In this document: one piece after another, positions 1 through 56,018 of the stretch | Position numbering within the stretch: the stretch's first letter is position 1 | How the letters are laid out: every line of letters begins with the position of its first letter | Source of the DNA: a virus | Lineage: Duplodnaviria > Caudoviricetes | Direction: 5' to 3' (one strand) | Virus record (IMG/VR): IMGVR_UViG_3300046534_000888 | Location: 1-56,018 of that record | Length of the DNA: 56,018 nt | Notes under the pieces: generated by a model | What the model was told of the DNA's origin: nothing | Database searches by the model: none | The model's input: only the letters and a program-made list of their open reading frames with translations | Made by a program: the position numbers and the translations under genes

Positions 1-119
1 TTATGATGTTTGGAATTAGAGATAGTCCCTCATGATGAGCTCATCATGAGATTTGATTGGGACTACTTGCAACTTCTATCTCGCCGAGTTGCAGGGCTTG
101 AACGTTCACACGTTGAAAT

Positions 120-192
120 TGGCGCGCCCGATAGGACTCGAACCTATAATGTCCCAGCTTCGTAGGCCGGGTTGCATCCAGTTGCCGAGCGC
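120..192 (-). tRNA. tRNA-Arg(ACG), minimal D-arm
   Basis: Acceptor GCGCTCG/CGGGCGC-G-CCA, anticodon arm CCGGC-CTACGAA-GCTGG, T-loop TTCGAGT; D region reduced to GCA-ACTGGA-TGC. Confidence 0.8.
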
Positions 193-197
193 ATGTT

Positions 198-320
198 TGG
201 CGTCCACCGTGGGAATCGAACCCACCCCAATCAGTAAACTATAACGAACATCCGTCTCGAGACAGAATATCATTACCATAGCCATGTTCGTTTAGATTGG
301 TTACCATAGGCTTTCATTAA
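198..320 (-). ncRNA. tRNA-like RNA with T-arm and CCA end but no cognate 5' acceptor strand
   Basis: 3' end GTGGG-TTCGATT-CCCAC-GGTGGACG-CCA; upstream interrupted stem CCAATC/GATTGG plus AACGAACAT/ATGTTCGTT. Confidence 0.55.
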
Positions 321-322
321 AT

Positions 323-411
323 TGGCGGAAAGCCGAGGAGTCGAACCCCTGCCCGATTAAGGACACCACGGTATTCAACACCGTTTGCCGGCCTACCCAG
401 CGGGACCTTCC
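323..411 (-). tRNA. tRNA-Ser(UGA)
   Basis: GGAAGGT/GCTTTCC-G-CCA, anticodon arm ACGGT-GTTGAAT-ACCGT, long variable arm. Confidence 0.85.
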
Positions 412-575
412 ATTAATTGTTTTGCGCTTATTAGATGATCTTGGTAAGCATCCTCCAATAATTGATTAGCGCGTTTTAATAATACTTTGGCAACGATATA
501 CTTTAATTCCCTGTCAACACTGTCAATCAGTGCATGACCTTCAATTATCAATCCGTTTCTTTCTTCTTCGGTCAT
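393..575 (-). CDS. hypothetical protein
   Basis: 60-aa ORF with GAAGGT upstream; end overlaps the tRNA-Ser 5' end. Confidence 0.5.
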   Translation of the reverse strand: MTEEERNGLIIEGHALIDSVDRELKYIVAKVLLKRANQLLEDAYQDHLISAKQLMEGPAG

Positions 576-592
576 ATCATTACCTTCTATAT

Positions 593-1396
593 TTAAAATA
601 GTGTATTGAAGTTTTCGTTTAACTTATATACGTTTGGTGTGTCATTGAAAATGCCTGTTTTAATCTTTTCGTAACCATGAGCTTTCATAGTGTCACGAAA
701 CAACTTTGACATTTTCTTACAATCAATATCACCACGTTTGGTTTCGTATGTCTTGAAATGTCCTATTCCAATCGTACCGAAAGAGTTACATATAACCATA
801 TATTTAGGTTTATTGTGCTCGATGATTTCCTCAACATGAGCAATAGGGTCATGGATATGCTCGAAATATTCTAAAGCAAATACCAAATCAACATGCCCTA
901 ACTCTTTAGAATCTTCTCTCATATCGAAAGAATAACTCTTTTGTAACAATTCACAAAACTTCCATTGTTCTGAGATTTTCAAATTCGTTCCAGTGACTGA
1001 TGCATCAGTGAACATTTCAGTCAATGCGACCGTTGTCATTCCCAAACCATTACCAAGGTCAAGTACACTTTTGACTTCTGGAAACAATCTGTTTTTATGC
1101 TTTTCAATCAACTTCAAGTTTGTTCTTGAATATACCGCCCAACAAGCCCAAACTTCGGTGAAATAATCTTCATGTGAATACACAGAATAATCAATTTCAT
1201 TATTGATAAGAGCATCGAACCACTGACTTTCCAAGTGTTGTAATGGATTATCCATCACGGTTGCTTTAGATTTCTTATAATAAGCAATAAGATCTTGTGT
1301 TTTAAACAAGTGATTTTCTTCCATTGGCCGTATGTTACTATACAACTCTAGGAATTGATTCAATGATTCTTTTGGTTTGTTATCAAGTACTTTCAT
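593..1396 (-). CDS. class I SAM-dependent methyltransferase
   Basis: Motif I VLDLGNGLG and downstream DLVFALEYFEHI; start moved to MKVLDNK because the longer start lies in a duplicated promoter. Confidence 0.8.
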   Translation of the reverse strand: MKVLDNKPKESLNQFLELYSNIRPMEENHLFKTQDLIAYYKKSKATVMDNPLQHLESQWFDALINNEIDYSVYSHEDYFTEVWACWAVYSRTNLKLIEKHKNRLFPEVKSVLDLGNGLGMTTVALTEMFTDASVTGTNLKISEQWKFCELLQKSYSFDMREDSKELGHVDLVFALEYFEHIHDPIAHVEEIIEHNKPKYMVICNSFGTIGIGHFKTYETKRGDIDCKKMSKLFRDTMKAHGYEKIKTGIFNDTPNVYKLNENFNTLF

Positions 1397-1410
1397 ATCT
1401 TTTCTCAATT

Positions 1411-1490
1411 TATCATAACAAGACATACTTGTCAACCATTATTTGGTACTCAATGTTGGAATCGAACCAACGTTTCTGGTATGTAACACC
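1411..1490. repeat. 80-bp direct repeat (other copy 1999-2078)
   Basis: tatcataacaagacatacttgtcaacc...tatgtaacacc identical at both sites; covers tRNA-Val 3' half and most of an early promoter. Confidence 0.95.
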
Positions 1491-1519
1491 GTTTGCCAGC
1501 CTACCTAGCGGGACCTTCC
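1444..1519 (-). pseudogene. chimeric tRNA (5' half Ser(UGA), 3' half Val(UAC))
   Basis: 1485-1519 matches 377-411 with 2 mismatches; 1444-1490 identical to 2032-2078; acceptor stem cannot pair. Confidence 0.9.
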
Positions 1520-1528
1520 ATAATGAAC

Positions 1529-1918
1529 TTAAGTATATTGATCAGGTACGTCTTTATCCATATATTTACGAGCCTGACCGTGGGCATTTTTAATCCATAC
1601 GTTTCCAACATTCGAGTTATACAATATAACCATGTCTTTAACGCTAGGGTTAGTCATATAAGCAATTGCTTTGTTTTCCTTTGATGGACGAGATTCCCAA
1701 CCGTTTGTGCTGAGTATCTCCAAAGCCTTATCACCAGATTTTAATGCATCATAGAAAGGAGGCCCGTAAGCATCTTTCTTCTTCTTGAACAAAGCACGTA
1801 AATGTGGAACTAATTTAAAGTCAGCATTGAATGCCGGATTTGTTGTCATGCTAGATTCAACAAGTGACGTTCTGAATGATTTCGCCGCTTCTAATATTGT
1901 TAAAAATTCGTTGCTCAT
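1529..1918 (-). CDS. hypothetical late protein
   Basis: 129-aa ORF downstream of TATAAATA (1956-1963). Confidence 0.75.
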   Translation of the reverse strand: MSNEFLTILEAAKSFRTSLVESSMTTNPAFNADFKLVPHLRALFKKKKDAYGPPFYDALKSGDKALEILSTNGWESRPSKENKAIAYMTNPSVKDMVILYNSNVGNVWIKNAHGQARKYMDKDVPDQYT

Positions 1919-2031
1919 TGTAATGACCTAGATTATGGTAAGTTAATGTTAAGGTTATTTATAACATCTAAATTTTCTCATTCATTATACATGTATTATA
2001 TCATAACAAGACATACTTGTCAACCATTATT

Positions 2032-2105
2032 TGGTACTCAATGTTGGAATCGAACCAACGTTTCTGGTATGTAACACCAGTGCTAATCCCCTCAGCTAAT
2101 CGAGT
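2032..2105 (-). tRNA. tRNA-Val(UAC)
   Basis: ACTCGAT/ATTGAGT-A-CCA; CTGGT-GTTACAT-ACCAG. Confidence 0.9.
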
Positions 2106-2110
2106 TTAAT

Positions 2111-2189
2111 TGGTGGGCCGAGTTGAATTCGAATCAACTATCTTCCGGTTATGAGCCGGGTGCGTATACCAGACTTATGCCTCCGGCCC
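2111..2189 (-). tRNA. tRNA with CAU anticodon (Ile2 or Met)
   Basis: GGGCCGG/TCGGCCC-A-CCA; CCGG-CTCATAA-CCGG. Confidence 0.85.
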
Positions 2190-2194
2190 GTTGT

Positions 2195-2269
2195 TGGAGC
2201 TTTCACCGAGGATTGAACTCGGGTTTCAACCGTACCAAGGTTGTGTTCTGCCTGCTGAACTATGAAAGC
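2195..2269 (-). tRNA. tRNA-Thr(GGU)
   Basis: GCTTTCA/TGAAAGC; CAACC-TTGGTAC-GGTTG. Confidence 0.9.
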
Positions 2270-2277
2270 GTAGCGTT

Positions 2278-2357
2278 TGGTACCAGTCGAGGAATCGAAC
2301 CTCATATTGGAAATTGAAGTGACGCCTTGACCTCAATTTCCTAGCACCTGCACTGGC
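2278..2357 (-). ncRNA. tRNA-like RNA with an 11-bp stem in place of an anticodon arm
   Basis: GCCAGT/ACTGGT-A-CCA, T-arm TGAGG-TTCGATT-CCTCG, stem GGAAATTGAGG/CTTCAATTTCC with 11-nt loop. Confidence 0.7.
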
Positions 2358-2363
2358 CTAAAA

Positions 2364-2434
2364 TGGTTGTGAGCCTAGGTATCGAGCCTAGCTAATCGGA
2401 GATATGAACTCTAATTGGTCCCTGACCGCCCACA
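2364..2434 (-). tRNA. tRNA-Met(CAU)-like, minimal D-arm
   Basis: TGTGGGC/GCTCACA-A-CCA; loop TTCATAT; D-arm GGTC-AGG-GACC. Confidence 0.65.
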
Positions 2435-2440
2435 TTAATT

Positions 2441-2568
2441 TGGATGGAGACTGAGGACTTTCACCTCTCTAAGCCAGTCTCAGGTGGCTTATCAGAACGG
2501 CGTGATATATCACGCAAAAGTTCTAAATAAGATTCACTTCGCATTGGAGTCAATTGCCGTATCATCCA
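2441..2568 (-). ncRNA. structured RNA ending in T-arm-like hairpin and CCA
   Basis: Hairpins GCGTGAT/ATCACGC, TAAGCCA/TGGCTTA, GAGG-TGAAAGT-CCTC; loop GAGACT complementary to 3' AGTCTC. Confidence 0.45.
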
Positions 2569-2625
2569 CGAAGTGTTGCCCGACACATTACAGACGATCG
2601 GCAAACCGCCTTTCATGTACCTTGC

Positions 2626-2694
2626 ATGATGGAAGGATTTGAACCTCCGCCTCCGCCTAACCGCCGGTGCTCTACCAAACTGAGCTACATCAAT
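2626..2694 (-). pseudogene. degenerate tRNA
   Basis: Canonical D-arm GCTC-AGTTTGGTA-GAGC and T-arm; anticodon arm degraded; no CCA. Confidence 0.7.
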
Positions 2695-2695
2695 A

Positions 2696-2821
2696 CTAAC
2701 GTCGCCGAATTACCGTCTATCCTCTAGTCTATTACTGATACGAGATATCTCTCGACAGACATGAAGCAAGGGTCACAAAGGTGTGCCTCTATCCTTTTGT
2801 GTCACAAATAATCCAGCTATT
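2696..2821 (-). ncRNA. repeated ncRNA motif, copy A
   Basis: 5' AATAGCTGGATTATTTGTGACA and 3' GACGGTAATTCGGC form a closing stem; both ends recur at 3189-3290. Confidence 0.6.
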
Positions 2822-3124
2822 TCTTGCCTTGAGGAATTTAACCTCTCCAAGTACAGGCTATACTTATTCAATTAGCTCTTGGCTGCTCCCTTTTTGGGAG
2901 TCTCTGACCAAGCCACATGTTGAATTTAGTTATGATTTTCTTCCCCTACCACTCTCCCATTAAATGGAAATTGTGTTAAAGATATATTTCTTTCCCAACT
3001 GCAATAACTACTATGTAGATAATGAGATTGAAAATATAATTTATACCAGCGACCTCCGCGCAAACGTCGAATTGGTTTAAACCTGTTTAAGAAGTTTGGC
3101 ATTGATTTCTCTTTAAATTATAAT

Positions 3125-3185
3125 TGGTGCAAGGGTGGGATTTCATACCCACAAACATCGACAAATTAGTCAATGAACACCTTGC
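3125..3185 (-). ncRNA. D-armless tRNA-like mini-RNA
   Basis: GCAAGG/CCTTGC-A-CCA, T-like arm GTGGG-TATGAAAT-CCCAC, single stem CATTGAC/GTCGATG. Confidence 0.6.
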
Positions 3186-3188
3186 GTT

Positions 3189-3290
3189 AATAGCGCTGCC
3201 GGATTACCGTCAGGTATTGATATGGAGTCTATCCCAGTCTCCAGTTAACACCACACTTCAGGAGGGCTTGTCACAAATAATCCAGCTATT
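3189..3290 (-). ncRNA. repeated ncRNA motif, copy B
   Basis: 22 bp (3269-3290) identical to 2800-2821; 3' GACGGTAATCCGGC. Confidence 0.6.
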
Positions 3291-3291
3291 A

Positions 3292-3411
3292 TGGTGCGCG
3301 CGAGGGGGTATTGAACCCGTTACATGATCATCTCTAGAATATCTCATGAGACCTTCTCTTCTGAGTCAGAGTCTGAGTCAGAAGCGCATTGGCCTTTATG
3401 CTATCGCCGCG
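3292..3411 (-). pseudogene. degenerate tRNA-Leu(CAG)-like gene with duplicated anticodon segment
   Basis: CTTCTGA-CTCAGAC-TCTGA-CTCAGAAG, long extra arm, weak T-arm, CCA end. Confidence 0.6.
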
Positions 3412-3531
3412 TAAATTGAAATGATAATGAGTGTGTCAAATGCAAAATCTGAGAAGATTATTTATCGTATCTTACAGCATTTTAACTACACAAGTTGTCT
3501 CGTTTACTCTTGTTACACTCATTATCAATTT

Positions 3532-3620
3532 TGGAGGAAGATGGAGGAATTGAACCCCATCCCATTTCTGGAACACCTCGCTTTCCAAGCGGGCTCGATC
3601 ACCATTTCGAATCATCTTCC
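3532..3620 (-). tRNA. tRNA-Ser(GGA)
   Basis: GGAAGAT/ATCTTCC; loop TTGGAAA; long variable arm. Confidence 0.85.
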
Positions 3621-3688
3621 TAAAATTAATTGAGTGTTAGGCGCCAACTAACTTAATACACAGATAGGCTATCTGCTTTACTCAAGTT

Positions 3689-3778
3689 TGGAGGAAGGCA
3701 TCGTAATTGAAACGAACGCACATTTCTGGCGCGACTGGTTTAGCAAACCGTCCCAAACACCTGCTCAGTTTACCTTCC
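3689..3778 (-). tRNA. tRNA-Ser(GCU)
   Basis: GGAAGGT/GCCTTCC; loop TTGCTAA; long variable arm. Confidence 0.8.
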
Positions 3779-3886
3779 GAAATAGTTTATCCGCTTTGGT
3801 GCATAACTATACAGAACTAATGCACATACGAGTGTTCTGCTCATTCCTATTCACAGCGGATATAATAGGACTATGATCATAAAATG

Positions 3887-3958
3887 TGGCAGGCTAATAA
3901 GGAATCGAACATTACAAGACAACGTTTGGAGTGTCGTCACCGCCCAGCGGCTAACCCA
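3887..3958 (-). tRNA. tRNA-Trp(CCA), minimal D-arm, possibly degenerate
   Basis: Loop CTCCAAA; D-arm CCGC-TGG-GCGG; mismatches in T and anticodon stems. Confidence 0.6.
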
Positions 3959-3964
3959 TAAATT

Positions 3965-4042
3965 TGGAGCATAGAGTCGGATTCGAACCGACGGCTTTTA
4001 CGCTTTGCAGGCGCATACTTTGGGCCACTTAGTTACCTATGC
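3965..4042 (-). tRNA. tRNA-Cys(GCA)
   Basis: GCATAGG/TCTATGC-T-CCA; loop CTGCAAA. Confidence 0.9.
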
Positions 4043-4047
4043 ATATT

Positions 4048-4164
4048 AACAGAATCTTTGCGTCATGCGACTTTTATTCAAGTTTTTATTGCTGTATAGA
4101 TTCTAATATAACAGGATAGCATTTAGTTTCATTTCGAGTGAAGTTTGGTTGCTGTTACTATCCT
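4048..4164 (-). ncRNA. two tandem ACAGCAA hairpin elements
   Basis: AGAATCT-AT-ACAGCAA...AGATTCT-GTT and AGGATAG-TA-ACAGCAA...CTATCCT-GTT. Confidence 0.55.
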
Positions 4165-4171
4165 AAAAAGT

Positions 4172-4243
4172 TGGTGGAGAATAACGGTAACGATCCGTTC
4201 CTGCCTCGGTGCAAGCGAAGCGTCAGTCCCATACTGATTCCCC
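4172..4243 (-). tRNA. tRNA-Ala(UGC), minimal D-arm
   Basis: GGGGAAT/ATTCTCC-A-CCA with G3-U70; loop CTTGCAC. Confidence 0.8.
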
Positions 4244-4249
4244 ATATTT

Positions 4250-4335
4250 TGGTGGTTATGGAAGGATTCGAACCCTCAATGACTAGCATACCGCCGGGTT
4301 ACAACCGGGTGCCCTTCCTAATGGGCGTCACAACC
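4250..4335 (-). tRNA. tRNA-Tyr(GUA)
   Basis: Loop TTGTAAC; long variable arm; CCA. Confidence 0.9.
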
Positions 4336-4341
4336 TTAAAG

Positions 4342-4414
4342 TGGAGCGGATATGGGTAATCGAAACCCAGCAGTACGGCTTGGAAGGCCGACGACTCACC
4401 TCGAGCTTATCCGC
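4342..4414 (-). tRNA. tRNA-Gly(UCC)
   Basis: GCGGATA/TATCCGC-T-CCA; loop CTTCCAA. Confidence 0.85.
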
Positions 4415-4465
4415 AGTTCTATCCTTTTATTTTAGGTCGGTAGGATAAACACCGTAAAACGAAAT

Positions 4466-4541
4466 TGGTAGCAGAGGAAGGATTCGAACCTCCGACCTCT
4501 GGGTTATGAACCCAGCAATCTGACCACTGATATACTCTGCG
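4466..4541 (-). tRNA. initiator tRNA-fMet(CAU)
   Basis: C1:72 mismatch, three G-C pairs (GGG/CCC) closing loop TTCATAA. Confidence 0.9.
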
Positions 4542-4549
4542 TTAAATCT

Positions 4550-4622
4550 GTAGGTGACGGATTTTTACCGTCTTCTCCGATAAAGGCTTTATCGCCGAAT
4601 CGAAAGCACATTGCTATACCTA
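4550..4622 (-). ncRNA. tRNA-like element without CCA
   Basis: TAGGT/ACCTA closing stem, T-like arm GACGG-TAAAAAT-CCGTC, hairpin CGATAAAG/CTTTATCG. Confidence 0.45.
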
Positions 4623-4630
4623 ACAAAAAA

Positions 4631-4706
4631 TGGCGCCGTTGATGGGAATCGAACCCACCTATTTCTCGCAGACAACGAGTTGAGATACCCAGACCCCTAC
4701 AACGGC
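4631..4706 (-). tRNA. tRNA-Asp(GUC)
   Basis: GCCGTTG/CAACGGC-G-CCA; loop TTGTCTG (U37). Confidence 0.85.
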
Positions 4707-4791
4707 TTAATTTTCTATTTCTTATACATGTATTATAACATAATAAAGGTCGTTTGTCAACCCTTTGTTGTTATTTTATAATACATAAAAT

Positions 4792-4869
4792 TGGTCTCGA
4801 CGGTTCGATTCGAACGAACGACCCCATGGTTCCAAACCAAGTGCGCTAACCAGACTGCGCTACGCCGAG
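4792..4869 (-). tRNA. tRNA-Pro(UGG)
   Basis: CTCGGCG/CGTCGAG-A-CCA; loop TTTGGAA. Confidence 0.9.
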
Positions 4870-4910
4870 ATATATACTACATACTTATCGAGGGAAGTAT
4901 CTAACCTATT

Positions 4911-4986
4911 TGGTGCGACCCCGAGGGATTGAACCTCGTTGTCTGGTTCTTCAAACCAGCGCATTGACCACAATTGCTTGAGTCGC
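4911..4986 (-). tRNA. tRNA-Phe(GAA)
   Basis: CTGGT-TTGAAGA-ACCAG; CCA. Confidence 0.9.
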
Positions 4987-4992
4987 ATAATT

Positions 4993-5068
4993 TGGTGCCG
5001 CAGTGAGGATTCAAACCCCAGACATCTTCATTACAAGTGAAGCGCTCTATCAACTGAGCTACAACGGC
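4993..5068 (-). tRNA. tRNA-Thr(UGU)
   Basis: CTTCA-CTTGTAA-TGAAG; CCA. Confidence 0.9.
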
Positions 5069-5108
5069 AGAGTTCGTCGTTTTTAAATTGGTGACCAACA
5101 CCCAATAT

Positions 5109-5227
5109 ATCGTTTGGTTGGACTCGAACCAACGTCCCACGGTTGCGGATTTACATTACCATATCAAAGAGGAATCGAACCTCAAATACCCTCGCACCGC
5201 TGTAATAACCACTATACGACAAACAAC
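5109..5227 (-). ncRNA. tRNA body with anticodon loop replaced by an insert carrying a second T-arm
   Basis: Acceptor TTGTTTG/CAAACGA, D-loop AGTGGTTAT, T-arm GTTGG-TTCGAGT-CCAAC; insert GAGG-TTCGATT-CCTC...GATATGGTAATGT. Confidence 0.65.
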
Positions 5228-5261
5228 AATTTGGCATCCCCGATAGGACTCGAACCTACAT
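5228..5261. repeat. 34-bp duplication of the tRNA-Arg(UCU) 3' end (att-like)
   Basis: aatttggcatccccgataggactcgaacctacat identical to 5468-5501. Confidence 0.95.
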
Positions 5262-5262
5262 T

Positions 5263-5430
5263 TTATTTTTCCATTTCTTTGGTTAGAATTTTAACCAATT
5301 CTTCTTCGACATCCATACCGTAAGTATACTCTAATTCCTGTATAGTTTCGACTTTCCAGGTTCCTCTCAACTTACGTTTGAATCCAAAAAATACTCTCAA
5401 TCTGTTATATATTTTATATATAAAATTCAT
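5263..5430 (-). CDS. 55-aa protein resembling a segment of T4-type major capsid protein gp23
   Basis: Hand translation MNFIYKIYNRLRVFFGFKRKLRGTWKVETIQELEYTYGMDVEEELVKILTKEMEK; resembles gp23 R.LKA.(Y/W)..E..QDL...HG.D.E.EL..IL..EI. Confidence 0.65.
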   Translation of the reverse strand: MNFIYKIYNRLRVFFGFKRKLRGTWKVETIQELEYTYGMDVEEELVKILTKEMEK

Positions 5431-5471
5431 ATATCTGATTCTCTCAAGTTTGTAATATAATTCCTAAAATT

Positions 5472-5548
5472 TGGCATCCCCGATAGGACTCGAACCTACA
5501 TGTGTCCGGTTTAGAAGACCGGTGCCTATCCAGTTAGACTACGAGGAC
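5472..5548 (-). tRNA. tRNA-Arg(UCU)
   Basis: CCGGT-CTTCTAA-ACCGG; CCA. Confidence 0.9.
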
Positions 5549-5563
5549 ATAATAACCTTCTTT

Positions 5564-5594
5564 TTGCACAGTAACAACATGAGTGTTACTGTGC
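5564..5594. terminator. 12-bp hairpin (terminator or processing signal)
   Basis: tgcacagtaaca...tgttactgtgca. Confidence 0.45.
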
Positions 5595-5605
5595 AACATT
5601 TAATT

Positions 5606-5708
5606 TGGGAGATGCACACATTAGGACTTAACCCCAACAGAACCGATTGTGTAGCTACCCAATTGGTTTCCAAGACAGGCCCGCACCTCACCTGTGATGT
5701 TTGTTCCT
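5606..5708 (-). pseudogene. degenerate tRNA-Ser(GGA)-like gene
   Basis: Loop TTGGAAA, long extra arm, broken acceptor and T stems. Confidence 0.45.
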
Positions 5709-5737
5709 TTAACTCGTCAGCAAAGGATTTCTAAAAT

Positions 5738-5820
5738 TGGCCACCTATGAGATATTCGAAATCTCCTTATCAAGTTGTTGATCAAGACACCCTGACGACC
5801 AATGCCACTACTGGTAGGTG
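5738..5820 (-). ncRNA. tRNA-like RNA, no clear anticodon
   Basis: CACCTAC/ATAGGTG-G-CCA; T-arm GAGAT-TTCGAAT-ATCTC. Confidence 0.6.
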
Positions 5821-5827
5821 TTAAAAA

Positions 5828-5916
5828 GGAGGTGCCTATGAAATATACGATATTTCGTTGCCGCGGGCATTCGGTCCCGTGATCGTCAACCCGAATCAAG
5901 TATCGGATAGGCGCCG
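5828..5916 (-). ncRNA. tRNA-like RNA related to 5738-5820
   Basis: GGCGCCTAT/ATAGGCACC stem; T-like arm GAAAT-ATCGTAT-ATTTC. Confidence 0.5.
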
Positions 5917-5921
5917 TTATT

Positions 5922-5998
5922 TGGCTCCCTGACGTGGGCTCGAACCACGGACAATCGCATTAACAGTGCGGCGCTCTACCAAACTGAGCTATCAAGGA
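5922..5998 (-). tRNA. tRNA-Asn(GUU)
   Basis: TCCTTGA/TCAGGGA-G-CCA; loop CTGTTAA. Confidence 0.92.
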
Positions 5999-6017
5999 AT
6001 AAACTTTAAATGCATTT

Positions 6018-6103
6018 TGGCTCCAAGAGTAGGGGTCGAACCTACGTTCCTATTGGAAGACTCTGATTAACAGTCAGGCACATTACCACTCTGTCATCTT
6101 GGA
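6018..6103 (-). tRNA. tRNA-Asn(GUU) with long variable arm
   Basis: TCCAAGA/TCTTGGA-G-CCA; CTGA-CTGTTAA-TCAG; V-arm TTCC-AATA-GGAA. Confidence 0.85.
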
Positions 6104-6116
6104 CCAAAATGCACTT

Positions 6117-6602
6117 CTATCGAAGTGCTGGGTAAACGTAATCACAATTCCACCAAATGTAATGGTTAAGATTGTTATCAGTATCACCATCTAAATGTCG
6201 AATATGGTGTTGCAATTCGTGCCGAAGAGTTTGTTTCCATTCGGTATCGAAATGACGACCAGTCGCGACGACAATTTTAAAATCAACGAAGTGATATGTT
6301 CCCCAAACGTCACCATTGGTGTGACCTGTGGCATATGATTCGAAACTAACAACATCGCGGAATTCGATTTGAACCTGCATATCGTATTCCATATCAACAC
6401 ATTCTTTGACAGCACGCCATTCATAATCAATGATGGCCGCCAATTCTGCGTCGGTTTTCTTATTACTGTTATTGACAATCTCTGCCCCAACATAAGGACT
6501 TGTCAACCCTGCATAAGCATTGGCAGGTTGATCGTCGGGAACACCACAAGCCGATATCGACAAAGCGAGAATCAGAGTGGAACCTAATTTATTAAGTTTC
6601 AT
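6117..6602 (-). CDS. lipoprotein with HExxH zincin-like motif
   Basis: Lipobox LSISAC; TLRHELQHH. Confidence 0.7.
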   Translation of the reverse strand: MKLNKLGSTLILALSISACGVPDDQPANAYAGLTSPYVGAEIVNNSNKKTDAELAAIIDYEWRAVKECVDMEYDMQVQIEFRDVVSFESYATGHTNGDVWGTYHFVDFKIVVATGRHFDTEWKQTLRHELQHHIRHLDGDTDNNLNHYIWWNCDYVYPALR

Positions 6603-6814
6603 GATAGTTCAATAACCTGATCATATTCATCGTCTTCATAATCACCGAGATCGTCTTCGGCAATACATTCACCGTCACCATTTGTGAACTGAAGACATAC
6701 GCAATATATGTGTTCATTGTATTGACCATGGTCGGCAAACATTGTGACGGCAAGATCACCTTTGCCTTCATCAATGAGTTCTTGTAATTTGATAATCAAA
6801 TCTTTCGCTTTCAT
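6599..6814 (-). CDS. hypothetical protein
   Basis: Acidic 71-aa ORF, ATGA overlap with next gene. Confidence 0.75.
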   Translation of the reverse strand: MKAKDLIIKLQELIDEGKGDLAVTMFADHGQYNEHIYCVCLQFTNGDGECIAEDDLGDYEDDEYDQVIELS

Positions 6815-6821
6815 AATATAG

Positions 6822-6938
6822 TTACCTTTCTTTCACGTTGAACTTCGATTTACCCTTGCGGGTGTAATCCTTTTTCTTATCACGCATCACAACAGACTTG
6901 TTGTATTTACGAGCATGTTTTGCCACGGGGTTATTCAT
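6822..6938 (-). CDS. small basic protein, ArfA-like C-terminal motif
   Basis: Hand translation MNNPVAKHARKYNKSVVMRDKKKDYTRKGKSKFNVKER; AGGAGAGG RBS. Confidence 0.65.
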   Translation of the reverse strand: MNNPVAKHARKYNKSVVMRDKKKDYTRKGKSKFNVKER

Positions 6939-6961
6939 AAACCTCTCCTAATGTTCTTACA

Positions 6962-7135
6962 AGGTGCGGTTGGTTTCGAACCAACTACAAGGGGACTAAT
7001 CCTTGACTTAGAATAAGGGCTCATTGGTAGTCCGATCCAATTACCGTTTATTCTTTTTGTGCCACTGAAATCGATAGTCCACCTAGACTAGGGTCTGGCG
7101 ATGTTTCAATTCCTTACACTTTTCTTTTCGCACCC
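6962..7135 (-). ncRNA. multi-domain tRNA-like RNA with complementary GGACTA/TAGTCY loops
   Basis: Acceptor GGGTGCG/CGCACCT and T-arm GTTGG-TTCGAAA-CCAAC enclose three hairpin domains. Confidence 0.65.
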
Positions 7136-7278
7136 TGTAAAAACACTGTGTCGTGTGAATCATAGTTTCCGCAGGATAACCATTGGACTTATTGATATTA
7201 ACCACGACCGAGTATTATTACTTTGTACATTCTAATTTATTGAAGATCAATCATCCGAGGAACACTCGAACGTTTTTC

Positions 7279-7441
7279 TATTTCTTATACATGTATTATA
7301 ACATGTTTTAAAACCTTTGTCAACAACTATTTCTAAAGAGTTAATTGAAATCGATAGTCCACCTAGACTAGGGTCTGGCGATGTTTCGATTTCTTATACA
7401 TGTATTATAACATGTTTTTAAACCTTTGTCAACAACTATTT
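7279..7441 (-). repeat. tandemly duplicated early promoter flanking a 42-bp copy (7346-7387) of 7066-7107
   Basis: atttcttatacatgtattataacatgtttt.aaacctttgtcaacaactattt occurs twice. Confidence 0.9.
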
Positions 7442-7714
7442 GACATTTATTTCTAAAGAGTTAAAGGATACATTGTATGCCTTAACTTCGTAACCTGATT
7501 CCCTAAAAGCACTATAAGCATTCTTATGGCGTTTAGCAAATTCATAAATAGTCTCGAGGTCATCAAAATCGATGCAATAAAACTCTCGGTCTCTATGACC
7601 TAACTCGATGTTTAGATCGCCATCACCATCAACGACGATATCGTTCGTAGTCCCAGGCACCAACTTGTCAAAGGGTATAGACTGTTCCAATTCCCTTTCT
7701 TCGTTAAAATTCAT
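7436..7714 (-). CDS. hypothetical early protein
   Basis: Directly downstream of early promoter cassette. Confidence 0.75.
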   Translation of the reverse strand: MNFNEERELEQSIPFDKLVPGTTNDIVVDGDGDLNIELGHRDREFYCIDFDDLETIYEFAKRHKNAYSAFRESGYEVKAYNVSFNSLEINVK

Positions 7715-7722
7715 AATATGCG

Positions 7723-7821
7723 CTTCTCAATTAATTTATACATGTATTATATCACGGTTATCGTGGTTTGTCAACAACTATTTCATAATTAGTTCGTATA
7801 TCGTTAGAACTTTTAGTTATA
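7723..7821 (-). promoter_or_regulatory. early promoter cassette (representative of about 24 copies) with upstream TATAACTAAAAGTTCTAACGATATACGAACTAA box
   Basis: TTGACA-17-TATAAT-ACATGTATAAATTAATTGAGAAG. Copies near 1986, 4723, 7286, 7395, 7983, 9090, 11494, 11850, 15649, 19081, 20518, 24188, 25896, 26960, 30793, 33430, 34927, 36117, 38625, 41376, 43668, 47850, 51232. Confidence 0.9.
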
Positions 7822-7823
7822 TT

Positions 7824-7899
7824 TGGTCCTCAATGGAAGAATCAAACTTCCCTCTATCGGTTATCAGCCGATTGTAATCAATCAATATACTAATTGAGG
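7824..7899 (-). tRNA. tRNA-Ile(GAU)
   Basis: CCTCAAT/ATTGAGG-A-CCA; ATCGG-CTGATAA-CCGAT. Confidence 0.88.
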
Positions 7900-8061
7900 G
7901 TTGCGCCGGACTTGCATCAATCGGAATCGATCAAAGCCGTGTATTGCCGGTCATACCTAAATCCCTTCGTTTCCTAATTCCTATACATGTATTATATCAC
8001 AGTCCATGTACATTGTCAACCTTTTTCTTATCTAATTGCGACAAGTTTTGTTCTATTTGCG

Positions 8062-8128
8062 ACACCCTCATAGCTTGATTCTAGCAGGGTTATCCCCTTC
8101 GAGCTATATAGCATTCAGTGTAAGCAGT
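8062..8128 (-). ncRNA. two-copy structured motif (other copy 41453-41517)
   Basis: ACTGCTTACACTGAATGCT identical in both; shared AGGG..TAACCYTGCT hairpin. Confidence 0.5.
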
Positions 8129-8130
8129 CC

Positions 8131-8160
8131 AAAAAAAACCCCGAACAAAGCCGGGGTTTC
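8131..8160 (-). terminator. intrinsic terminator of attenuator 2
   Basis: AAACCCCGG-CTTTGT-TCGGGGTTT followed by U-tract. Confidence 0.9.
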
Positions 8161-8184
8161 TGTGTTTTTGAATGGAGTTTTACT

Positions 8185-8292
8185 TCACATTCCACATAGC
8201 CCCGTGATAACCATACCACTCACTCTCGCCCAATTTCCGCGATTATTAATCGTCGGATATTGCGATATAAACTGTGATTGAATTGAAGTCAT
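8185..8292 (-). CDS. putative attenuator leader peptide 2 (35 aa)
   Basis: MTSIQSQFISQYPTINNRGNWARVSGMVITGLCGM between late promoter TATAAATA (8320-8327) and terminator; contains CGGGG antiterminator strand. Confidence 0.75.
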   Translation of the reverse strand: MTSIQSQFISQYPTINNRGNWARVSGMVITGLCGM

Positions 8293-8322
8293 GATGCTCT
8301 GTTTAATTGGTTATACGTTTAT

Positions 8323-8997
8323 TTATACAAGTTGTGAACTGTTACTTGAACTATTTTTCATTTTTTTTCGTCCAAATCCCAATCCTACAAGTCCTGCACC
8401 GAACAAAGCAAAGGTTGCAGGTTCGGGTACTTGTGCTACTGGTTCACATGTTCCTTGATTAATTGCGAAGTTACCAAAACCCCATTCCAATGGGTCCAGT
8501 GTTACTGAGCTAATGTGGGAACAATCACCAACGGTATTACTAGTTGAATGGAAACTGAATCCTGGGGTATTATTTCTACTAACATTAAACCATTCTCGTT
8601 CAGATATAGTTCCAGAGGTTTCCGCGACTGTTAACCAAGCATTATCTCTAATCGTTCGCAAGTTCGCGCCGACATTCAATGAAAAGGCGAAGGTGTTTTC
8701 TGGCATGATCAAAGTTATTATATTTTCATTTGTTATGAAGACTTCATAATCCTGACCCGGCGCTGTATTAAACCAACTATTGTCGCTAGCCAATTCCTCA
8801 TCCATTAATATAACTGGAAGTCCCCCCGACAAATCACCGTAGCGAAAGGCACTTTCATCGAATTCAAATTCGGACATGGTATAACCGCCGATGGTTGAAG
8901 GGATTACGGTTTCAGTGGAATATTCCGAATGTATTAATTGGGCATGAGCACCGAAACTCATTGTTATCATTAAAAGAAAAGCTGTTATATATTTCAT
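8323..8997 (-). CDS. PEP-CTERM sorting domain protein
   Basis: Signal peptide (...GAHA) and C-terminal VPEPATFALFGAGLVGLGFGRKK. Confidence 0.9.
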   Translation of the reverse strand: MKYITAFLLMITMSFGAHAQLIHSEYSTETVIPSTIGGYTMSEFEFDESAFRYGDLSGGLPVILMDEELASDNSWFNTAPGQDYEVFITNENIITLIMPENTFAFSLNVGANLRTIRDNAWLTVAETSGTISEREWFNVSRNNTPGFSFHSTSNTVGDCSHISSVTLDPLEWGFGNFAINQGTCEPVAQVPEPATFALFGAGLVGLGFGRKKMKNSSSNSSQLV

Positions 8998-9140
8998 AGT
9001 TTATCCTGTTTGTGGTATTATTTATACTAAAACTTAGTCAATATTGACTGTATTACTGTGATGGATATCACAATTTGTTTACATGAACCATTATAACAGG
9101 TTCTGTATCGTTTGTCAACAACTAATTAGTTTTAATAATT

Positions 9141-9249
9141 GTTGACAAGACTGTGTAGTTATGATATAATAACTAAGTCGTGCCGAGGCAGGTTGGTATA
9201 CCATAATTATCTAGTATGATACAACCCGAAGGGTTCCCCGAAGGGGTGA
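9141..9249 (+). promoter_or_regulatory. plus-strand sigma70 promoter driving a non-coding G-rich RNA (copy 1)
   Basis: TTGACA-17-TATAAT then aactaagtcgtgccgaggcaggttggtat; repeated at 51281-51350. Confidence 0.7.
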
Positions 9250-9804
9250 TCATTTAAGCTTTGGTTTACCAAATACCGATTCACGTACAACTTCACTCTT
9301 TCCAATCTTTCTATCGTATTCCAAATCATTCACCATATCAAGATCAGTGGTGTTAAAGAGCTTTCTGAGGAAGGCTTCATCGGTTACAATAGGTGCTCGG
9401 GATTTGTTCAATATGTGTTGCATCGCTCCATTAGCTTCAATCCACCAACCACTTTTCGTCAACAGTGTATTAATCTTCTTAATGACCTTGGTTTTGCTTT
9501 CCTTTTGTCCGTCATGACCAATACCTTGGATTTTATTACCTTTCCAACTCTCGTTTGATCTTGATGTACGATAGAACACGACAACATCAAGATCATCATC
9601 TTTGTCCCAATCTAAAGCAACCCAATCACTTGGTAATACATCACTTGAATTGTTGATAAAGCTACCAAGAGTGGTGCCTTTGTATGCGGTTTGCACTAAT
9701 TGAATCAGTTCAGGGCTGAATGATTTCTTGTCGGAAGTTGTGAGGAATTCCCAAGAGTTCTTCTTTAGGGATAATTCTTTCAGATACTCTTTATATGTTT
9801 TCAT
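9250..9804 (-). CDS. hypothetical late protein with capsid-targeting-like N-terminus
   Basis: Starts MKTYKEYLKE just after TATAAATA (9810-9817); the longer ORF start lies in a tRNA. Confidence 0.8.
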   Translation of the reverse strand: MKTYKEYLKELSLKKNSWEFLTTSDKKSFSPELIQLVQTAYKGTTLGSFINNSSDVLPSDWVALDWDKDDDLDVVVFYRTSRSNESWKGNKIQGIGHDGQKESKTKVIKKINTLLTKSGWWIEANGAMQHILNKSRAPIVTDEAFLRKLFNTTDLDMVNDLEYDRKIGKSEVVRESVFGKPKLK

Positions 9805-9828
9805 ACAGTTATTTATAACTATAGAAAA

Positions 9829-9911
9829 TGGTACGCCGAATCGGATTCGAACCGATAAAGGTCTTGCGTTTGAAGCAAGTAGCTGTGCCAATTTACATTA
9901 ACCACCGGCGC
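9829..9911 (-). tRNA. tRNA-Leu(CAA), short variable arm
   Basis: CTTGC-TTCAAAC-GCAAG; enlarged D-loop. Confidence 0.85.
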
Positions 9912-9919
9912 TTAACCTT

Positions 9920-10138
9920 TTAAACTGTCTCTGTGCGTGCCTGTTCGATCAAAGCAATGTGCTTTCTAATCCACCGCATGAATAGAATAGCCTTGTCTTG
10001 GGCGTTCATAGCTGCCGTACCAACGTCATTTGTGGGAACGGGAAATTCAAACCCACATTCAGTTGTATACCATAACTCATCTTCCTTGAAGAAGAGGAAT
10101 GTCACTTTCTTGTTTTTGATCATATCTTTGATATTCAT
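9920..10138 (-). CDS. hypothetical protein
   Basis: 72-aa ORF with AGGA RBS. Confidence 0.8.
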   Translation of the reverse strand: MNIKDMIKNKKVTFLFFKEDELWYTTECGFEFPVPTNDVGTAAMNAQDKAILFMRWIRKHIALIEQARTETV

Positions 10139-10160
10139 AATATTTCCTGTATTGTTATAA

Positions 10161-10289
10161 TTTGACCACGGGCTTCAACTCCGCAACCCGAAACAGTGAT
10201 CGTATCACTTCTTTAAGGTAGTCTTGCAAGTGTTTAAGATTATGAGTCTTTACTTACTTGTTCAATCTATGCTTACGCATTTGGTCAAA
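10161..10289 (-). ncRNA. candidate structured RNA inside tRNA cluster
   Basis: Closed by tttgacca/tggtcaaa with internal hairpins; no ORF. Confidence 0.35.
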
Positions 10290-10292
10290 ATT

Positions 10293-10369
10293 TGGTGGAA
10301 TGCCGCGGATTCGAACCGCGATCAGCCGGAGTAAGAGTCCGGTATAATTGCCATTTATAATAGCATTCC
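10293..10369 (-). tRNA. tRNA-Lys(CUU)
   Basis: CCGGA-CTCTTAC-TCCGG. Confidence 0.9.
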
Positions 10370-10374
10370 ATATT

Positions 10375-10457
10375 TGGTAGGCAAGGAGGGAGTCGAACCC
10401 TCAAAGGTCTGGATTTTAAGTCCAGTAGCTGTACCAATTTACATTAACCACCTGCCC
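10375..10457 (-). tRNA. tRNA-Leu(UAA), short variable arm
   Basis: CTGGA-CTTAAAA-TCCAG. Confidence 0.85.
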
Positions 10458-10463
10458 ATAATT

Positions 10464-10546
10464 TGGTACGTCGAGAGGGATTCGAACCCTCAAAGGTCTA
10501 GTGTCTAAAACTAGTAGCTGTGCCAATTTACATTAACCACCGACGC
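10464..10546 (-). tRNA. tRNA-Leu(UAG), short variable arm
   Basis: CTAGT-TTTAGAC-ACTAG. Confidence 0.85.
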
Positions 10547-10570
10547 TTAATCTTTTATGTCAACATTTTA

Positions 10571-10837
10571 TTAAAATTGTTTACTGGCCTGTCGGATAAT
10601 CCGAACAAATGTTTCCAGTAAATCTGTATCATTCAATAATTCGAAATGTATACGCTGCGCTTCACTTAAATGTATTGCTGTTGCCTGATGTTGCTTACGC
10701 TCTTTGTTACTGCAAAGCAGTTTAATACCAGTATCGTCAATGTAATAATTCTGCCATTGCATGGTTTCTTTAGAAAAGAGCCCCAGTAATTTTATTTCAT
10801 ACAGGATTTTGTCGTACATTATATCACGCATGTTCAT
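10571..10837 (-). CDS. hypothetical protein
   Basis: Start moved to MNMRD (AAGGA RBS); longer start overlaps tRNA-Glu. Confidence 0.7.
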   Translation of the reverse strand: MNMRDIMYDKILYEIKLLGLFSKETMQWQNYYIDDTGIKLLCSNKERKQHQATAIHLSEAQRIHFELLNDTDLLETFVRIIRQASKQF

Positions 10838-10863
10838 AATCTTGTTCCTTAATTGCATAAACT

Positions 10864-10937
10864 TGGTACACCATAGGGGAGTCGAACCCCTCTTCACGGA
10901 TTGAAAACCCGTTGTCCTACCGATAGACGAATGGTGC
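10864..10937 (-). tRNA. tRNA-Glu(UUC)
   Basis: ACGGG-TTTTCAA-TCCGT. Confidence 0.9.
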
Positions 10938-10944
10938 ATAAACT

Positions 10945-11020
10945 TGGTGGGCCCACGGAGATTCGAACTCCGATAACCGGATTAAAAGTCCGGGATAATT
11001 GCCCTTTATATTATAGGCCC
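10945..11020 (-). tRNA. tRNA-Lys(UUU)
   Basis: CCGGA-CTTTTAA-TCCGG. Confidence 0.9.
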
Positions 11021-11025
11021 ATATT

Positions 11026-11116
11026 TGGTGCAGCGCCTGGGGTTCGAACCCAGAGTGGGAGTTTCCTCTCGCCGGATTAAAAGTCCGGTACCTTCAGCCA
11101 ATTCGGTCAACGCTAC
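11026..11116 (-). tRNA. tRNA-Lys(UUU) with long variable arm
   Basis: CCGGA-CTTTTAA-TCCGG plus V-arm GAGAG-GAAA-CTCCC. Confidence 0.85.
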
Positions 11117-11122
11117 GTTGTT

Positions 11123-11197
11123 TGGTGTCTCTGAAGGGAATTGAACCCTCTACTCTTGGGTGAAAGCCAAGCGATCTAACCGGTAATCCACAGAGAC
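11123..11197 (-). tRNA. tRNA-Glu(UUC)
   Basis: CTTGG-CTTTCAC-CCAAG. Confidence 0.9.
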
Positions 11198-11216
11198 ATA
11201 TTCTTTAAATTTATTT

Positions 11217-11292
11217 TGGGGTGCAGCTTGGGTTTCGAACCCAACCCTCATGAGTCACAGTCATGCATGCTTCCAGTTACACCTGCCGCACC
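11217..11292 (-). tRNA. tRNA-His(GUG)
   Basis: G-1/C73; CATGA-CTGTGAC-TCATG. Confidence 0.9.
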
Positions 11293-11317
11293 CCAAAATA
11301 AACTTTTCTTCTCCCAT

Positions 11318-11350
11318 AAAAAAACCCGCATTAGGAGAATAATGCGGGTT
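11318..11350 (-). terminator. intrinsic terminator of attenuator 1
   Basis: AACCCGCATTA-TTCTCC-TAATGCGGGTT followed by U-tract. Confidence 0.92.
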
Positions 11351-11377
11351 AAATAAGCTTCTTATTGTCAGTTATTA

Positions 11378-11455
11378 TTAGCTGAAGCTTACCATTCCCG
11401 CGCATGATTTCTCATGCTTCTCGAGTTGTTCTAGTTTTAGTAATAATGTTTTCAT
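11378..11455 (-). CDS. putative attenuator leader peptide 1 (25 aa, Leu/Lys/Glu/His-rich)
   Basis: MKTLLLKLEQLEKHEKSCAGMVSFS, triple TAA; 5 nt after TATAAATA (11461-11468); GCGGG antiterminator strand. Confidence 0.8.
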   Translation of the reverse strand: MKTLLLKLEQLEKHEKSCAGMVSFS

Positions 11456-11460
11456 GTGTT

Positions 11461-11522
11461 TATTTATACAAGTTAATTGTTTAATGTGTAACTATTATAA
11501 CATAGTTTCGTGTGTTTGTCAA
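11461..11522 (-). promoter_or_regulatory. tandem early (TTGACA-17-TATAAT) and late (TATAAATA) promoters of the tRNA cluster
   Basis: attataacatagtttcgtgtgtttgtcaa and tatttata on + strand. Confidence 0.85.
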
Positions 11523-11555
11523 CCTTTTTCTTTCTTTTTCTTAGGGCCCATTATT

Positions 11556-11843
11556 TCACCTATTTAACGTAGGGTTTGACCAACCTGTAAAGTCCTTACA
11601 GAATGTCACAGTTATATCGATATGCAAGGAATGCAGTGCTGCCAACTCCAAGAATACTTCAAAATCGAATCCTTGCCGTGTAGTGTTGTCTGGTTCCATC
11701 AATACAATACCATCAAGATAATTCTGACCTTCCAGAGTACCCCATAGTAAATTGATCAATTCGAACACTCTACTATAGTTTCGTTGTAATAACGAGTCAG
11801 GGAATTCATCAAAGAATTTGTCAGGTATATTTAATGTTTTCAT
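11556..11843 (-). CDS. hypothetical protein
   Basis: LLWG...YL...RQGF..EV..EL pattern recalled from proteobacterial hypotheticals. Confidence 0.7.
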   Translation of the reverse strand: MKTLNIPDKFFDEFPDSLLQRNYSRVFELINLLWGTLEGQNYLDGIVLMEPDNTTRQGFDFEVFLELAALHSLHIDITVTFCKDFTGWSNPTLNR

Positions 11844-11855
11844 GTATACATTATA

Positions 11856-12053
11856 TCATGTATCGATGGGCTTGTCAACCTTTAATTTAGGGTTTTTCGA
11901 ATTAAATCCTGCTCGCCACCCTTCCATGAAGATCTTGTAATCAATCGACCTTTGCTTGCTTTCCTTTGTCTCATGCCATCCACGCCAAAGTGTGGTCGTG
12001 TATGATCGACAAGGCGGTGGTGGTGGTGGGTTAGGTATCGTCACGCTTATCAA
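11856..12053 (-). CDS. hypothetical Pro-rich protein
   Basis: ORF track; abuts neighbours. Confidence 0.55.
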   Translation of the reverse strand: MISVTIPNPPPPPPCRSYTTTLWRGWHETKESKQRSIDYKIFMEGWRAGFNSKNPKLKVDKPIDT

Positions 12054-12424
12054 ACGTTATTTAAAGTAAGGTCCAATGAATTCGGTGACCCAGGCGGTAG
12101 TGTTACCGCTTCGCCGTTTCGAGTACCAAACATGATCTCATTAGAGAATCCAGATTCCCCAGCAAAGTTATAAGCGGTCATTGTGCAATAATTAACACCA
12201 TTATCATCTGCAAGATTAACGATAGATAATGCAATTTCAGTCACGCCTCCGCCACCAATTAATGTGTTTGTTGTGTATATACCCAATTCGGTTCCACAAT
12301 AAAGATTAAAACCATCAGCAGCGGCATCCGCAGGCGTCCATGTAATTTTATGTGGAGTCCCATGATCTGCATCGGCGGTGCACCCACCAAGAATCAAAGC
12401 AATTGCTAATATTAATATTTTCAT
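12050..12424 (-). CDS. lipoprotein with fibronectin type III-like domain
   Basis: Lipobox LGGC; ITW.P...GFNLYCG...YC.MTAYN.AGES..SNE. Confidence 0.75.
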   Translation of the reverse strand: MKILILAIALILGGCTADADHGTPHKITWTPADAAADGFNLYCGTELGIYTTNTLIGGGGVTEIALSIVNLADDNGVNYCTMTAYNFAGESGFSNEIMFGTRNGEAVTLPPGSPNSLDLTLNNV

Positions 12425-12426
12425 TT

Positions 12427-12807
12427 CTATACCTTGAGTTTGGGGTCGTTCGATTTGAAATCTTTCTTTCTCATGATGGTTTTGGTGACCATTTCCTTAT
12501 CTTTCGACCTATCATTAATAACGAATGGTATATTTACATCGTTTGCAACATCATTGATAACCGCTTCGAAGTTATTAGGAAACTCTGCCATCTTCTTACC
12601 GATTTTCTTCCATGCAGCCTTAAATAAATGAATGAGTTCCGCAGCAGTAATAGGTTTACCATTGCGGTCGTCATTCATTCGATCTGCGAAATGTCGGGTA
12701 AATGACACATCGATGTTCGCCTTGGCGAACAGTTTATCGGCGAACTTCTCAACTTGGTTGAGTTGATCTTGGGTTATTTCTTCGGTATAGGCTTTAAATG
12801 ATTTCAT
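12427..12807 (-). CDS. hypothetical late protein, capsid-targeting-like N-terminus
   Basis: MKSFKAYTEE after TATAAATA (12813-12820). Confidence 0.8.
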   Translation of the reverse strand: MKSFKAYTEEITQDQLNQVEKFADKLFAKANIDVSFTRHFADRMNDDRNGKPITAAELIHLFKAAWKKIGKKMAEFPNNFEAVINDVANDVNIPFVINDRSKDKEMVTKTIMRKKDFKSNDPKLKV

Positions 12808-12811
12808 AAGT

Positions 12812-13114
12812 CTATTTATAATTTTTGAAACGTACAATCCCCAAGTGAGTCAACTTATTAACCATACCCACGATCATTATATGTAAACGAGCATTAAAGA
12901 ATCGCCGCACAAGATAACCACGGATAATACTAAGCACAGTGAAAAGTGCGACAATGCCCCAATGTTGAGTCGAGGTGAATTCCATGCCTAAAACCCAAGC
13001 GATGATAGGCCATGCACCCAAACCTACAAGGAACCCGATCACTGTATTGGTAATAGTCTCAAGCAACGATACAAGTTTGCTTTGATTTTCGATATAAACG
13101 TCTCGTTCACCCAT
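12812..13114 (-). CDS. small membrane protein
   Basis: Two hydrophobic segments. Confidence 0.7.
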   Translation of the reverse strand: MGERDVYIENQSKLVSLLETITNTVIGFLVGLGAWPIIAWVLGMEFTSTQHWGIVALFTVLSIIRGYLVRRFFNARLHIMIVGMVNKLTHLGIVRFKNYK

Positions 13115-13376
13115 AAGTTTTAAAATACAGTTGCGTAGTTTCCTGATAGGTAAAAGTACATTCATCAATATTAGCTATGACTATATTTGAATGCATATCT
13201 AAATCACCAGGTTCTGCTTTTATCACAACTTCATTGTCTAGAACAACTATTAATTGTTCCCTTGGGTATCTCGAGATATAATCACCGGACATATCAACAT
13301 TGATATGGGTCCAAGCACTCTGCTCGAGAGTACATTCCCTAGTGATAGTTGTGTGGTTCTTAATTGTTCCTGCCAT
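13107..13376 (-). CDS. hypothetical protein
   Basis: ORF track. Confidence 0.65.
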   Translation of the reverse strand: MAGTIKNHTTITRECTLEQSAWTHINVDMSGDYISRYPREQLIVVLDNEVVIKAEPGDLDMHSNIVIANIDECTFTYQETTQLYFKTYG

Positions 13377-13472
13377 TTCATAGCCCTTTTATCAAAAAAT
13401 ATATAAACGACGATACATACCCGACAGCAAACCCTGCTATATAGCAAAGGAATATATGGGTAATAAAGTTTT

Positions 13473-13664
13473 TCAATGCCATTGCCCGCCAAAATATTTA
13501 CTAATGGTTTGATTACAACATTTACAACAGGTATGCTCGTTTGCATGTGTAGTAATATGCTTCCAAGACTTGCCTGGAAAATGACCGAATTTCCTACAGA
13601 TTCTCTGCCGGATTCTATCAAGTATATTACTGCCTAGCATATTACTCTCCATTATCATCGCCAA
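13473..13664 (-). CDS. hypothetical Cys/His-rich protein
   Basis: C..FGH...CKCC. Confidence 0.55.
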   Translation of the reverse strand: MAMIMESNMLGSNILDRIRQRICRKFGHFPGKSWKHITTHANEHTCCKCCNQTISKYFGGQWH

Positions 13665-13971
13665 AGTTGATTTTTATACTCGATGTAAACATTGTCTCAC
13701 ACGCTTTTTCATAATCATTCAAGCTCTGAACATTTAAAGTACCCCATGGTTCGACCGTAGTCGTAGGATATTCAGGAACTTCAACATCAGGAACTTCAAC
13801 ATCATCGGCTTCATTGAATGTTCCAAACGAAAGATCACTATCGAATGTTACATCACCTTCCATTGGTTCGACGTAGTGATCACCAAACAACTCATGAAGT
13901 TCCCAATAAATTTCCTGCGCTTCTTCAATAGTGTACTCGAGACTATTGATCTTTATTGAGAGATTGCTCAT
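13642..13971 (-). CDS. hypothetical acidic protein
   Basis: ORF track; ATGA overlap. Confidence 0.7.
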   Translation of the reverse strand: MSNLSIKINSLEYTIEEAQEIYWELHELFGDHYVEPMEGDVTFDSDLSFGTFNEADDVEVPDVEVPEYPTTTVEPWGTLNVQSLNDYEKACETMFTSSIKINFGDDNGE

Positions 13972-14156
13972 TCGTAAAGCATCACTGGTGTTTCTGCAAG
14001 GACCCTTGCAATATTACTTCGAACAATGCTTCTTGCTTCAGCAGTGAATGAAGGGTCTGGGTCAAAGAAAGCATTCATATATTGCAGCTTCTCCATTAAA
14101 GTAGGGAAAGGTGCTAATTGTGCTTCCATAATAGCTATTTGTTGTTCTTTATTCAT
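13968..14156 (-). CDS. hypothetical protein
   Basis: ATGA overlaps both sides. Confidence 0.7.
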   Translation of the reverse strand: MNKEQQIAIMEAQLAPFPTLMEKLQYMNAFFDPDPSFTAEARSIVRSNIARVLAETPVMLYE

Positions 14157-14656
14157 TGTAATCTCTTTATTAGGTTAGTGTTGTAATACATGGGATAACT
14201 TGTAACTTCACTGATTATCCAATCGGGTAAAACTACTTGATAATCTTCGTCGGGTAGTTCAATTTCGGCAATCACGAAAGGAATCTCTTCATGCCAGAAC
14301 AGATCAACCTCCCATTTCAATTCAGGATTCTCATGATATGGTAATGAGGTTCTAGTTTTCATTAGGACTTGAGGGCAAAACTTAAGCATTTCCAGACCGT
14401 CCTCATATGGAATCTCATATTCAAATTCATGCTTTGAGAATGCACCTGAATCCATCGCTCGCTTTACTGTAATAAATGCCTGATTCAATGGGACTGATTT
14501 ATCAGTCGTGGTTTGTGCTCGAATACGGAGTACAGTATTCGTGGCATTATCCTGCATGACGTACCCTTGCTCGATATGAGCAATATGGATAGCTGCATAA
14601 TCTGGATTGAACTTCTCGGCATCGACCAGAAATTTCCTTTCTATTTCAATGCTCAT
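14153..14656 (-). CDS. CYTH domain protein (triphosphate tunnel metalloenzyme)
   Basis: EIERKFLV, IEQGY, LRIR, EFEYEIP, WEVD.F, AEIEL. Confidence 0.92.
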   Translation of the reverse strand: MSIEIERKFLVDAEKFNPDYAAIHIAHIEQGYVMQDNATNTVLRIRAQTTTDKSVPLNQAFITVKRAMDSGAFSKHEFEYEIPYEDGLEMLKFCPQVLMKTRTSLPYHENPELKWEVDLFWHEEIPFVIAEIELPDEDYQVVLPDWIISEVTSYPMYYNTNLIKRLQ

Positions 14657-14900
14657 TCCTTTTCCTCGCTTTTTGATATTCGTAATTTAACAGACAAAGC
14701 CAAAGCCAAAGTGTAATAAACATACCTACAAACAAATAATCCCAAGCGTGTTGAAAGGGCGCGCCCCAGAAAAGAGTTTCAATTCCTGCTTCGAACAAAT
14801 TGAAGACCATAAAGCCTCCCCACACCCAATAGGATATTGACACATAAGAACCTTCGGCATTCACGACAAGCCAATACGAAAATTGATTGAAAGTTTTCAT
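14646..14900 (-). CDS. membrane protein
   Basis: Hydrophobic segments. Confidence 0.7.
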   Translation of the reverse strand: MKTFNQFSYWLVVNAEGSYVSISYWVWGGFMVFNLFEAGIETLFWGAPFQHAWDYLFVGMFITLWLWLCLLNYEYQKARKRNEH

Positions 14901-15085
14901 CGCTTGTCGTCACCGAATGTGTCCATCCAATACGCAACAATCTTCTTGGCTTCATCAATTGTGCAATCAAACTCCGCTTCAACATATGCAGGCGAACCAT
15001 ACATATTTGTAGCGCCTGACTCACGAAGGTTATCAAGATATTCTAGGTGATCATCTGTGATGATATCATTTCTTACAGTTTTCAT
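14897..15085 (-). CDS. hypothetical phage protein
   Basis: YLD.LRESG.TNM.G...Y motif. Confidence 0.8.
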   Translation of the reverse strand: MKTVRNDIITDDHLEYLDNLRESGATNMYGSPAYVEAEFDCTIDEAKKIVAYWMDTFGDDKR

Positions 15086-15630
15086 TATAAAGACTCCAGT
15101 AATTCTTGTTTGGTTCGAAAAACATTGTCTGGGACGTTATTCCCATCTCGGAAGGTGTATTTAACAATTTTAATAATGTCGCCCGACACTGTGGAACGTT
15201 CAGTTATTACGCGCTGACCTATTTGTTTCGACGCGACCGCATTATCATTCATGAAGTAGACAATCTCGTAAATATGGAACATATCCGGTTCTGGTGTAGA
15301 TAACTCAATACCAACAATCGATTCCTCAGATACCGGCGCAGCTTCAATCAATTCAATGCGACCATCATAATCGTTATTCATAACCATCAAAACGAATATA
15401 ACTTCACCTACGCGAGACTTGCCATCCCGAAGCGTATTATGATCACCTGCAAAAAAATCAGATTCAACCTCAACTTCATAAGCTTTATTCGGTTCTGATA
15501 TACCAATGACACCAATGATACCAATGATAGTTCCCGTAATATAGGATATATCATTGAAGCCATCGAACGACCGGGCATCGAACGACCGGATTGTATCTCC
15601 GACCTTGAAGTTTGTAAAATCGTATGTCAT
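15085..15630 (-). CDS. hypothetical early protein (N-terminal part paralogous to 35503-35763)
   Basis: VGDTIRSFD...SRVGEVIFV...DYDGRI. Confidence 0.8.
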   Translation of the reverse strand: MTYDFTNFKVGDTIRSFDARSFDGFNDISYITGTIIGIIGVIGISEPNKAYEVEVESDFFAGDHNTLRDGKSRVGEVIFVLMVMNNDYDGRIELIEAAPVSEESIVGIELSTPEPDMFHIYEIVYFMNDNAVASKQIGQRVITERSTVSGDIIKIVKYTFRDGNNVPDNVFRTKQELLESL

Positions 15631-15730
15631 AATATAGGCTTCTCAATTAATTTATACATGTATTATATCACGGACTATAGGGTTTGTCAACGACTTAGTT
15701 CGTATATCGTTAGAACTTTTAGTTATATGT

Positions 15731-15824
15731 CCATGCCGTCACAGAATACCCTTAATAATCGTTCTAGTTCCACGTCAGTGGCATAAAATGGGTCGAGTCG
15801 GCGTGGACCATTCCAGCACCGACT
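15731..15824. ncRNA. candidate pseudoknotted RNA
   Basis: atgcc/ggcat and agtcgg/ccgact stems; loops ccacg/cgtgg complementary. Confidence 0.4.
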
Positions 15825-15840
15825 ATTCTTACTTTATACA

Positions 15841-16308
15841 TTACAAATCCTTGAATTCCAACTTAACACATGTTTTATCTTTGAATGAACGGTACCACAA
15901 TGTAATCATAGATGGGTCTTTTTCAGGTTTTTCAGGTTTTTCAGGTTTAGTGAATTCCCTACGGTTTAAACGTCTATAATAAACTTCTATTTGGTGAAAA
16001 CCACAATACGAAGCAAAACAGAGACCGAAAATAATCCATACACCTACCATGGTACCCTCAAGTCCATCAGCAGTTGCAAACCATGTTCCCCAAACATCAA
16101 AGACAAAACCTACAAATAGGAATTGCAAAGGAACAATTACAAAGAAATGAAATGCCATTGCTATTCCAACACCGGCCATTATAAATATGATAATTGTTGA
16201 GATAAGTTTTCTTACATACCTACAGATATCGTCGGGAATGCTTTGACTATCCCAATTAGCGAGAAACTTGTAATGGCCTGAGTTTTTGTTCAAAGTAAAT
16301 TTTTTCAT
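15841..16308 (-). CDS. membrane protein
   Basis: Hydrophobic segments, KPE repeats. Confidence 0.8.
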   Translation of the reverse strand: MKKFTLNKNSGHYKFLANWDSQSIPDDICRYVRKLISTIIIFIMAGVGIAMAFHFFVIVPLQFLFVGFVFDVWGTWFATADGLEGTMVGVWIIFGLCFASYCGFHQIEVYYRRLNRREFTKPEKPEKPEKDPSMITLWYRSFKDKTCVKLEFKDL

Positions 16309-16327
16309 AATATAGTATATCCTGTTT

Positions 16328-16537
16328 TCATTTCATTTTTTCCTCGTCTGTCAACATATCGACCCGTAAGGCTTTTGCCATTAAAAAGAACCCCATAATG
16401 GAGGTCGTTTGCAAAGCCAATCTTAAACTGCCTTTATCGTTAATTGTTCGAATATCCGCAGGTATTCTCTCGACAAGTTCATCCACTATAGCAGTTAATA
16501 ACTCTTCTCGTCTTATGTCATATTCAGCTTGATTCAT
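16328..16537 (-). CDS. hypothetical protein
   Basis: TAATG coupling. Confidence 0.7.
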   Translation of the reverse strand: MNQAEYDIRREELLTAIVDELVERIPADIRTINDKGSLRLALQTTSIMGFFLMAKALRVDMLTDEEKMK

Positions 16538-16770
16538 TACTCTTTATCCTTTTTAGGTAATACGATTTGTGCCAGAAGATCAAGTTCATTCGGTCGCATA
16601 ATCGCCTTTTCAGAGTACGCTCTGCAATCACCGAAGGCAGTCCATGAATTCGCCGCGGCAAATATTCTAACCGTTTCCTCAAGCACTAGAATACGATCAA
16701 GCGCTTCGGCCGTTACCGAAGCATATCCACTATGTTCACAATCACGTAATCTTTCATTCAAGTTTTTCAT
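16537..16770 (-). CDS. hypothetical protein
   Basis: AGGAG RBS. Confidence 0.75.
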   Translation of the reverse strand: MKNLNERLRDCEHSGYASVTAEALDRILVLEETVRIFAAANSWTAFGDCRAYSEKAIMRPNELDLLAQIVLPKKDKE

Positions 16771-16781
16771 TACATCACTCC

Positions 16782-16982
16782 TTATTGATAATCGTCGATT
16801 AGTCGACCATGGCTGTGTGGATGAGGCGTCTTCTTCGTTGTTTTACAAACCGCGGATAGTCGATCTAAAGCTCTAATCATTTCATCGGGTGTATAGTTAT
16901 CAATATCACGCTGCAGAATCTTTAAATTCTTGCGAAGATATGCAACATCTAGACCGTATCGATTTGTTCCTTGATTACTCAC
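16782..16982 (-). CDS. hypothetical protein
   Basis: ORF track. Confidence 0.7.
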   Translation of the reverse strand: MSNQGTNRYGLDVAYLRKNLKILQRDIDNYTPDEMIRALDRLSAVCKTTKKTPHPHSHGRLIDDYQ

Positions 16983-16985
16983 TAC

Positions 16986-17486
16986 TCACTCCACCGATTC
17001 CGGTAAATCAATTTTAAGTATGTTACGAATTTGTTTTAATGACATTTCGGCTTTATCCGAACGATAATTCGCCAAAGATTTAGCTTTGGTTAAATCTTTG
17101 ATCTTTCGCATTAAAGCTTTCTCTGAAGCACTTCGAGCTAATCGTTCTGCATCCAGTCCCGATCTTAATTGTGCAACAGTTATTAGTAATGCTTCTTTGT
17201 CGCGTTCATCAAATGGTATTGGAACTAGATGTTCGTCACGTATACCTAAACGTCTTGCCAATTCCAACTTATCTATTAATTCTAAACCATCGCGTTTCTC
17301 AACCTTAACCTCAAGTTCATCAATACGAATTTGCTGCTGCATCCACGCTGACATAGCCATGACTCGGCCTGTGGTTTGATTCTGTTTCGCCCACCATTCA
17401 TCAAATGGTATTGGAACTAGATGTTCGTCACGTATACCTAAACGTCTTGCCAATTCCAACTTATCTATTAATTCTAAACCACTCAT
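16986..17486 (-). CDS. hypothetical protein with exact internal duplication
   Basis: GLELIDKLELARRLGIRDEHLVPIPFDE twice (85-bp repeat 17205-17289 / 17397-17481). Confidence 0.75.
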   Translation of the reverse strand: MSGLELIDKLELARRLGIRDEHLVPIPFDEWWAKQNQTTGRVMAMSAWMQQQIRIDELEVKVEKRDGLELIDKLELARRLGIRDEHLVPIPFDERDKEALLITVAQLRSGLDAERLARSASEKALMRKIKDLTKAKSLANYRSDKAEMSLKQIRNILKIDLPESVE

Positions 17487-17806
17487 TCTGTCACCTCAGA
17501 AATTAGTTTTGCCGTTCTAATTTCCTCGTAGTCAACTCCACTTTCTTCAATGATATCTACTGCGAATGATAGTTCCTCGACAAGTTCATCAAGCTTCGCG
17601 TCTCTTTCGATCAATGCAGACTGACAACTTTCAAGTAAAATCGATTTAACACCACTTTCAAGTAAAATCTTAACGTTGGCGCCTGTCTGCATTAATTCCA
17701 CTTGGAGTTTTGATTCCTTGAGCTCGGCTTCGAGCTCTCTGATTTTTCCCGCGGCCCAACGAGCAGTATAAGTGCCCTTGTCAAGTTTTTCCATTTCATC
17801 ATTCAT
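17483..17806 (-). CDS. hypothetical coiled-coil protein
   Basis: ORF track. Confidence 0.7.
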   Translation of the reverse strand: MNDEMEKLDKGTYTARWAAGKIRELEAELKESKLQVELMQTGANVKILLESGVKSILLESCQSALIERDAKLDELVEELSFAVDIIEESGVDYEEIRTAKLISEVTE

Positions 17807-17828
17807 GCGATTAATTCCATTGCATCAT

Positions 17829-18119
17829 TCATACGATCTCTTCGACAAACTTAACTATTTTATCACGAGGGTTGTCGGATATATTTTTACGAGCATCAAA
17901 TTCGTATAGGTATCTCTTTTCACCTAAACAACCGGTGAAATAATCCACAACGTAGAAGACCCTTGGTTCTGCAGGTTTAACTCTAAAATCCCATATGTCA
18001 AAGTTCCAACATGGATCTCGTAAATCCATCCAGTCCGATGAATTACAAGGGGCTCCTTGTATCGTTTTACCTTCATCAAAAGCAAGAATCACCGCGACCA
18101 TTTCTTTCGTATTCATCAT
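17829..18119 (-). CDS. hypothetical phage protein
   Basis: A..EGK.IQ...W.D...P.W.F....FRVKP. Confidence 0.8.
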   Translation of the reverse strand: MMNTKEMVAVILAFDEGKTIQGAPCNSSDWMDLRDPCWNFDIWDFRVKPAEPRVFYVVDYFTGCLGEKRYLYEFDARKNISDNPRDKIVKFVEEIV

Positions 18120-18577
18120 TATAGACCCTCGTCTGATGCATTATCGAGTGCATTCACCGCAAGTCTATGTAATTCATCCCCAACTTTATGGATATCATAC
18201 CACATCGGTAAAATTTGCTCCAATGCTTCCTTGTAAATTCGATTTTGTTCACGAAGGGTTTCAAGGTTTTCCTTGGCTTCACGTAGAATTATAACTTCTC
18301 GTTCAGCCTTCTTGGTCTGTTCATGAAGGGCTGCGATTTCAAGTTCATTTGCTACTTGATCACTGTAGTCACCAACCCACTCTTTCAACAGACCCACAAT
18401 AGTGACGGCCTGATCACGGTCTATGATAATCCTTTCCATATATGAGGAAGAATGCCATCCTTGATTCATTTGAATCATCTGACCGCGAGAGCCGCCGTGG
18501 AATGAAGCCAATGAGACATCTTTCACAGAGGTCGGTGGCTCCGTTTTTGATCTTGCAATTCCTAAATCTTTGCTCAT
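18119..18577 (-). CDS. hypothetical protein
   Basis: ORF track; overlap coupling. Confidence 0.75.
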   Translation of the reverse strand: MSKDLGIARSKTEPPTSVKDVSLASFHGGSRGQMIQMNQGWHSSSYMERIIIDRDQAVTIVGLLKEWVGDYSDQVANELEIAALHEQTKKAEREVIILREAKENLETLREQNRIYKEALEQILPMWYDIHKVGDELHRLAVNALDNASDEGL

Positions 18578-18840
18578 AACATAATTTCCTGTTCAATTTC
18601 TGGTAACTTATAACATTCGAGATAAAACCAATGCCATGTCGTTTCGTACCGCGCGGAAATGTTGATATCCCTACCATCGATAGATTTAAAGACGTACATT
18701 ATCTTCTTTTCCGTTGACGATACCGCCACAACTTCAACTATGGCTCGTTCAGGACCCCAAGTTCTACAATGTAGAATCATTCCCACATAGGGTTTTGGGT
18801 AATGCCTCGGTGCCCTTTTAAATATATCGAATAAAAACAT
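18574..18840 (-). CDS. hypothetical protein
   Basis: GAGG RBS before MFLFD. Confidence 0.7.
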   Translation of the reverse strand: MFLFDIFKRAPRHYPKPYVGMILHCRTWGPERAIVEVVAVSSTEKKIMYVFKSIDGRDINISARYETTWHWFYLECYKLPEIEQEIML

Positions 18841-18850
18841 ATTAATACCT

Positions 18851-19060
18851 CTATTGTAGGAAAATTCCAATTGGGCTGCCCGATGTAACAGGACCTGCAG
18901 GACGAATATCTTTCTTTTGGGCCCAAGTCTTGGTTAATGATTCATCTTCGAACCACCCGATGGTGACTTCGTTAGCACTCATTTCAGTGATTTCACCAAA
19001 AGACGAGGCAATCATCATTCCCCAAACCCCCTTAACTTTCGTTCCAATTTCAATTTTCAT
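18851..19060 (-). CDS. hypothetical early protein
   Basis: First ORF after early promoter cassette. Confidence 0.75.
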   Translation of the reverse strand: MKIEIGTKVKGVWGMMIASSFGEITEMSANEVTIGWFEDESLTKTWAQKKDIRPAGPVTSGSPIGIFLQ

Positions 19061-19184
19061 AATATAGGCTTCTCAATTAATTTATACATGTATTATATCA
19101 TGGGTGTCTGGGTATGTCAACAACTATTTCAAAATTAGTTCGTATATCGTTAGAACTTTTAGTTATATGTCGAGTTCTCGACAC

Positions 19185-20498
19185 CTACATCTTCTCACCA
19201 GCACTCATACCACGGAATCGAAGGAATCGCGGGAATCTCAGGCTATATGTGTCGAGATCTCGACTCTTAGTGATGGCATCCGCCTTGACTTCCACGATAG
19301 AACCGACCGGATTCAATCCACACCAAATGTCATCTCGCATCTCATCCGTTAACCCTGACCCAACGTTCACCAAAATCTCTTTGCCATCCTCAACACCATG
19401 ACACACCAGTGCACCTAGTGTACCTTCGAACTTCCCAGTACCTTCCTCAAGTTTGATGATTTCAAGGTCTACGGTGATGAATGGTTTGAGTTTCAACCAA
19501 TCGGTAGATCGTTTGCATTGATACTTCGCGTCAAGTTCTTTCAGCATGATGCCTTCATAGCCACCCTCAATCGCAAGGTTATTGATATCCTTGTAACGAG
19601 CCTGACCTTCATCAGTATCAAGATCAACTACTTCACTACGGAGAAATTGAATCGCCGATAAAGTATGATATTTGGTTGCGAAACCATCGATGATAGCTGA
19701 TCGTTCTTCTTGCGTGCCTGTACTTTCCCCAGCGAGGAATTCACTCAATGGCAGTATGTCGAACACATTGAGCACCGCGTCACCGGCATCAACATCACTC
19801 TGTCGATTCACTTGGGTCATAAGGTCTTGGAAGTTACTAGACATAATCTCACCATCAAGCACCATATCTTCCGAGAATGAAAGATTCTCTCTCAATGCAT
19901 CTTTCGTATGACCAAAGTTATGAAGTTCGCGACCATTACGAGATGTTTGTATGATTTCACCATTGGTCTTCATTATAGTCAGAACACGAACACCATCAAG
20001 TTTCACCTCGATTTGCTTTTTCCCTGTAACCTTCTTTTCATGTTTCGCACTATCATGAGCGAGCATACAGGTAAATACGGGAATTTTGTATTGAGGAGTT
20101 TTTGCCGCTTTCACAGCTTTGTTTACAGATGATTCACTGAATCCTGCCCGCATATCTTGAATAAGAATACGGCGGAACCAGTCATCCCATTGGGATTGAC
20201 CAGACTTTTCCATTGCAGCGATAATGGCATCACGAGCCGCATGGCCTGTCAGCTCACGCGCCTCAAGTTGTCGAGTCAATTCAACGAATGAATCCCACGG
20301 TAACTCTTGTTGGTCGGTCGGTGAGACTGTCGAAAATGTTATTTGTTTCACCCCGAATGTGGTGAGTGGATGGAGTGCTAATCGGAGACCATGGAAAAAT
20401 TCATCATTTCCCCGTTTGGCCTCGGTAGTTAGAACATCTACCTTGAAGTTCTTGCTATTGTCGCTTTCGATGTGTTGAATGATTTTCCACGGTTCCAT
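19185..20498 (-). CDS. lig: ATP-dependent DNA ligase
   Basis: Motif I VKLDGVR, LDGEI, VFDIL, EGIMLK, WLKLK, SLRFPRF. Confidence 0.96.
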   Translation of the reverse strand: MEPWKIIQHIESDNSKNFKVDVLTTEAKRGNDEFFHGLRLALHPLTTFGVKQITFSTVSPTDQQELPWDSFVELTRQLEARELTGHAARDAIIAAMEKSGQSQWDDWFRRILIQDMRAGFSESSVNKAVKAAKTPQYKIPVFTCMLAHDSAKHEKKVTGKKQIEVKLDGVRVLTIMKTNGEIIQTSRNGRELHNFGHTKDALRENLSFSEDMVLDGEIMSSNFQDLMTQVNRQSDVDAGDAVLNVFDILPLSEFLAGESTGTQEERSAIIDGFATKYHTLSAIQFLRSEVVDLDTDEGQARYKDINNLAIEGGYEGIMLKELDAKYQCKRSTDWLKLKPFITVDLEIIKLEEGTGKFEGTLGALVCHGVEDGKEILVNVGSGLTDEMRDDIWCGLNPVGSIVEVKADAITKSRDLDTYSLRFPRFLRFRGMSAGEKM

Positions 20499-20558
20499 AA
20501 TGTATCTCTATTTGAATTATACATGTATTATATCACGGGTAGTTTCATTTGTCAACCA

Positions 20559-20795
20559 TTATTTTCCACAATCCATGATTTTCACGTTTTCTTCACGAAA
20601 AACGATGTTAGACTCATGAATCCATGATTTAAAGATCGTAAATAACCCGAAAAACGTGTGGCATCGTTCAATATAGACAGAAGTTATGTCATCAATCGTT
20701 TCAATTTTCATCCGGCCAGACCAATTATATTTTTCGTATGGGGTTAGTCGAGTACCATATCTCCCCCAGTCTTCAACATATGCTTTGGTGATCAT
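20559..20795 (-). CDS. hypothetical protein
   Basis: ORF track. Confidence 0.65.
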   Translation of the reverse strand: MITKAYVEDWGRYGTRLTPYEKYNWSGRMKIETIDDITSVYIERCHTFFGLFTIFKSWIHESNIVFREENVKIMDCGK

Positions 20796-20983
20796 CGGTT
20801 CCTGCCATATTCATCAGAGGCTATGATCTTATTATAACTCTGATAAAGGTCAGGTGCAACACGATTAAATGCCGCAACCACACAACCACCATTATAAGAC
20901 ATCTCCAATTCAATTAGATTTTGAATACAGACTTCGTTGTTCAATTCAAGCAAATTCATCAATGCAGTTTCTATTTCACTCAT
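20792..20983 (-). CDS. hypothetical protein
   Basis: ORF track. Confidence 0.65.
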   Translation of the reverse strand: MSEIETALMNLLELNNEVCIQNLIELEMSYNGGCVVAAFNRVAPDLYQSYNKIIASDEYGRNR

Positions 20984-21130
20984 TCGATCACCTTTGTGTA
21001 ATGTTTTAATAATGTTCCCTCATGTATCATATGACTCTTACCACTACCTAACTTTTTGGTGTTCCAGTGAAGGTTTCCACTCTTTCTATTCACCAGCTCA
21101 ATGATTACATTTGAGGTGTTTGATTTAAAC

Positions 21131-21481
21131 CTAAATCCTTTTTTGAGCTTCATCACTTCTATCTCTCAATAGAGCAATAGATTCATCATTTGAAATGTTT
21201 TCAATTAAAAAGTCAACCCATTTTCGCATGGTAGCATCACCTTCATTGGGAACTATATTATAGAACTGCTCTACAAAATTCACAGCCAAGACTTCCATAT
21301 CATATAAATCCAAACATTCAACAGACCCGGCAAAGTCAACAGAACCAACACAATCTTCACCCCAACCTTCATAAGCATTTACAATCGCTTGATGAATGTC
21401 CGCGGCCGTTGCAGTTGCGAAAAACATTGGATATGCTGAACCGTCACCGCCGTTTGATACACTATAATAAATTGTGTTCAT
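21131..21481 (-). CDS. hypothetical protein
   Basis: YYSV.NGGDGSAYP.FF. Confidence 0.75.
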   Translation of the reverse strand: MNTIYYSVSNGGDGSAYPMFFATATAADIHQAIVNAYEGWGEDCVGSVDFAGSVECLDLYDMEVLAVNFVEQFYNIVPNEGDATMRKWVDFLIENISNDESIALLRDRSDEAQKRI

Positions 21482-21720
21482 TCGACTTCAACATGAGTAG
21501 CCAATGGAAATTTTGGTGGATATGCACCTACCTGATAACCCCAAAATTCTGGCGGTTCGATGAATTTCGGTTCCTCATCCATCATCAAGGATACAGCAAA
21601 GATCAACCCGTTGGCCATTCCATGCATATACGGGTCCCAGTTCCAATTACCATCACGCAATTGAATGTCTCGCATTTCTTTGAGTTTCTTTGCTCGACCT
21701 TCTATTTCTTTCTTTAACAT
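21478..21720 (-). CDS. hypothetical phage protein
   Basis: GNWN.DPYMHGMANGL. Confidence 0.8.
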   Translation of the reverse strand: MLKKEIEGRAKKLKEMRDIQLRDGNWNWDPYMHGMANGLIFAVSLMMDEEPKFIEPPEFWGYQVGAYPPKFPLATHVEVE

Positions 21721-21724
21721 AATT

Positions 21725-22951
21725 TTAACCCTTCACATTAATAACTTGATTCAATCGATATTTGATCTCAACTAAATCATCCTGTGCCGCCATTACAGCA
21801 CCTATATCTTTGTATGCTGCAGGACTTTCGTCAATCACATCAGCATCAAGTCGTGCTTCGATTCCCTTCATTGCGGTTGCATGATCATCCATGGAGATCA
21901 CTTTCTTAGCTTCGGTTCTTGACATAACCCGACCTGCGCCATGTGAACAACTACAGAAAGATTCCTTGCTACCCAGGCCTTCCACGATGAATGAGCCAGT
22001 ACCCATTGAACCTGGGATTATTCCCATATCACCAGTACGAGCACGCACAGCACCTTTTCTTGTCACCCATACATTAGAACCAAAATGATTCTCTTGGCTG
22101 ATATAGTTATGGTGACAGTTAACTGCACTATTCACAATTTGGAAATCGGTAAGATGCTTTCTTAACACACCCAACACAGACTCCATCATCAGTTCACGAT
22201 TGATTCGAGCGAAATCTTGTCCGAATAAAACCGCGTCAACATAGTCATCGAATATTTCAGTGCGTTCGACCAAATAGGATAAATCCTTATCTGGTAAGTA
22301 ACTATCGATATGATATCGCTCCATTTCTCTTTTTGCTTTGTCAATGAAATACATACCAATTCTGTTACCAACACCTCGTGAACCCGAGTGCAACATAACC
22401 CACACACTGTCGTTTTCGTCAAGACAAACTTCGATGAAATGGTTGCCAGTACCTAACGTACCAAGATGCGCCATTGTATTGAATGCTTTCGCTTTTGGGT
22501 GCTTCCCTATAATCTTATCATATCGATCGGACAATGAATTCCATGCTGATATGTGACTAACAGGTGATTTACTACCCCAACCGCCCTTATCATTACGACC
22601 ACCATTGTCGCTTCGACCGTGAGGTATCATCGATTCAATATGTGTTCGAATGTTATGAAGGTTATCTGGTAAGTCAGACGCGGTTAATGTAGTTTGTACT
22701 GCCATCATTCCGCAACCGATATCAACACCGACCGCGGCAGGAACAATAGCTCCTTTTGTCGCGATAACAGAACCGATTGTAGCGCCCATACCCCAGTGTA
22801 CATCAGGCATTGCAGCCACATGCTTATGAATGAATGGCAACTTGGCAATATTATGCAATTGCTCACGTGCTCTATCGTCTAATAAAACACCTTTTGTCCA
22901 ATGCTTGATTGGTGAACCATCAGTTTCTTCATATATAAAATTAGTTTTCAT
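21725..22951 (-). CDS. rtcB: RtcB RNA-splicing/repair ligase
   Basis: MPDVH.G.G, VGVDIGCG, GTLG.GNHF.E, HSGSRG, HHNY, IPGSMG, SHGAGR, DESP.AYK. Confidence 0.97.
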   Translation of the reverse strand: MKTNFIYEETDGSPIKHWTKGVLLDDRAREQLHNIAKLPFIHKHVAAMPDVHWGMGATIGSVIATKGAIVPAAVGVDIGCGMMAVQTTLTASDLPDNLHNIRTHIESMIPHGRSDNGGRNDKGGWGSKSPVSHISAWNSLSDRYDKIIGKHPKAKAFNTMAHLGTLGTGNHFIEVCLDENDSVWVMLHSGSRGVGNRIGMYFIDKAKREMERYHIDSYLPDKDLSYLVERTEIFDDYVDAVLFGQDFARINRELMMESVLGVLRKHLTDFQIVNSAVNCHHNYISQENHFGSNVWVTRKGAVRARTGDMGIIPGSMGTGSFIVEGLGSKESFCSCSHGAGRVMSRTEAKKVISMDDHATAMKGIEARLDADVIDESPAAYKDIGAVMAAQDDLVEIKYRLNQVINVKG

Positions 22952-23217
22952 CTTTCTTCCTTTTTGTTTCGTATTTCCCGAGTTACCAGAAGTAGTGCTT
23001 TTTCAAATTCATTTGCTGGCCGGAGATATGTTGTAATTGGTAGTATTCCGCTACCAAGATTATCTTCCCATTCGTACACCCATAATTCTCTATTATGGCC
23101 TGGGCGCGGCTCGATACCATAACCGTCGGTCATCTTTTCAAGATAGGCCAGTGTGACTTCTCTCATTTCACTATTGTTTAGTGATATTAATTTAGGTACA
23201 TGAATTGTTAAATCCAT
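22948..23217 (-). CDS. hypothetical protein
   Basis: GGAG RBS. Confidence 0.7.
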   Translation of the reverse strand: MDLTIHVPKLISLNNSEMREVTLAYLEKMTDGYGIEPRPGHNRELWVYEWEDNLGSGILPITTYLRPANEFEKALLLVTREIRNKKEER

Positions 23218-23392
23218 TATTTTGCTCCTATAATGCAGTGAAGTAGATCGACTTCGGCTTCTTTTACTTTACAATAATGCCGCATTTCCTCGATCTTTGT
23301 GGCAGCTTCTTCACAAATATAAGCAGATGTATCCTGCTTATGCTTCATATGCATATCTCGCAGGATGCGTAATTTGTCAATTATATCAATAA

Positions 23393-23566
23393 TCATAGAT
23401 ACATATCCTCACGGTATAATCTTTCCGATCTTTCTTCAGCATCGGTCTTTGCATACTCCACGATTGTTCGAGTTCCTATAGGAACACCCTCTGACTTTTC
23501 ACAACACCGTCTACCATTAAATGTTTCCCCGAGCAAATGAATAATGCCACAGTTTATACATTTCAT
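23393..23566 (-). CDS. hypothetical Cys-containing protein
   Basis: Start moved to MKCINCG. Confidence 0.55.
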   Translation of the reverse strand: MKCINCGIIHLLGETFNGRRCCEKSEGVPIGTRTIVEYAKTDAEERSERLYREDMYL

Positions 23567-23592
23567 TTCAGTGACTTCTCGGGTCGTTCTAA

Positions 23593-23970
23593 TCACTTCA
23601 CAACACCAGTAAGGGTAGCGGCGTATTCGACTAACCATACTTTTGGTGCAATCATAATCTTTAACCAAGTTAGGTTCATCAATACCGACCCAGCGACAGT
23701 TGATATAAATGATAACACTATCAACCAAACATGGAGATCTTGAAATTCTTGATCTTGGAGAAGACTATAGACTTTACGTCCAAGATATATAGCAAACGTG
23801 AACAATATAACTGCAATGCTTGCTTTGATGCCCATATATACTCCATACCAAAGTAAGAGTTGGGTTAGGAAATCGGGAATCTCAGCGGTAAGGAAGTCTT
23901 GCGAAGCATCAACACCCTTCATTGTTTTTTCGATTAAACCTGTTACTGCTGATTGTAATTGATCATTCAT
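23593..23970 (-). CDS. membrane protein
   Basis: Hydrophobic segments, W.KI.IAPK.WL.EY. Confidence 0.8.
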   Translation of the reverse strand: MNDQLQSAVTGLIEKTMKGVDASQDFLTAEIPDFLTQLLLWYGVYMGIKASIAVILFTFAIYLGRKVYSLLQDQEFQDLHVWLIVLSFISTVAGSVLMNLTWLKIMIAPKVWLVEYAATLTGVVK

Positions 23971-24167
23971 TATGCTACAACTCCCAATTTCTCAGCCCAA
24001 AACCAAACTTGAAACAGGATGGAAGGGTACATAAAGATGAAAGTTGTAGGGCTAAGGATGCCAAAATGAGGCATACTTATTGAATTTCCGACCATGATCG
24101 ATAGGAATTTAATGAGTACGAGGATGCAGATAGAGGCGGTGAATACGAATGTCGCGGATAAAATCAT
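23970..24167 (-). CDS. membrane protein
   Basis: After early promoter. Confidence 0.7.
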   Translation of the reverse strand: MILSATFVFTASICILVLIKFLSIMVGNSISMPHFGILSPTTFIFMYPSILFQVWFWAEKLGVVA

Positions 24168-24239
24168 AATATAGTCTTCTCAATTGATTTGTACAACCAT
24201 TATATCATGGTTATTGTGGTTTGTCAACAACTATTTTCA

Positions 24240-24623
24240 TTATATTGCGGTGAATGTTCGAACTACGACCGTTTTTTCCTCGATCTTACATTTCAGGTCA
24301 TATGCTTCACTCATCCAATCAATAGCTTCAGGTTCAGCATGTTTGCCACCGCCATACCAATATGTCCATCCTACATACGAACCATCAAAGACTTGCATTG
24401 CAACCGAGCTGCTCTCGTAGTGTCGTGAGCCACAAGAAGCAATATCCCCGCTTGTGTCGAATTCACCCGGCCGAATTTCATTCATTGCGTCGGTGATACT
24501 ATCTTCATCATATTCATCGAAAATTTCGTCTATATTTAACCCAGTCAACGCTGGTAATTCTTCAGCACCCCACTCATAGGCCTTGCGTAAAACTTCATAC
24601 TTGATCTTTTGTTCTGGAGTCAT
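24240..24623 (-). CDS. hypothetical phage protein
   Basis: SRHYES..VA....DGS.VGW.YWYGGGKH.EP..IDW. Confidence 0.85.
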   Translation of the reverse strand: MTPEQKIKYEVLRKAYEWGAEELPALTGLNIDEIFDEYDEDSITDAMNEIRPGEFDTSGDIASCGSRHYESSSVAMQVFDGSYVGWTYWYGGGKHAEPEAIDWMSEAYDLKCKIEEKTVVVRTFTAI

Positions 24624-24877
24624 TTCACGTCCTCGCAACGTATTAATCTTGGCTTGTGCCATCTTTCGTTAAATTTAGGTGTTACACCTTTATCAGATAC
24701 AACCCAATATTCATAACCACCCAGGCAAATTACTTCACTTTCATATTGAACATATGTGATTGGTTCGCGTTCTGCCTGTGGTTTTGGTTTGATTGTGTTA
24801 TCAACGAGAAGTACTACAACGGCTGCGATTATAATTGTACTAAGTCCGACGGCAACAACTGTTGCAATATCTTTCAT
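24620..24877 (-). CDS. membrane-anchored hypothetical protein
   Basis: N-terminal hydrophobic segment. Confidence 0.7.
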   Translation of the reverse strand: MKDIATVVAVGLSTIIIAAVVVLLVDNTIKPKPQAEREPITYVQYESEVICLGGYEYWVVSDKGVTPKFNERWHKPRLIRCEDVK

Positions 24878-25875
24878 TATAATAACTCCTGTGCGAAAAA
24901 CCACGTACGAGCCTTTGCAGATAATTTAGAACCAACATCTTTCATTGATAATCCATTTTCTTCAAGTACATCACTTTCTTCTTTGTTGATATCACTCGAT
25001 ACCCATTTGATAAAAGCACCCAGGTATTTTCGATCAAAATCTCGTATCGATGAATCGATACCTAAATCATAATCAGTGGTTATGGGTAACACTTCAACCA
25101 CGGCTTGTTCCAACCGATTTTCGGTCACGGCGTACTCCACAAAGGCATCAATTGATTCTAATCGTTCAACGTCAACAGGAGCGAGAGTCTTAACCTTGGA
25201 GATGCTATGCTTCTCACCTTTGATCTTGAATGAGATCATGACACCTTTTTCATCGATGTGTTCCCATACAACACCTTCACCGGTTCCTGATACACCGAAG
25301 AACTTGCCAACGGGACACTCATTTTCCACTTCTTCAGTGAGAGCGATCATTCCGTTCTGAGCCAGGGTAGGATTAGTAAAGTCGATATCGATTTGTCGAG
25401 TCCAGATTTGAGTTGCGTCGATGATACTGAGGTCGGGCTCCATCAGTGGCCTGTCTCGAACCCAGAAATCTTCGGAGGAGGCGTAATCCATAACTTTAAC
25501 GCCAAAGACATAAAAGAACTTTGAGACAGAAGACACAGCAACACCTTTTTGAATTCCCATACCTGCAAATTCACCGTATATTACGACGATATCACCTTCA
25601 AACGCCTCCCCGAGATTTTCTAGGTATCTTCTGTAATCGGTGAACCATTGCTTATGATCTTCAAGCCAATTAGCAAATCCAGCATTGTCGTTGTGGATAT
25701 CAAGAGTGTTGTTTCGGGATTGAGGTGTCATCGTGCCATCGGGGTGAATGACAACGGACGCATTAGTTCCATGAACTTTGACAGTTCCTGTGAAACGTAT
25801 GGTGGGTGTAGAGCCGTGTCGTGTAACGTCTTTGACGATATTTCGGTATTGCACGATAGATGGGTATTTGATCAT
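24877..25875 (-). CDS. RNA ligase, Rnl2 family
   Basis: Motif I KVHGTNA, SRN, YGEFAG, FYVF, GEGVV, FKIKGEKH. Confidence 0.88.
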   Translation of the reverse strand: MIKYPSIVQYRNIVKDVTRHGSTPTIRFTGTVKVHGTNASVVIHPDGTMTPQSRNNTLDIHNDNAGFANWLEDHKQWFTDYRRYLENLGEAFEGDIVVIYGEFAGMGIQKGVAVSSVSKFFYVFGVKVMDYASSEDFWVRDRPLMEPDLSIIDATQIWTRQIDIDFTNPTLAQNGMIALTEEVENECPVGKFFGVSGTGEGVVWEHIDEKGVMISFKIKGEKHSISKVKTLAPVDVERLESIDAFVEYAVTENRLEQAVVEVLPITTDYDLGIDSSIRDFDRKYLGAFIKWVSSDINKEESDVLEENGLSMKDVGSKLSAKARTWFFAQELL

Positions 25876-25930
25876 AATATAGTTCTCAATTCAATTTATA
25901 TACCCATTATATCACAACAATGGGTATTTG

Positions 25931-26146
25931 TCAACCTTTAAATTTGTCCATTAATAATGCACAGGGCGCATCTATGTACAATAATTGGGATTTGGCAACC
26001 TTTGGTTTTATATCCTTCGCACGAAACAATTGAACATTCAATCTTTCCAGAGCTTTAACGATTTCGTTTAATTCATCTTCGTCTCGAATACGAACACCTC
26101 GGAGGCTATCGCTAATATCATCAATGCGTTCTACTATCTTTTTCAT
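25931..26146 (-). CDS. hypothetical protein
   Basis: ORF track. Confidence 0.65.
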   Translation of the reverse strand: MKKIVERIDDISDSLRGVRIRDEDELNEIVKALERLNVQLFRAKDIKPKVAKSQLLYIDAPCALLMDKFKG

Positions 26147-26937
26147 AATTCCACTCGCAGGTTAACATCAAATTTCTCGTTTAATTCATGAGGCCAGTAA
26201 CCGCGAGGGTTGCAGACGATTCGTGTCTTGGAGTCAGGCACCATTATATCATTTGATGAATGTGTATGTCCGTGAACCCAAAGATCAGGTTGCGTTTCCA
26301 TCATTTCAGGGTGCAATTCCGAGGCATAGGCGCCATTCAATGGGCTGCCTTGATGCTCATCCGCGATGCACATATAGCTAGGAAGATGATGTGATACCAC
26401 CACAGTCTTGTCAAAAATATTCTTTGCATTCCGAAGTTGATCGAATATGAAATCTCGTTGACGTCTATGAAGTGCCATGGTTTCGACAGGCTTTAACTTT
26501 CGTTGCCAAGGAGCATTGACAGGTCCTGTTCGTATACAGTTGTAATCATTCATGCTATATTCAGCGTCGGACATTAACAAAGGGTTTCCTTTATCCATAT
26601 CAGTCCACAATGTAGCACCAACAAAAAATACACCGTCAAGGACTATAACGTCTTCATCGAGTATATAAACGTTTGGAAGGTGAGCAATGTTATCATCGAT
26701 CTTTTTATAGACTTGCGGATAGTTTGCTTTATAGAATTCATGGTTACCGAAAACGTATAGCACATATTTGAATCGTTCAGAGCAAAGCGCGAGGAACTTG
26801 TGTACATGTTTGGCAAGATCGATATCACCGGCGAGTATAAGAGTTGACTCGTAGTCATCGAAATGGGCAGGAAAATTAAAGTCACCTGCGACCCTGTTAA
26901 ACTCAAGGTGCAGGTCGCTCATTATTCGGAATTTCAT
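26143..26937 (-). CDS. calcineurin-like metallophosphoesterase
   Basis: SDLH, AGD, GNHE, HH.P, HGHTH, NPRGY. Confidence 0.93.
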   Translation of the reverse strand: MKFRIMSDLHLEFNRVAGDFNFPAHFDDYESTLILAGDIDLAKHVHKFLALCSERFKYVLYVFGNHEFYKANYPQVYKKIDDNIAHLPNVYILDEDVIVLDGVFFVGATLWTDMDKGNPLLMSDAEYSMNDYNCIRTGPVNAPWQRKLKPVETMALHRRQRDFIFDQLRNAKNIFDKTVVVSHHLPSYMCIADEHQGSPLNGAYASELHPEMMETQPDLWVHGHTHSSNDIMVPDSKTRIVCNPRGYWPHELNEKFDVNLRVEL

Positions 26938-27011
26938 GATATAAGAGTCTCAATTCAATTTATATACACATTATATCACAACAATCAGCACTTGTCAACC
27001 TTTATTTTCAT

Positions 27012-27953
27012 TTATTTGTCGAAATCTCGTGACATAAGGGTATCTATGGGAATATTTGCGGAAATCCAACCCCATAGCTGTGTTTTAATCGCGATCATCT
27101 TGTTTACAGGCTTGCCAGGCTTCTTGAGCGTGAGATACTTGAAGTCCTTGATAGTGCCAAATATCTTCCCTTTTGACTTCCCACCACGGAACGGAGCATC
27201 AAGCCCTGCTCTACCACGTGCCTGGGTGCCACGAATATTCGCGGAAGGGTTGTCACCGGCAGATCGATAATCTTGACCATCATCAGTCTTGAAAAAGATT
27301 GTATTTTTCTGGTTGTTCAGAATAACATGAATACCGCCATTCATTCCAACAGGTATCTTATTCTTGTCAACTATATCCCACATTGTCGCCGCGGCACCAG
27401 AATGAGTTTCAAACATAATATCATCTGGAACTACTCGTTCGCGTGATGCATTCTGTTTAATCGCAATTTTATAATCTGTCAATACCCATACAAGATGAAC
27501 ATTGTTAGGATTATAACCTGAATCGTATAATTTAGGAAGTGCTTCATCGATTGCTTTAAGATTCTTGAGTGTCACATCGAACATCAAGTTAGGCAATCTT
27601 TCCTTGCTTGTTATAGCACCGAGCATAACATCGAGTGTCTTGTCCTTGATTCCTTTACTATCTACAAATTGGTGTAACTTGAAAACGTCTTCGGGATTCT
27701 TTAAATCCAAACCACGAATTTCAGGATACTTCTTCTTCAGCTTATCTATTTTGATAAACGCCAATTTCCATTCATCAACATCACGAACCTTGTAGTCCTG
27801 AGAGTTAATGAAGTTTGCAGCGGCGAATCCCTTACCGGAACCGGCACCACCAGCAAGAATCACGATTTGACCGTAACGTGCTCCATTATTGATAAGGAGT
27901 AGTTTCTCTTGAAGCTCTTGTTGTTCAACGAAGTGACTCTTAAATGATTTCAT
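27012..27953 (-). CDS. P-loop kinase/ATPase with capsid-targeting-like N-terminus
   Basis: Walker A-like GGAGSGKG, R.RVVP; starts MKSFKSHFVE. Confidence 0.8.
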   Translation of the reverse strand: MKSFKSHFVEQQELQEKLLLINNGARYGQIVILAGGAGSGKGFAAANFINSQDYKVRDVDEWKLAFIKIDKLKKKYPEIRGLDLKNPEDVFKLHQFVDSKGIKDKTLDVMLGAITSKERLPNLMFDVTLKNLKAIDEALPKLYDSGYNPNNVHLVWVLTDYKIAIKQNASRERVVPDDIMFETHSGAAATMWDIVDKNKIPVGMNGGIHVILNNQKNTIFFKTDDGQDYRSAGDNPSANIRGTQARGRAGLDAPFRGGKSKGKIFGTIKDFKYLTLKKPGKPVNKMIAIKTQLWGWISANIPIDTLMSRDFDK

Positions 27954-28246
27954 CAAACAAATCTATATAAACTGTGTATGATAGGGTCTGAACGAGTGTT
28001 AGCTAACATACTTTGAGTACCCTTCGCTTTAATGACTGCGTTAAGTTTATCCTTTTCTAATGTGGTGAGTTTAGATTTAAGCTTCTTCATTATGGCAACA
28101 GACTTGTCAAATCTTTCCTGATCGTCTTTACTCCAACCAGGCTGACCCCATTCTACTCGTCCATCACCCGCGACCAGGCTCGTGTCTTTATTGACTCCCA
28201 ATACTTCGGTCACGTATACATCTGCTAATTCTTTAACTGTTTTCAT
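27953..28246 (-). CDS. hypothetical late protein
   Basis: MKTVKE..; in late operon. Confidence 0.7.
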   Translation of the reverse strand: MKTVKELADVYVTEVLGVNKDTSLVAGDGRVEWGQPGWSKDDQERFDKSVAIMKKLKSKLTTLEKDKLNAVIKAKGTQSMLANTRSDPIIHSLYRFV

Positions 28247-28250
28247 ATCT

Positions 28251-28565
28251 TTATCCCACGTACATGTTTAGTTCGAATGTTTTTGTTGCGGATTCGCGAT
28301 TGTAAATTTGAACCTGAACTCGTTTCTTGATATTCTTACCACTCTTATCAGTAAGAGCAAGGTTATAACGATTAGTCTTTCCACGCCCTGGCTTTGCAGG
28401 ACCTGTTGCAACATCGGACCAACGTGATTCCGCTTCAATCGCCATTCCTTTCTTGGCAAGTTCATTCTCGACTTCAACGAATGCCGCACTCATTGTGTCG
28501 TGATATAATGCATAGGAAGTTTTGGCTTCGTTGATTGATACTCTTAATACTTTAAATGATTTCAT
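28251..28565 (-). CDS. hypothetical late protein
   Basis: MKSFK..INE after TATAAATA (28597-28604); ends ELNMYVG. Confidence 0.8.
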   Translation of the reverse strand: MKSFKVLRVSINEAKTSYALYHDTMSAAFVEVENELAKKGMAIEAESRWSDVATGPAKPGRGKTNRYNLALTDKSGKNIKKRVQVQIYNRESATKTFELNMYVG

Positions 28566-28599
28566 GCTATCCCATGTGATGAAGTAAATATAGTTCTAT

Positions 28600-28968
28600 T
28601 TATAATAAACTATTGCTGTATCGATCATAGAATTCAACCCGTTTATCAAGAACAGCTATTCGTGCCTCTTCAAGTTCTTGGTTGGTGCCTTCATAAAATG
28701 CAGTATCGAATAAATCCATTTCATTTTTAGTGTATTCAGATTCAAGCGTGAGATATCCGGCAGGAACTAATACCATGTTCCCACCGATTCCGATATAGCC
28801 AGGCGCACTGTTTTTGCGCGACTCTTTTGGAAAATATGTTCTAAGTACCACTACGACCCTCGGCACGCGCCTTTCGGCCCTTCGAACCATGGTTACCCAT
28901 GTGGTCAGGACCCTTCTCGACCACTTGGCCCTTTTGGCGATATTCCTTCGCCTCGACTTTACTTTCAA
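28600..28968 (-). CDS. hypothetical basic protein
   Basis: ORF track, TTG start with AAGGA upstream. Confidence 0.55.
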   Translation of the reverse strand: MKVKSRRRNIAKRAKWSRRVLTTWVTMVRRAERRVPRVVVVLRTYFPKESRKNSAPGYIGIGGNMVLVPAGYLTLESEYTKNEMDLFDTAFYEGTNQELEEARIAVLDKRVEFYDRYSNSLL

Positions 28969-29005
28969 AAAAGTCCTTTCCTACTTTAAACAATCTTAAC
29001 ATTTT

Positions 29006-29164
29006 CTACTTCCTCTTGGTTAAAAAATCTTGTGTCGCCATACATATGACAAACAAGGGTAATATTACTATAAATATGATAGCCGCGACTATCAAAGCCA
29101 GGGCGTTCATAATGGGCCCGAGTCGTTTGATCGGCTTATACGGAGTCATCGGTGTTCTTTTCAT
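29006..29164 (-). CDS. small membrane protein
   Basis: Hydrophobic segment; start moved to MKRTP. Confidence 0.5.
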   Translation of the reverse strand: MKRTPMTPYKPIKRLGPIMNALALIVAAIIFIVILPLFVICMATQDFLTKRK

Positions 29165-29165
29165 A

Positions 29166-29822
29166 TTAATCCCACAAGCTCTGGTAATACTTTCCGAAAT
29201 TTTCAAAGGCATTCGACATACGTTCTTGGTGCTTTCGCATTCCATCCATGTCTATTTCAAACGTATGCTTGGCCCCATTAGTCAATTCCATACAATCATC
29301 ATCGCGGTCGACAGCAATCCATTTATGGTCAATTTCACCGCTATAATATTGCTCTTCCCAATCAACATTGACTTGTTCAAAAGCCCAGATCATTTCGTCT
29401 AATACTTCATCCCATTTAGCGGCGCCTGCATCCTCATCAATTTCGAATCCTTCTACATCAAATGACATTTGTGCTTCGGTAGGATACGTCTCGTATTCGT
29501 GACAGAATTCAGCAGGATATCCGCGCTTAGTTACCCGCAAATTCATCAACATAGGCAGAATAATCATTGCTAATGTAGAATCCATACTCCATGTATCGTA
29601 GTTATCAATTCGAATCTTGACCTTACGTTTCTTCTGATCTTCAACCCATTGACAGGCGCCTGATACCCAAGTATTCGACAGAAAATCACCAAAGTCACTA
29701 ACCCAATCTGGTTTACAGTCAATTCCATATTCATCTTTAATAGGGTCAACCCAGAAGCATAGTATTTCCGCAATCTGATATGGTCCTATCCATTCCCTAT
29801 AAGGTCCTATGTTAATTTTCAT
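29166..29822 (-). CDS. conserved T4-like hypothetical protein
   Basis: I.ID.YDTWSMD.TLA.IILPML...WD.VLDEMIWAFE...FGKYY..LWD. Confidence 0.88.
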   Translation of the reverse strand: MKINIGPYREWIGPYQIAEILCFWVDPIKDEYGIDCKPDWVSDFGDFLSNTWVSGACQWVEDQKKRKVKIRIDNYDTWSMDSTLAMIILPMLMNLRVTKRGYPAEFCHEYETYPTEAQMSFDVEGFEIDEDAGAAKWDEVLDEMIWAFEQVNVDWEEQYYSGEIDHKWIAVDRDDDCMELTNGAKHTFEIDMDGMRKHQERMSNAFENFGKYYQSLWD

Positions 29823-29830
29823 ATGAGTTA

Positions 29831-30082
29831 CTAAAAAGTTCCTATTTGGGGTCTTCCAATGCGTACATGTCTATAGACATGGTTTTCATAATCAGTTAAT
29901 AACTTGTGTGCTTCGTCTCTTGATTTACATGTAAACGTGTAATCACCACCATTAATCATATTCCAGATGATTGTGTGTTCGGTTCGAACCTTAGCTTTAT
30001 CGCTTCTATGAATCGATCGGACCGAACAAACATTACTTGGGTTGACCAACATTGTAGCGGATACTTTGAATAATGGTATCAT
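29831..30082 (-). CDS. hypothetical protein
   Basis: Start moved to MIPLF. Confidence 0.65.
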   Translation of the reverse strand: MIPLFKVSATMLVNPSNVCSVRSIHRSDKAKVRTEHTIIWNMINGGDYTFTCKSRDEAHKLLTDYENHVYRHVRIGRPQIGTF

Positions 30083-30083
30083 A

Positions 30084-30332
30084 TTACTTGACCTTTGGGA
30101 AACACTGAAGTCCCATCGCCTTGCCATTGTCTAACATAAACATAATGCAAGTCATATTTGGCGCGGTTTTCGGAGTGAACTCATACAATTCGGAGTTAAA
30201 GCCCCACGTATCAAGTTCATATGTTGCATCGGGTACCATCAGATCGCCAGTGCTTGGGGTTGTAAACATTCCATCACCGCTACAACCGGTAGCAAGAACT
30301 GCAAGTAATACTAACGCTAATTTTGTTTTCAT
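30084..30332 (-). CDS. lipoprotein
   Basis: Lipobox ATGC. Confidence 0.75.
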   Translation of the reverse strand: MKTKLALVLLAVLATGCSGDGMFTTPSTGDLMVPDATYELDTWGFNSELYEFTPKTAPNMTCIMFMLDNGKAMGLQCFPKVK

Positions 30333-30346
30333 AATCTATATTCTCT

Positions 30347-30583
30347 TTAAAGTTTTAAATCGGGGTGTAGCACAGGTGTGCCAATATAATGAGGATTTGC
30401 AAACCAAACGCCTGCCAAATCCAACCAAGGTATCGTATCATCAGCAAGGCCTTCAATATCTGCCCATGCCTCAAAATCGATAAGTGAATCACTAACTAAA
30501 CTTTTGCCACACTTATCAACCGCCATAAAGATGGTTATTGAGCCTTTCTGCATTCCATAACTAGGTTCTAAATTATTAAACAT
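30347..30583 (-). CDS. hypothetical protein
   Basis: ORF track. Confidence 0.7.
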   Translation of the reverse strand: MFNNLEPSYGMQKGSITIFMAVDKCGKSLVSDSLIDFEAWADIEGLADDTIPWLDLAGVWFANPHYIGTPVLHPDLKL

Positions 30584-30776
30584 CAGTTTCCCCCCAAGAG
30601 TAAAGTTGTGCTTCGGTCGCGAACATCTGACCTTTCACCTCTGCTTGATGTAGGATGAAAGCGTGAATTTTAGGGTCGGTCGTATCAAGACCATGTGCCT
30701 TGGCCTGAGACATTAAGCCTGTCAGTGCCATTCTGTAATGACCATCACCTGCGATAACCTTCGTTGCTTCACTCAT
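30576..30776 (-). CDS. hypothetical early protein
   Basis: After early promoter. Confidence 0.7.
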   Translation of the reverse strand: MSEATKVIAGDGHYRMALTGLMSQAKAHGLDTTDPKIHAFILHQAEVKGQMFATEAQLYSWGETDV

Positions 30777-30841
30777 CTCGTTTCCTAATCAATTTATACA
30801 TGTATTATATCACGGCTATCGTGGTATGTCAACAACTATTA

Positions 30842-31315
30842 TCACGAAAGATTTGATAGGGGTATTAAATTAGTTAATGGGAGGCATCTCAGGCCAATAC
30901 CCAATTCGATTGAGAATACGCGGTCAAGACGGTGTTGCTCGTCTGTCGTCTTACTATACCTATCGGCATAGTATACATCGATGATGCCTGACTGTCTCAA
31001 GTGCTTCAGGCACTGTCTACAGGGGGATAATGTCGTATACATCGTGCCATTGTCAATCGATATTCCTGCCTTGGCGGCGAATATGACAGCATTCATTTCC
31101 GCATGAATCTCATGATCGGCGCTCCAGGCTGAGTGTTCTGGGCCGCTCTCACAGTGTAAGTCGTCACAGTTGAGATATCCTTGAGGTGTTCCATTATATC
31201 CGGTCGATATGATACGATGATCTTTGACGATGATCGCTCCGACTTGAACCGAGACACAGTGAGACGCCTTGGAGACTTCCAGTGCTATTCTCATGAATTG
31301 ATTACCATTTATCAT
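30842..31315 (-). CDS. cd: dCMP deaminase
   Basis: STGYNG, HAEMN, SPC..C. Confidence 0.95.
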   Translation of the reverse strand: MINGNQFMRIALEVSKASHCVSVQVGAIIVKDHRIISTGYNGTPQGYLNCDDLHCESGPEHSAWSADHEIHAEMNAVIFAAKAGISIDNGTMYTTLSPCRQCLKHLRQSGIIDVYYADRYSKTTDEQHRLDRVFSIELGIGLRCLPLTNLIPLSNLS

Positions 31316-31563
31316 TAGCGATATGACTCTATTCTTGCATCGTCCATCATTTCAATAATCTCTGATATTTCTATACTCTTATCAGTTGATGCAAGATCAC
31401 CAGTTTCTTTATTTTGCCATGCATAATGCAAATCAACCCAAGTCTCCTTGACTCTGATCTGGCTGAATACATCAGCCCAAAAGCCATTGTTATATTCCAT
31501 AGTCACTTCGACAAGGCCTTTTTCATTTTTGGTACAACGTCCGTAACTATAATAGTTGCTCAT
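31315..31563 (-). CDS. hypothetical protein
   Basis: Coupled ORF. Confidence 0.7.
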   Translation of the reverse strand: MSNYYSYGRCTKNEKGLVEVTMEYNNGFWADVFSQIRVKETWVDLHYAWQNKETGDLASTDKSIEISEIIEMMDDARIESYR

Positions 31564-31856
31564 AAATCTATTAATCCTTCCTTTTCAGCTGTGTAATAAG
31601 AACCCGCATCGGTCCATTCAATCGTTCCAACCTCGACACCCACAACACTGTAATGGGTTTCATCTATCATTTTATCAAAGTTTCTTACAATGCCTAAATC
31701 TTTTAACTTACCACCCCAACTACCGTGAGTACACCACGCTTCATTTGACTCGGTAAAGTATTCAAAATGTGTCTGACGACTAGCAACGAAATATTTCTTT
31801 ACTTCTACGATAGGTTCGCCATTATGAAGTCTAAGATGCTCTTCAAGTGTGATCAT
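31560..31856 (-). CDS. hypothetical protein
   Basis: Coupled ORF. Confidence 0.7.
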   Translation of the reverse strand: MITLEEHLRLHNGEPIVEVKKYFVASRQTHFEYFTESNEAWCTHGSWGGKLKDLGIVRNFDKMIDETHYSVVGVEVGTIEWTDAGSYYTAEKEGLIDL

Positions 31857-31857
31857 A

Positions 31858-32181
31858 TTAATCGTAATCCCTTCGACTATAAAAAGTCGTTTTGGTCGGA
31901 GTCATAATGGTATAACTTCCTTGGTGACATCTTTCCATTAACAATTCAGCCAAGTTCTGCGCCTTAAGATCGATTTCTGCGTTTGTGGCAGGGAATCTTG
32001 GGTAGTTTATTAAACCGATTTCAGCACCAGATTCCTCACCTTGTGCGTAGATGTAGTTGGTCGGCGTAACAGTCACACACAAACCCGACAAGCAATATTC
32101 CCGTACGGCATTTTCTATGTGTACAATTTGACCAGAAATGTAAATCTTGGCCCAATAAGTGTTCACGGTGATTTGTTTCAT
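31858..32181 (-). CDS. hypothetical phage protein
   Basis: GLCVTV.PT.YIY..GEE.G...GLINYPRFP. Confidence 0.85.
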   Translation of the reverse strand: MKQITVNTYWAKIYISGQIVHIENAVREYCLSGLCVTVTPTNYIYAQGEESGAEIGLINYPRFPATNAEIDLKAQNLAELLMERCHQGSYTIMTPTKTTFYSRRDYD

Positions 32182-32480
32182 GATGAAACTTCCTGTAAAA
32201 CAAACGAATCTGTAGCATCAACCCAATCAGATCGATGTGTAAGTCTAATCCCGTCATTGGAATTGGCTGAGTATTTCAATTTACCCGTGACCATTTCAAC
32301 CAAATAAACGGAAGTAGCAAAGGTACCAAGGACACATAAATAGGGATTGCTAATATCAAGTCCTTCTATACCTATGAAGTTTTTGTCCAGTTCTTTTTCC
32401 ACATAAATCCGGCCGTGTTGGAATGTGACGGCTTCAGTTGCGTCTTTACGCACTTTAGTTGTAATTCGCATTAGTTCCAC
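32178..32480 (-). CDS. hypothetical protein
   Basis: Coupled ORF. Confidence 0.7.
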   Translation of the reverse strand: MELMRITTKVRKDATEAVTFQHGRIYVEKELDKNFIGIEGLDISNPYLCVLGTFATSVYLVEMVTGKLKYSANSNDGIRLTHRSDWVDATDSFVLQEVSS

Positions 32481-32743
32481 TCATCTCCTTTAGCGGCGTC
32501 TTCTACCATGCCACCATAATGTTTTTCAAGATATTGAGGACCGTCAGTCCAAACATTGTAGTTTTCATTGAGGCGGTCCATTTCAGCATCAAATTCCTTG
32601 GCAAGGCGTTTCTGCGCCACAAGCACTTTGACTCGAGCTTTGAATGACTTTTTCTGCATCTTCGTTTTAAATTCATCACCGGACTGAACCTTCGTCACAG
32701 CGGCAGCGATCATTTCCATTCGACTAATAGTCATTGAGTTCAC
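32471..32743 (-). CDS. hypothetical protein
   Basis: ORF track. Confidence 0.7.
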   Translation of the reverse strand: MNSMTISRMEMIAAAVTKVQSGDEFKTKMQKKSFKARVKVLVAQKRLAKEFDAEMDRLNENYNVWTDGPQYLEKHYGGMVEDAAKGDEWN

Positions 32744-32902
32744 CCTTTAGGTAGTTACTAATATAACCCCAAAGCACAAATACCGCACCTGCAAGGCCCA
32801 TCGCAATCATAACCCAAAGATCAACATCCTCTTTGACACCTGACGCGGCTAAAAGGAGTATTACTCCTACAATTATTCTAATCACAACTATTCTAATCAT
32901 AA

Positions 32903-33160
32903 TTAGATCACCTCTACATAAGAATAATTAGACCACCCGTTTGCGGCGGAATTGTTTATTGAGTTATTTAGATTCTTAATAAGCGACTTGATACCACGAG
33001 GATTGGTATTAATCTTGACATTACCTTGTTCGTGTTGCCAGCTGCGACCACAATCTAATGTATAACTGAACATATTGGTGAGTTCATCTATCGTTCCGGT
33101 GAACTCATTAGATGAACTATTTCGTGAATTGGTTTTTGCAATGGTAAATGATTTACTCAT
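32903..33160 (-). CDS. hypothetical phage protein
   Basis: GT..EL...FSYTL.CG.SW..E.GN.KIN..P..IKSL. Confidence 0.8.
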   Translation of the reverse strand: MSKSFTIAKTNSRNSSSNEFTGTIDELTNMFSYTLDCGRSWQHEQGNVKINTNPRGIKSLIKNLNNSINNSAANGWSNYSYVEVI

Positions 33161-33164
33161 AATA

Positions 33165-33410
33165 TTAAATTCCTGTATTGATTTTGATGAATTGGCCATA
33201 CCACATATCCATTCGATCTTGAACCCATTTAAGGTTCGACTCGAAGATGTCTTTGATGCCGACGATGTTTCGTTCAGCATTCAAGTTGTAAACAATCGCA
33301 CGAATTCTAAGCTCGGGGCCATTAGGAACGACTTCGAATTCAAAAGAATGCGCGCCCATTCGGATTTTTTCGTTCATTTCAACAACAATTCTAGTTCTGC
33401 GATTTGGCAT
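33165..33410 (-). CDS. hypothetical early protein
   Basis: After early promoter. Confidence 0.7.
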   Translation of the reverse strand: MPNRRTRIVVEMNEKIRMGAHSFEFEVVPNGPELRIRAIVYNLNAERNIVGIKDIFESNLKWVQDRMDMWYGQFIKINTGI

Positions 33411-33476
33411 GATTAGGCTTCTCAATTAATTTATACATGTATTATATCACGGGGACCACGCCATGTCAACAACTAT

Positions 33477-33731
33477 TTACAGTTTTGATAGAATTAGTTC
33501 ATATATCGATATAATCTTTAAGTATATGGTGTCGAGATCTCGACATTGAATCCAATACAAAATTCCCACTGAAATTGCAATCACTACAACGATCTCTAAC
33601 AGTTTAACTGCGACGATGGCGAGGTAATACACCACAACAAGAGAGATAACGACTAAGATTGCAACTCCAACTGTCTCATATATCGACTGAACAATCTCAA
33701 TCACGTTTGGGTATATCCCGTTGGTATTCAT
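33477..33731 (-). CDS. membrane protein
   Basis: Hydrophobic segments. Confidence 0.55.
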   Translation of the reverse strand: MNTNGIYPNVIEIVQSIYETVGVAILVVISLVVVYYLAIVAVKLLEIVVVIAISVGILYWIQCRDLDTIYLKIISIYELILSKL

Positions 33732-33951
33732 TGATTTTATTGATCAATATTTCCACTTCGAGGGTGGCGTCTACCATTAACATCTGCACAGGCTCAAACT
33801 CCTGAGCGTATTGGCTCTTAACACCTGTATCACTATACCATCGAGCAACAACAGACATAGGAGCAGAGTGATCGTGAAGGTTCGAAAACCCAAGATAACC
33901 CTTGGTGATTCGACCTCGGTTCGCGATCAATGCATCAACAAATGGATTCAT
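33697..33951 (-). CDS. hypothetical protein
   Basis: ATGA overlap. Confidence 0.65.
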   Translation of the reverse strand: MNPFVDALIANRGRITKGYLGFSNLHDHSAPMSVVARWYSDTGVKSQYAQEFEPVQMLMVDATLEVEILINKINEYQRDIPKRD

Positions 33952-34259
33952 CGGTAATTAGCCCCGTATACGTTCCACGCAGTACAAGCACCTTCGTTCA
34001 CATCAAAGATATTTCCACGAACACCCTTGGCAGGCGCAGCCCATGAAGCCGCTTTAAGAATGTCACCATTCTCAAGGTTGATGAAGGAGTGAACCGAACC
34101 GGACTTACCGTTCTCTGACTTGATAACCTTGGCATATTTCTTGCCAATCTTGATACCAATATCAACCTTCAAAGAGTATTCCATCGAATCCATGTAGTCA
34201 TCGGTGAATTTCTGGAGGGTTCCCTTAAACTTTTCAATCTGTTCTAATACTGTATTCAT
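33948..34259 (-). CDS. conserved phage early protein
   Basis: GKKY.KV....SVH.FI....GDILKAASW.APAK..RGNI. Confidence 0.85.
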   Translation of the reverse strand: MNTVLEQIEKFKGTLQKFTDDYMDSMEYSLKVDIGIKIGKKYAKVIKSENGKSGSVHSFINLENGDILKAASWAAPAKGVRGNIFDVNEGACTAWNVYGANYR

Positions 34260-34356
34260 AATATAATCCTAAGAGTTTAACCAATCATCAAATGTCTTGT
34301 AATCAAGGCCAAGTGACTGCATTTGCGAGACATAAATGTCGTAGCGATCTTGTAAT

Positions 34357-34611
34357 TTACCCATTATCTTTCACCATTTCAAAAACGTTGTTGTATTTTA
34401 AAGACAAATCAGGCGCGAGGTATTCCATGGCCTGGGCATCGAGGAACTTGTCCCAGAAGGCGAATTGACCATCGGAGTAACAAGCAGCCATATCCCAATG
34501 CAGTGCGAAGTTATTTGGTTGATTGTCATATGTGACTAAATTTTTCATGACTAAATTTTTCATAATATAATAGTTATTTGGTTGCTCGGCATATGTGATT
34601 ATATTACGCAT
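34357..34611 (-). CDS. hypothetical protein
   Basis: Internal TY..QPNN repeat. Confidence 0.65.
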   Translation of the reverse strand: MRNIITYAEQPNNYYIMKNLVMKNLVTYDNQPNNFALHWDMAACYSDGQFAFWDKFLDAQAMEYLAPDLSLKYNNVFEMVKDNG

Positions 34612-34620
34612 AATATAATC

Positions 34621-34905
34621 CTAGTAGTAATAACGTCGAGTGTCGTCAGTGTTCTCAAAGTTCCAACGACCAACCGCATCATTGAACTCATGAACTCCGA
34701 CAGTTGTGCCGAAACGAGATGATTCCATCGACTTGGCGTCGAGGTAATTGAAGCCAGAATAATTACCAGATTCATGTAGAACAAATTCAAGAGCGGCACA
34801 TTGACCGCGGCGCATTTCAACTTGATCATCCATGCCGTGAACCAAGCTGTGGTTGATCGAATCTTTAAGAGCTTGGACATTGAAGGTTTTGGTTTTTCTG
34901 GTCAT
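34621..34905 (-). CDS. hypothetical early protein
   Basis: LE.VLH.SGNY.GF.YL. Confidence 0.8.
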   Translation of the reverse strand: MTRKTKTFNVQALKDSINHSLVHGMDDQVEMRRGQCAALEFVLHESGNYSGFNYLDAKSMESSRFGTTVGVHEFNDAVGRWNFENTDDTRRYYY

Positions 34906-34919
34906 AATATAGGCTTCTC
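34878..34919. repeat. 42-bp direct repeat (other copy 35253-35294)
   Basis: cattgaaggttttggtttttctggtcataatataggcttctc = RBS plus first 9 codons MTRKTKTFN. Confidence 0.92.
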
Positions 34920-34984
34920 AATTAATTTATACATGTATTATATCACGGTTATCGTGGTATGTCAACAACTATTTCAGAATTAGT

Positions 34985-35233
34985 TCATATATCGTTAGAA
35001 CTTTTAGTTATACGCGGCGTTTCGATGAATTCCTGTCTTTCGCCCTTTATCCATTCCCATACTGATGGTCTGTTCCATAGTCCTACCAATTTAGTATGAT
35101 GGGTAAAGGTGCTATTGGCCTTATCGCCGCAACGAGGACAGACGCCTTCAGATGAATGCCATTCATCTTGGTTTAACCATTCCCCAGTAGTTGGACAGAT
35201 TTTGACACTGCTATAATTGGTATCTAGTTCCAT
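34985..35233 (-). CDS. hypothetical Cys-containing protein
   Basis: CP.TG...CPRCG. Confidence 0.65.
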   Translation of the reverse strand: MELDTNYSSVKICPTTGEWLNQDEWHSSEGVCPRCGDKANSTFTHHTKLVGLWNRPSVWEWIKGERQEFIETPRITKSSNDI

Positions 35234-35306
35234 TCTACGACACTCACACGACCATTGAAGGTTTTGGTTTTTCTGGTCATAATATAGGCTTCTCTAGGCT
35301 TCTCAA

Positions 35307-35501
35307 TTAATTACTCCATATCCAATAAATTGTGCTAGTTAGCCCTGTTGCGATGGATAACAAAAATAACCATATGATGAATGTATCAAACCAACTCTCC
35401 GGGACGACGTCAGTCATGGCGTCCCGGATTATAATTACGAATATTGATAATCCGATGAACAACACCGAGGTCAGCATGATAGATAATGCGATTGAAAACA
35501 T
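35307..35501 (-). CDS. membrane protein
   Basis: Two hydrophobic segments. Confidence 0.7.
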   Translation of the reverse strand: MFSIALSIMLTSVLFIGLSIFVIIIRDAMTDVVPESWFDTFIIWLFLLSIATGLTSTIYWIWSN

Positions 35502-35502
35502 A

Positions 35503-35763
35503 TTATACCACCGTCACACGGTTATCGAAGTCAAGCATCATCTCCAATGGGACATAAACTTCCCCACCAACACGAGAGTTAGCAGTGTCTTCTTGACAAT
35601 CAATGACATAAAACCATGTTCCATGATCGAATATAGTCTCTTTGATCTCGCCAATGACGAATTGATCAGGATAACCCTCGGCGAGCATAGAGCGAAAATC
35701 CATCGCTTTGATGATGGTTCCAACTTCAATTCCACTGTATCTTAAATCTTCTTTATAATTCAT
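35503..35763 (-). CDS. hypothetical protein (paralog of 15085-15630 N-terminus)
   Basis: VGTIIKAMDF...SRVGGEVYVP...DFDNRV. Confidence 0.75.
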   Translation of the reverse strand: MNYKEDLRYSGIEVGTIIKAMDFRSMLAEGYPDQFVIGEIKETIFDHGTWFYVIDCQEDTANSRVGGEVYVPLEMMLDFDNRVTVV

Positions 35764-35765
35764 AA

Positions 35766-36095
35766 TTATCGTCCCATTTCAATTAACATTTCGACTTCAA
35801 GGCTGTCGTCGGGTAACACACCAGATGTTGGTGTTGTATCAAGATCGCGGCCTGTGTTCCAGAGTTCCAGTTCCGCTTCGAGTCGTTCGATTTTAGAAGC
35901 GATGCTTTCGTCGGTGATCAATAACGAGGTTTTCCAATTTACGTCCTTATCAGTGAATTCGAGAATCGCGGCACGCGAATCAGCGAACCGATCACCTGTA
36001 GGTGTAATTTGACTGAACCCAATTGCACCGCCAATAGCACGACCATTGTCATTTGCATCATAAATGGCGTATTTGACTGTAGTTGATGTTTTCAT
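35766..36095 (-). CDS. hypothetical early protein
   Basis: After early promoter. Confidence 0.75.
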   Translation of the reverse strand: MKTSTTVKYAIYDANDNGRAIGGAIGFSQITPTGDRFADSRAAILEFTDKDVNWKTSLLITDESIASKIERLEAELELWNTGRDLDTTPTSGVLPDDSLEVEMLIEMGR

Positions 36096-36313
36096 AATGT
36101 AGTCTTCTCAATTAATTTATACATGTATTATATCATGGGTACCCATGATATGTCAACAACTATTTTCAGTTATTATAGAATTAGTTTGTATATCGATATA
36201 ACTTTTAGTTATATACGGGAGTTTTGATTAGCTTGAATAGAGCAGGGTGATTACCCACGACCCATGAAGTATGCAGCGTACTCAGTTATGCTTGGAGTGT
36301 GCTATATGATACA

Positions 36314-36415
36314 TTATTGCCAAATGCAGTATTGGTAAGCAGAGGCAGCAGCTTGGCATGCTTGAAGGGAATAGAATTGGGCGATAGCTACGCCGTTGCT
36401 TATCAAGTAGTACAT
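36314..36415 (-). CDS. 33-aa peptide
   Basis: MYYLISNGVAIAQFYSLQACQAAASAYQYCIWQ, TAATG-coupled to upstream ORF. Confidence 0.45.
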   Translation of the reverse strand: MYYLISNGVAIAQFYSLQACQAAASAYQYCIWQ

Positions 36416-36639
36416 TAGTATTTTCCTAGGATAGGGCACGAGAGTTCGGCCAGTTCGATCTTCAATTGGATGATTTCATGCATTTTGGTTTGTTCGACGC
36501 GAAGGCCGCCAATTTCGACACTCATTGTCTGTAGTTCCTGATTCTGTTCATAATATCCATACCCGAAAAGGGCTGATAATATAACAAACACCACCATTGG
36601 CTTCTTGACTAACAATTCTATTATGTCTTTATATTCCAT
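36415..36639 (-). CDS. late membrane protein
   Basis: After TATAAATA (36662-36669); hydrophobic segment plus coiled coil. Confidence 0.75.
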   Translation of the reverse strand: MEYKDIIELLVKKPMVVFVILSALFGYGYYEQNQELQTMSVEIGGLRVEQTKMHEIIQLKIELAELSCPILGKY

Positions 36640-36672
36640 AGATAACTCGAGGTTGTTCTATTATTTATAATA

Positions 36673-36985
36673 AGGTCACCTTGGGTAATAAGGCGTGACC
36701 AACCTCAGATGGAGCCTAAGCCGCCATCATGTAAACGTTGTCATTTGCGTTTATATTTTTCTTATCTTTTAACGTGAATAACCACGCATTGTCAGTTTAT
36801 CTTCGGGACGATATCGATTCCAAGTCATCCCCATCAAAAACACTTTTATCATCTATCCCCGATGACTTCAGCCCAAAGACATAACGTTGTGTCTATATTG
36901 GGTTAGCTCGACAGCAAGAGTGCTTATGGTGGAGATGGCGGGATTCGAACCCGCGTCTACCGACCTATTTTCTACTTCATACAAT
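36673..36985 (-). ncRNA. ssrA: circularly permuted (two-piece) tmRNA
   Basis: Acceptor piece GCGGG-TTCGAAT-CCCGC-CATCTCC-A-CCA (ends 36927) precedes coding piece starting GGGGATG (36832); G3-U70; tag ANDNVYMMAA* at 36716-36748. Confidence 0.92.
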
Positions 36986-36994
36986 GATTTAAAA

Positions 36995-37195
36995 CTATTT
37001 CTCTTGATTTAAAACCATTTCTTTGATGTCACACGAACCACGAACCCAAGGAATACCTTTGGTTCTGAGACCTTCCATTGTGTATTCAGGGTTATGGCCT
37101 CGTTCAGGGTTACGGCCTCGATATTCAGTCTCACCGACCATGATCTTATGACCATTTTTAAAACTTCTTTCTTTCTGATTCATCTGATTCATCAC
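36995..37195 (-). CDS. hypothetical protein
   Basis: ORF track. Confidence 0.65.
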   Translation of the reverse strand: MMNQMNQKERSFKNGHKIMVGETEYRGRNPERGHNPEYTMEGLRTKGIPWVRGSCDIKEMVLNQEK

Positions 37196-37223
37196 TAATT
37201 ACCTATATTATCATTACATTAAT

Positions 37224-37298
37224 TGACCGCAAGCTAGGGAATCGAACCCCAGTTTTCAGCTTTGGAGACTGACGTGTTACCACTACACTAACATTGCT
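37224..37298 (-). tRNA. tRNA-Trp(CCA), 3' end not CCA, possibly degenerate
   Basis: TCAGT-CTCCAAA-GCTGA; D-arm GTGT-AGTGGTA-ACAC. Confidence 0.75.
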
Positions 37299-37309
37299 AT
37301 TAAACTTAT

Positions 37310-37534
37310 TTACGAACTTAGCCAAACAAACGTACCCTGATTAGTTTCAGAGATTATTGGCTTATACATATAGATCTTCTTAAACGCGATTGACCAACTT
37401 TCAATGTCAACTACACCGGATTTAGAGATATACTTTGTGTGACATAATTCACAGCACTCCATCATATGCATTATGTGATTGCCGTCTTTATGACAATCAC
37501 ATTCACATATTTTGTTTTCGCGAAGTTCACTCAT
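37310..37534 (-). CDS. hypothetical Cys/His-rich protein
   Basis: C.C.CH...H...CC..C. Confidence 0.7.
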   Translation of the reverse strand: MSELRENKICECDCHKDGNHIMHMMECCELCHTKYISKSGVVDIESWSIAFKKIYMYKPIISETNQGTFVWLSS

Positions 37535-37535
37535 T

Positions 37536-38330
37536 TTATAAATCTCTTATAATAGCGTTCTTATAAACCGCGTATTCAAGTAGCCCCATATCCACCCCCA
37601 TGCTATCAGAATAAGCGAGAAATGCCGCCGTATCCTTGGGAAAACAATGGCCACCAAATCCTAAAGAACCATCCGGTCCTGGGACTTTCATATGTGAATT
37701 ACCCATTCGCTTATCGCTAGTAAGCATGGTTGTGAATTGTTCCCAACTTGAATTGGTTTGAGTTTCCTTATGGAGTTCGAACAACTCATTCATGAAGATC
37801 ACCTTCGTTGCTAACCAACTGTTCAAGGTGTACTTGATGAGACTTGCTGTTGCAATATCGACTTTGTAAACCATGCATTCATTCACACTTGAATTGGTCA
37901 GATATGCTTTATCGACAATATCACAATCGTCTAACTGACCACCCAGAACTTGCATTGGGGGATTACAGAAATCATCATGAGCATTTGCTTCTGTGAGAAA
38001 TTCAGGATTATATACAATCCGCAATGAGTGATCAACAAGGAATTTTCCAAGATAATCTGGTGTAATTGTGCTTTTGATTACTACGATGCCATCATATCCC
38101 ATTGCATCAATGTCAACCAAGACCTTATCGATTATGGAAACATCGACTGCACCAAAGTCAGATTCAGGTGTGGGTAAACAAATGAAGATGAGTGTGGGGT
38201 TTTGTTCGACGCACTCAGCAAGAGTGGTTTTTGTGTAGCGAGGGTCGACAATGATCTGTTCCACATCTTTATTGAAGCCGTGTGCAACACTACCACCGAC
38301 AAACCCCTTTCCGACGATTCCTATTTTCAT
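37536..38330 (-). CDS. UDP-glucose/GDP-mannose dehydrogenase family protein (short form)
   Basis: IGIVG.GFVG, CLPTP, IKST, NPEFL, GFGG.CFPKD. Confidence 0.9.
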   Translation of the reverse strand: MKIGIVGKGFVGGSVAHGFNKDVEQIIVDPRYTKTTLAECVEQNPTLIFICLPTPESDFGAVDVSIIDKVLVDIDAMGYDGIVVIKSTITPDYLGKFLVDHSLRIVYNPEFLTEANAHDDFCNPPMQVLGGQLDDCDIVDKAYLTNSSVNECMVYKVDIATASLIKYTLNSWLATKVIFMNELFELHKETQTNSSWEQFTTMLTSDKRMGNSHMKVPGPDGSLGFGGHCFPKDTAAFLAYSDSMGVDMGLLEYAVYKNAIIRDL

Positions 38331-38593
38331 TTGTTCCCCCTAACCGCATTCGAAGCAAATAAGACTAATAACCAGAAGGCAGACATTAAAGTATAACCAT
38401 TCACATCAATTCCCAACCCAAAGAGGGAATTGAGTGACCATATAGTCAGTAATGGTATGGCAGCCAATAAGGCTAATACAAGTGCAATCGCGGCAAGGAT
38501 TACCAGTACCCAACCAACAAACCCCTTTTTAGATTTAGCCCATTTCAAGACATTATGCATCCGCCATTTAAACGTTAGATTCAATTTTGGCAT
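38327..38593 (-). CDS. membrane protein
   Basis: P.L.IWSLN.LF. Confidence 0.75.
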   Translation of the reverse strand: MPKLNLTFKWRMHNVLKWAKSKKGFVGWVLVILAAIALVLALLAAIPLLTIWSLNSLFGLGIDVNGYTLMSAFWLLVLFASNAVRGNK

Positions 38594-38736
38594 TCCTATT
38601 CCTGTTCATATTTTGTTAATGTATATACATTATATCACAATTAGTACGATTTGTCAATACTTATTACATCATTTATCTGTATGGGCGTCTCAAATAACGG
38701 TTAACGTCCTTGTAACCGTTAGATTCGATCCAAGCC

Positions 38737-38985
38737 TTACTTCATTTCACATTTAAAAGATTCCTTTAAATGTGATTCAATTTGTGATCTATGCAATATT
38801 CCAATATCGCGTAAAATACTATCTGGTAGCTTCTCAACTTCACGTAGCGCCTTACGATATCTTAGATGGCATACGAATCTTTCAGTTAGCGCCTTGATTT
38901 TGCTTGTGATGGGTTGTATCAATCTGGTTAAATTACTGTTCGTGACATATACAATGTAAGCGAAAGCACCAATAGTTGTTCTCAT
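38737..38985 (-). CDS. DUF1127 (YjiS-like) domain protein
   Basis: R.AL.E...L.D..LRDIG...R.QI. Confidence 0.7.
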   Translation of the reverse strand: MRTTIGAFAYIVYVTNSNLTRLIQPITSKIKALTERFVCHLRYRKALREVEKLPDSILRDIGILHRSQIESHLKESFKCEMK

Positions 38986-39063
38986 TTCTTTTCTGTTCTC
39001 ATTAATTATTAAAGAATGCTGTAGGATTACAACATTTGTTAATAATTCAATTCATATAACCCT

Positions 39064-39504
39064 TCAGCATTCTTTCCTTTTAATCCTTGATGATGCATTT
39101 CTCATGTACTCCAACCTTGCTAAACTAAAATAGGTCCTGATAAAAAAGGTCATAACCAATAGCATCATCGCGCCTAGGTAATCATACATCAACCAGAAAT
39201 AGTTAATCATCTCCGACCCATGTTTATGTCCCCCAATATCAGCACCACTCAAGTTTATGGTTTGCAGTATGATATATAAAACCGCTTGAATTAAAATGAC
39301 CGTGAGCAACACCATCGTGAGCTTCATTGTCGATTTCTTGGAAAATGCACAAAAGAAGACATTTTCGATACGACGATCAAAATAGGTATTTTTGTATTTT
39401 TGGTAGTTCCTCATAACCAAATCCATACAAAAGGTTGTATTGATCATCACGACCGAATACAATACCATTATAATTACACTTACCACTTCTATAATTGAAA
39501 ACAT
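39064..39504 (-). CDS. membrane protein
   Basis: Three hydrophobic segments. Confidence 0.7.
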   Translation of the reverse strand: MFSIIEVVSVIIMVLYSVVMINTTFCMDLVMRNYQKYKNTYFDRRIENVFFCAFSKKSTMKLTMVLLTVILIQAVLYIILQTINLSGADIGGHKHGSEMINYFWLMYDYLGAMMLLVMTFFIRTYFSLARLEYMRNASSRIKRKEC

Positions 39505-39785
39505 TAGACACCCTTTAATCCAAAGAAATAAGAAATTGAAAGCAATATCGCAGTACCCCCTATAGAGACTCCGAGCCATTTGATGGCCTGTCCTATAAGT
39601 TTCTGATTCGCCATTTCGATTTCAAGATACCTAATTCTATCCAAGATATCTTCATCTTTCAATTGTTCTAAATGTATCCCCAATCTATCTACGGCTCGCT
39701 CAAGGGTGTTTATTAAACCCGTTGCTCTTTCCTCATGTATCTCAAGTTGTTGCAGCCTATGTATAACATCTCTATCATCTGCCAC
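39504..39785 (-). CDS. late coiled-coil membrane protein (possibly lysis-related)
   Basis: After TATAAATA (39818-39825); C-terminal hydrophobic segment. Confidence 0.7.
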   Translation of the reverse strand: MADDRDVIHRLQQLEIHEERATGLINTLERAVDRLGIHLEQLKDEDILDRIRYLEIEMANQKLIGQAIKWLGVSIGGTAILLSISYFFGLKGV

Positions 39786-39828
39786 TCTTATTACCTTTTA
39801 AATGAAGTGCAAACAACTATTTATATGA

Positions 39829-41145
39829 TCAGAACTTTAAGTCACCGAGAAACTGTTCCTTAGCTGAGGTAGTTTTCCAATATTTCGCATCAATTTTCAC
39901 ATTTGCAATCTGTTTTTTAAGTTCATCAACCATTTCTTTCGTCAGGGTCATTATGTTCAGACGTAATAGGCGATCACAGTCTTCATTGGTTTTAGCTTCG
40001 GTTTCATTCTTTATTTGAGCGACAACCTTGACTTTCGTCTTTCCCTTGAATGATATGTTATCATCCAACACAGCTTCAATGAATTCACGTTTGATATCCA
40101 ACCACCGTAGGGTTTCGTTACATTCAATCAGTTTGTTCGCTATTCGCGAATCGAGCACGACCATTTTGAAATTCACAAAGTCGGCAATCAAATCTCGTTC
40201 GTCATGGTATTCCTTGAGATTACCTTCGGCATCGATCACGGTAAGATTCTCGGCATACGTCTTCTCAAGTTTAAACATCTTGACGATCTTTGCGTCAGTG
40301 TTTAAAGTCTTGGCAACAGAGTTCTTTAACTTGATTTCAAATTGAAAACCATTGGTTGAACATTGATCTTCATAGTCAACAATGTTGTTATCATCTTCAA
40401 GCTTGTCGAGTATTTTGACATATGTCTCGCGATCATAACCGTATGGAATTTCCGTTATAAGAATCTTCGTATTTGATGGACGTTCATATAAACCCCGAGA
40501 CAGAAATCGATCTGCAACAGCATCGTAAGATGTGGTACCCTTGAAGTCAGGGAAAGTGATCGGCAATCGTTTCGCGATCTTTCCACGTTTAACATAATCC
40601 GAACATGCCTTGATTATATCCGCTTCACCTCGTGGCAATATAGTTGTTGCAAAACCTGTGGCAATACCCTTAACTCCATTTGATAACACAAGTGGAATAA
40701 CCGGAATGTAATATTTTGGCGGCATATGTTCAGGGTCGTCATGCTCAGGAGACAAGTTAATGTCCTTGATGTACTTACCAAAGTTCGCGTGAAGGCGGGT
40801 ATAGACGTAGCGAGCTGCGCCTGCCGCCTGTATCTGTCGAGTTCCGAATGAACCACGACCTTCCACAAGACGTATATTGTTATTCCAATCCGCAGCCATC
40901 AATTGGCCCGCACCGGCAGCACTTGTCTCGCCGTGATTGTAACCGTAATCAGATATGATACCTGATATGGCAGAGACCTTTTTAAACTCCTTAGAGGAGT
41001 TAACAATCGATGAATAGAGATAGAAGCGCTGCACAGGTTTTAGCCCGTCAACAGCACTTGGAATCGCTCGATTCTCGATGGTGTACATTGCAAACTCCTT
41101 CATCTCATTATTTGCAATGTCGGTTATACTGTATAATTCTGTCAT
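39829..41145 (-). CDS. 52: DNA topoisomerase II medium subunit (T4 gp52)
   Basis: RAIP..VDGLKPVQR, YNHGE.S, G.FG.R...AARY. Confidence 0.96.
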   Translation of the reverse strand: MTELYSITDIANNEMKEFAMYTIENRAIPSAVDGLKPVQRFYLYSSIVNSSKEFKKVSAISGIISDYGYNHGETSAAGAGQLMAADWNNNIRLVEGRGSFGTRQIQAAGAARYVYTRLHANFGKYIKDINLSPEHDDPEHMPPKYYIPVIPLVLSNGVKGIATGFATTILPRGEADIIKACSDYVKRGKIAKRLPITFPDFKGTTSYDAVADRFLSRGLYERPSNTKILITEIPYGYDRETYVKILDKLEDDNNIVDYEDQCSTNGFQFEIKLKNSVAKTLNTDAKIVKMFKLEKTYAENLTVIDAEGNLKEYHDERDLIADFVNFKMVVLDSRIANKLIECNETLRWLDIKREFIEAVLDDNISFKGKTKVKVVAQIKNETEAKTNEDCDRLLRLNIMTLTKEMVDELKKQIANVKIDAKYWKTTSAKEQFLGDLKF

Positions 41146-41355
41146 TTATTTTTCTCTTAATAAGATGTTGTAAGTATCCCACAATTCTTGGTCAGTGATC
41201 ATATCAGGTACACTATAATTCCAATTCCATCTGTCACTAAAGCCACCAGTGAATGAACCCATTAATTGCAATGTTTCAGATTCCATTGCCTCGTATGGTA
41301 CAAAGGAACCTTTAACTAAGGCGATAAGATCATTTCTGTTCAATTCAATTTTCAT
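41146..41355 (-). CDS. hypothetical early protein
   Basis: After early promoter inserted between topoisomerase genes. Confidence 0.75.
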   Translation of the reverse strand: MKIELNRNDLIALVKGSFVPYEAMESETLQLMGSFTGGFSDRWNWNYSVPDMITDQELWDTYNILLREK

Positions 41356-41516
41356 AATATAGGCTTCTCAATTAATTTATACATGTATTATATCACGGCC
41401 AATGACCGCTGTCAACAACTTAGTTCATATATCGTTAGAATTAGTTGTTATAACACCGAATGCTTCATGAAGCAAGGTTAACCCTTTACCACATTCGAAG
41501 CATTCAGTGTAAGCAG

Positions 41517-43349
41517 TTATGTGGTTAACCACACTTTTCGTAATGATGCCTCGGCACCAAACATAATTTCAAACTGATGGTCGTCATCAATTACAATAGT
41601 CGAGAATTCAGGCTCATTAATGATTGCATGATATTCTTCTTCGGTTAAGGAAGCAAGTCCCTTAATGTATCGATGGTAGAATCCTTTGCTTTCATCGCTA
41701 CCTTTGAATTCCTTGGCATCCTTATATGAGTAATACCAATATACGTCTTGTTTACGCGACGATATCATAATTGGAGTTCGAGTTAGATGCACTCGTTTTT
41801 CTTCATACAATCGAGGCCAGAACTTATAAAAGAATGCAATCAGCAATCCGCCAATATGATTTCCATCATGGTCGGCGTCGGCAAGTATGGCTATGTTCTT
41901 ATACGTCATCTCATCAATACTGTCAGGGTCGTTTATATTCAAACCTAGAACCGCGACCAATTCACTTAACTCTTTATTCTTGAGCACGTCTGCAGGTTTC
42001 ATATTCCATGTGTTCATAACAACACCACGGAGAGGAAAACCACCTACCGTCTTGGGGTTACGAACCTTGAGCAAATAACCTATCGCACTATCACCCTCAC
42101 ATAAGAACAACGTACCGTCAGGACCTGAAGCAGCAATGTGTTTTGGCACTTTGATCTTCTTAAGTTTCTTCTGTGCAAGAGTTGCGGCACGTTTATCCGC
42201 GGCCAACTTCTTTGCAAGTTGCGCTTCAACGATAGGGCCGATTATATCTTCGGCGCCCATCAATTTCTTGGCAATCTTTTCAAAGTCAATTGAATCAGTC
42301 TTGTTGTAGTGTTCCTTGACTCCACTAATGTTAGAGGTCAGACGTTCCTTTGTCTGTGAATCGTATTTTGGGTCTATGAAGTTACGGGCAAACATCACAA
42401 AGGTTAAACCACCCTTGATCGTGCTCTTTGTAACATCAATCTTGAATTTACGTTTGATGAGTTTCACCAGAATCTCAACGACTTCATTCATTATAAAATC
42501 GACGTAAGTGCCACCAAGACGAGTATTGACACCATTAATATATGATGTAGTTTTGAATCCGTCTTCTGAACTTGCAAAGAAATACGACAGATCGTTTGTC
42601 GCATTGAAAACAGTGCTTGCATCAGGGTCAGTCAGGAATAAGGAAGCATATTTCTTGATATTCGATTCAGCAATACGCTTCTTATTGAACTTGAATTTGA
42701 TTTCAGGGAAAGCAATCTGTAATGAAGTCAATCGATCTTGTATCAACTCTTCGGTGTGTACATCGTCAAGTCGATCAACACCAAACAGAGTGAAGTCAGG
42801 TGTGAATGTAACACGAGTTCCACTACCAGTAGAAGGCTTGTTCAATACAACAATATCATTTGCTCCATCCTTACAAGACACCTTGACAAGATTCTTTTTC
42901 TGCCAAGTTTCACCGACGAATTTCATCGACATAAAGTTGGTACAGGCAGAACCGACACCGTTTGCACCGATGGTAGTTCGTGAATCATCGAATGATGTAC
43001 CCGCGTTGGTTTTTGTCCATGCGGCAACAGGGCGAAGCACAGTCTCACCAGTATGATCGATCACCTTTTCTTGTGGGATGCCGCGGCCATTATCTTCAAT
43101 CGTAATAGAATTACCTTTGACCGAAACTGATATTTGATTTGCCTTTTTGAACTTGGTTCGAATAGCTTCATCAATAGCATTATCAATGATTTCATCTACC
43201 ATTTTGTTTAAGGCAGGAACATACTCAATTGATTTCCAATCGCCGACAACGAAACGTTCAAGACTTTCCCGCGCGGTCGAACCCAAATACATTCCGGTAC
43301 GGGTCCGAACATGTTCGCGCGGTGATAATATTTTAAACTCTTCCTTCAT
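41517..43349 (-). CDS. 39: DNA topoisomerase II large subunit (fused T4 gp39+gp60)
   Basis: EIIDNAIDE, DNGRGIP, GANGVG, EGDSA, PLRG, DADHDG, YIKGL. Confidence 0.96.
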   Translation of the reverse strand: MKEEFKILSPREHVRTRTGMYLGSTARESLERFVVGDWKSIEYVPALNKMVDEIIDNAIDEAIRTKFKKANQISVSVKGNSITIEDNGRGIPQEKVIDHTGETVLRPVAAWTKTNAGTSFDDSRTTIGANGVGSACTNFMSMKFVGETWQKKNLVKVSCKDGANDIVVLNKPSTGSGTRVTFTPDFTLFGVDRLDDVHTEELIQDRLTSLQIAFPEIKFKFNKKRIAESNIKKYASLFLTDPDASTVFNATNDLSYFFASSEDGFKTTSYINGVNTRLGGTYVDFIMNEVVEILVKLIKRKFKIDVTKSTIKGGLTFVMFARNFIDPKYDSQTKERLTSNISGVKEHYNKTDSIDFEKIAKKLMGAEDIIGPIVEAQLAKKLAADKRAATLAQKKLKKIKVPKHIAASGPDGTLFLCEGDSAIGYLLKVRNPKTVGGFPLRGVVMNTWNMKPADVLKNKELSELVAVLGLNINDPDSIDEMTYKNIAILADADHDGNHIGGLLIAFFYKFWPRLYEEKRVHLTRTPIMISSRKQDVYWYYSYKDAKEFKGSDESKGFYHRYIKGLASLTEEEYHAIINEPEFSTIVIDDDHQFEIMFGAEASLRKVWLTT

Positions 43350-43648
43350 ACTGCAACAACCTTGAAAACGGTGAACATTTTAAATGCCCAATCATCAATC
43401 GTTGGTGACGCACGATCATGAAGATCATGAAGATACAACGACTGAGGTTTATCAATCGATTCAAAACCGATTCGTGTTGCATCGTCAGTGTCCTGTTCGT
43501 ATTTTAATGCGGCACGTTCTGCCGTAATACGTGAATAGAAAACACCGACAAGGTCGTTTGTGTCAACGGTACGAACGGTGTAGGTTCGTGTGAATTCAAC
43601 CATTGTTTCTTTCAATTCAGTTTCTGTCATATTGTATTGGTTTGTCAT
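43346..43648 (-). CDS. hypothetical early protein
   Basis: After early promoter. Confidence 0.7.
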   Translation of the reverse strand: MTNQYNMTETELKETMVEFTRTYTVRTVDTNDLVGVFYSRITAERAALKYEQDTDDATRIGFESIDKPQSLYLHDLHDRASPTIDDWAFKMFTVFKVVAV

Positions 43649-43804
43649 ATTGGTCTTCTCGATTAATTTATACATGTATTATATCACGGGTCATGGTCAC
43701 TGTCAACAACTAAATTCAATTAGTTGTAGAACTTGCAGTTATATCGTTAGAACTTTTAGTTATATGGCACAATCCATGTGCCATAAGGGTTATTAATGAG
43801 GGTA

Positions 43805-44074
43805 TTAATCGATTTTATGGTAGGAATTCATCATCTTGGTGATGATATCGTCTACCTTCACTGTGGTATTGACAATATCTGATATGATTGATCTGGTATT
43901 CTGATCAAGCACGACTCCTTCGTTTTTCCTCACAACAGCATAGTCGATGAAGTCATTGATATGAGTTACAGGTTTATCCGAGGAGAAATTCCACTTTCCC
44001 GCATGATCAATGAATAATGGGTCACCTTCGACCCAATGATTCGGCTTGTATTTGTCATGGTTATCTTTGATCAT
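43805..44074 (-). CDS. hypothetical protein
   Basis: ATGA overlap. Confidence 0.7.
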   Translation of the reverse strand: MIKDNHDKYKPNHWVEGDPLFIDHAGKWNFSSDKPVTHINDFIDYAVVRKNEGVVLDQNTRSIISDIVNTTVKVDDIITKMMNSYHKID

Positions 44075-44631
44075 TCTATCGATTCCTTTTCGTTTATGTC
44101 GGCTAGATTATTAAGTCGTTCAGACACTTCTCGGCTTGTTAACCAAATGTCTTTATTGTCGAGCATCGATTGAATTTCTGCTTCGTCTAGGAAGTTGACA
44201 TAAACTTCATTAAGGAATCCTTCGCTCCATTTACGTTCATACATTACATTGTCATACATCTCGCCACCTTTACCGACAACACCACCGCTATAATTGTGAA
44301 ACATAAACATTGAGTTAGATGAGATTTCATATGAATTGGCACACAACAGGATTATTGTTGCTGCGCTCATACAACAGCCTTCAACCGATGCAATTATATA
44401 TGCTTGACTTTCTTGGAGTACTCGTGTAAATTGTAGAGCGGTGTCCATGTTACCACCCTCGGAATTAATGTAAATCTTTATAACATCTTCCTTTGTTGCT
44501 TTGCGGATGGTTTCAAACCAACCTACATACTCTTCTGAATTACCTACAGGTCCCGACAAATAGAACTCATACAAATAACCAATTGGTGTTGCTGTGTAGG
44601 TTTTAAACCCATTCTGTTCGTTTATATTCAT
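44071..44631 (-). CDS. ClpP-like protease
   Basis: YINS.GG, G.C.SAAT, FMFH, D.WLT..E. Confidence 0.88.
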   Translation of the reverse strand: MNINEQNGFKTYTATPIGYLYEFYLSGPVGNSEEYVGWFETIRKATKEDVIKIYINSEGGNMDTALQFTRVLQESQAYIIASVEGCCMSAATIILLCANSYEISSNSMFMFHNYSGGVVGKGGEMYDNVMYERKWSEGFLNEVYVNFLDEAEIQSMLDNKDIWLTSREVSERLNNLADINEKESIE

Positions 44632-44640
44632 TTTCGTCTC

Positions 44641-45315
44641 CTAGAAGCCATTGACTTTTCTATATTGATCACGTACCGATAACAATTTAGGAATCCAATC
44701 GTAAATCGGCTCGATGAATATTTGAGGTTTGTGATAGTCTACAGCAATTGCAATTACCGATTGTTTCGGTAACATACCTGTTTGTTCAAATAAAGCAGCG
44801 CCGTAGAATGCACACTGCATGAAATAACTTTCTACCCATTCTCTCTTCTTAGGTTTCGCACTGGTTTTGAAATCGATGATTGATAATACACCATCCCATT
44901 CAGCCACAAGATCAACACGTCCCGCAATTTCTAACTTGTCGGAATATAGTGCAACTTCCTGAGCGTATATGTCGCCAATCGATTTATCAAGTACGGGTTT
45001 TAAACTATGAAATCCTGCAAGTACGTTGGGCATGTTGCCCCCGATATAATCTTCCTTATTGGCAAGATAATCTTCAGCGACTTGATGAACCGCAGTACCT
45101 CGAGTCGCGGCGTGGCGTGATACACGATCAGACTCTTCTTTACCTACGTTCTTTTTCCATTGTTCGATTGCATCCTTTGATAGGCTCGACAACACTGTGG
45201 TGATAGAAGGATATCGTTTCCCTTCGGGCGTCATATACAAACGTCGACCGTGAACCATTTCAGCGGTCAAATCTTTGTATTGTAGAGGAAGTCCGACGTG
45301 ATTGAACACTACCAA
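44641..45315 (-). CDS. PD-(D/E)xK exonuclease (T4-like phage family)
   Basis: YPSITTVL, RGT.VH, AGRVD, IIDFKTS, YF.Q...Y. Confidence 0.88.
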   Translation of the reverse strand: MVVFNHVGLPLQYKDLTAEMVHGRRLYMTPEGKRYPSITTVLSSLSKDAIEQWKKNVGKEESDRVSRHAATRGTAVHQVAEDYLANKEDYIGGNMPNVLAGFHSLKPVLDKSIGDIYAQEVALYSDKLEIAGRVDLVAEWDGVLSIIDFKTSAKPKKREWVESYFMQCAFYGAALFEQTGMLPKQSVIAIAVDYHKPQIFIEPIYDWIPKLLSVRDQYRKVNGF

Positions 45316-46001
45316 TCAACTCCTAACTTCATCATTTCCTTTGTCATAATGTATTCACGAACAAGATCACTTCGAACGATATCTTCCCAACCGAATTCAA
45401 TGCTCTGAAACATTTTCATATTTGAAACGATATCAAGAAACGTGAGAATGTCTTCCTTATCCTTTCGAGTGGTGAAATCACTTTGACGATAATCGCCACA
45501 TGCAATGAACTTGCAATTATTACCGAGTCGCGTAATCGTCGTATTCAATTCACGGCCTGTAAGATTTTGCATTTCATCCACGATAACGATAGCATTGTCG
45601 ATGGTGATTCCTCGCAGAAAGGAAGTGGTTACAAATTGAACATCTCCATTTGCTTTCAATCTGTCCCATGCATCACTTGAATTGAAAAGATCATTACATA
45701 TAATCATGTAAGGCGCTTCATAAACAAGTTTCTTTTCTTCTTCATCACCTGGGAGAAAACCAATGTCTCGTGTAGGTACGATTGATCTAACGATAATCAA
45801 TTGCTTGTATTGCGTTTCTTTATCTAATATATCCACTAATGCATTGGCAATTGCCACAAATGTTTTACCTGTTCCTGCTGCTCCTGATAGAATGAGATTA
45901 TAATTATCTTTATACGCCTTAAATACTCTTTCCTGATTTTTAGTTATAGGTTCGACGTATTTTAGGTCTTCAAGTTTTAATTTGGAACTTCTTGCTTTCA
46001 T
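45309..46001 (-). CDS. phoH: PhoH-like ATPase
   Basis: GAAGTGKT, IGFLPG, FLRG.T, VDE.QN, GD..Q.D, DIVRS. Confidence 0.95.
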   Translation of the reverse strand: MKARSSKLKLEDLKYVEPITKNQERVFKAYKDNYNLILSGAAGTGKTFVAIANALVDILDKETQYKQLIIVRSIVPTRDIGFLPGDEEEKKLVYEAPYMIICNDLFNSSDAWDRLKANGDVQFVTTSFLRGITIDNAIVIVDEMQNLTGRELNTTITRLGNNCKFIACGDYRQSDFTTRKDKEDILTFLDIVSNMKMFQSIEFGWEDIVRSDLVREYIMTKEMMKLGVDW

Positions 46002-46232
46002 CTAGTAATCCGGGATGTTATTTACGCGGTGGGTTTCTTTGACTCGGGCAATCGCTTCTCTGAAGCCGTCGTCAACTTTGATGTTTGTACCAACACCACT
46101 AACGATTCTTGGTGAACCGACGATCTGTCTTATATGTGGGTTTTGAATTAGATATTCGCCCATTGCTTTATAGCTCATTAGCTTTTCGAATCGTTCTTCG
46201 GTTTCACGGTTTTCAAAATCGTATAGTGGCAT
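46002..46232 (-). CDS. FmdB-like small protein
   Basis: MP.YDF.N..T.E.FE. Confidence 0.75.
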   Translation of the reverse strand: MPLYDFENRETEERFEKLMSYKAMGEYLIQNPHIRQIVGSPRIVSGVGTNIKVDDGFREAIARVKETHRVNNIPDY

Positions 46233-46249
46233 GATAATTCTCGTTATAG

Positions 46250-46411
46250 TTAAAAGTGTGTATCTTCAATATCAATGATTTTGGAGTTTATAAACTCCAT
46301 TTTAGTTTTCATTTTGTATGCCTTTTTCTGATTGCCTTGTTTCTCAAGTTTAAACATATAGTGCTTTAGTTCCTTTGAATCTCTTTTAAGACGTTCTATT
46401 TGTGGCGACAT
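46250..46411 (-). CDS. hypothetical protein
   Basis: GAGGT RBS before MSPQIERL. Confidence 0.75.
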   Translation of the reverse strand: MSPQIERLKRDSKELKHYMFKLEKQGNQKKAYKMKTKMEFINSKIIDIEDTHF

Positions 46412-46427
46412 ACTTACCTCGTAGTAT

Positions 46428-46463
46428 AAAAAAAGGCCGAACGGATTTACTCCAATTTCGGCC
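46428..46463 (-). terminator. intrinsic terminator overlapping a 15-aa leader ORF
   Basis: GGCCGAA...TTCGGCC plus 7 T. Confidence 0.75.
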
Positions 46464-46494
46464 ATCGATTGTTTATGATAGGATTGTTTATCAT
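46447..46494 (-). CDS. putative leader peptide 3 (MINNPIINNRWPKLE)
   Basis: ATG 5 nt after TATAAATA (46500-46507); stop codon in terminator loop. Confidence 0.5.
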   Translation of the reverse strand: MINNPIINNRWPKLE

Positions 46495-46514
46495 AAAGCT
46501 ATTTATAAAACGAG

Positions 46515-46946
46515 TTACTTCAAGATTAAGGTTGGGAATTCACCCGCCACCACTTTCTTGGTGAGACCCTTGATGACTCCAGCCATCTTCTTGTCTTTCA
46601 TCAACAAGATATATTTCGCATCTTCGGGGTGCAGGTTTTCAATGAAGCGTATGAACTTCCCTTCACGCATTACAGGTGCGAGCTTGGTGCCATTATTACC
46701 CAAAACGAAAATTGCGAGTTGAGGTGACACCTTATCCAAGGGAGTTGGATTTCCCAACTCTTTATCTTCAAGATCGAATGGCGTGTATGGAACATCACCC
46801 TTGGGCAAATTCCACTGAATGCTGTCATCAAATGAACCTTTGAGGAAATCTCGTAAACCAATCGAATTGTGCTTTCGCAACACCTTTGCCTTCTCTACAG
46901 CACTTGGTGTAGATGCAACTTCTGCTAATACTTCATGTAAATACAT
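46515..46946 (-). CDS. conserved T4-like hypothetical protein
   Basis: FD..I.W.LP.G..PY...RE..FI...E.LHP.DA. Confidence 0.85.
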   Translation of the reverse strand: MYLHEVLAEVASTPSAVEKAKVLRKHNSIGLRDFLKGSFDDSIQWNLPKGDVPYTPFDLEDKELGNPTPLDKVSPQLAIFVLGNNGTKLAPVMREGKFIRFIENLHPEDAKYILLMKDKKMAGVIKGLTKKVVAGEFPTLILK

Positions 46947-47818
46947 TATAGGAATTCCCCGACACACTCTATCAGTTGTCTGTGTCTGTTGTTAATTAAA
47001 TAGTTCAGAACTTTATTGTTCCCTTTTTCGATCTTTTTCATTTCTGCATCGTGCGAATCGTTAATAGTCAGAGCCAATTCAGTTGGGGTTGAGTTTAGGT
47101 CAACCAACTTCTTGTTTCGGACATAATTACGCCACATTTCTGGAGTCAATGCTTTCTCCATTTCTTCTTCATTCAAACCCAGCAACGGACCAATGAACTT
47201 CTTAACGATAGGTTTCTGTCGTTCCGCATTGACAAACACTTTATCATGGCTGTGAATACTTGGAACACCATCACCTTTGTCGCCGCGAATGATATGCTCT
47301 TGTAGATATTGAACAGGATTGCTATGTTTAACCTGCTTCTTCTGGACAGGGGCAAATTGCTTTACATTGGAATAGCGATGTAATTGAATGAAGTCGTGAT
47401 CACCCGAAACTATCATAACCTTTTCGAATTGACCAAACTCTTGAGTGCGTTCCACGAGTACACCGATGATATCGTCTGCCTCGGCACCTTCTTCATGGAT
47501 TACACTATACGGGAAGTTGTTCTTTAGGTCGTTTCGAACACCATCAACAATTTCAAATAGAGCAGACCAATCAACACCATTTTCTTCGGCTGCGGTTCTA
47601 TCGACCTTACGTTTGTATTTGTATTCAGGAAAGTAGTCTCGACGCCATGAATTTGCATCACAGGCGATAACCATCGTGCCGTATTCCTTTCGGAATTTGA
47701 CATTGTATAGCCGAATGCTGTTAAGAATCATATGACGAATCATATCACCTCGAGTATGATCGAGTTTCTGAACCATAATATTGGCTATTGCTATTGCATT
47801 AAAATCTATAATTATCAC
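46946..47818 (-). CDS. rnh: RNase H / 5'-3' exonuclease (T4 Rnh)
   Basis: IIID, WRRDYFPEYK..R, EADD, SGD.DF.QL, GD.GDG.P. Confidence 0.95.
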   Translation of the reverse strand: MIIIDFNAIAIANIMVQKLDHTRGDMIRHMILNSIRLYNVKFRKEYGTMVIACDANSWRRDYFPEYKYKRKVDRTAAEENGVDWSALFEIVDGVRNDLKNNFPYSVIHEEGAEADDIIGVLVERTQEFGQFEKVMIVSGDHDFIQLHRYSNVKQFAPVQKKQVKHSNPVQYLQEHIIRGDKGDGVPSIHSHDKVFVNAERQKPIVKKFIGPLLGLNEEEMEKALTPEMWRNYVRNKKLVDLNSTPTELALTINDSHDAEMKKIEKGNNKVLNYLINNRHRQLIECVGEFL

Positions 47819-47874
47819 TCATTTAACCTTTTCATTGTATATTTCATATATTATATCATAACTAGTGTGTCTTG

Positions 47875-48297
47875 TCAATCCTTTTTGAATAAAGTTTTAA
47901 CATGGTTGCGATGGATTTTGACCCCTATAAAGGCGTTATAGTAATCTTCAGGCTTTAACAATACTTCAAGATCGAATTGGAGTTTTGCTTCCATGTAGTT
48001 CATTTCACCTTTGGTCATACAGAGCTCTAGTATCTCACGATGGAATCGATCAACACCGAACTCTTCTACCAAACTCTTAACCAATTCACTAGAACCATAA
48101 TATTTCTTCCAATCTGTCTCGACGATTTTCTTACGTTTGTTCTTCTTTCCTTTCAATGGTGGTAGTTTTCGAATCGTCATAAGAGTCTTCTTACCAACAT
48201 ATTTCATTCCATTTGATGTATCGGTTATGCAATATATAAAGCCTTTCCATTCACCAATATCATCAGAGGTGAATTCCGCCCCTTTATAAATCCACAT
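47875..48297 (-). CDS. GIY-YIG family protein
   Basis: GFIYCIT...KYVGKK...W..YYGS. Confidence 0.75.
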   Translation of the reverse strand: MWIYKGAEFTSDDIGEWKGFIYCITDTSNGMKYVGKKTLMTIRKLPPLKGKKNKRKKIVETDWKKYYGSSELVKSLVEEFGVDRFHREILELCMTKGEMNYMEAKLQFDLEVLLKPEDYYNAFIGVKIHRNHVKTLFKKD

Positions 48298-48451
48298 CGT
48301 CATCAACCCCCAATTTAAAGTTTTCTAATATTGTGCAACATTCCATATTGCAATCCATCCCGTCAATGTGACTACAACCTTTTGCAAGGTAGCGGTCACA
48401 CGAATAGACGGGGTCTTTTGGGTGTAGTATCTTTCCTAGAAGTTCAAACAC
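48284..48451 (-). CDS. small Cys-rich protein
   Basis: Hand translation from GTG: ...DPVYSCDRYLAKGCSHIDGMDCNMECC... Confidence 0.55.
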   Translation of the reverse strand: MFELLGKILHPKDPVYSCDRYLAKGCSHIDGMDCNMECCTILENFKLGVDDDVDL

Positions 48452-50188
48452 TCAACCCTCACATGCCACACATTCAGACGAAGCCGCTTTAACACCTGAC
48501 TCGGAACGAATGTAATATAGTGATTTTATATAGGGGTCTTTGAATGCAATCTCATGGATGCGTGAAATGACTTCTTCACTTTCATCGGCACTGAAAAACA
48601 AGTTGATCGATTGTGCCTGATCAATATGTCTCTGTCGAGCCGATGCAAGTCTGATAATGACTTCCTGATTGATTTCGAACGCGGTACGGAATACCATTTT
48701 CTGTTGATCGTCAAGCCATTCTACATGTTGAACAGAACCATTTTCGTCGATGATACCATTAATAGTCTTTGGATTAAATACGCCCTTCTCTTTCATGACT
48801 TTGATCAATACAGGATTGATTCGATCAACTTCACCAGCACTAGTTCTTTGAACATAGGCATTCTTATAAACAGGCTCTATTCCTTGTGACACAGACCCAC
48901 ATAGAATTGCAGAAGACAAATTAGGCGCGATAGCAATACGGTGAGTGTTTCTAAGACCGTAACCTACGCACCATTCAGGTTCACCGTAACGTTCCGCTAA
49001 CCATCGTGAGGCGCGCTCTGAAGCTATGTTGAGTTGTTTAAAGATGCTGTTGTTGATCATGTGTGCTTCCATCGATTCAAACGCCACATTCTTTTGTTGT
49101 AGATAGGTGTGCCATCCCAACGTTCCCAATCCTAATGCTCTACCTTTCTCGGTAAAACGGACTGCCTTTTCTAATCCCTTAATCTTCTTACCTTCGGCAA
49201 TAAACTCTGAAGCAACACAATCAAGGAAAATAGTTGATTCAAACATGACAAGTTCAGGGTCGGGCATTTCATCATACTTAGATAAGTTGACAGATGATAA
49301 AACGCAAGTGAATGTCACATCATCAAAGCCTGTACCGGCCTCACTTGATGAAGCATTCAATGTGATTTCAGTACACAAATTAGATGCATAAACTTTAAGT
49401 CCGCGGTCAGTGTACATAGGTGGGCTTAGTCGATTCACTTTATCAACAAAGAAGTAATAACCCTTTCCTGTAAGCATTTTTACCTTTAAAGCCTTTTGAT
49501 AACGAGCAACTGCATCTTCATCACCTGCATCGAGACGTGCAGTGAAATCATCACTGACATTCCAACCAACGTTCACATCATCTGGAAGTGCTATGATGTG
49601 GTTACACATTTCCCAAAAATCACCTGACTCAATAGGAATATAGCCTGCCCATGAACCACGGCGAGTGCTACCTTGCGAAACGTCACGAGACATTTGAACA
49701 AAGTCTTTGAATACAGGAACAACACCGCTTGCAGTTCCACCAGTACTAATAGGAGTTCCACGTTCACGAATAGCACCAAGATATGAACTTGTACCAAATC
49801 CATTCTTAGATAATAGCGCCGATTCTTTCTGTCCGTCATAAAAATCCAATACTGAATCACCGATGAAACTTCCAGAACATGAAACGGGCATACCACGAGT
49901 TGTACCCATGTTTGCCATGACAGGTGTGCTTGGTGCAAGATAACCATTCCACATCAGGTTAAAGAATTTTTCATTCCACTCGTCTTCATAGCCTACCATA
50001 TGTTTCGACGCACACTTCGCTATACGTTCAAAAGTAGATCGTACATCAGGTTCGTCATCCGTTTTGTATTTCTCCTTGAACATCTGCCAACCTGGTGTTG
50101 TGTACCATTCTGGGATTCGACCTTCGGCTTGCAATCGTTTACGCTCACGTCCTAATTCTTTATAAATCGATACAAACTTTTCGATCAT
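48452..50188 (-). CDS. nrdA: ribonucleotide reductase class Ia alpha subunit
   Basis: SNLCTE, RRG, AIAPN.SS, SQGIEP, DQAQS, KSLYY.RS, C..CEG end. Confidence 0.96.
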   Translation of the reverse strand: MIEKFVSIYKELGRERKRLQAEGRIPEWYTTPGWQMFKEKYKTDDEPDVRSTFERIAKCASKHMVGYEDEWNEKFFNLMWNGYLAPSTPVMANMGTTRGMPVSCSGSFIGDSVLDFYDGQKESALLSKNGFGTSSYLGAIRERGTPISTGGTASGVVPVFKDFVQMSRDVSQGSTRRGSWAGYIPIESGDFWEMCNHIIALPDDVNVGWNVSDDFTARLDAGDEDAVARYQKALKVKMLTGKGYYFFVDKVNRLSPPMYTDRGLKVYASNLCTEITLNASSSEAGTGFDDVTFTCVLSSVNLSKYDEMPDPELVMFESTIFLDCVASEFIAEGKKIKGLEKAVRFTEKGRALGLGTLGWHTYLQQKNVAFESMEAHMINNSIFKQLNIASERASRWLAERYGEPEWCVGYGLRNTHRIAIAPNLSSAILCGSVSQGIEPVYKNAYVQRTSAGEVDRINPVLIKVMKEKGVFNPKTINGIIDENGSVQHVEWLDDQQKMVFRTAFEINQEVIIRLASARQRHIDQAQSINLFFSADESEEVISRIHEIAFKDPYIKSLYYIRSESGVKAASSECVACEG

Positions 50189-51192
50189 TCTACTTGTCCC
50201 CATATGAAGTTGCTTTCTTTCCAGTCTCTGTTATACTCTGAACCGGCAGAGATAAAGAAGTCATGGAGTTTTGATGAATTAATATTCTTATAGAACCACG
50301 CAGCGATGGGATTATAAGTTGGCTTGTATAGCTTTTCGTAACCTAATTGCTCCAAACATAGATCAATTCGGGATTGAACAAACATATCTAGTTGGTGTTC
50401 GGTGATGCCCCGAATTGTTCCTTTTTCAAAAATCATTTTGATTATTTCCTTTTCATGTTCGTAGGTCTTTTTGGCAGTTTTAATAATCTCGGCTTCAAGT
50501 TTCTTAAGTTCTGCTTTTGTTAAATCGGCTTCTTTCAATAGAGTTTTGAATAACCAAGCATCAGCCAATGCGTGTAGATTTTCATCCTTAACTGAGAAGT
50601 TAATACCGGCAATCAAGTTGGTGAGTTTGTTCTTGCCTTCTGCCTGAAAGTGTTTCAGGAATGCGAAGTTGGAATATAGCACAGCACCTTCAATGAATGA
50701 AAACGCGCCAAGACTTCTTAGCAAATCCATGTTGTTATCTGAAGGTGCACTGACAACATCACTAATCCATTCAATGCGATCATTCAGAGTTTTGTTGTTC
50801 TTATATGAATTATAAAACTCTTCGGTTGCAAGTCCGAGGATTTCATTAATCTTCGAATAGAATGGAGCATGCACATTAAGTTCCACATATGCAAACATAT
50901 TGGCCATGCGTTGTATATCGGGACGAGGAAATGCTCTTGCTACTCGGGTCGACCAATATTCGTTGCCAACGTGTAGTTCATATTCCGTAAACAGCTGTAG
51001 TACGGTTGTAACGCCGTGAATTTCTGCTTCGTCAAGGTTGTTCTTGAGATCATGAAGATCCTTCTCCATCGATATCTCGCGGTCTGTCCACAATATATCT
51101 TGTTGTTCTTCCGCGAAGGCGATTGCCTCGAGGTAATCGAATGTATATTCCGATTTTGGGGTTCTTATTCTAGGGAGTTTTCTTTCGGGCAT
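50185..51192 (-). CDS. nrdB: ribonucleotide reductase class Ia beta subunit
   Basis: E..VH..FY, EG..LYS.F, DE.LH, DFF. Confidence 0.96.
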   Translation of the reverse strand: MPERKLPRIRTPKSEYTFDYLEAIAFAEEQQDILWTDREISMEKDLHDLKNNLDEAEIHGVTTVLQLFTEYELHVGNEYWSTRVARAFPRPDIQRMANMFAYVELNVHAPFYSKINEILGLATEEFYNSYKNNKTLNDRIEWISDVVSAPSDNNMDLLRSLGAFSFIEGAVLYSNFAFLKHFQAEGKNKLTNLIAGINFSVKDENLHALADAWLFKTLLKEADLTKAELKKLEAEIIKTAKKTYEHEKEIIKMIFEKGTIRGITEHQLDMFVQSRIDLCLEQLGYEKLYKPTYNPIAAWFYKNINSSKLHDFFISAGSEYNRDWKESNFIWGQVE

Positions 51193-51280
51193 GTATTCGG
51201 TTCCTGTTGTTATTATGTAATTGTTATGGTATTATACACCATCTAGGTGCGTTTGTCAACCCTTATTTATTAAATAAAAG

Positions 51281-51350
51281 GTTGACAAAACTGCGTAGTT
51301 GTGTTATAATAACTAAGTCGTGCCGGGGCAGGTTGGTATGTACTATCTAT
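51281..51350 (+). promoter_or_regulatory. plus-strand sigma70 promoter driving a non-coding G-rich RNA (copy 2)
   Basis: TTGACA-17-TATAAT then aactaagtcgtgccggggcaggttggtat. Confidence 0.7.
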
Positions 51351-51867
51351 TCTTTTGTTCAGGCATCGATAAGGCGCGTTCACCAAACCACCACATGGTA
51401 GCTGTTGATGCTGCAAATACGGTCGAATATAACACGTACTTGATTATTTCTACAATCTCCGATATACTAAAGATTGCTTGTTGATCTACTGCCAATGAGG
51501 CATATTCTGTCAACGTTCCATCCATGATCATTCTTAGTTCAAATATGACTAATACCCATAACGTCAGAGTAAGGAATGGACGGAATAGAGTCTTTGCGGC
51601 AACAACCCATTTGTAATTAGGTTGACCATTCAATGATACTTCACTTTGGTGTGTTGTATTCATTGCTTCCCAAGACGAATCATTGATTGATGATTCCATC
51701 TTAAGTTTAATTATATCTTTTTGAAATTCACGTTCCTTATCTTGTTCGACTGCCTTCTGTTGACGTTCCTTGTTTTTCATCCACGAACCAAACGCGGCGC
51801 CAAGAACACCAAATATGCCGCCAGAACCTATTGACAGTGCACCGCCAATTAATGTCATCCAATCCAT
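51343..51867 (-). CDS. membrane protein (holin-like topology)
   Basis: Hydrophobic segments, RP.LT, WWFG.R. Confidence 0.75.
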   Translation of the reverse strand: MDWMTLIGGALSIGSGGIFGVLGAAFGSWMKNKERQQKAVEQDKEREFQKDIIKLKMESSINDSSWEAMNTTHQSEVSLNGQPNYKWVVAAKTLFRPFLTLTLWVLVIFELRMIMDGTLTEYASLAVDQQAIFSISEIVEIIKYVLYSTVFAASTATMWWFGERALSMPEQKNR

Positions 51868-52025
51868 TATTTGACCTTCTTCTTAAGGCCTTCAAGCCAT
51901 TTCTTAAATGACTTCATACCTGTACTACGTTTATACATGTTCTCCGCACTGTATTTATTCCGGCCATCCTTGTTGAAATCTATACCACCACCTGAAGCGG
52001 TGTTTGCTATTTCTTCTTTTAACAT
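51867..52025 (-). CDS. small hypothetical protein
   Basis: Hand translation MLKEEIANTASGGG...MKSFKKWLEGLKKKVK fills the gap. Confidence 0.6.
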   Translation of the reverse strand: MLKEEIANTASGGGIDFNKDGRNKYSAENMYKRSTGMKSFKKWLEGLKKKVK

Positions 52026-52603
52026 CTTTTTAAATCATCCGATAGTATGTAAAGGTCTTGACCTGACATCTTATGATTGATCTTGTAAATGTTGTTACTA
52101 AATACTTTATCAACGGGAAGACAATTATTCTCGACAACAACTTTATGACCGACCCTACCAGTTACTAGACCTGTTATGGGTGAAGCAATATCCCTTTTCA
52201 GTTCGTATACCCCAGGCATTAAAACACCTTCTGATAATACGAACCATTCTGGCGCTTCATTAAGTCTTGTTAAATCGATATCAAGTGCTTCCCTGATTTC
52301 TGTATTATCAAGATCGACTTCATGCTCTTTAAGTAGAAATAGCGCCGCGGCGTAAGACCCCAATGCCGATCTTCCAAACGGCACTTTATTCATTATACGT
52401 TTAACATTAAACACTAAACGATTGAATATGGAGTATGCGCTTTTTTCATCAGGCGTTTTCAATTCAGATACTCGCTTTAAAGGATTACCTTTTTCGTCGA
52501 CTATACCTAGTTTGAATGCGTCCGTGTTTTCCCACTTTTGAGTTAACAAACGTAGAAACTTAAACGTATAATAGGTATTAATTGCTCCTGATAATAGGCC
52601 CAT
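52019..52603 (-). CDS. conserved T4-like hypothetical protein
   Basis: F.RLL...WE...AFKLGI.D..G...RLVFN.KR...YAAAL.LLKE. Confidence 0.85.
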   Translation of the reverse strand: MGLLSGAINTYYTFKFLRLLTQKWENTDAFKLGIVDEKGNPLKRVSELKTPDEKSAYSIFNRLVFNVKRIMNKVPFGRSALGSYAAALFLLKEHEVDLDNTEIREALDIDLTRLNEAPEWFVLSEGVLMPGVYELKRDIASPITGLVTGRVGHKVVVENNCLPVDKVFSNNIYKINHKMSGQDLYILSDDLKRC

Positions 52604-52611
52604 GGTTATCT

Positions 52612-52983
52612 CTATATTGTTCTAAGTTTTGTAACAATTGAATTATCAACTTGATATGTAACCAAAGCGTCATCTGTAAGATAATTCAGGTATATCAGAA
52701 AGGTTTTAAGTGCTTCCCAATAGTCTCGTTTAATCTTAAAGAATGTTAGCTTGTGGCCGCCTTCGATTCCAAACACATTATATATGATTATAAGATGATT
52801 CAATATCAATCGCTCTTGTAAGTCATCATTATTGTCGGTATACCTTTTAAACAATCTGTTCAGGTATTTAAACCTATTCAAATCATCACAGAACTCGTCA
52901 ACGGTGGTGCATTGTGGGTTGTTATACATACGAGATGCATACATAACAAAGTTGTCTTCACTGACCGTATCAAATATGTGCAT
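52612..52983 (-). CDS. conserved T4-like hypothetical protein
   Basis: Y.NPQC....EF.DDL.RFKY..RL...ERLILNH. Confidence 0.85.
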   Translation of the reverse strand: MHIFDTVSEDNFVMYASRMYNNPQCTTVDEFCDDLNRFKYLNRLFKRYTDNNDDLQERLILNHLIIIYNVFGIEGGHKLTFFKIKRDYWEALKTFLIYLNYLTDDALVTYQVDNSIVTKLRTI

Positions 52984-52999
52984 AATAAAGTATTACCGG

Positions 53000-53239
53000 T
53001 TAGATTAACTTTTTGAATAGTGACTTGAGTGGCCCATCAATCGATTCTTCCACTTTGTCTTCTGCAACTTCAGGAGTTTCCTCAACTACAACTTCCTCAA
53101 CTACAACTTCCTCAACAGCACCATTGAATAGATCACACTCTTCTTGGGTCAAATTAGCTTTCTTCAACAATTCACCACGTTTGAAATAACCATTCTTCTT
53201 TGCAGTGGCTTTAGCAAGCCAACCTTTCTTTTGTAGCAT
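53000..53239 (-). CDS. hypothetical protein
   Basis: EEVVV repeats. Confidence 0.7.
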   Translation of the reverse strand: MLQKKGWLAKATAKKNGYFKRGELLKKANLTQEECDLFNGAVEEVVVEEVVVEETPEVAEDKVEESIDGPLKSLFKKLI

Positions 53240-53259
53240 TATATTTTTCCTATTTACGT

Positions 53260-53541
53260 TTATTTATTAAGGTCTAAAAGACGTCTAATCCACTTCGATT
53301 CCTTCTTTGGTGAAGGTTTCTTTGTTTTCTCTGCCGCTTTAGGAGCTTCTTCTTCTTCTTCAGCATCCTCGCGAGAACTTCGCATCGCAGGGTCTGCTTT
53401 AGACTTCGGTTTTGTTTTGGGTTCGTCACCGTCGGTATCAGCAGGGGTTTCCTTTTCACCTGGTTCTGCAACCTTGGTGGTGGTTTCAGCCATTGATTTG
53501 TATAAACCACTAAGTATTTTCGCTTCGTCATCGTAGATCAT
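53260..53541 (-). CDS. hypothetical charged protein
   Basis: ORF track. Confidence 0.7.
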   Translation of the reverse strand: MIYDDEAKILSGLYKSMAETTTKVAEPGEKETPADTDGDEPKTKPKSKADPAMRSSREDAEEEEEAPKAAEKTKKPSPKKESKWIRRLLDLNK

Positions 53542-53545
53542 TTGA

Positions 53546-53806
53546 TTATCCTGTTAGATGATTTGAAATGTGTGCAATTGTACCAAGATATGAAAATCCA
53601 ATTAATATGTACGCACCCATTATTAACTTGGTGTTAAATTTGTTCACTGCTTTTTGTATGAATATTAATCGTATATCATGATCAGCAACTCTTCGATGAA
53701 GTTCATCGATTGTCTTGGTGTTACCTACCATAATATCAACGGATTTGACCAAGTCGCCTAAGTTCTTCTCTATACTATCAAGACGAGTATTATTATCTAC
53801 GTTCAT
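53546..53806 (-). CDS. coiled-coil membrane protein
   Basis: C-terminal hydrophobic segment. Confidence 0.65.
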   Translation of the reverse strand: MNVDNNTRLDSIEKNLGDLVKSVDIMVGNTKTIDELHRRVADHDIRLIFIQKAVNKFNTKLIMGAYILIGFSYLGTIAHISNHLTG

Positions 53807-53807
53807 T

Positions 53808-54011
53808 CTAAGCATGCACCTTTAATAACTGCGTTGCCTGTTTAGTCGCGTCAGACTTAGAATCACCATGCTTAACCAGCATTGCAATGACGGCCTTTTT
53901 ATTACCTTTATCCACGGCAGCTTCAAATGCGTCCGCATCCTTCCCACTGACAATCGATTCTATTGCAGTTTCTTCGTCTAATGATTCTTTAAATTCGAAA
54001 TATGATTTCAT
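53808..54011 (-). CDS. hypothetical protein, capsid-targeting-like N-terminus
   Basis: MKSYFEFKESLDE. Confidence 0.75.
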   Translation of the reverse strand: MKSYFEFKESLDEETAIESIVSGKDADAFEAAVDKGNKKAVIAMLVKHGDSKSDATKQATQLLKVHA

Positions 54012-54023
54012 GTTAATATCCTG

Positions 54024-54290
54024 TTACAATATGGCTTCTCTGCCATAATGCTTTGTGTAAAATGTCAAAAGATCACGACGATCAATGTTTTTGGTAGACT
54101 GTGCTATTTGTTGAGCATAATAGGCCGTATTATGTTTTAATGCTTTTGGCGCTGCTTCCTTAGTTTTCTTCAATAACAATTGATGTAGCATATCAGATGC
54201 CGCTTCATATCCATTGTTATTGATCGTTTTAGCTAATGTGCGCCTAGGAACTGAAAACAAATCTTCTCTGAATTTGTAAAAGGATTTCAT
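54024..54290 (-). CDS. hypothetical protein, capsid-targeting-like N-terminus
   Basis: MKSFYKFRE. Confidence 0.75.
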   Translation of the reverse strand: MKSFYKFREDLFSVPRRTLAKTINNNGYEAASDMLHQLLLKKTKEAAPKALKHNTAYYAQQIAQSTKNIDRRDLLTFYTKHYGREAIL

Positions 54291-54292
54291 GT

Positions 54293-55117
54293 TCATCCAA
54301 TGTCAATTAACTTAACATCGTCTAACCATTTTCGTACTTTGCGGCCATTACATTCCACAATGACATAGTTAGAACCAGTCACAACAATCTCTGCTACTTC
54401 GTCTGTATTGTCAAGAAGCACGTAGTCACCCTTTTGGAACAACTCACCGTCTACATAACTTTCACGAATCGATGAAACGGATTTTAATTTAACATGCTTT
54501 CGAAATGAATATGATTCCTTAAGACCCATACCTGATCGAACTGCATTGAATAGTCCTTGAGCATCTTTAAATGCGGAAGGTAGACCTTTTTGGAATAAAT
54601 CGAAATCGTTTGATGATGCCGCGGCACGCATCTTAGAAGCGGACATTCCACTAACGTCTTCAGCATCGGGGTCACGTTCACCCGCAGAAACTACCTGTAG
54701 TGATTCAAAGTTATAGAATCCGTGACGAGCTTTTACGCCGTTGAATTTAGTTATGATCTTTTCGAATTCCATTACTCGATCTGAACCAACAACCATTGTT
54801 GCCTGTTTATATCCTTTGTCGAAAAGATGTACCATTACATCAAATACGTTTCGAAGTTTCTTGTCGAGTATGATATTCCTTGCATGCTTTGGATATATCT
54901 TCCTCATGTACTTAACCTTGGTCACGTAATCAAGAGGATTCTTTTTAGGGTCATTAGAACTAGACGCGAATACGAAGTAATCCGCACTACTGTCGATAGA
55001 AGCAATCTTTGTGATTAACTTCTCATGACCCGTAGTGGGAGGATTGAATCGGCCAAACGTAAAGACAGCATGGCTTGGCGCTTCATTAATGTACTGCGAA
55101 AAGGTTTTAATAGTCAT
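54293..55117 (-). CDS. cytidylyltransferase-like nucleotidyltransferase
   Basis: FTFGRFNPPT.GH (HxGH-type), VGSDR, SAG.RD, MSASKMR. Confidence 0.88.
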   Translation of the reverse strand: MTIKTFSQYINEAPSHAVFTFGRFNPPTTGHEKLITKIASIDSSADYFVFASSSNDPKKNPLDYVTKVKYMRKIYPKHARNIILDKKLRNVFDVMVHLFDKGYKQATMVVGSDRVMEFEKIITKFNGVKARHGFYNFESLQVVSAGERDPDAEDVSGMSASKMRAAASSNDFDLFQKGLPSAFKDAQGLFNAVRSGMGLKESYSFRKHVKLKSVSSIRESYVDGELFQKGDYVLLDNTDEVAEIVVTGSNYVIVECNGRKVRKWLDDVKLIDIG

Positions 55118-55125
55118 ATTCTTAT

Positions 55126-55422
55126 TTATGCGGCCGAATTCTTTTCAAAGCCACGTTCACCACGTCGGCGTAATTCCCGTTTAATCATCTTAATATGAAC
55201 ACTTCGTGAACTACCACTACCCGCCTCGGTATTCTCTTTCCCTGAACCTAACAAAACTTTTAACTGTTTAGTGTCATATGATTGAATACGTTTCATCATC
55301 CCTTGTGGGCCGCCGGGTGATGAAATGTCACTCCACGTTAATGCTTTATTGATGCCACGCCTTGCTTTAGATAATAAACCTTCTTCCGATAATGTTTCTT
55401 GTATTTCTTTAAATGTTTTCAT
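55126..55422 (-). CDS. hypothetical protein, capsid-targeting-like N-terminus
   Basis: MKTFKEIQETLSEE. Confidence 0.75.
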   Translation of the reverse strand: MKTFKEIQETLSEEGLLSKARRGINKALTWSDISSPGGPQGMMKRIQSYDTKQLKVLLGSGKENTEAGSGSSRSVHIKMIKRELRRRGERGFEKNSAA

Positions 55423-55423
55423 T

Positions 55424-55807
55424 TTATGTCTCTTTCTTCTTTGATCGTTTTGATCGTTCGTCCCGTTTAATCTGCGGCAAAAGTTTCTTTGATATTCTTG
55501 CAACGGCCGCACTCTTTCGGGCCACTTTCTTTTCTAATGCACCACGAGATGAAAATGAAAGGTCACCTTTCTTCTTATCTTTAAGTATAGCCTTTTCTAC
55601 TTCTTTACGAGCATGCTTAGTAGCACGTTGCTTCAGTTTTTCAGGCGATGCAGTCCGTTTGGCCGCACGTCTCTTTCCTGCTTTAATCTTGGCTTTGTTC
55701 TTTCGCATCGATTGACGGAGCTTCATGCGTTGGCGCATATCAAGTGCTTCGTCGACCTCTTCGTCAGTCATTTCCGCAAAAGCAGAATAGTCTTTAAACC
55801 CAATCAT
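55424..55807 (-). CDS. basic hypothetical protein
   Basis: EAL...QR.K....MR...RA.K.AR. Confidence 0.8.
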   Translation of the reverse strand: MIGFKDYSAFAEMTDEEVDEALDMRQRMKLRQSMRKNKAKIKAGKRRAAKRTASPEKLKQRATKHARKEVEKAILKDKKKGDLSFSSRGALEKKVARKSAAVARISKKLLPQIKRDERSKRSKKKET

Positions 55808-55815
55808 AGTAGCAC

Positions 55816-56018
55816 CTATTTATCATTCATTTTGTCATGTACAAACGCGGAAGAACCATATTCAAGTCCTTTATCTTTCGCCATTTTCATCGCGGCGGCG
55901 CGAGTCATATTGTTCTTAATGATCTTCTTGCCATCATGCACAGTATACTTGTCTTGAGATGCAGTTTTTGCTCGGGCTTCACTCAAACCTTCGTCTAATG
56001 TATAATGTAATTGTTTTG
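55816..56018 (-). CDS. hypothetical protein (partial, runs off the window)
   Basis: Open frame ending ...VHDKMNDK-TAG. Confidence 0.55.
   Translation of the reverse strand, partial: KQLHYTLDEGLSEARAKTASQDKYTVHDGKKIIKNNMTRAAAMKMAKDKGLEYGSSAFVHDKMNDK

What the first reader, a model, noticed from the sequence alone, without database searches (positions are those of the whole stretch)
120..11522. Two leader-peptide attenuators whose codons partition like the tRNA sub-clusters they precede: a candidate tRNA-depletion sensor
Seen: the tRNA array has two blocks. Block 1 (9829-11292) holds only His, Glu x2, Lys x3 and Leu x3. Block 2 (120-7899) holds Ile, Asn, Arg, Thr, Phe, Pro, Asp, Met, Gly, Tyr, Ala, Cys, Trp, Ser and Val. 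Each block is preceded by the same layout: TATAAATA late promoter, short ORF, G-rich strand near the ORF end, inner hairpin, intrinsic terminator. Leader 1 is L/K/E/H at 13 of codons 2-16. Leader 2 has no L, K, E or H in its first 31 codons and instead samples T,S,I,Q,F,Y,P,N,R,G,W,A,V,M. Established: trp/his-type attenuation couples ribosome stalling to antitermination, and hosts cleave tRNAs with anticodon nucleases during infection. Inference: the phage monitors which tRNA pools fail and transcribes the matching replacements. I am not aware of such codon-matched attenuators being described for phage tRNA arrays. Caveats: block 2 also has internal early promoters, so attenuator 2 would govern only late read-through. 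Asp is absent from leader 2. The three Gln codons predict tRNA-Gln genes left of the window.
Basis: partly seen in the sequence, partly recalled or inferred. Interest (0 to 1): 0.96.

Follow-up and report, generated by a model that had tools for sequence, protein, structure and literature searches.

The report
Codon-matched leader peptides before phage tRNA arrays
Short translated leaders followed by terminators sit in front of this phage's tRNA gene blocks and are spelled almost only with the codons that the tRNAs behind them read, and the same design recurs in unrelated large phages, so it looks like a built-in gauge that switches on tRNA genes when those tRNAs run short.

Summary
The window is a fragment of a T4-like phage. 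Its tRNA array is split as described. Each block is preceded by TATAAATA, a short ORF, a G-run, an inner hairpin and a strong intrinsic terminator. Both ORFs are compositional extremes of the window. A diverged relative (G001, 198.8 kb) keeps both leaders, both terminators, the same tRNA partition, and has tRNA-Gln at the far end of its array. The G-run competes with the terminator far more than in shuffled sequence. A ribosome placed at the stop codon restores the terminator.

The decisive evidence comes from an unbiased survey of terminator-to-tRNA junctions in other large phages. It found non-homologous leaders with the same property: 7 of 10 matched leader/block pairs reach z>=3.3, against 0 of 86 mismatched pairs. 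One genome carries two leaders with complementary compositions. Leu/Ser/Arg codons match the isoacceptors present in 34 of 40 cases. A cultured phage, Ralstonia phage RsoM2USA, carries an unannotated example.

Limits: translation, read-through and the trigger are inferred. Leader 2 is weaker, because a perfect promoter follows its terminator. Many arrays lack such leaders. Nine literature searches found no description.

The parts
11494..11522 (-). Sigma-70-type promoter upstream of leader 1 (TTGACA, 17 nt, TG-extended TATAAT; 12 of 12 matches)
   Evidence: The same element sits at the same place in the relative (L014 4853-4881).
11461..11468 (-). TATAAATA (T4-type late promoter motif), 5 nt before the ATG of leader 1
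   Evidence: The same TATAAATA-N5-ATG spacing is seen at ORFs starting at 9804 and 12807.
11378..11455 (-). Leader ORF 1, 25 codons plus stop: MKTLLLKLEQLEKHEKSCAGMVSFS. Lys, Leu, Glu or His occupy 13 of codons 2-16.
   Evidence: The homologue in the relative has 13 of 16.
11402..11417 (-). Hairpin A inside leader ORF 1 (6 bp, GAAA loop)
   Evidence: Against the relative, 2 of 6 pairs changed on both sides and 1 changed GC to GU; all cells stay paired.
11397..11401 (-). G-run GCGGG, the candidate antiterminator strand, complementary to CCCGC in the 5' arm of terminator 1
   Evidence: It is kept in the relative although a 1-nt indel shifts the reading frame there.
11353..11392 (-). Inner hairpin B, which holds the stop codon of leader 1. 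In the antiterminator form the G-run:C-run helix encloses it.
   Evidence: The relative has a hairpin at the same place with a different sequence.
11316..11350 (-). Intrinsic terminator T1 (11-bp stem 11350-11323, then 7 U), 31 nt before tRNA-His
   Evidence: No promoter-like site of 10 or more of 12 matches lies between it and the end of block 1.
9829..11291 (-). tRNA block 1: His, Glu, Lys, Lys, Glu, an ORF of about 91 aa, Leu(tag), Leu(taa), Lys(ctt), a 72-aa ORF, Leu(caa)
8320..8327 (-). TATAAATA upstream of leader 2
   Evidence: Not conserved as TATAAATA in the relative.
8185..8292 (-). Leader ORF 2, 35 codons plus stop: MTSIQSQFISQYPTINNRGNWARVSGMVITGLCGM. No Leu, Lys, Glu or His in the first 31 codons.
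   Evidence: Its codons cover 13 of 15 (or 16 of 18) anticodons of block 2.
8231..8262 (-). Conserved 13-bp imperfect hairpin inside leader ORF 2
   Evidence: Against the relative, 1 pair changed on both sides, 1 pair is broken and 11 are unchanged.
8200..8204 (-). G-run CGGGG, complementary to CCCCG in the 5' arm of terminator 2
   Evidence: The base before the G-run, the arm and the 3' arm change together in the relative (read by eye).
8127..8160 (-). Intrinsic terminator T2 (stem 8160-8135, then 8 U). It also reads as a terminator on the plus strand.
7991..8019 (-). Perfect sigma-70-type promoter between T2 and tRNA-Ile. It gives block 2 an attenuator-independent start.
   Evidence: Same arrangement in the relative (L014 6857-6885).
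124..7899 (-). tRNA block 2: Ile, Asn, Arg, Thr, Phe, Pro, Asp, Met, Gly, Tyr, Cys, Ser, Val, and possibly Ala, Trp and a second Arg. It is interspersed with ORFs and further perfect promoters and runs off the left end of the window.

Best explanation
The two elements are ribosome-mediated transcription attenuators of the trp/his kind, but what they control is the phage's own tRNA genes. Transcription from the promoters upstream enters a short leader ORF. Its central 'sensor' codons are almost all codons read by the tRNAs encoded downstream.

If those codons are decoded quickly, the ribosome runs to the stop codon. That codon lies 13-17 nt past a G-run in the window (7-12 nt in the relative) and inside the inner hairpin. 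The ribosome then masks the G-run, the terminator folds, and transcription stops before the tRNAs.

If any of the matching tRNAs is scarce, the ribosome stalls earlier. The G-run pairs with the C-run of the terminator's 5' arm around the inner hairpin. The terminator cannot form, and RNA polymerase reads into the tRNA block. The block then supplies the missing tRNAs and closes the loop.

Shown here: the anatomy, its conservation, the competing RNA pairings, and the codon-to-tRNA match, including its recurrence in other phages.

Inferred: that the leaders are translated, that stalling rather than fast translation gives read-through, and what depletes the tRNAs. Candidates are host shut-off, codon demand or host anticodon nucleases.

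Leader 1 gates all of block 1. Leader 2 can gate only read-through from upstream into block 2, because block 2 also has promoters of its own.
For: (a) Layout. Promoters, short ORF, G-run, inner hairpin and terminator lie directly before the tRNAs. No promoter-like site of 10 or more of 12 matches lies between T1 and the end of block 1. In the relative none lies between T1 and T2. Block 1 can therefore be made only by read-through of T1.

(b) Composition extremes: 0 of 12,346 and 12 of 10,954 windows in the phage's own proteins; 3 of 189,337 and 249 of 171,977 in other large-phage proteins; 1 of 335 and 1 of 128 short ORFs, these being the leaders themselves.

(c) The relative G001 (72-aa neighbour gene 63% identical):
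- It keeps both leaders (83% and 82% column identity).
- It keeps both terminators, with changed upper stems.
- It keeps the His/Glu/Lys/Leu block and the rest of the partition.
- Glu12 becomes Leu by three base changes, which stays inside the block's set.
- AAG becomes AAA in the phage that lacks tRNA-Lys(ctt).
- Hairpin A has 2 compensatory pairs.

(d) RNA switch. The probability that the terminator's C-run pairs upstream is 0.52 for leader 1 of the window, 0.95 for leader 2 of the window and 0.24 for leader 1 of the relative. Shuffled upstream sequence gives means of 0.003-0.044, and 0, 2 and 1.3% of 150 shuffles reach the observed values. For leader 2 of the relative it is 0.00 without a ribosome and up to 0.85 with a ribosome at codon 6. 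With a ribosome at the last codons or at the stop, the terminator probability is 1.00 in all four.

(e) Independent replicates. The junction survey found 15 terminator-to-tRNA junctions, 10 with an ORF and an informative block.
- 7 of 10 matched pairs have z of 3.3-4.7.
- 0 of 86 mismatched pairs reach 3; the maximum is 2.56.
- In one genome (G002) the two leaders score +3.5 and +4.7 against their own blocks, and -3.1 and -4.5 against each other's.

(f) Codon level.
- 34 of 40 Leu/Ser/Arg codons are strictly cognate to an isoacceptor in the block, and 39 of 40 fall in the right codon box.
- In 5 of 7 leaders every anticodon of the block has a cognate codon, for example 11 of 11 in L092.
- Simulation with each phage's own codon usage gives P from 0.0018 to below 5e-6 for cognate-codon counts. 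Leader 2 of the window gives P of 0.012-0.019.

(g) Homologous attenuator modules. RsoM2USA, G002 (two modules) and G003 share an AAGGC...GCCTTTTTT-type terminator (G003: AAGGG...CCCTTAATT). Their sensor regions are completely different and track their blocks.
Against: No expression, ribosome or termination data were available (no RNA holder listed).

Leader 1 has no Shine-Dalgarno sequence. However, only 26 of 102 ORFs of the window have one by my regex, and two longer ORFs share the same TATAAATA-N5-ATG start.

Thr and Gln codons are conserved in leader 1 although their tRNAs are not in block 1. In the relative, Leu5 is Ile in leader 1, and Ile4 is Leu in leader 2; both changes go against the partition.

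Leader 2 has no Asp codon and no codon for Ser(gga), although both tRNAs are in block 2.

A perfect promoter follows T2 in both phages. TATAAATA before leader 2 is not kept in the relative.

The folding model is an equilibrium model and is sensitive to sequence boundaries. With slightly different ends, leader 1 of the window gave P(anti) of 0.03. Of the five other-phage leaders, one (L061) shows 0.21 without a ribosome and four show at most 0.04. L059, L077 and L092 rise at some ribosome positions, and L027 hardly at all.

The looser scan without a terminator requirement is only modestly enriched: 8 of 66 blocks against 13 of 583 decoys at p<=1e-3, and 1 of 66 against 1 of 583 at 1e-5.

Misses in the junction survey: L025/L032 (z -1.8) and L069 (z 1.1). 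No ORF was found at L011 and L065.

Among cultured phages, phi-Grn1 (KVP40-like), Munch and EH7 (T5-like) gave no leader. XacN1 and XbC2 gave only doubtful ones.

The L077 leader resembles part of a 65-aa membrane-type ORF in L033 and may be a false positive.

Only two lineages carry the window's own leaders, so covariation counts rest on two sequences. The shuffle control is uninformative: 125 of 500 and 244 of 500.
Confidence: 0.75

Rival explanations
1. The leaders are matched to the tRNAs and do sense them, but the output is not the classical terminator/antiterminator choice with stalling giving read-through. Alternatives are Rho-dependent polarity, control of processing or stability of the mRNA-tRNA precursor, or the opposite sign, in which fast translation promotes read-through.
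For: The L043/L047 leaders (Pro/Leu/Ser arrays) show the codon match, but my finder found no canonical terminator after them. Equilibrium folding gives little or no antiterminator for L027 and only partial signals for L059, L077 and L092. In L011 a terminator lies 21 nt before tRNA-His inside an array with no ORF at all, so terminators in arrays also occur without leaders.
Against: In the window and its relative the G-run:C-run pairing is far above shuffled controls, and it is abolished by a ribosome at the stop codon. The stop codon lies 7-17 nt after the G-run in all four leaders. The spacer from stop codon to terminator is about 25-36 nt, too long for a terminating ribosome to cover the terminator itself.
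Confidence: 0.15
2. These are ordinary small late genes, each with its own terminator, that happen to lie before tRNA blocks. On this view the composition match is coincidence: a Lys/Leu/Glu-rich helix in leader 1 and a polar peptide in leader 2.
For: Leader 1 can be drawn as an amphipathic helix. In the relative, leader 2 plus T2 sits at the end of the block-1 transcription unit, followed by a new perfect promoter, which is what an operon terminator looks like. T4-like genomes are full of tiny ORFs (recalled).
Against: Both ORFs are the single extremes of the window for the property that the tRNA blocks define. The same match recurs in non-homologous leaders: 7 of 10 matched against 0 of 86 mismatched pairs. 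It holds at the level of isoacceptors. Two leaders in one genome have complementary compositions. C-terminal residues are not conserved, whereas the RNA elements are.
Confidence: 0.04
3. The elements are untranslated structured RNAs, either small RNAs ending at the terminators or 5' leaders of the tRNA precursors. On this view the ORFs are incidental.
For: RNA-level conservation is strong: compensatory pairs in hairpin A and in the leader 2 hairpin, and a G-run kept across a frame shift. Leader 1 has no Shine-Dalgarno sequence. T4 makes small stable RNAs of unknown function from its tRNA region (recalled).
Against: An untranslated RNA gives no reason for amino-acid and codon composition to follow the downstream tRNA set, within one genome or across phages. 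The ATG, the in-frame 3-nt indel in leader 2 and a stop codon just after the G-run are all kept. Rfam has no family match on the leaders at E<=1 apart from chance-level hits far below their gathering scores.
Confidence: 0.04

Closest known systems
Ribosome-mediated (leader-peptide) transcription attenuators of amino-acid operons (trp, his, leu, thr, ilvGMEDA, pheA)
   Same: A short ORF between promoter and regulated genes. Regulatory codons cognate to what the operon supplies. An intrinsic terminator whose 5' arm can pair instead with an upstream strand. A stop codon placed so that a terminating ribosome covers that strand. ilv and thr show that several amino acids can be sensed by one leader. 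The general scheme is as in the abstract of PMC1183508 (seen in the listing). The operon details are recalled.
   Different: The regulated genes are tRNA genes, not biosynthetic enzymes, so the sensed molecule and the product are the same kind of molecule. The leader is not a run of one codon. It is a 'barcode' of up to 13 amino acids and up to 16-17 anticodons, roughly one or a few codons per downstream tRNA. The host is a phage genome, and the promoters include T4-type late motifs.
pheST attenuator (pheM leader) and hisS leader peptides: attenuation of aminoacyl-tRNA synthetase genes
   Same: A leader peptide senses the charging of one tRNA and controls a gene of the translation apparatus. 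The hisS leader peptides were seen in passages of PMC2965389. pheM is recalled.
   Different: They sense one amino acid, regulate a protein gene and are chromosomal. The passages of PMC2965389 that I read contain no mention of tRNA genes or phage (0 occurrences of either term).
T-box riboswitches
   Same: They sense tRNA status and switch between terminator and antiterminator.
   Different: T-boxes bind uncharged tRNA directly, without translation, and have a conserved Stem I and T-box sequence. Rfam found no T-box in 1-12600 at E<=1, and the elements here contain conserved ORFs.
T4 tRNA gene cluster
   Same: A T4-like phage with clustered tRNA genes, small ORFs and small RNAs, transcribed from upstream promoters (recalled).
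   Different: I know of no leader-peptide control described for it. I did not test T4 itself. A KVP40-like phage that I did test (phi-Grn1) showed no such leader.

Membership tests
Leader-peptide (ribosome-mediated) transcription attenuator | Short ORF between a promoter and the regulated genes | tested here: met
   Leader 1: promoters at 11522-11494 and 11468-11461, ORF 11455-11378, tRNA-His at 11291. Leader 2: TATAAATA at 8327-8320, ORF 8292-8185.
Leader-peptide (ribosome-mediated) transcription attenuator | Regulatory codons cognate to what the downstream genes supply are enriched in the ORF | tested here: met
   Leader 1: 13 of 15 codons, z 3.3, P 0.0018. Leader 2: P 0.012-0.019. Replicated in other phages.
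Leader-peptide (ribosome-mediated) transcription attenuator | Intrinsic terminator between the ORF and the regulated genes | tested here: met
   T1 at -15.3 kcal/mol with 7 U; T2 at -13.4 kcal/mol with 8 U. Both are kept in the relative.
Leader-peptide (ribosome-mediated) transcription attenuator | Antiterminator pairing mutually exclusive with the terminator | tested here: met
   Window and relative: P(anti) of 0.52, 0.95 and 0.24 against shuffle means of at most 0.044. The fourth leader shows it only when unmasked. In the five leaders of other phages this is inconclusive.
Leader-peptide (ribosome-mediated) transcription attenuator | Geometry: a ribosome at the stop codon blocks the antiterminator, and a ribosome stalled at sensor codons leaves it free | tested here: met
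   The stop codon lies 7-17 nt after the G-run in all four leaders. In the model the terminator probability is 1.00 from about codon 16 (leader 1) or codon 28 (leader 2 of the window) onward, and the antiterminator reaches 0.8-0.99 at earlier codons. This is an equilibrium model only.
Leader-peptide (ribosome-mediated) transcription attenuator | The leader is translated, and read-through responds to supply of the cognate aminoacyl-tRNA | not testable with these tools
   No RNA run was listed. This needs reporter, Term-seq or Ribo-seq experiments.
T-box riboswitch | Conserved Stem I, specifier loop and T-box sequence (Rfam model) | tested here: not met
   No T-box hit in 1-12600 on either strand at E<=1.
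T4-type late promoter | TATAAATA at about -10 of the transcript start | tested here: inconclusive
   The motif is present before both leaders. The window has 12 copies against 5.1 expected. Use as a promoter was not tested, and the motif is not kept before leader 2 of the relative.

The most novel reading that the evidence does not exclude
Large phages from several unrelated lineages carry a previously unrecognised class of 'tRNA-barcode' attenuators. Each tRNA sub-array is preceded by a leader peptide that holds about one codon for each tRNA species encoded behind it. This gives the phage separate closed-loop control of each sub-array's tRNA supply. It would let the phage answer selective tRNA loss, for example from host anticodon nucleases or host shut-off, by transcribing exactly the matching replacements. 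The modules evolve by keeping the ribosome-binding region, the antiterminator and the terminator while rewriting the sensor codons as tRNA genes are gained or lost.
Probability: 0.6. Interest if true: 0.93.

Novelty: new variant of a known kind. Interest (0 to 1): 0.9.

Why it matters
How phages regulate their tRNA genes is largely unknown. Why tRNA arrays are broken into sub-clusters has had no functional explanation either.

A leader peptide that lists the codons of the tRNAs behind it would explain both points. It would show that phages measure decoding capacity codon by codon, and it would link tRNA arrays to the arms race over tRNA cleavage.

It also extends classical attenuation to a case where the regulated product is the sensed molecule itself.

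It would supply natural, compact sensors for individual tRNA pools. It would also give annotators a rule for finding unannotated regulatory ORFs: the example in the cultured phage RsoM2USA has no feature in its GenBank record.

The idea is directly testable with reporter fusions.

Tried and rejected
Searches for relatives and homologues:
- Near-identity and distant DNA searches of the leader region against cultured phages found only tRNA matches.
- Single-protein locus searches in IMG/VR with four neighbouring ORFs found no true relatives (L001 and L002 are 15-residue chance matches).
- Degenerate patterns for both leaders found only the G001 lineage in IMG/VR. In prokaryote genomes they found one chance match in a MAG, L091.
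- The tRNA-His word found nothing in prokaryote genomes.
- nhmmer and tblastn of the leaders against all 80 fetched loci found no further homologues.
- A full HMMER search with leader 2 found only four repeat-protein chance hits.
- Leader 2 was too short for the search for homologous proteins.
- No RNA holder was listed for the window.
- Megablast of the L027 and L061 modules, and blastn of the RsoM2USA module, found no further cultured carriers.

Candidates set aside:
- L077, treated as uncertain after its resemblance to a membrane-type ORF in L033.
- L050, L074, L076, L058 and L069 from the loose scan, as not convincing.
- The XacN1 (L104) and XbC2 (L108, L109) ORFs, as doubtful.

Ideas considered and rejected:
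- That the leader-tRNA match merely reflects general phage codon usage. The two leaders within one genome are complementary.
- That the leaders are T-boxes or known Rfam RNAs.

Literature: nine searches gave no paper on leader-peptide control of phage tRNA arrays. I read only listings and abstracts, plus passages of PMC3082878 and PMC2965389. Subscription papers and supplements were not seen.

Full report
WHAT THE WINDOW IS

The 56-kb record is all that is held of this genome. Its large ORFs include topoisomerase II subunits, ribonucleotide reductase, DNA ligase, RtcB and an RNA ligase. The topoisomerase large subunit is about 52% identical to those of KVP40/nt-1-like Vibrio phages. The record is therefore a fragment of a new T4-like phage. 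All tRNA genes are on the minus strand, so transcription runs from right to left in window coordinates.

THE OBSERVATION

Block 1 (9829-11291) holds His, Glu x2, Lys x3 and Leu x3. The third Leu appears only at a relaxed ARAGORN threshold.

Block 2 (124-7899) holds no Leu, Lys, Glu or His tRNA. Ala, Trp and a second Arg rest on relaxed ARAGORN only. Gly, one Met and one Asn are backed by Rfam.

Leader 1 consists of:
- a perfect extended -10 promoter at 11522-11494;
- TATAAATA at 11468-11461;
- a 25-codon ORF at 11455-11378;
- a hairpin inside the ORF, then the G-run GCGGG;
- an inner hairpin that holds the stop codon;
- terminator T1 at 11350-11323 followed by 7 U, 31 nt before tRNA-His.

Leader 2 has TATAAATA at 8327-8320, a 35-codon ORF at 8292-8185, a conserved hairpin, the G-run CGGGG, an inner hairpin and terminator T2 at 8160-8135. 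A perfect promoter at 8019-7991 then follows, before tRNA-Ile.

T1 and T2 are the only clean strong terminators my finder reports on the coding strand of 1-12600.

IS THE COMPOSITION MORE THAN CHANCE?

The test uses the property that the tRNA blocks define, membership in {L, K, E, H}.
- No 15-residue window of the phage's own 87 ORFs reaches 13 (0 of 12,346). Only 12 of 10,954 31-residue windows have none.
- In about 204,500 residues of other large-phage proteins the counts are 3 of 189,337 and 249 of 171,977.
- Among all 335 short ATG ORFs of the window, leader 1 is the only one with 11 or more of 15. Among the 128 that are long enough, leader 2 is the only one with none in 31.

A RELATIVE

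A word from tRNA-His found a complete 198.8-kb phage genome (G001; loci L003-L005, L010, L013, L014) and a near-identical copy of the window (L009).

G001 is well diverged; the neighbouring 72-aa protein is 63% identical. It nevertheless keeps:
- the perfect promoter, TATAAATA, a 24-codon leader 1 (L/K/E/H at 13 of codons 2-17) and T1;
- a block of His, Glu, Leu, Lys, Glu, Leu, Leu;
- a 33-codon leader 2, T2, a perfect promoter and tRNA-Ile.

Between the two phages:
- Glu12 of leader 1 becomes Leu through three base changes and stays within the block's set.
- Ser17 becomes Leu.
- AAG becomes AAA in the phage that lacks tRNA-Lys(ctt).
- Against the idea, Leu5 becomes Ile.
- In leader 2 of the relative, position 4 is Leu.

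In the relative no promoter-like site of 12 of 12 lies between T1 and T2. T2 there also ends the block-1 transcription unit.

RNA LEVEL

Hairpin A of leader 1 keeps all six pairs. Two pairs change on both sides and one changes GC to GU.

The leader 2 hairpin has one compensatory pair and one broken pair out of 13. With only two sequences the shuffle controls say nothing (125 of 500 and 244 of 500).

The G-run of leader 1 is kept although a 1-nt indel shifts the frame.

In leader 2 the base before the G-run, the terminator's 5' arm and its 3' arm change together (read).

In partition-function folding the terminator's C-run pairs upstream with these probabilities:
- 0.52 for leader 1 of the window;
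- 0.95 for leader 2 of the window;
- 0.24 for leader 1 of the relative;
- 0.00 for leader 2 of the relative.

Dinucleotide shuffles of the upstream part give means of 0.003-0.044. For the first three leaders, 0, 2 and 1.3% of 150 shuffles reach the observed value.

In leader 2 of the relative the G-run is held by the start of the ORF. It is freed when a ribosome covers codons 4-8, reaching up to 0.85.

A 30-nt ribosome mask at the last codons or at the stop gives a terminator probability of 1.00 in all four leaders. Masks at earlier codons give antiterminator probabilities of up to 0.8-0.99.

These are equilibrium estimates and depend on the sequence ends. With other ends, leader 1 of the window gave 0.03 without a ribosome.

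THE DECISIVE TEST: OTHER PHAGES

The 72-aa ORF inside block 1 belongs to a large family: 789 homologues and phrog_20427. I used this family to fetch 80 loci of large phages. tRNAs lie in 49 non-duplicate loci.

I applied a fixed rule:
- a clean terminator at most 150 nt before a tRNA;
- the longest ATG ORF of 12-75 aa ending between 70 nt before and 8 nt after the start of the terminator stem;
- the block taken as the tRNAs up to the next terminator or a 1-kb gap.

The rule gave 15 junctions in these loci, the extra clusters and the window. Two had no ORF (L011, L065). Three had uninformative blocks of one amino acid or all twenty (L014 T2, L053, L078).

Of the remaining 10:
- 7 leaders are enriched for the amino acids of their own block: z of 4.0, 4.6, 3.8, 3.5, 3.5, 4.7 and 3.3 for L014, L027, L059, L061, L077, L092 and the window;
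- 3 are not: L025 and L032 (one family) at -1.8, and L069 at 1.1;
- none of 86 mismatched leader/block pairs reaches 3; the maximum is 2.56.

The L061 leader is MTFATIINRQAKPAQRATRTVVVAFAPAFNMNAPKHDDRSQALSGIILKI. It precedes tRNAs for 13 amino acids, and its first 39 residues use exactly those 13. The L092 leader is MFASSLYLLSCLEESSYSYCEWAQALVGGTETM. It precedes Leu, Trp, Glu, Tyr, Ser and Cys tRNAs, and residues 4-22 use only those six. Each leader scores negatively against the other's block (-3.1 and -4.5).

At the codon level:
- 34 of 40 Leu/Ser/Arg codons are strictly cognate to an isoacceptor present in the block, and 39 of 40 fall in the right box.
- In 5 of 7 leaders every anticodon of the block is represented, for example 11 of 11 in L092.
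- Simulation with each phage's own codon usage gives P of 0.0018 for leader 1 of the window, 0.00024 for the relative, and 4e-4 to below 5e-6 for the others.
- Leader 2 of the window gives P of 0.012-0.019 for cognate codons. Its coverage is 13 of 15 or 16 of 18 anticodons; Asp(gtc) and Ser(gga) are missing.

A looser scan without the terminator rule is noisier. It gives 8 of 66 blocks against 13 of 583 decoys at p<=1e-3, with no separation at 1e-5. It added the L043/L047 lineage, where arrays of only Pro, Leu and Ser tRNAs are preceded by a Leu/Ser/Pro-rich leader and my finder saw no canonical terminator.

A MODULE FAMILY AND A CULTURED EXAMPLE

The modules of L027 (G003), L061 and L092 (G002) and of Ralstonia phage RsoM2USA share a terminator of the same type. 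Their sensor regions are entirely different.

In RsoM2USA (MG752970.1) the ORF MFNAFNNNQRQNQAAMFDVRAIAFNAKNDIKGVALVE lies after TATAAATA. It is followed by the terminator and, 12 nt after the matched terminator pattern, by tRNA-Met. Residues 2-31 all belong to amino acids whose tRNAs follow (counted). The GenBank record has no feature there.

No such leaders were seen in phi-Grn1 (KVP40-like), Munch or EH7 (T5-like). XacN1 and XbC2 gave only doubtful ones. The design is therefore recurrent but not universal.

The L077 case may be a false positive. Its C-terminal half resembles a 65-aa membrane-type ORF in L033.

HOW IT MOST LIKELY WORKS

See Best explanation.

Shown: the anatomy, its conservation, the competing pairings, the codon/tRNA concordance and its recurrence.

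Inferred: translation of the leaders, the sign of the response and the physiological trigger.

Translation of leader 1 without a Shine-Dalgarno sequence is plausible in this phage. Only 26 of 102 ORFs have one by my regex, and two longer ORFs (starts at 9804 and 12807) share the TATAAATA-N5-ATG arrangement, which suggests leaderless late mRNAs.

Leader 1 controls all of block 1, since no other strong promoter-like site lies there. The scan does not cover T4 middle promoters.

Leader 2 can control only read-through into block 2, which also has its own perfect promoters.

The phage also encodes RtcB, an RNA ligase and a tmRNA. This fits a phage that invests in keeping translation running.

COMPARISON WITH WHAT IS KNOWN

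The mechanism is that of classical leader-peptide attenuation. Every sequence-level defining feature is met for the window's elements (see Membership tests).

What is new:
- the regulated genes are tRNA genes;
- the leader is a multi-codon list of the downstream tRNAs;
- it sits in phage genomes, one per sub-array.

It is not a T-box.

Nine full-text searches and passages of two papers turned up no description. Papers outside the library and supplementary files were not seen.

VERDICT

The finding is real, not chance, and probably an instance of a wider, undescribed regulatory design. Confidence in the attenuator-sensor reading is 0.75. Leader 1 is the stronger case and leader 2 the weaker. 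Interest is 0.9.

Noticed in passing
window 9920-10138 (-): This 72-aa ORF inside block 1 belongs to a very widespread family of unknown function: 789 homologues at E<=1e-3 and phrog_20427. The family sits in or beside tRNA arrays of many large phages of 100-520 kb and occurs in cultured jumbo phages such as GAP32, CBB, RsoM2USA and XacN1. Invariant residues include W23, Y24, G29, F30, P33, D38 and R55.
   Followed up: partly
window 1-12600 (-), and L014 3500-12204: Ten promoter-like sites match the full consensus TTGACA-17 nt-TG-extended TATAAT at 12 of 12, nine of them on the coding strand. The relative has six. They punctuate the tRNA array, for example directly before tRNA-Ile and tRNA-Asp.
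   Followed up: partly
window 11455, 9804, 12807 (-): Three ORFs start exactly 5 nt after TATAAATA, and one (11843) starts 6 nt after a perfect TATAAT. This suggests leaderless mRNAs. Only 26 of 102 ORFs have a 4-nt Shine-Dalgarno match.
   Followed up: no
window 8323-8997 (-): This 224-aa phage ORF has a signal-peptide-like N-terminus and a PEP-CTERM sorting domain (TIGR02595, 21.8 bits against a cut-off of 16). That hints at a host with an exosortase.
   Followed up: partly
window 36625-37019 (-), 21725-22951 (-), 24877-25875 (-): The phage encodes a tmRNA, RtcB and an RNA ligase. Together these form a kit for tRNA repair and ribosome rescue beside the tRNA array.
   Followed up: no
window, upstream of ORF starts at 34905, 33410, 15630, 7714, 36095 and others (-): A repeated block of about 25 nt, ending in the start codon and beginning AATTAATTGAGAAG, precedes at least five ORFs. 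It may be a shared translation-initiation or regulatory cassette.
   Followed up: no
L011 3592-3611: In a 344-kb phage a strong terminator lies 21 nt before tRNA-His inside a tRNA array. tRNA-like sequence lies upstream, and there is no leader ORF.
   Followed up: no
L043 1169-1264, L047 719-916: These phage arrays hold only Pro, Leu and Ser tRNAs. They are preceded by a leader made mostly of Leu, Ser and Pro and using many different codons of each. My finder found no canonical terminator.
   Followed up: partly
window 124-202, 1444-1543, 2364-2434, 3887-3957, 4176-4251, 5159-5247 (-): These tRNA-like sequences are found only at a relaxed ARAGORN threshold and have no Rfam hit at E<=1. They may be degenerate or unusual tRNAs. 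Trp and Ala calls recur at the syntenic place in the relative.
   Followed up: no

Follow-up and report, generated by a model that had tools for sequence, protein, structure and literature searches.

The region described here lies on a 56,018-nt stretch of viral DNA, hereafter the window, which is an IMG/VR contig of 56 kb with an estimated completeness of 28%. The source virus is a T4-like phage. Its gene products include a split topoisomerase II, ribonucleotide reductase, an ATP-dependent ligase and RtcB, and its gp52-like protein shares at most 43% identity with those of cultured Aeromonas T4-like phages. Every long open reading frame (ORF) is located on the minus strand, and the window carries 24 tRNA genes as well as a tmRNA gene. 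The phage can be regarded as marine, because a near-identical copy is found on a TARA scaffold (L084; 99.87% identity over 6672 bases). As positions 8128-8333 are unchanged in this copy, it offers no comparative information on the module that is the focus of this study, which extends from the end of a gene for a PEP-CTERM protein to the start of a repeated promoter cassette (Table 1). A plus-strand gene at ORF 8036-8281 was ruled out, as all genes are on the minus strand and the ORF has no family match.

Table 1 Features of the module at 8333-8128 and its surroundings, together with two modules used for comparison. Positions are those of the window unless another locus is named.
Feature	Position	Strand	Remarks
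Perfect sigma-70 promoter of the PEP-CTERM gene	9118-9090	-	
TATAAATA ahead of the PEP-CTERM gene	9026-9019	-	
PEP-CTERM protein gene (P0001), 224 aa	8323..8997	-	Pfam PF07589, E = 2.6e-7
17-nt element around TATAAATA	8317..8333	-	Identical to 11474-11458, before the other small ORF
TATAAATA, T4-late-promoter-like	8327-8320	-	Overlaps the PEP-CTERM TAA stop (8325-8323)
35-codon ORF with TGA stop (P0002)	8185..8292	-	UGA at 8187-8185; the 35-aa peptide of the sequence-only reading confirmed
Extended hairpin, antiterminator candidate	8152..8205	-	CGGGG 8205-8201 pairs with CCCCG 8156-8152
Intrinsic terminator	8128..8159	-	Stem-loop 8159-8136 plus eight U 8135-8128; -12.1 kcal/mol
PeSL-type repeated promoter cassette	7967..8128	-	Begins right after the U tract
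Perfect extended -10 sigma-70 promoter	8019-7991	-	TTGACA-17-TATAAT, 12/12 plus TG extension
tRNA-Ile (GAT), first gene past the cassette	7824..7899	-	Rfam tRNA, 55.9 bits
Attenuator 1	11474-11316	-	Terminator 11350-11323
G006 tRNA leader	L085 14604-14358		Promoter, 18-codon ORF, 13-bp hairpin with short U tract

The stem-loop that ends the module has the composition of a Rho-independent terminator, with a 9-bp stem including 5-6 G-C pairs, a 6-nt loop and a run of eight T. Across the 54 kb scanned, only two strong terminators were found on the coding strand, namely this one and that of attenuator 1. Beyond it, the segment 8128-7967 has the features by which PeSL cassettes are recognised, and the modules between such cassettes differ among relatives. 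The first bases of the cassette (8128-8110) recur at 41517-41499, directly past the stop codon of the topoisomerase large subunit, and exact copies of the 19-mer of its -10 region are present at eight other sites of the window. A scan for this 19-mer returned five related contigs, and the cassette is present in four of the five, abutting gene stop codons in G009 and G007. The cassette promoter is situated between the terminator and tRNA-Ile, 91 nt ahead of the latter, and a further five 12/12 promoters are found in the downstream tRNA region (at 7774, 7432, 7323, 4760 and 2023). An earlier sequence-only reading had interpreted the module as a leader ("attenuator 2") gating late transcription of the large tRNA block, and with one perfect promoter between the terminator and tRNA-Ile and five more within the tRNA region, such gating is not borne out.

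Upstream, the PEP-CTERM gene is of bacterial type. Its product is 43% identical to a metagenomic homolog (P0007), and a partial homolog in a metagenome-assembled genome (MAG) of Gammaproteobacteria shares 56% identity over residues 89-195. Reading of the bacterial sequence revealed a terminator of its own approximately 30 nt past the stop codon, compared with a trailer of 163 nt between the PEP-CTERM stop and the terminator in the phage. At the start of this trailer lies the motif TATAAATA, which constitutes the T4 late promoter when placed at -13 to -6 (PMC1524935). The window contains 12 copies of the motif where 5.1 would be expected (at least 12 in none of 100 shuffles), with 10 of the 12 occurrences on the coding strand, and its usual position, both in the window and in relatives, is just before ORF starts. 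By motif, enrichment and strand bias, the copy at 8327-8320 is a candidate late promoter of the T4 type, the gp55-recognised class. The stretch of 17 nt around it is common to this module and to attenuator 1, and in both the end of a small ORF is able to pair with the 5' arm of the terminator.

The coding status of the 35-codon ORF is doubtful. When the 163-nt spacer was shuffled 5000 times, 4.5% of the shuffles contained an ATG ORF of at least 35 codons, and a total of 71 ORFs of at least 30 aa overlap positions 5000-12000. When in-frame and out-of-frame codon usage of 49 long genes were compared, the ORF obtained a log-likelihood of -0.19 per codon, which is below every 35-codon window of these genes (mean +0.38) and also below 67-83% of 184 non-genic ATG ORFs. 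At -2.1 kcal/mol, its pairing with the anti-Shine-Dalgarno sequence is weak, and 24% of the 49 genes pair no more strongly. A tblastn search for homologs among 50,697 phage records returned none, and a search against 1.84 billion protein representatives gave four matches, all to repetitive proteins of 853-3587 aa. Additionally, nothing similar was found in the five related contigs or in PHROGs, and the ORF was assigned to no family. At the nucleotide level, no homolog of the module at 8333-8128 was found, and the exact 22-mer of the terminator is absent from the viral contigs.

With regard to codon content, the sequence-only reading had pointed to ATA, ACG, TCG, CCG, CGC, AGA and TGG as a sampling of many isoacceptors. 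All of these codons do occur in the ORF, and the description of its codons as diverse is correct, but this diversity does not set the ORF apart from chance ORFs. The tRNAs of the downstream block read 21 of the 35 codons (background 0.454, P = 0.06), a fraction reached by 24% of the 393 small chance ATG ORFs of the window, and no tandem or clustered codons of any class are present in the ORF; the sampling proposal is therefore not upheld. Five codons that each make up 9-12% of their synonymous family, and can thus be considered rare, are included (CCG, CGC, GGG, ACG and CTA). The downstream block lacks tRNAs for nine of the 35 codons (those for Gln, Gly, Ala and Trp), and it includes one for Asp, an amino acid without a codon in the ORF. 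As a nominal oddity, the Lys, Leu, Glu and His tRNAs of the other block read only one of the 35 codons, a depletion seen in 1.3% of the 393 small ORFs.

The extended hairpin proposed between the ORF and the 5' arm of the terminator was recovered as the minimum-energy fold of 8215-8152 (-16.2 kcal/mol), in which the CGGGG/CCCCG pairing encloses two inner helices and these in turn enclose the stop codon of the ORF in the loop, with CGGGG 14-18 nt ahead of the stop. With the stop codon in this position within the competing hairpin, a terminating ribosome would be expected to free the 5' arm of the terminator. The anatomy is thus attenuator-like, as the sequence-only reading had maintained, while its functional claims are unsupported. 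The nascent hairpin is more stable than the terminator (-16.2 versus -12.1 kcal/mol), with a z-score of -2.2 and equal folds in 4 of 200 shuffles, and the upstream pairing of the terminator 5' arm gains -8.7 kcal/mol, a value that, among 400 shuffles, 1.5% match if 60 nt of upstream sequence are included and 8.3% if 90 nt are. As controls, three ordinary terminators from relatives, located at the ends of genes or tRNAs, were analysed, and their upstream pairing was matched by 17-79% of shuffles.

Only the outer 5 bp of the 9-bp terminator stem are contested by the hairpin, and the inner helices can coexist with the terminator. At equilibrium, the terminator forms with a probability of 0.98 when 100 nt of upstream sequence are included and of 0.63 with 153 nt (4.5% of shuffles as low), and as long as the 3' arm has yet to be made, the 5' arm is no likelier to be paired than it is in shuffled sequences. 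The fold of 8330-8120 has a z-score of -2.19, and a fold with the terminator included is not unusual (z = -1.13). A clear pause or anti-antiterminator hairpin was not found in the module. Each of its listed elements, all of which are present on the minus strand with the sequences and positions originally given, is only modestly beyond chance.

The locus was further compared with relatives of the phage. The closest of these, G008/G009, is a true relative (79% amino acid identity of gp52, synteny by tblastx), in which a homolog of attenuator 1 is followed by one IscA-like gene, a cassette right after the stop codon of this gene, and then a match to window positions 7293-6825. This syntenic site has neither tRNA block 1 nor the PEP-CTERM gene, the 35-codon ORF, the terminator or tRNA-Ile; with no homolog elsewhere and a closest relative that is without the module at the syntenic site, conservation of the ORF and its module finds no support. 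G006, a distant relative found via the gp52-like protein (57% identity), has no PEP-CTERM gene. Among viral contigs, no relatives were retrieved via the PEP-CTERM protein or the neighbouring 184-aa ORF. The RtcB route gave 306 matches, the best of which were unrelated phages of 42-66 kb without the locus. A metagenome scan for relatives returned only the same phage (L084), and blastn of 7400-9200 against phages yielded only tRNA-Ile matches, in 13 records.

Attenuator 1, which is separated from tRNA-His by 31 nt and no promoter, shares with the module a small ORF, a competing hairpin and a terminator, in agreement with the architecture described in the sequence-only reading. Its antiterminator is reached by none of 400 shuffles (z = -4.0), and the eight tRNAs behind it decode 12 of the 25 codons of its ORF (background 0.221, P = 0.004), a fraction that only one of 393 small ORFs reaches. 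In its G009 homolog, as read from the sequences, the frame is open with indels in multiples of three, and a hairpin of different sequence is kept at the same place; this homolog precedes a protein gene and not tRNAs. A search pattern built on attenuator 1 matched G008/G009 only. The G006 leader is located 6 nt before the first tRNA block, with 10 of its 18 ORF codons cognate to the block (background 0.198, P = 0.0009; reached by one of 120 small ORFs) and an antiterminator matched by 0.3-0.5% of shuffles. For attenuator 1, the G009 homolog and the G006 leader alike, the upstream pairing at 60 nt is matched by 0-0.7% of shuffles.

In both attenuator 1 and the G006 leader, and likewise at 8333-8128, the last ORF codons copy the 3' arm of the terminator, a hairpin encloses the stop codon, and the terminator follows. 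Unlike the module, these two leaders stand 31 and 6 nt, respectively, before a tRNA without an intervening promoter, and they have antiterminators far beyond chance and cognate-rich ORFs. Attenuator 1 and the G006 leader therefore look more attenuator-like than the module at 8333-8128, which ranks behind them because it has no tRNA adjacency, no strongly non-random antiterminator and no cognate-codon enrichment. Of 48 tRNA blocks in six loci, 3 are preceded by a terminator-like hairpin at a distance of at most 70 nt, and the same holds for none of 25 tRNA blocks from four T4-like phages in culture (Vibrio D484, Aeromonas PS49, Erwinia COW86c and Enterobacter MY742), and leader-terminators before tRNA blocks are thus not a general trait of T4-like phages.

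Leader-peptide attenuators are known from the trp, his, leu, thr and pheA amino-acid operons. The module resembles them in its order of a short ORF, alternative hairpins and an intrinsic terminator, and in a stop codon placed such that a terminating ribosome would mask the antiterminator strand. It differs in that it has no regulatory codon run and no clear pause or anti-antiterminator hairpin, in that only five of nine stem pairs are contested, and in that a strong promoter precedes the supposed targets, which are tRNAs and not biosynthetic enzymes. A likeness is also seen to the PeSL cassettes of T4-like phages, described in two papers (PMC2839356, Arbiol et al. 2010; PMC4122927, Comeau et al. 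2014) as composites of terminator and promoter by which accessory genes are insulated and shuffled, with stem-loops proposed to terminate or attenuate transcription from upstream. As in those cassettes, near-perfect TTGACA-N17-TATAAT promoters lie in repeats of at least 100 bp throughout accessory regions, a G-run/C-run stem-loop is found within the cassette, and cassettes flank variable ORFs; correspondingly, G008/G009 differs from the window by whole modules between cassettes. Unlike in PeSL cassettes, the strong U8 terminator 8159-8128 is not part of the repeated cassette and occurs at this junction alone, whereas the other cassette copies that were read abut stop codons and have no such terminator. 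Morons, accessory genes of phages that come with a promoter and a terminator of their own (PMC2839356), provide a further parallel. The PEP-CTERM unit resembles them in that its bacterial-type gene has a dedicated sigma-70 promoter, is followed by a factor-independent terminator and is absent from the closest relative, and it differs in being embedded among PeSL cassettes in a T4-like accessory region and in carrying late-promoter-like motifs.

The module may be read in several ways, among which a ribosome-mediated attenuator without codon specificity has some, if clearly a minor, chance of being correct. In such a device, a late transcript from approximately 8314 would be translated across the ORF, and a ribosome at UGA 8187-8185 would cover the 5' strand of the hairpin so that the terminator forms; with slow, stalled or absent ribosomes, the hairpin would hold CCCCG and allow read-through into the cassette and the tRNA genes, and late tRNA output would rise as decoding capacity falls. 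The geometry fits, with the stop codon in the hairpin loop and CGGGG shortly before it, the nascent hairpin exceeds the terminator in stability with matches in 1.5-8% and 2% of shuffles, and TATAAATA is enriched, coding-strand biased and usually found just before ORF starts. The architecture is also common to attenuator 1, the G009 homolog and the G006 leader, which are all clearly non-random while the three controls are not. The contest over only five of nine stem pairs, a terminator that wins at equilibrium with 100 nt upstream, and a 5' arm that before synthesis of the 3' arm pairs no more readily than in shuffles all argue against it, as do the weak Shine-Dalgarno sequence, the non-genic codon usage and an absence of conservation that extends to the closest relative. 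Moreover, read-through would add little ahead of a perfect promoter unless early promoters were shut off. The broader proposal that the module is one of a few ribosome-sensing leader-terminator switches that, within a lineage of marine T4-like phages, tie phage tRNA transcription to decoding capacity appears quite unlikely to us; its better-supported members would be attenuator 1 and the G006 leader, with ORFs rich in codons of the following tRNAs, and stalled ribosomes could spare the antiterminator and let late transcripts reach the tRNA genes in answer to tRNA depletion or cleavage.

A codon-sampling leader that would open the gate to the large tRNA block when tRNAs for Ser, Ile, Asn, Thr or Gln run short, but not when those for Leu or Lys do, is very improbable. 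The rare codons, the contrast between 21 codons readable by the downstream block and one by the Lys/Leu/Glu/His block, and the cognate enrichment in attenuator 1 (12/25) and the G006 leader (10/18) are what speak for it. The 21 of 35 is not significant and is often equalled by chance ORFs, tandem regulatory codons are missing, a quarter of the codons (9/35) have no downstream tRNA and Asp is absent from the ORF, a non-coding frame would give rare codons equally, and promoters lie between the terminator and the tRNAs. It is unlikely, though less so, that the segment from 8327-8320 to the terminator (~185 nt) is an independent short late unit encoding a small protein or a small RNA. It is bracketed by a promoter-like motif and a terminator, it begins with the same 17 nt as the second unit with a small ORF, whose frame is kept open in G009, and 8330-8120 folds with a z-score of -2.19; small stable RNAs are present within the tRNA region of T4. 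Set against this are the Rfam results for 7000-12000, which at E values up to 1 contain tRNAs and otherwise noise below threshold, the absence of a peptide or DNA homolog, the non-genic codon usage, and the ordinary fold obtained once the terminator is included.

In our judgement, the terminator probably serves to end the accessory unit of the PEP-CTERM gene and to shield the PeSL-type promoter cassette that comes next, a reading that we hold with some reserve. Under this interpretation, 8159-8136 with its U8 tract would be a strong Rho-independent terminator ending a moron-like accessory unit that consists of the sigma-70 promoter, the late-type TATAAATA at 9026-9019, the PEP-CTERM gene and the 163-nt trailer. 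The terminator would keep both early and late upstream transcripts out of the next module, which starts from the first base past the U tract and in which the promoter at 8019-7991 would transcribe tRNA-Ile and beyond. The 35-codon ORF would be untranslated, or a trivial late small ORF, and not a codon-sensing leader. The extended hairpin would represent trailer structure, largely compatible with the terminator because only the outer 5 bp compete. The sequence elements, the boundary of the cassette, the independent promoters and the missing module in a relative are direct observations, from which we infer that termination takes place in vivo and that regulation is absent.

Several observations sit less comfortably with a plain terminator. 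The trailer is long, and it starts with a late-promoter motif in a stretch of 17 nt shared with attenuator 1. An ORF of this length appears in only 4.5% of shuffles, and the sequestration of the terminator arm exceeds that of 92-98.5% of shuffles. Furthermore, only one of the 35 codons is read by the Lys, Leu, Glu and His tRNAs of the other block, and the same architecture is found directly before tRNA blocks at two places.

As a plain terminator at a cassette junction, the module would be routine, and it would offer a clean example of a T4-like phage insulating an acquired host-type PEP-CTERM gene from the promoter cassette that follows. Were the module an attenuator, translation would exert feedback on the tRNA genes of the phage, which would bear on why large phages carry tRNA sets; in the collection covered by a full-text literature search, no publication was found in which a leader peptide controls tRNA genes of a phage. 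In this regard, the present check moves attention to two better candidates for such control, namely attenuator 1 and the G006 leader.

The small ORF–terminator module ahead of the tRNA block, attenuator 1, is a stronger attenuator candidate than the module at 8333-8128 (minus strand). Its elements follow one another in the order promoter, TATAAATA (a T4-late-promoter-like motif), 25-codon ORF, antiterminator and terminator, and the candidate antiterminator, at -21 kcal/mol, was matched by none of 400 shuffles. The gene for tRNA-His lies 31 nt past the terminator, with no promoter in between, and the eight tRNAs that come next are cognate to 12 of the 25 ORF codons (P = 0.004). In the nearest relative, G009, the homologous locus keeps the open frame and a hairpin of differing sequence, and is followed by an IscA-like gene. 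A distant relative, G006, carries a tRNA leader 6 nt upstream of a Met-Ile-Lys-Cys-Glu tRNA block. This leader combines a promoter and an ORF of 18 codons with three alternative hairpins and a stem of 13 bp that has a short U tract. The tRNAs of the block are cognate to 10 of the 18 ORF codons (P about 0.001), and 0.3-0.5% of shuffles do as well as the leader's candidate antiterminator.

Coordinates of the features in the window and in related loci
Feature	Position	Strand	Remark
Attenuator 1	window 11474-11316; L100 2190-2048	both minus	
Perfect promoter of attenuator 1	11522-11494	minus	
TATAAATA of attenuator 1	11468-11461	minus	
Terminator of attenuator 1	11350-11323	minus	
G006 leader	L085 14604-14358	minus	
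Back-to-back sigma-70 promoters	9142-9170; 9118-9090	plus; minus	
PEP-CTERM protein gene	8323-8997	minus	phage-encoded
RtcB RNA ligase	21725-22951	minus	
tmRNA gene	36625-37019	minus	tag ANDNVYMMAA

The spacing of TATAAATA, exactly 5 nt and then ATG, occurs at three window sites (12820, 11468 and 9817, minus strand) and at several sites in relatives (L103, L105 and L107). Applying the T4 late promoter rule, in which the motif spans -13 to -6 (PMC1524935), would put +1 at the A of this ATG, which points to late mRNAs without a leader in this phage lineage. Cassettes resembling PeSLs, the composite terminator/promoter cassettes of T4-like phages, recur throughout the window with perfect extended -10 sigma-70 promoters and are common to the related contigs G007-G011; three scans of the window together counted 25 minus-strand promoters with a perfect (12/12) match. 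The 19-nt stretch at 7982-8000 has eight further exact copies, and 7704-7814 is repeated at 34902-35012, 19056-19168 and elsewhere. At 9090-9170, two perfect sigma-70 promoters stand back to back on opposite strands, and no plus-strand gene is evident there. Over 6.7 kb, the window differs from the TARA scaffold L084 only by an insertion of 7 nt (position 10159) immediately before the start of a 72-aa ORF, and by two substitutions near the start of a 92-aa ORF (7720 and 7728).

The PEP-CTERM protein has a signal-peptide-like N-terminus. It is 43% identical to a protein from a metagenome and 56% identical to the product of a gene in a Gammaproteobacteria MAG, and the phage version is longer by about 9 C-terminal residues, which reach into the TATAAATA element. 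Because the phage encodes such a protein, its host is implied to have an exosortase system; none of the 8 papers listed in one literature search on PEP-CTERM and exosortase used the term "phage-encoded".

The stretch at 9829-9922 (minus strand) shares 84% identity with the gene for tRNA-Leu(TAG) at 10464-10557. It received no ARAGORN tRNA call, scores 21.3 bits against the Rfam tRNA model (threshold 29) and is likely a decayed tRNA copy. Both tRNA-Lys(TTT) (11026-11116, 91 nt) and tRNA-Asn (6018-6103, 86 nt), on the minus strand, are unusually long for their class and may contain an insertion or intron. Together, the tmRNA, RtcB and the large tRNA set are a translation-repair toolkit of the phage.

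What the first reader, a model, noticed from the sequence alone, without database searches (positions are those of the whole stretch)
11318..11522. Attenuator 1: Leu/Lys/Glu/His leader gating the His-Glu-Lys-Leu tRNA block
Seen: ATG AAA ACA TTA TTA CTA AAA CTA GAA CAA CTC GAG AAG CAT GAG AAA ... TAA TAA TAA (11378-11455). Codons TTA, CTA, AAA, AAG, GAA/GAG and CAT match the downstream UAA, UAG, UUU, CUU, UUC and GUG tRNAs. After the sensor codons, GCGGG...TAAGCTTC...GAAGCTTA...CCCGC forms a long hairpin that takes the 5' arm of the 11-bp terminator AACCCGCATTA/TAATGCGGGTT. Inference: stalling on sensor codons frees GCGGG and allows read-through, while full translation lets the terminator form. 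Both an early and a late promoter lie upstream, and I see no intact promoter inside the block. The ATG is 5 nt after TATAAATA with no Shine-Dalgarno, so the late mRNA may be leaderless.
Basis: partly seen in the sequence, partly recalled or inferred. Interest (0 to 1): 0.92.

Follow-up and report, generated by a model that had tools for sequence, protein, structure and literature searches.

The report
Leader-peptide attenuator before phage tRNA genes
A marine T4-like phage carries, just upstream of eight tRNA genes, a tiny reading frame and a terminator with a competing RNA fold, which looks like a classic attenuator that would make more tRNA when decoding of the matching codons is slow.

Summary
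On the minus strand lie a perfect early promoter (11522-11494), TATAAATA (11468-11461), a 25-codon ORF (11455-11378), a strong intrinsic terminator (11350-11318) and, 26 nt after the T-tract, a promoter-less block of 8 tRNA genes for His, Glu, Lys and Leu.

New evidence favours an attenuator:
- The only distinct relative found (L005, about 76% identical) keeps the whole layout. It has 7 compensatory base-pair changes in two hairpins.
- In nascent RNA the terminator's 5' arm is captured by upstream GCGGG with P about 0.99. Only 1 of 300 shuffles reaches this in each variant.
- Simulated ribosomes at codons 2-14/15 mostly leave this antiterminator intact. From codon 15/16 onward they abolish it.
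- That same segment holds 13 Leu/Lys/Glu/His codons out of 15. This was reached in 0 of 20,000 composition-matched shuffles.
- The same promoter-to-ATG spacing precedes real late genes, so leaderless translation is plausible.

Weak points:
- Only two variants exist.
- The antiterminator helix itself never varies.
- In the window variant the terminator wins at equilibrium, so the switch must be kinetic.
- There are no expression data.

Verdict: a probable ribosome-mediated attenuator of phage tRNA genes (confidence about 0.55). It would be a new variant of a known mechanism.

The parts
11494..11522 (-). Early sigma-70-type promoter TTGACA-17-TATAAT with TG extension
   Evidence: 12 of 12 consensus positions. 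Both hexamers are conserved in L005 while the spacer has diverged.
11461..11468 (-). T4-type late-promoter motif TATAAATA, 5 nt before the ATG (leaderless late mRNA expected)
   Evidence: It is conserved in L005. The identical 16-mer precedes the gp25 baseplate gene in the relative's genome.
11378..11455 (-). Leader ORF of 25 codons plus stop (MKTLLLKLEQLEKHEKSCAGMVSFS). Two further in-frame TAA codons reach 11372.
   Evidence: The ORF is kept in L005 as 24 codons, MKTLILKLEQLLKHEKLCSGDALS.
11408..11452 (-). Sensor segment, codons 2-16: 13 of 15 are Leu, Lys, Glu or His codons
   Evidence: The permissive zone for the antiterminator ends at codon 14/15.
11422..11425 (-). CUCG (codons 11-12), a weak partner of CGGG and a possible anti-antiterminator (region 1)
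   Evidence: It is paired in the terminator-state minimum-energy folds. L005 has CUCU:GGGG at the same place. The role is inferred.
11402..11417 (-). Hairpin A, GCAUGA-GAAA-UCAUGC, inside codons 13-18
   Evidence: Of its 6 pairs, 2 changed on both sides and 1 on one side versus L005, and all remain paired.
11397..11401 (-). GCGGG, 5' strand of the antiterminator (region 2)
   Evidence: It pairs with CCCGC at P about 1.0 in nascent RNA. It is conserved in L005 although a 1-nt indel puts it in another reading frame.
11352..11393 (-). Hairpin B, GGUAAGCUUC / GAAGCUUAUU, with a 22-nt loop that holds the stop codons. It stacks under the antiterminator helix.
   Evidence: Of its 10 pairs, 5 changed on both sides versus L005. 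P about 0.9-1.0 in the ensemble.
11344..11348 (-). CCCGC, shared by the antiterminator and the 5' arm of the terminator (region 3)
11318..11350 (-). Intrinsic terminator: 11-bp stem, 6-nt loop, 7 U
   Evidence: The hairpin is worth -15.8 kcal/mol. The base of the stem and the U-tract are conserved in L005.
10293..11291 (-). Gated block: tRNA-His(GUG), Glu(UUC), Lys(UUU, 91 nt), Lys(UUU), Glu(UUC), an 88-codon ORF (10837-10571), Leu(UAG), Leu(UAA), Lys(CUU)
   Evidence: There is no perfect promoter on this strand inside the block.

Best explanation
This is a ribosome-mediated (leader-peptide) transcription attenuator placed in front of a phage tRNA operon. Transcripts start at the early promoter, or at the late promoter as a leaderless mRNA beginning at the AUG. 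As RNA polymerase proceeds, hairpin B forms and GCGGG pairs with CCCGC. This long interrupted hairpin holds the 5' arm of the terminator, so polymerase reads through into tRNA-His and the seven tRNAs behind it. If a ribosome translates the 25-codon leader quickly, it occupies GCGGG and the 5' arm of hairpin B from codon 15/16 up to the stop in the hairpin-B loop. The antiterminator then cannot form, the 11-bp terminator folds and transcription stops 26 nt before tRNA-His. Codons 2-16 are almost entirely Leu, Lys, Glu and His codons, the same four amino acids served by the tRNAs downstream. Slow decoding of these codons would therefore hold the ribosome in the permissive zone and raise synthesis of exactly those tRNAs, which is a negative feedback on decoding capacity. 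Shown by computation: the parts, their conservation, covariation in hairpins A and B, competition between the two folds, and the dependence on ribosome position. Inferred: that the ORF is translated, that stalling occurs at these codons, and that termination responds to it.
For: 1. Anatomy: promoter, ORF, terminator and a promoter-less tRNA block lie in that order.
2. Competition: in RNA ending before the terminator's 3' arm, CCCGC is paired upstream with P = 0.997 (window) and 0.990 (L005). The shuffle means are 0.12 and 0.14, and 1 of 300 shuffles reaches the observed value in each. Forming the terminator gains only -3.0 and -1.7 kcal/mol, against -12.5 and -9.6 in shuffles. The whole early transcript folds at -36.9 with the antiterminator and -36.1 with the terminator. 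The direct-path barrier from antiterminator to terminator is 7.9 and 8.5 kcal/mol.
3. Ribosome position: the nascent antiterminator has P about 1.0 with no ribosome. In the window, with the A site at codons 2-14, P is 0.94-1.00, dipping to 0.26-0.82 at codons 10-12. In L005 it is at least 0.99 at codons 2-15. P is 0.00 from codon 15 (window) or 16 (L005) up to the last sense codon.
4. Conservation: L005/L004 align at 76.2% over 332 nt. They keep both promoters, the ATG, the ORF, a stop inside the hairpin-B loop, GCGGG, the terminator and tRNA-His. Seven of 21 pairs changed on both sides and 97.6% of cells are paired, while slid controls give 0-2.
5. Codons: 13 of 24 codons after Met are L/K/E/H against a background of 0.249, P = 0.002. 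All 13 lie in codons 2-16. The ORF ranks 1 of 301 small ORFs, and 0 of 9,647 15-residue windows in 51 long ORFs reach 13. None of 20,000 mono- or dinucleotide shuffles of the 45 nt reaches 13, and the other two frames score 2 and 3 with stops. L005 has 14 of 23, P = 2.7e-4.
6. The tRNA sets and the leaders differ in step. The window has Lys-CUU and one AAG but no Leu-CAA and no TTG. G001 has Leu-CAA and two TTG but no Lys-CUU and no AAG. My hand estimate codon frequencies gives a joint chance of about 0.02, calculated post hoc.
7. Translation start: TATAAATA-N5-ATG occurs at 4 of 10 minus-strand TATAAATA sites, with ATG frequency 0.026 per position. It precedes conserved real genes and gp25 in G001.
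Against: Only two distinct variants exist in the collections searched, so all conservation and covariation rests on one pairwise comparison. The decisive GCGGG/CCCGC helix never varies: 5 of 5 pairs are invariant. At equilibrium with the full stem, the window variant favours the terminator in most ribosome positions: P(term) 0.41-0.99, 0.32-0.93 at codons 2-14 in the early transcript and 0.94-0.99 in the late transcript. Read-through therefore needs kinetic trapping, and a barrier of about 8 kcal/mol is only moderate. With no ribosome the antiterminator forms, so unlike trp there is no clear default termination. The ORF has no Shine-Dalgarno sequence on the early transcript. Leu, Lys and Glu are also what an amphipathic helical micropeptide would contain. 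At the synonymous level there is no clear preference for exact cognate codons: 9 of 13 against about 66% expected frequencies. For Leu alone it is 4 of 5 against 33%, P about 0.05 (hand calculation). Several 'synonymous' changes between the variants are also the compensatory changes of hairpin A, so they do not independently show coding selection. A Karamvirus tRNA cluster has no such leader, so the design is not general.
Confidence: 0.55

Rival explanations
1. The leader is a translation-coupled switch that is not codon-specific. It distinguishes transcript classes or overall ribosome availability. Early transcripts have a 32-nt 5' leader without a Shine-Dalgarno sequence, are poorly translated and read through, so tRNAs are made early. 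Leaderless late transcripts are well translated and mostly terminate. The Leu/Lys/Glu/His content would then be incidental or would serve the peptide.
For: Two promoters of different classes feed the same leader, and both are conserved. There is no Shine-Dalgarno sequence before the ATG. Without a ribosome the antiterminator forms at P about 1.0. In the window, equilibrium P(term) is 0.33 for the early transcript and 0.95 for the late one.
Against: The early/late difference in equilibrium is not conserved: L005 gives 0.92 early and 0.82 late. This reading does not explain why 13 of 15 codons in the permissive zone belong to the four amino acids of the block, nor why leader codons track the tRNA set.
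Confidence: 0.15
2. This is an ordinary small gene (a 25-residue amphipathic micropeptide) or a short stable RNA of about 140-170 nt with its own terminator. The tRNA block is then expressed by constitutive leak through the terminator, and the alternative pairing only tunes that leak.
For: Promoter plus terminator about 170 nt apart is the layout of a small RNA or micro-gene. The peptide is K/E/L-rich like a helical peptide. The first 16 residues are conserved between variants. The antiterminator helix shows no covariation.
Against: An upstream competitor for the terminator arm as good as this is reached by 1 of 300 shuffles in each variant. The C-terminal third of the peptide is not kept in frame, while GCGGG and the hairpins are. 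The block has no promoter of its own, so the terminator must be passed for 8 tRNAs to be made. The match between the four enriched amino acids and the four tRNA identities would be a coincidence: by hand count, about 3 of 4,845 possible four-amino-acid sets.
Confidence: 0.2
3. The terminator/antiterminator switch is set by a trans-acting factor other than the ribosome, such as a phage or host RNA-binding protein, an uncharged tRNA (T-box-like) or a small ligand.
For: The two-state RNA is well supported. Hairpin A carries a conserved GAAA loop, and hairpin B has a large A-rich loop that could be a binding site.
Against: No Rfam family reaches its gathering score here. At E up to 10 no T-box or riboswitch family is listed. 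The best hits are anti-hemB at 21.6 bits (threshold 49.5) and Trp_leader at 19.9 bits (threshold 41). This reading does not explain the frame-specific codon bias or the conserved ATG with a late-gene-like start context.
Confidence: 0.07

Closest known systems
Leader-peptide transcription attenuators of enterobacterial amino-acid operons (trp, his, leu, thr, ilvGMEDA, pheA) and of pheST. Described here from recall; no paper was read.
   Same: A short ORF rich in regulatory codons, an intrinsic terminator before the regulated genes, a mutually exclusive antiterminator sharing one strand with the terminator, and a stop codon placed so that a terminating ribosome blocks the antiterminator. The terminator is more stable than the antiterminator, so control is kinetic. 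The distance from stop codon to the end of the U-tract is about 65 nt, similar to trp as I recall it. Several amino acids are sensed at once, as in ilvGMEDA and thr.
   Different: The regulated genes are tRNA genes, not biosynthetic enzymes or a synthetase, so the signal fed back would be decoding capacity itself. The element sits in a lytic phage, is driven by both early and late phage promoters, and is probably translated from a leaderless mRNA. The anti-antiterminator (1:2) pairing is only 4 weak pairs, so untranslated RNA is predicted to read through rather than terminate. There is no run of one codon but a mixture of four.
Rfam Trp_leader (RF00513)
   Same: A weak full-length alignment to the model at 11316-11400, covering model positions 1-100.
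   Different: The score is 19.9 bits against a gathering score of 41, with E = 0.08 in a 261-nt search. It is not a member, and the resemblance probably reflects the terminator hairpin and U-tract.
T-box riboswitches (tRNA-sensing terminator/antiterminator leaders). Described from recall.
   Same: A terminator/antiterminator decision that reports on tRNA status.
   Different: No T-box hit appears at E up to 10. The leader is about 140-170 nt with a translated ORF, and sensing would go through the ribosome rather than direct tRNA binding.
tRNA clusters of other T4-like phages, for example Enterobacter phage fGh-Ecl01 (Karamvirus)
   Same: Many tRNA genes are clustered on the early-gene strand among small ORFs.
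   Different: In that record the protein genes run to within 6 nt of the first tRNA. No leader ORF and no terminator is annotated or has room there.

Membership tests
Leader-peptide (ribosome-mediated) transcription attenuator | Short ORF with start and stop codons between the promoter and the regulated genes | tested here: met
   A 25-codon ORF at 11455-11378. A 24-codon ORF sits at the same place in L005.
Leader-peptide (ribosome-mediated) transcription attenuator | Leader enriched in codons tied to the regulated genes | tested here: met
   13 of 15 codons (positions 2-16) are L/K/E/H, against a background of 0.249. None of 20,000 composition-matched shuffles reaches 13. The tRNA identities downstream are exactly His, Glu, Lys and Leu.
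Leader-peptide (ribosome-mediated) transcription attenuator | Intrinsic terminator between the leader ORF and the regulated genes | tested here: met
   An 11-bp stem plus U7 at 11350-11318, 26 nt before tRNA-His.
Leader-peptide (ribosome-mediated) transcription attenuator | Antiterminator mutually exclusive with the terminator and energetically or kinetically competitive | tested here: met
   GCGGG/CCCGC stacked on hairpin B. Nascent P is 0.99-1.0, reached by 1 of 300 shuffles. The difference to the terminator state is 0.8-3 kcal/mol.
Leader-peptide (ribosome-mediated) transcription attenuator | Ribosome at the sensor codons permits the antiterminator; a ribosome further on prevents it | tested here: met
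   Simulated footprints only. The antiterminator is permitted at codons 2-14/15 and abolished from codon 15/16.
Leader-peptide (ribosome-mediated) transcription attenuator | Anti-antiterminator or pause hairpin (1:2) that gives termination when the leader is not translated | tested here: inconclusive
   Hairpin A is conserved with covariation, and CUCG:CGGG forms in terminator-state folds. In nascent RNA without a ribosome, however, the antiterminator still wins.
Leader-peptide (ribosome-mediated) transcription attenuator | Read-through responds to translation of the leader and to supply of the cognate charged tRNAs | not testable with these tools
   No RNA run holds the locus. Experiments are needed.
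Rfam leader families (Trp_leader RF00513 and others) | Score at or above the family's gathering threshold | tested here: not met
   Trp_leader scores 19.9 bits against 41. No other amino-acid leader family is listed at E up to 10.
T-box riboswitch | Match to the T-box covariance model | tested here: not met
   No T-box row appears among the 7 matches at E up to 10.
Intrinsic (Rho-independent) terminator | G+C-rich stem-loop followed directly by a U-tract | tested here: met
   -15.8 kcal/mol.

The most novel reading that the evidence does not exclude
The phage measures, through ribosome speed on a leaderless 25-codon leader, how well its own A/U-ending Leu, Lys, Glu and His codons are being decoded, and it transcribes replacement tRNAs on demand. 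Demand would arise when the host tRNA pool is poor in these decoders or when host anticodon nucleases destroy them. This would be the first attenuator known to control tRNA genes, and the first demand-driven control of phage tRNA supply.
Probability: 0.35. Interest if true: 0.88.

Novelty: new variant of a known kind. Interest (0 to 1): 0.74.

Why it matters
Phage tRNA genes are usually treated as constitutive cargo that compensates for codon usage or for tRNA-cleaving defences. An attenuator in front of them would mean the phage regulates tRNA supply by feedback from translation itself. It would extend the leader-peptide mechanism from amino-acid operons to tRNA genes and to a lytic virus. 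It would also give a compact, testable sensor of codon-specific decoding speed of about 140 nt. The associated TATAAATA-N5-ATG pattern suggests that leaderless late mRNAs are common in this group of marine T4-like phages, which bears on gene calling and on how late genes are translated. Three full-text searches (listings and abstract starts only) found no paper describing leader-peptide attenuation of phage tRNA genes. Those searches cover only open-access papers and preprints.

Tried and rejected
Searches for more relatives:
- blastn (distant mode) of the leader and of tRNA-His against GenBank phages found nothing.
- Exact and degenerate pattern scans of IMG/VR found only the two contigs that carry the L005 variant.
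- The single metagenome scan added only a TARA scaffold 99.9% identical to the window.
- The 95-aa and 88-aa neighbouring genes gave no useful relatives. The two loci carry no tRNAs.
- A generic terminator pattern returned at least 120 unrelated stretches and was discarded.
- Of the 80 loci found with the 126-aa gene, only L004 and L005 hit the leader region by blastn. The search covered all 83 loci then held except L001. L006, an 84%-identical relative by that protein, has a different layout without the leader.

Expression: no RNA holder is listed for this stretch. Contigs from four other DNA runs held only identical fragments and gave no new variants.

Cognate codons: a test for preference for exact cognate synonymous codons was not significant overall. 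This was a hand count.

T-box, riboswitch or known small-RNA membership was rejected.

Two ideas were dropped because they are not conserved in L005: that 5' leader sequence of the early transcript pairs with the terminator's 3' arm to make early transcripts read through, and that the terminator loop pairs with GAGAAG.

A second occurrence of the leader's promoter-ATG 16-mer in the relative's genome turned out to be the start of gp25, not a second attenuator.

No paper was read beyond search listings, and supplementary files were not consulted.
Full report
**Context.** The window is a 56-kb fragment of an uncultured T4-like phage from IMG/VR, estimated 28% complete. Its large topoisomerase II subunit is about 52% identical to those of the Vibrio phage nt-1 group. 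Nearly all genes lie on the minus strand. ARAGORN finds 24 tRNA genes and a tmRNA. Twenty-four perfect TTGACA-N17/18-TATAAT promoters and ten TATAAATA motifs lie on the minus strand.

**The observation.** On the minus strand I read the following elements:
- An early promoter at 11522-11494, matching 12 of 12 consensus positions.
- TATAAATA at 11468-11461.
- ATG at 11455, 5 nt after that motif, with no Shine-Dalgarno sequence before it.
- A 25-codon ORF, MKTLLLKLEQLEKHEKSCAGMVSFS, ending in TAA TAA TAA (11380-11372).
- Hairpin B, GGUAAGCUUC/GAAGCUUAUU, whose 22-nt loop holds the stops.
- GCGGG (11401-11397) and CCCGC (11348-11344).
- The terminator AACCCGCAUUA-UUCUCC-UAAUGCGGGUU followed by U7, at 11350-11318.

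tRNA-His starts at 11291. It is followed by Glu, Lys, Lys, Glu, an 88-codon ORF, Leu-UAG, Leu-UAA and Lys-CUU, down to 10293. Inside this block the only promoter-like match on the coding strand is a 9-of-12 site lying within tRNA genes. The eight tRNAs therefore depend on transcription that passes the terminator.

**Is the alternative fold real?**
- The 178-nt region folds at -40.3 kcal/mol with z = -4.1, and 0 of 200 shuffles fold as well.
- The terminator hairpin alone is worth -15.8 kcal/mol. Hairpin B plus GCGGG/CCCGC is worth -18.0, and hairpin B plus the terminator -23.2.
- For the whole early transcript, the best fold with the antiterminator (-36.9) and the best with the terminator (-36.1) are nearly equal, and each takes about half of the ensemble.
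Masking codons 17-25 leaves only the terminator. Masking codons 4-13 gives -29.4 against -28.1.
- In RNA that ends just before the terminator's 3' arm, which is the state polymerase meets, CCCGC is paired upstream with P = 0.997.
- When the upstream part is shuffled with dinucleotides preserved, the mean P is 0.12 and 1 of 300 shuffles reaches the observed value. The net gain from forming the terminator is -3.0 kcal/mol, against -12.5 ± 2.0 in shuffles, and 0 of 300 shuffles are as small.
- A direct-path estimate puts the barrier from antiterminator to terminator at 7.9 kcal/mol. That is moderate, so any read-through must rest on kinetic trapping and is probably partial.

**Ribosome position.** I masked a 28-nt footprint around each A-site codon.
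- In the window, the nascent antiterminator stays at P 0.94-1.00 for codons 2-14, with a dip to 0.26-0.82 at codons 10-12.
- P falls to 0.00 from codon 15 to codon 25.
- With the stem complete and the A site at the stop codon, P(terminator) is 1.00.
- At equilibrium with the complete stem, the window variant mostly favours the terminator even with the ribosome in the permissive zone. I count this against a purely thermodynamic switch.

**The relative.** The 126-aa gene two genes upstream brought in 80 loci. By blastn, only L004 and L005 match the leader region, at 76.2% over 332 nt. L004 and L005 are identical to each other. L005 is part of a complete 198,785-bp genome with terminal repeats, handle G001. 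The alignment shows the following:
- Both promoter hexamers, TATAAATA-N5-ATG, the ORF, GCGGG, the base of the terminator, the U-tract and tRNA-His are conserved.
- The L005 ORF has 24 codons, MKTLILKLEQLLKHEKLCSGDALS, and its stop lies at the start of the hairpin-B loop.
- A 1-nt indel just before GCGGG puts that motif in a different reading frame in the two phages, yet the motif and its spacing to hairpin B are kept. This points to an RNA-level constraint rather than a peptide-level one.
- Hairpin B is almost completely rewritten: 5 of 10 pairs changed on both sides, 1 on one side, and one cell is unpaired.
- Overall 97.6% of cells pair and 7 pairs show double changes, against 0-2 in slid controls.
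- The 5 antiterminator pairs and the lower 7 terminator pairs never vary, so they are neither supported nor contradicted by covariation.
- The L005 version passes the same tests as the window. Nascent P(CCCGC paired) is 0.990, reached by 1 of 300 shuffles. The terminator gains -1.7 against -9.6 kcal/mol in shuffles. The antiterminator is permitted at codons 2-15 and lost from codon 16. The barrier is 8.5 kcal/mol.
- L005 also switches at equilibrium on the transcript that includes the U-tract. P(anti) is 0.60-0.78 at codons 7-14, and P(term) is at least 0.96 at codons 16-25.

No further variant exists in what I could search. Four more IMG/VR scans, the metagenome scan and GenBank phages gave only these two contigs and a TARA scaffold 99.9% identical to the window. 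Contigs of four other sequencing runs carried identical fragments only.

**The codons.**
- Leu, Lys, Glu and His make up 24.9% of 10,310 codons in 51 long ORFs of the window.
- In the leader they are 13 of the 24 codons after Met (P = 0.002). All 13 lie in codons 2-16, and none lies in codons 17-25.
- The leader ranks first of 301 small ORFs. No 15-residue window out of 9,647 in the long ORFs reaches 13.
- The segment is A-rich, so I shuffled its 45 nt. None of 20,000 mononucleotide or dinucleotide shuffles reaches 13 (means 4.5 and 5.3). The other two frames contain stops and score 2 and 3. The bias is therefore specific to this frame, which argues that the frame is read.
- L005 has 14 of 23 (P = 2.7e-4).
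- The enriched segment ends where the ribosome begins to block the antiterminator. The model predicts this, and nothing else obviously explains it.
- The four amino acids are exactly those served by the block. By hand count, about 3 of the 4,845 possible four-amino-acid sets would cover the leader's top four residues.
- The two phages differ in tRNA content, and their leaders differ in the same direction. The window has Lys-CUU and one AAG, but no Leu-CAA and no TTG. G001 has Leu-CAA and two TTG, but no Lys-CUU among its 16 tRNAs in the 20 kb examined, and no AAG. From codon frequencies I estimate a joint chance of about 0.02. This was calculated post hoc.
- Against the model, exact cognate codons are not preferred overall: 9 of 13 against about 66% expected. 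Only Leu shows a hint: 4 of 5 are TTA or CTA against 33% expected.

**Can the ORF be translated?** There is no Shine-Dalgarno sequence. The ATG lies exactly 5 nt after TATAAATA, which by the T4 late-promoter rule (recalled) puts the transcript start at the A of ATG.
- The same spacing occurs at 4 of the 10 minus-strand TATAAATA motifs, with ATG frequency 0.026 per position. Two of these lead into 126- and 184-codon ORFs.
- The spacing is conserved before homologues of the 126-aa gene in divergent contigs. Across 76 loci, offset 5 carries 15 ATGs out of 84 motifs, and every other offset carries 0-7.
- In G001 the identical 16-mer TATAAATAAACATATG starts the gp25 baseplate gene (PF04965, E = 2e-13).

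Leaderless late translation therefore looks like a normal route in this clade, and the leader ORF uses it.

**Mechanism.** Shown by computation: the parts, the two competing folds, their conservation, and the dependence on ribosome position. Inferred: translation of the ORF, stalling, and the effect on polymerase. The design resembles the classical trp/his/leu/ilv attenuators (recalled). Hairpin A plus CUCG:CGGG could act as a pause or 1:2 element. Unlike trp, untranslated RNA is predicted to read through.

I put 0.55 on a ribosome-mediated attenuator that reports decoding of these codons. The remainder is split as follows:
- 0.15 on a translation-coupled but not codon-specific switch.
- 0.20 on a plain micro-gene or small RNA with a leaky terminator.
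- 0.07 on a trans-factor switch.

No Rfam family claims the element. Trp_leader scores 19.9 bits against a threshold of 41. A Karamvirus tRNA cluster has nothing like it.

**Novelty.** Three literature searches (listings and abstract starts only) found no description of attenuation before phage tRNA genes. The mechanism is of a known kind. What would be new is the target (tRNA genes, so the feedback acts on decoding itself), the phage setting, the dual early and late promoters, and the leaderless start.

Noticed in passing
window 12820-12805, 11468-11453, 9817-9802, 46507-46492 (minus strand); L004-L007, L032, L038, L041 just before position 4001 (3335 in L007); L209 2098-2081: TATAAATA followed by exactly 5 nt and then ATG, with no Shine-Dalgarno sequence. 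It occurs at 4 of 10 minus-strand motifs in the window, is conserved before a 126-aa gene in divergent contigs, and precedes gp25 in the related complete genome. This suggests that leaderless late mRNAs are common in this clade of marine T4-like phages. One search (listing only) showed no paper combining 'leaderless' with T4 late promoters.
   Followed up: partly
window 11026-11116 and 6018-6103 (minus strand): Two tRNAs have long variable arms (91 and 86 nt, class-II-like bodies) but anticodons UUU (Lys) and GUU (Asn). Each sits next to a normal-sized tRNA with the same anticodon. The 91-nt one shares its whole anticodon stem-loop with the neighbouring tRNA-Lys and has A at the discriminator position. 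They could be chimeric tRNAs, mischarging tRNAs or decoys. The 91-nt tRNA is absent from the relative G001.
   Followed up: partly
window 36625-37019 (minus strand): A phage-borne permuted (two-piece) tmRNA: Rfam tmRNA_permuted 106 bits and alpha_tmRNA 55.5 bits, with tag peptide ANDNVYMMAA. A TATAAATA motif lies inside it at 36669. This hints at an alphaproteobacterial host.
   Followed up: no
window, 24 sites on the minus strand, for example 7774-7746 and 15690-15662: The early promoters belong to a longer conserved cassette (ATAGTTGTTGACA ... GTGATATAATACATGTATAA, often followed by ATTAATTGAGAAG and then ATG) repeated through the window. The promoter before the leader lacks the downstream part of the cassette.
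   Followed up: no
window 11878-11841 (minus strand): The ATG of the 95-codon gene lies 6 nt after the -10 hexamer of a perfect early promoter, so this early mRNA may also be leaderless.
   Followed up: no
window about 8331-8128 (minus strand): A similar promoter context (ACTTGTATAAATAAAC) occurs here but without an ATG at +5. It is followed by a 35-codon ORF and a strong terminator (AAACCCCG...CGGGGTTT plus a T run), then a new early promoter and tRNA-Ile. It may be a decayed or different version of the same layout.
   Followed up: no
window 2114-2189 and 2627-2692 (minus strand): Two tRNA-like genes are found by Rfam but not by ARAGORN. One has a CAU anticodon loop and the other a shortened anticodon arm.
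   Followed up: partly
window 46507-46447 (minus strand): Another TATAAATA-N5-ATG opens only a 15-codon ORF directly after the gene that ends at 46515. It could be a second mini-ORF on a leaderless late transcript.
   Followed up: no
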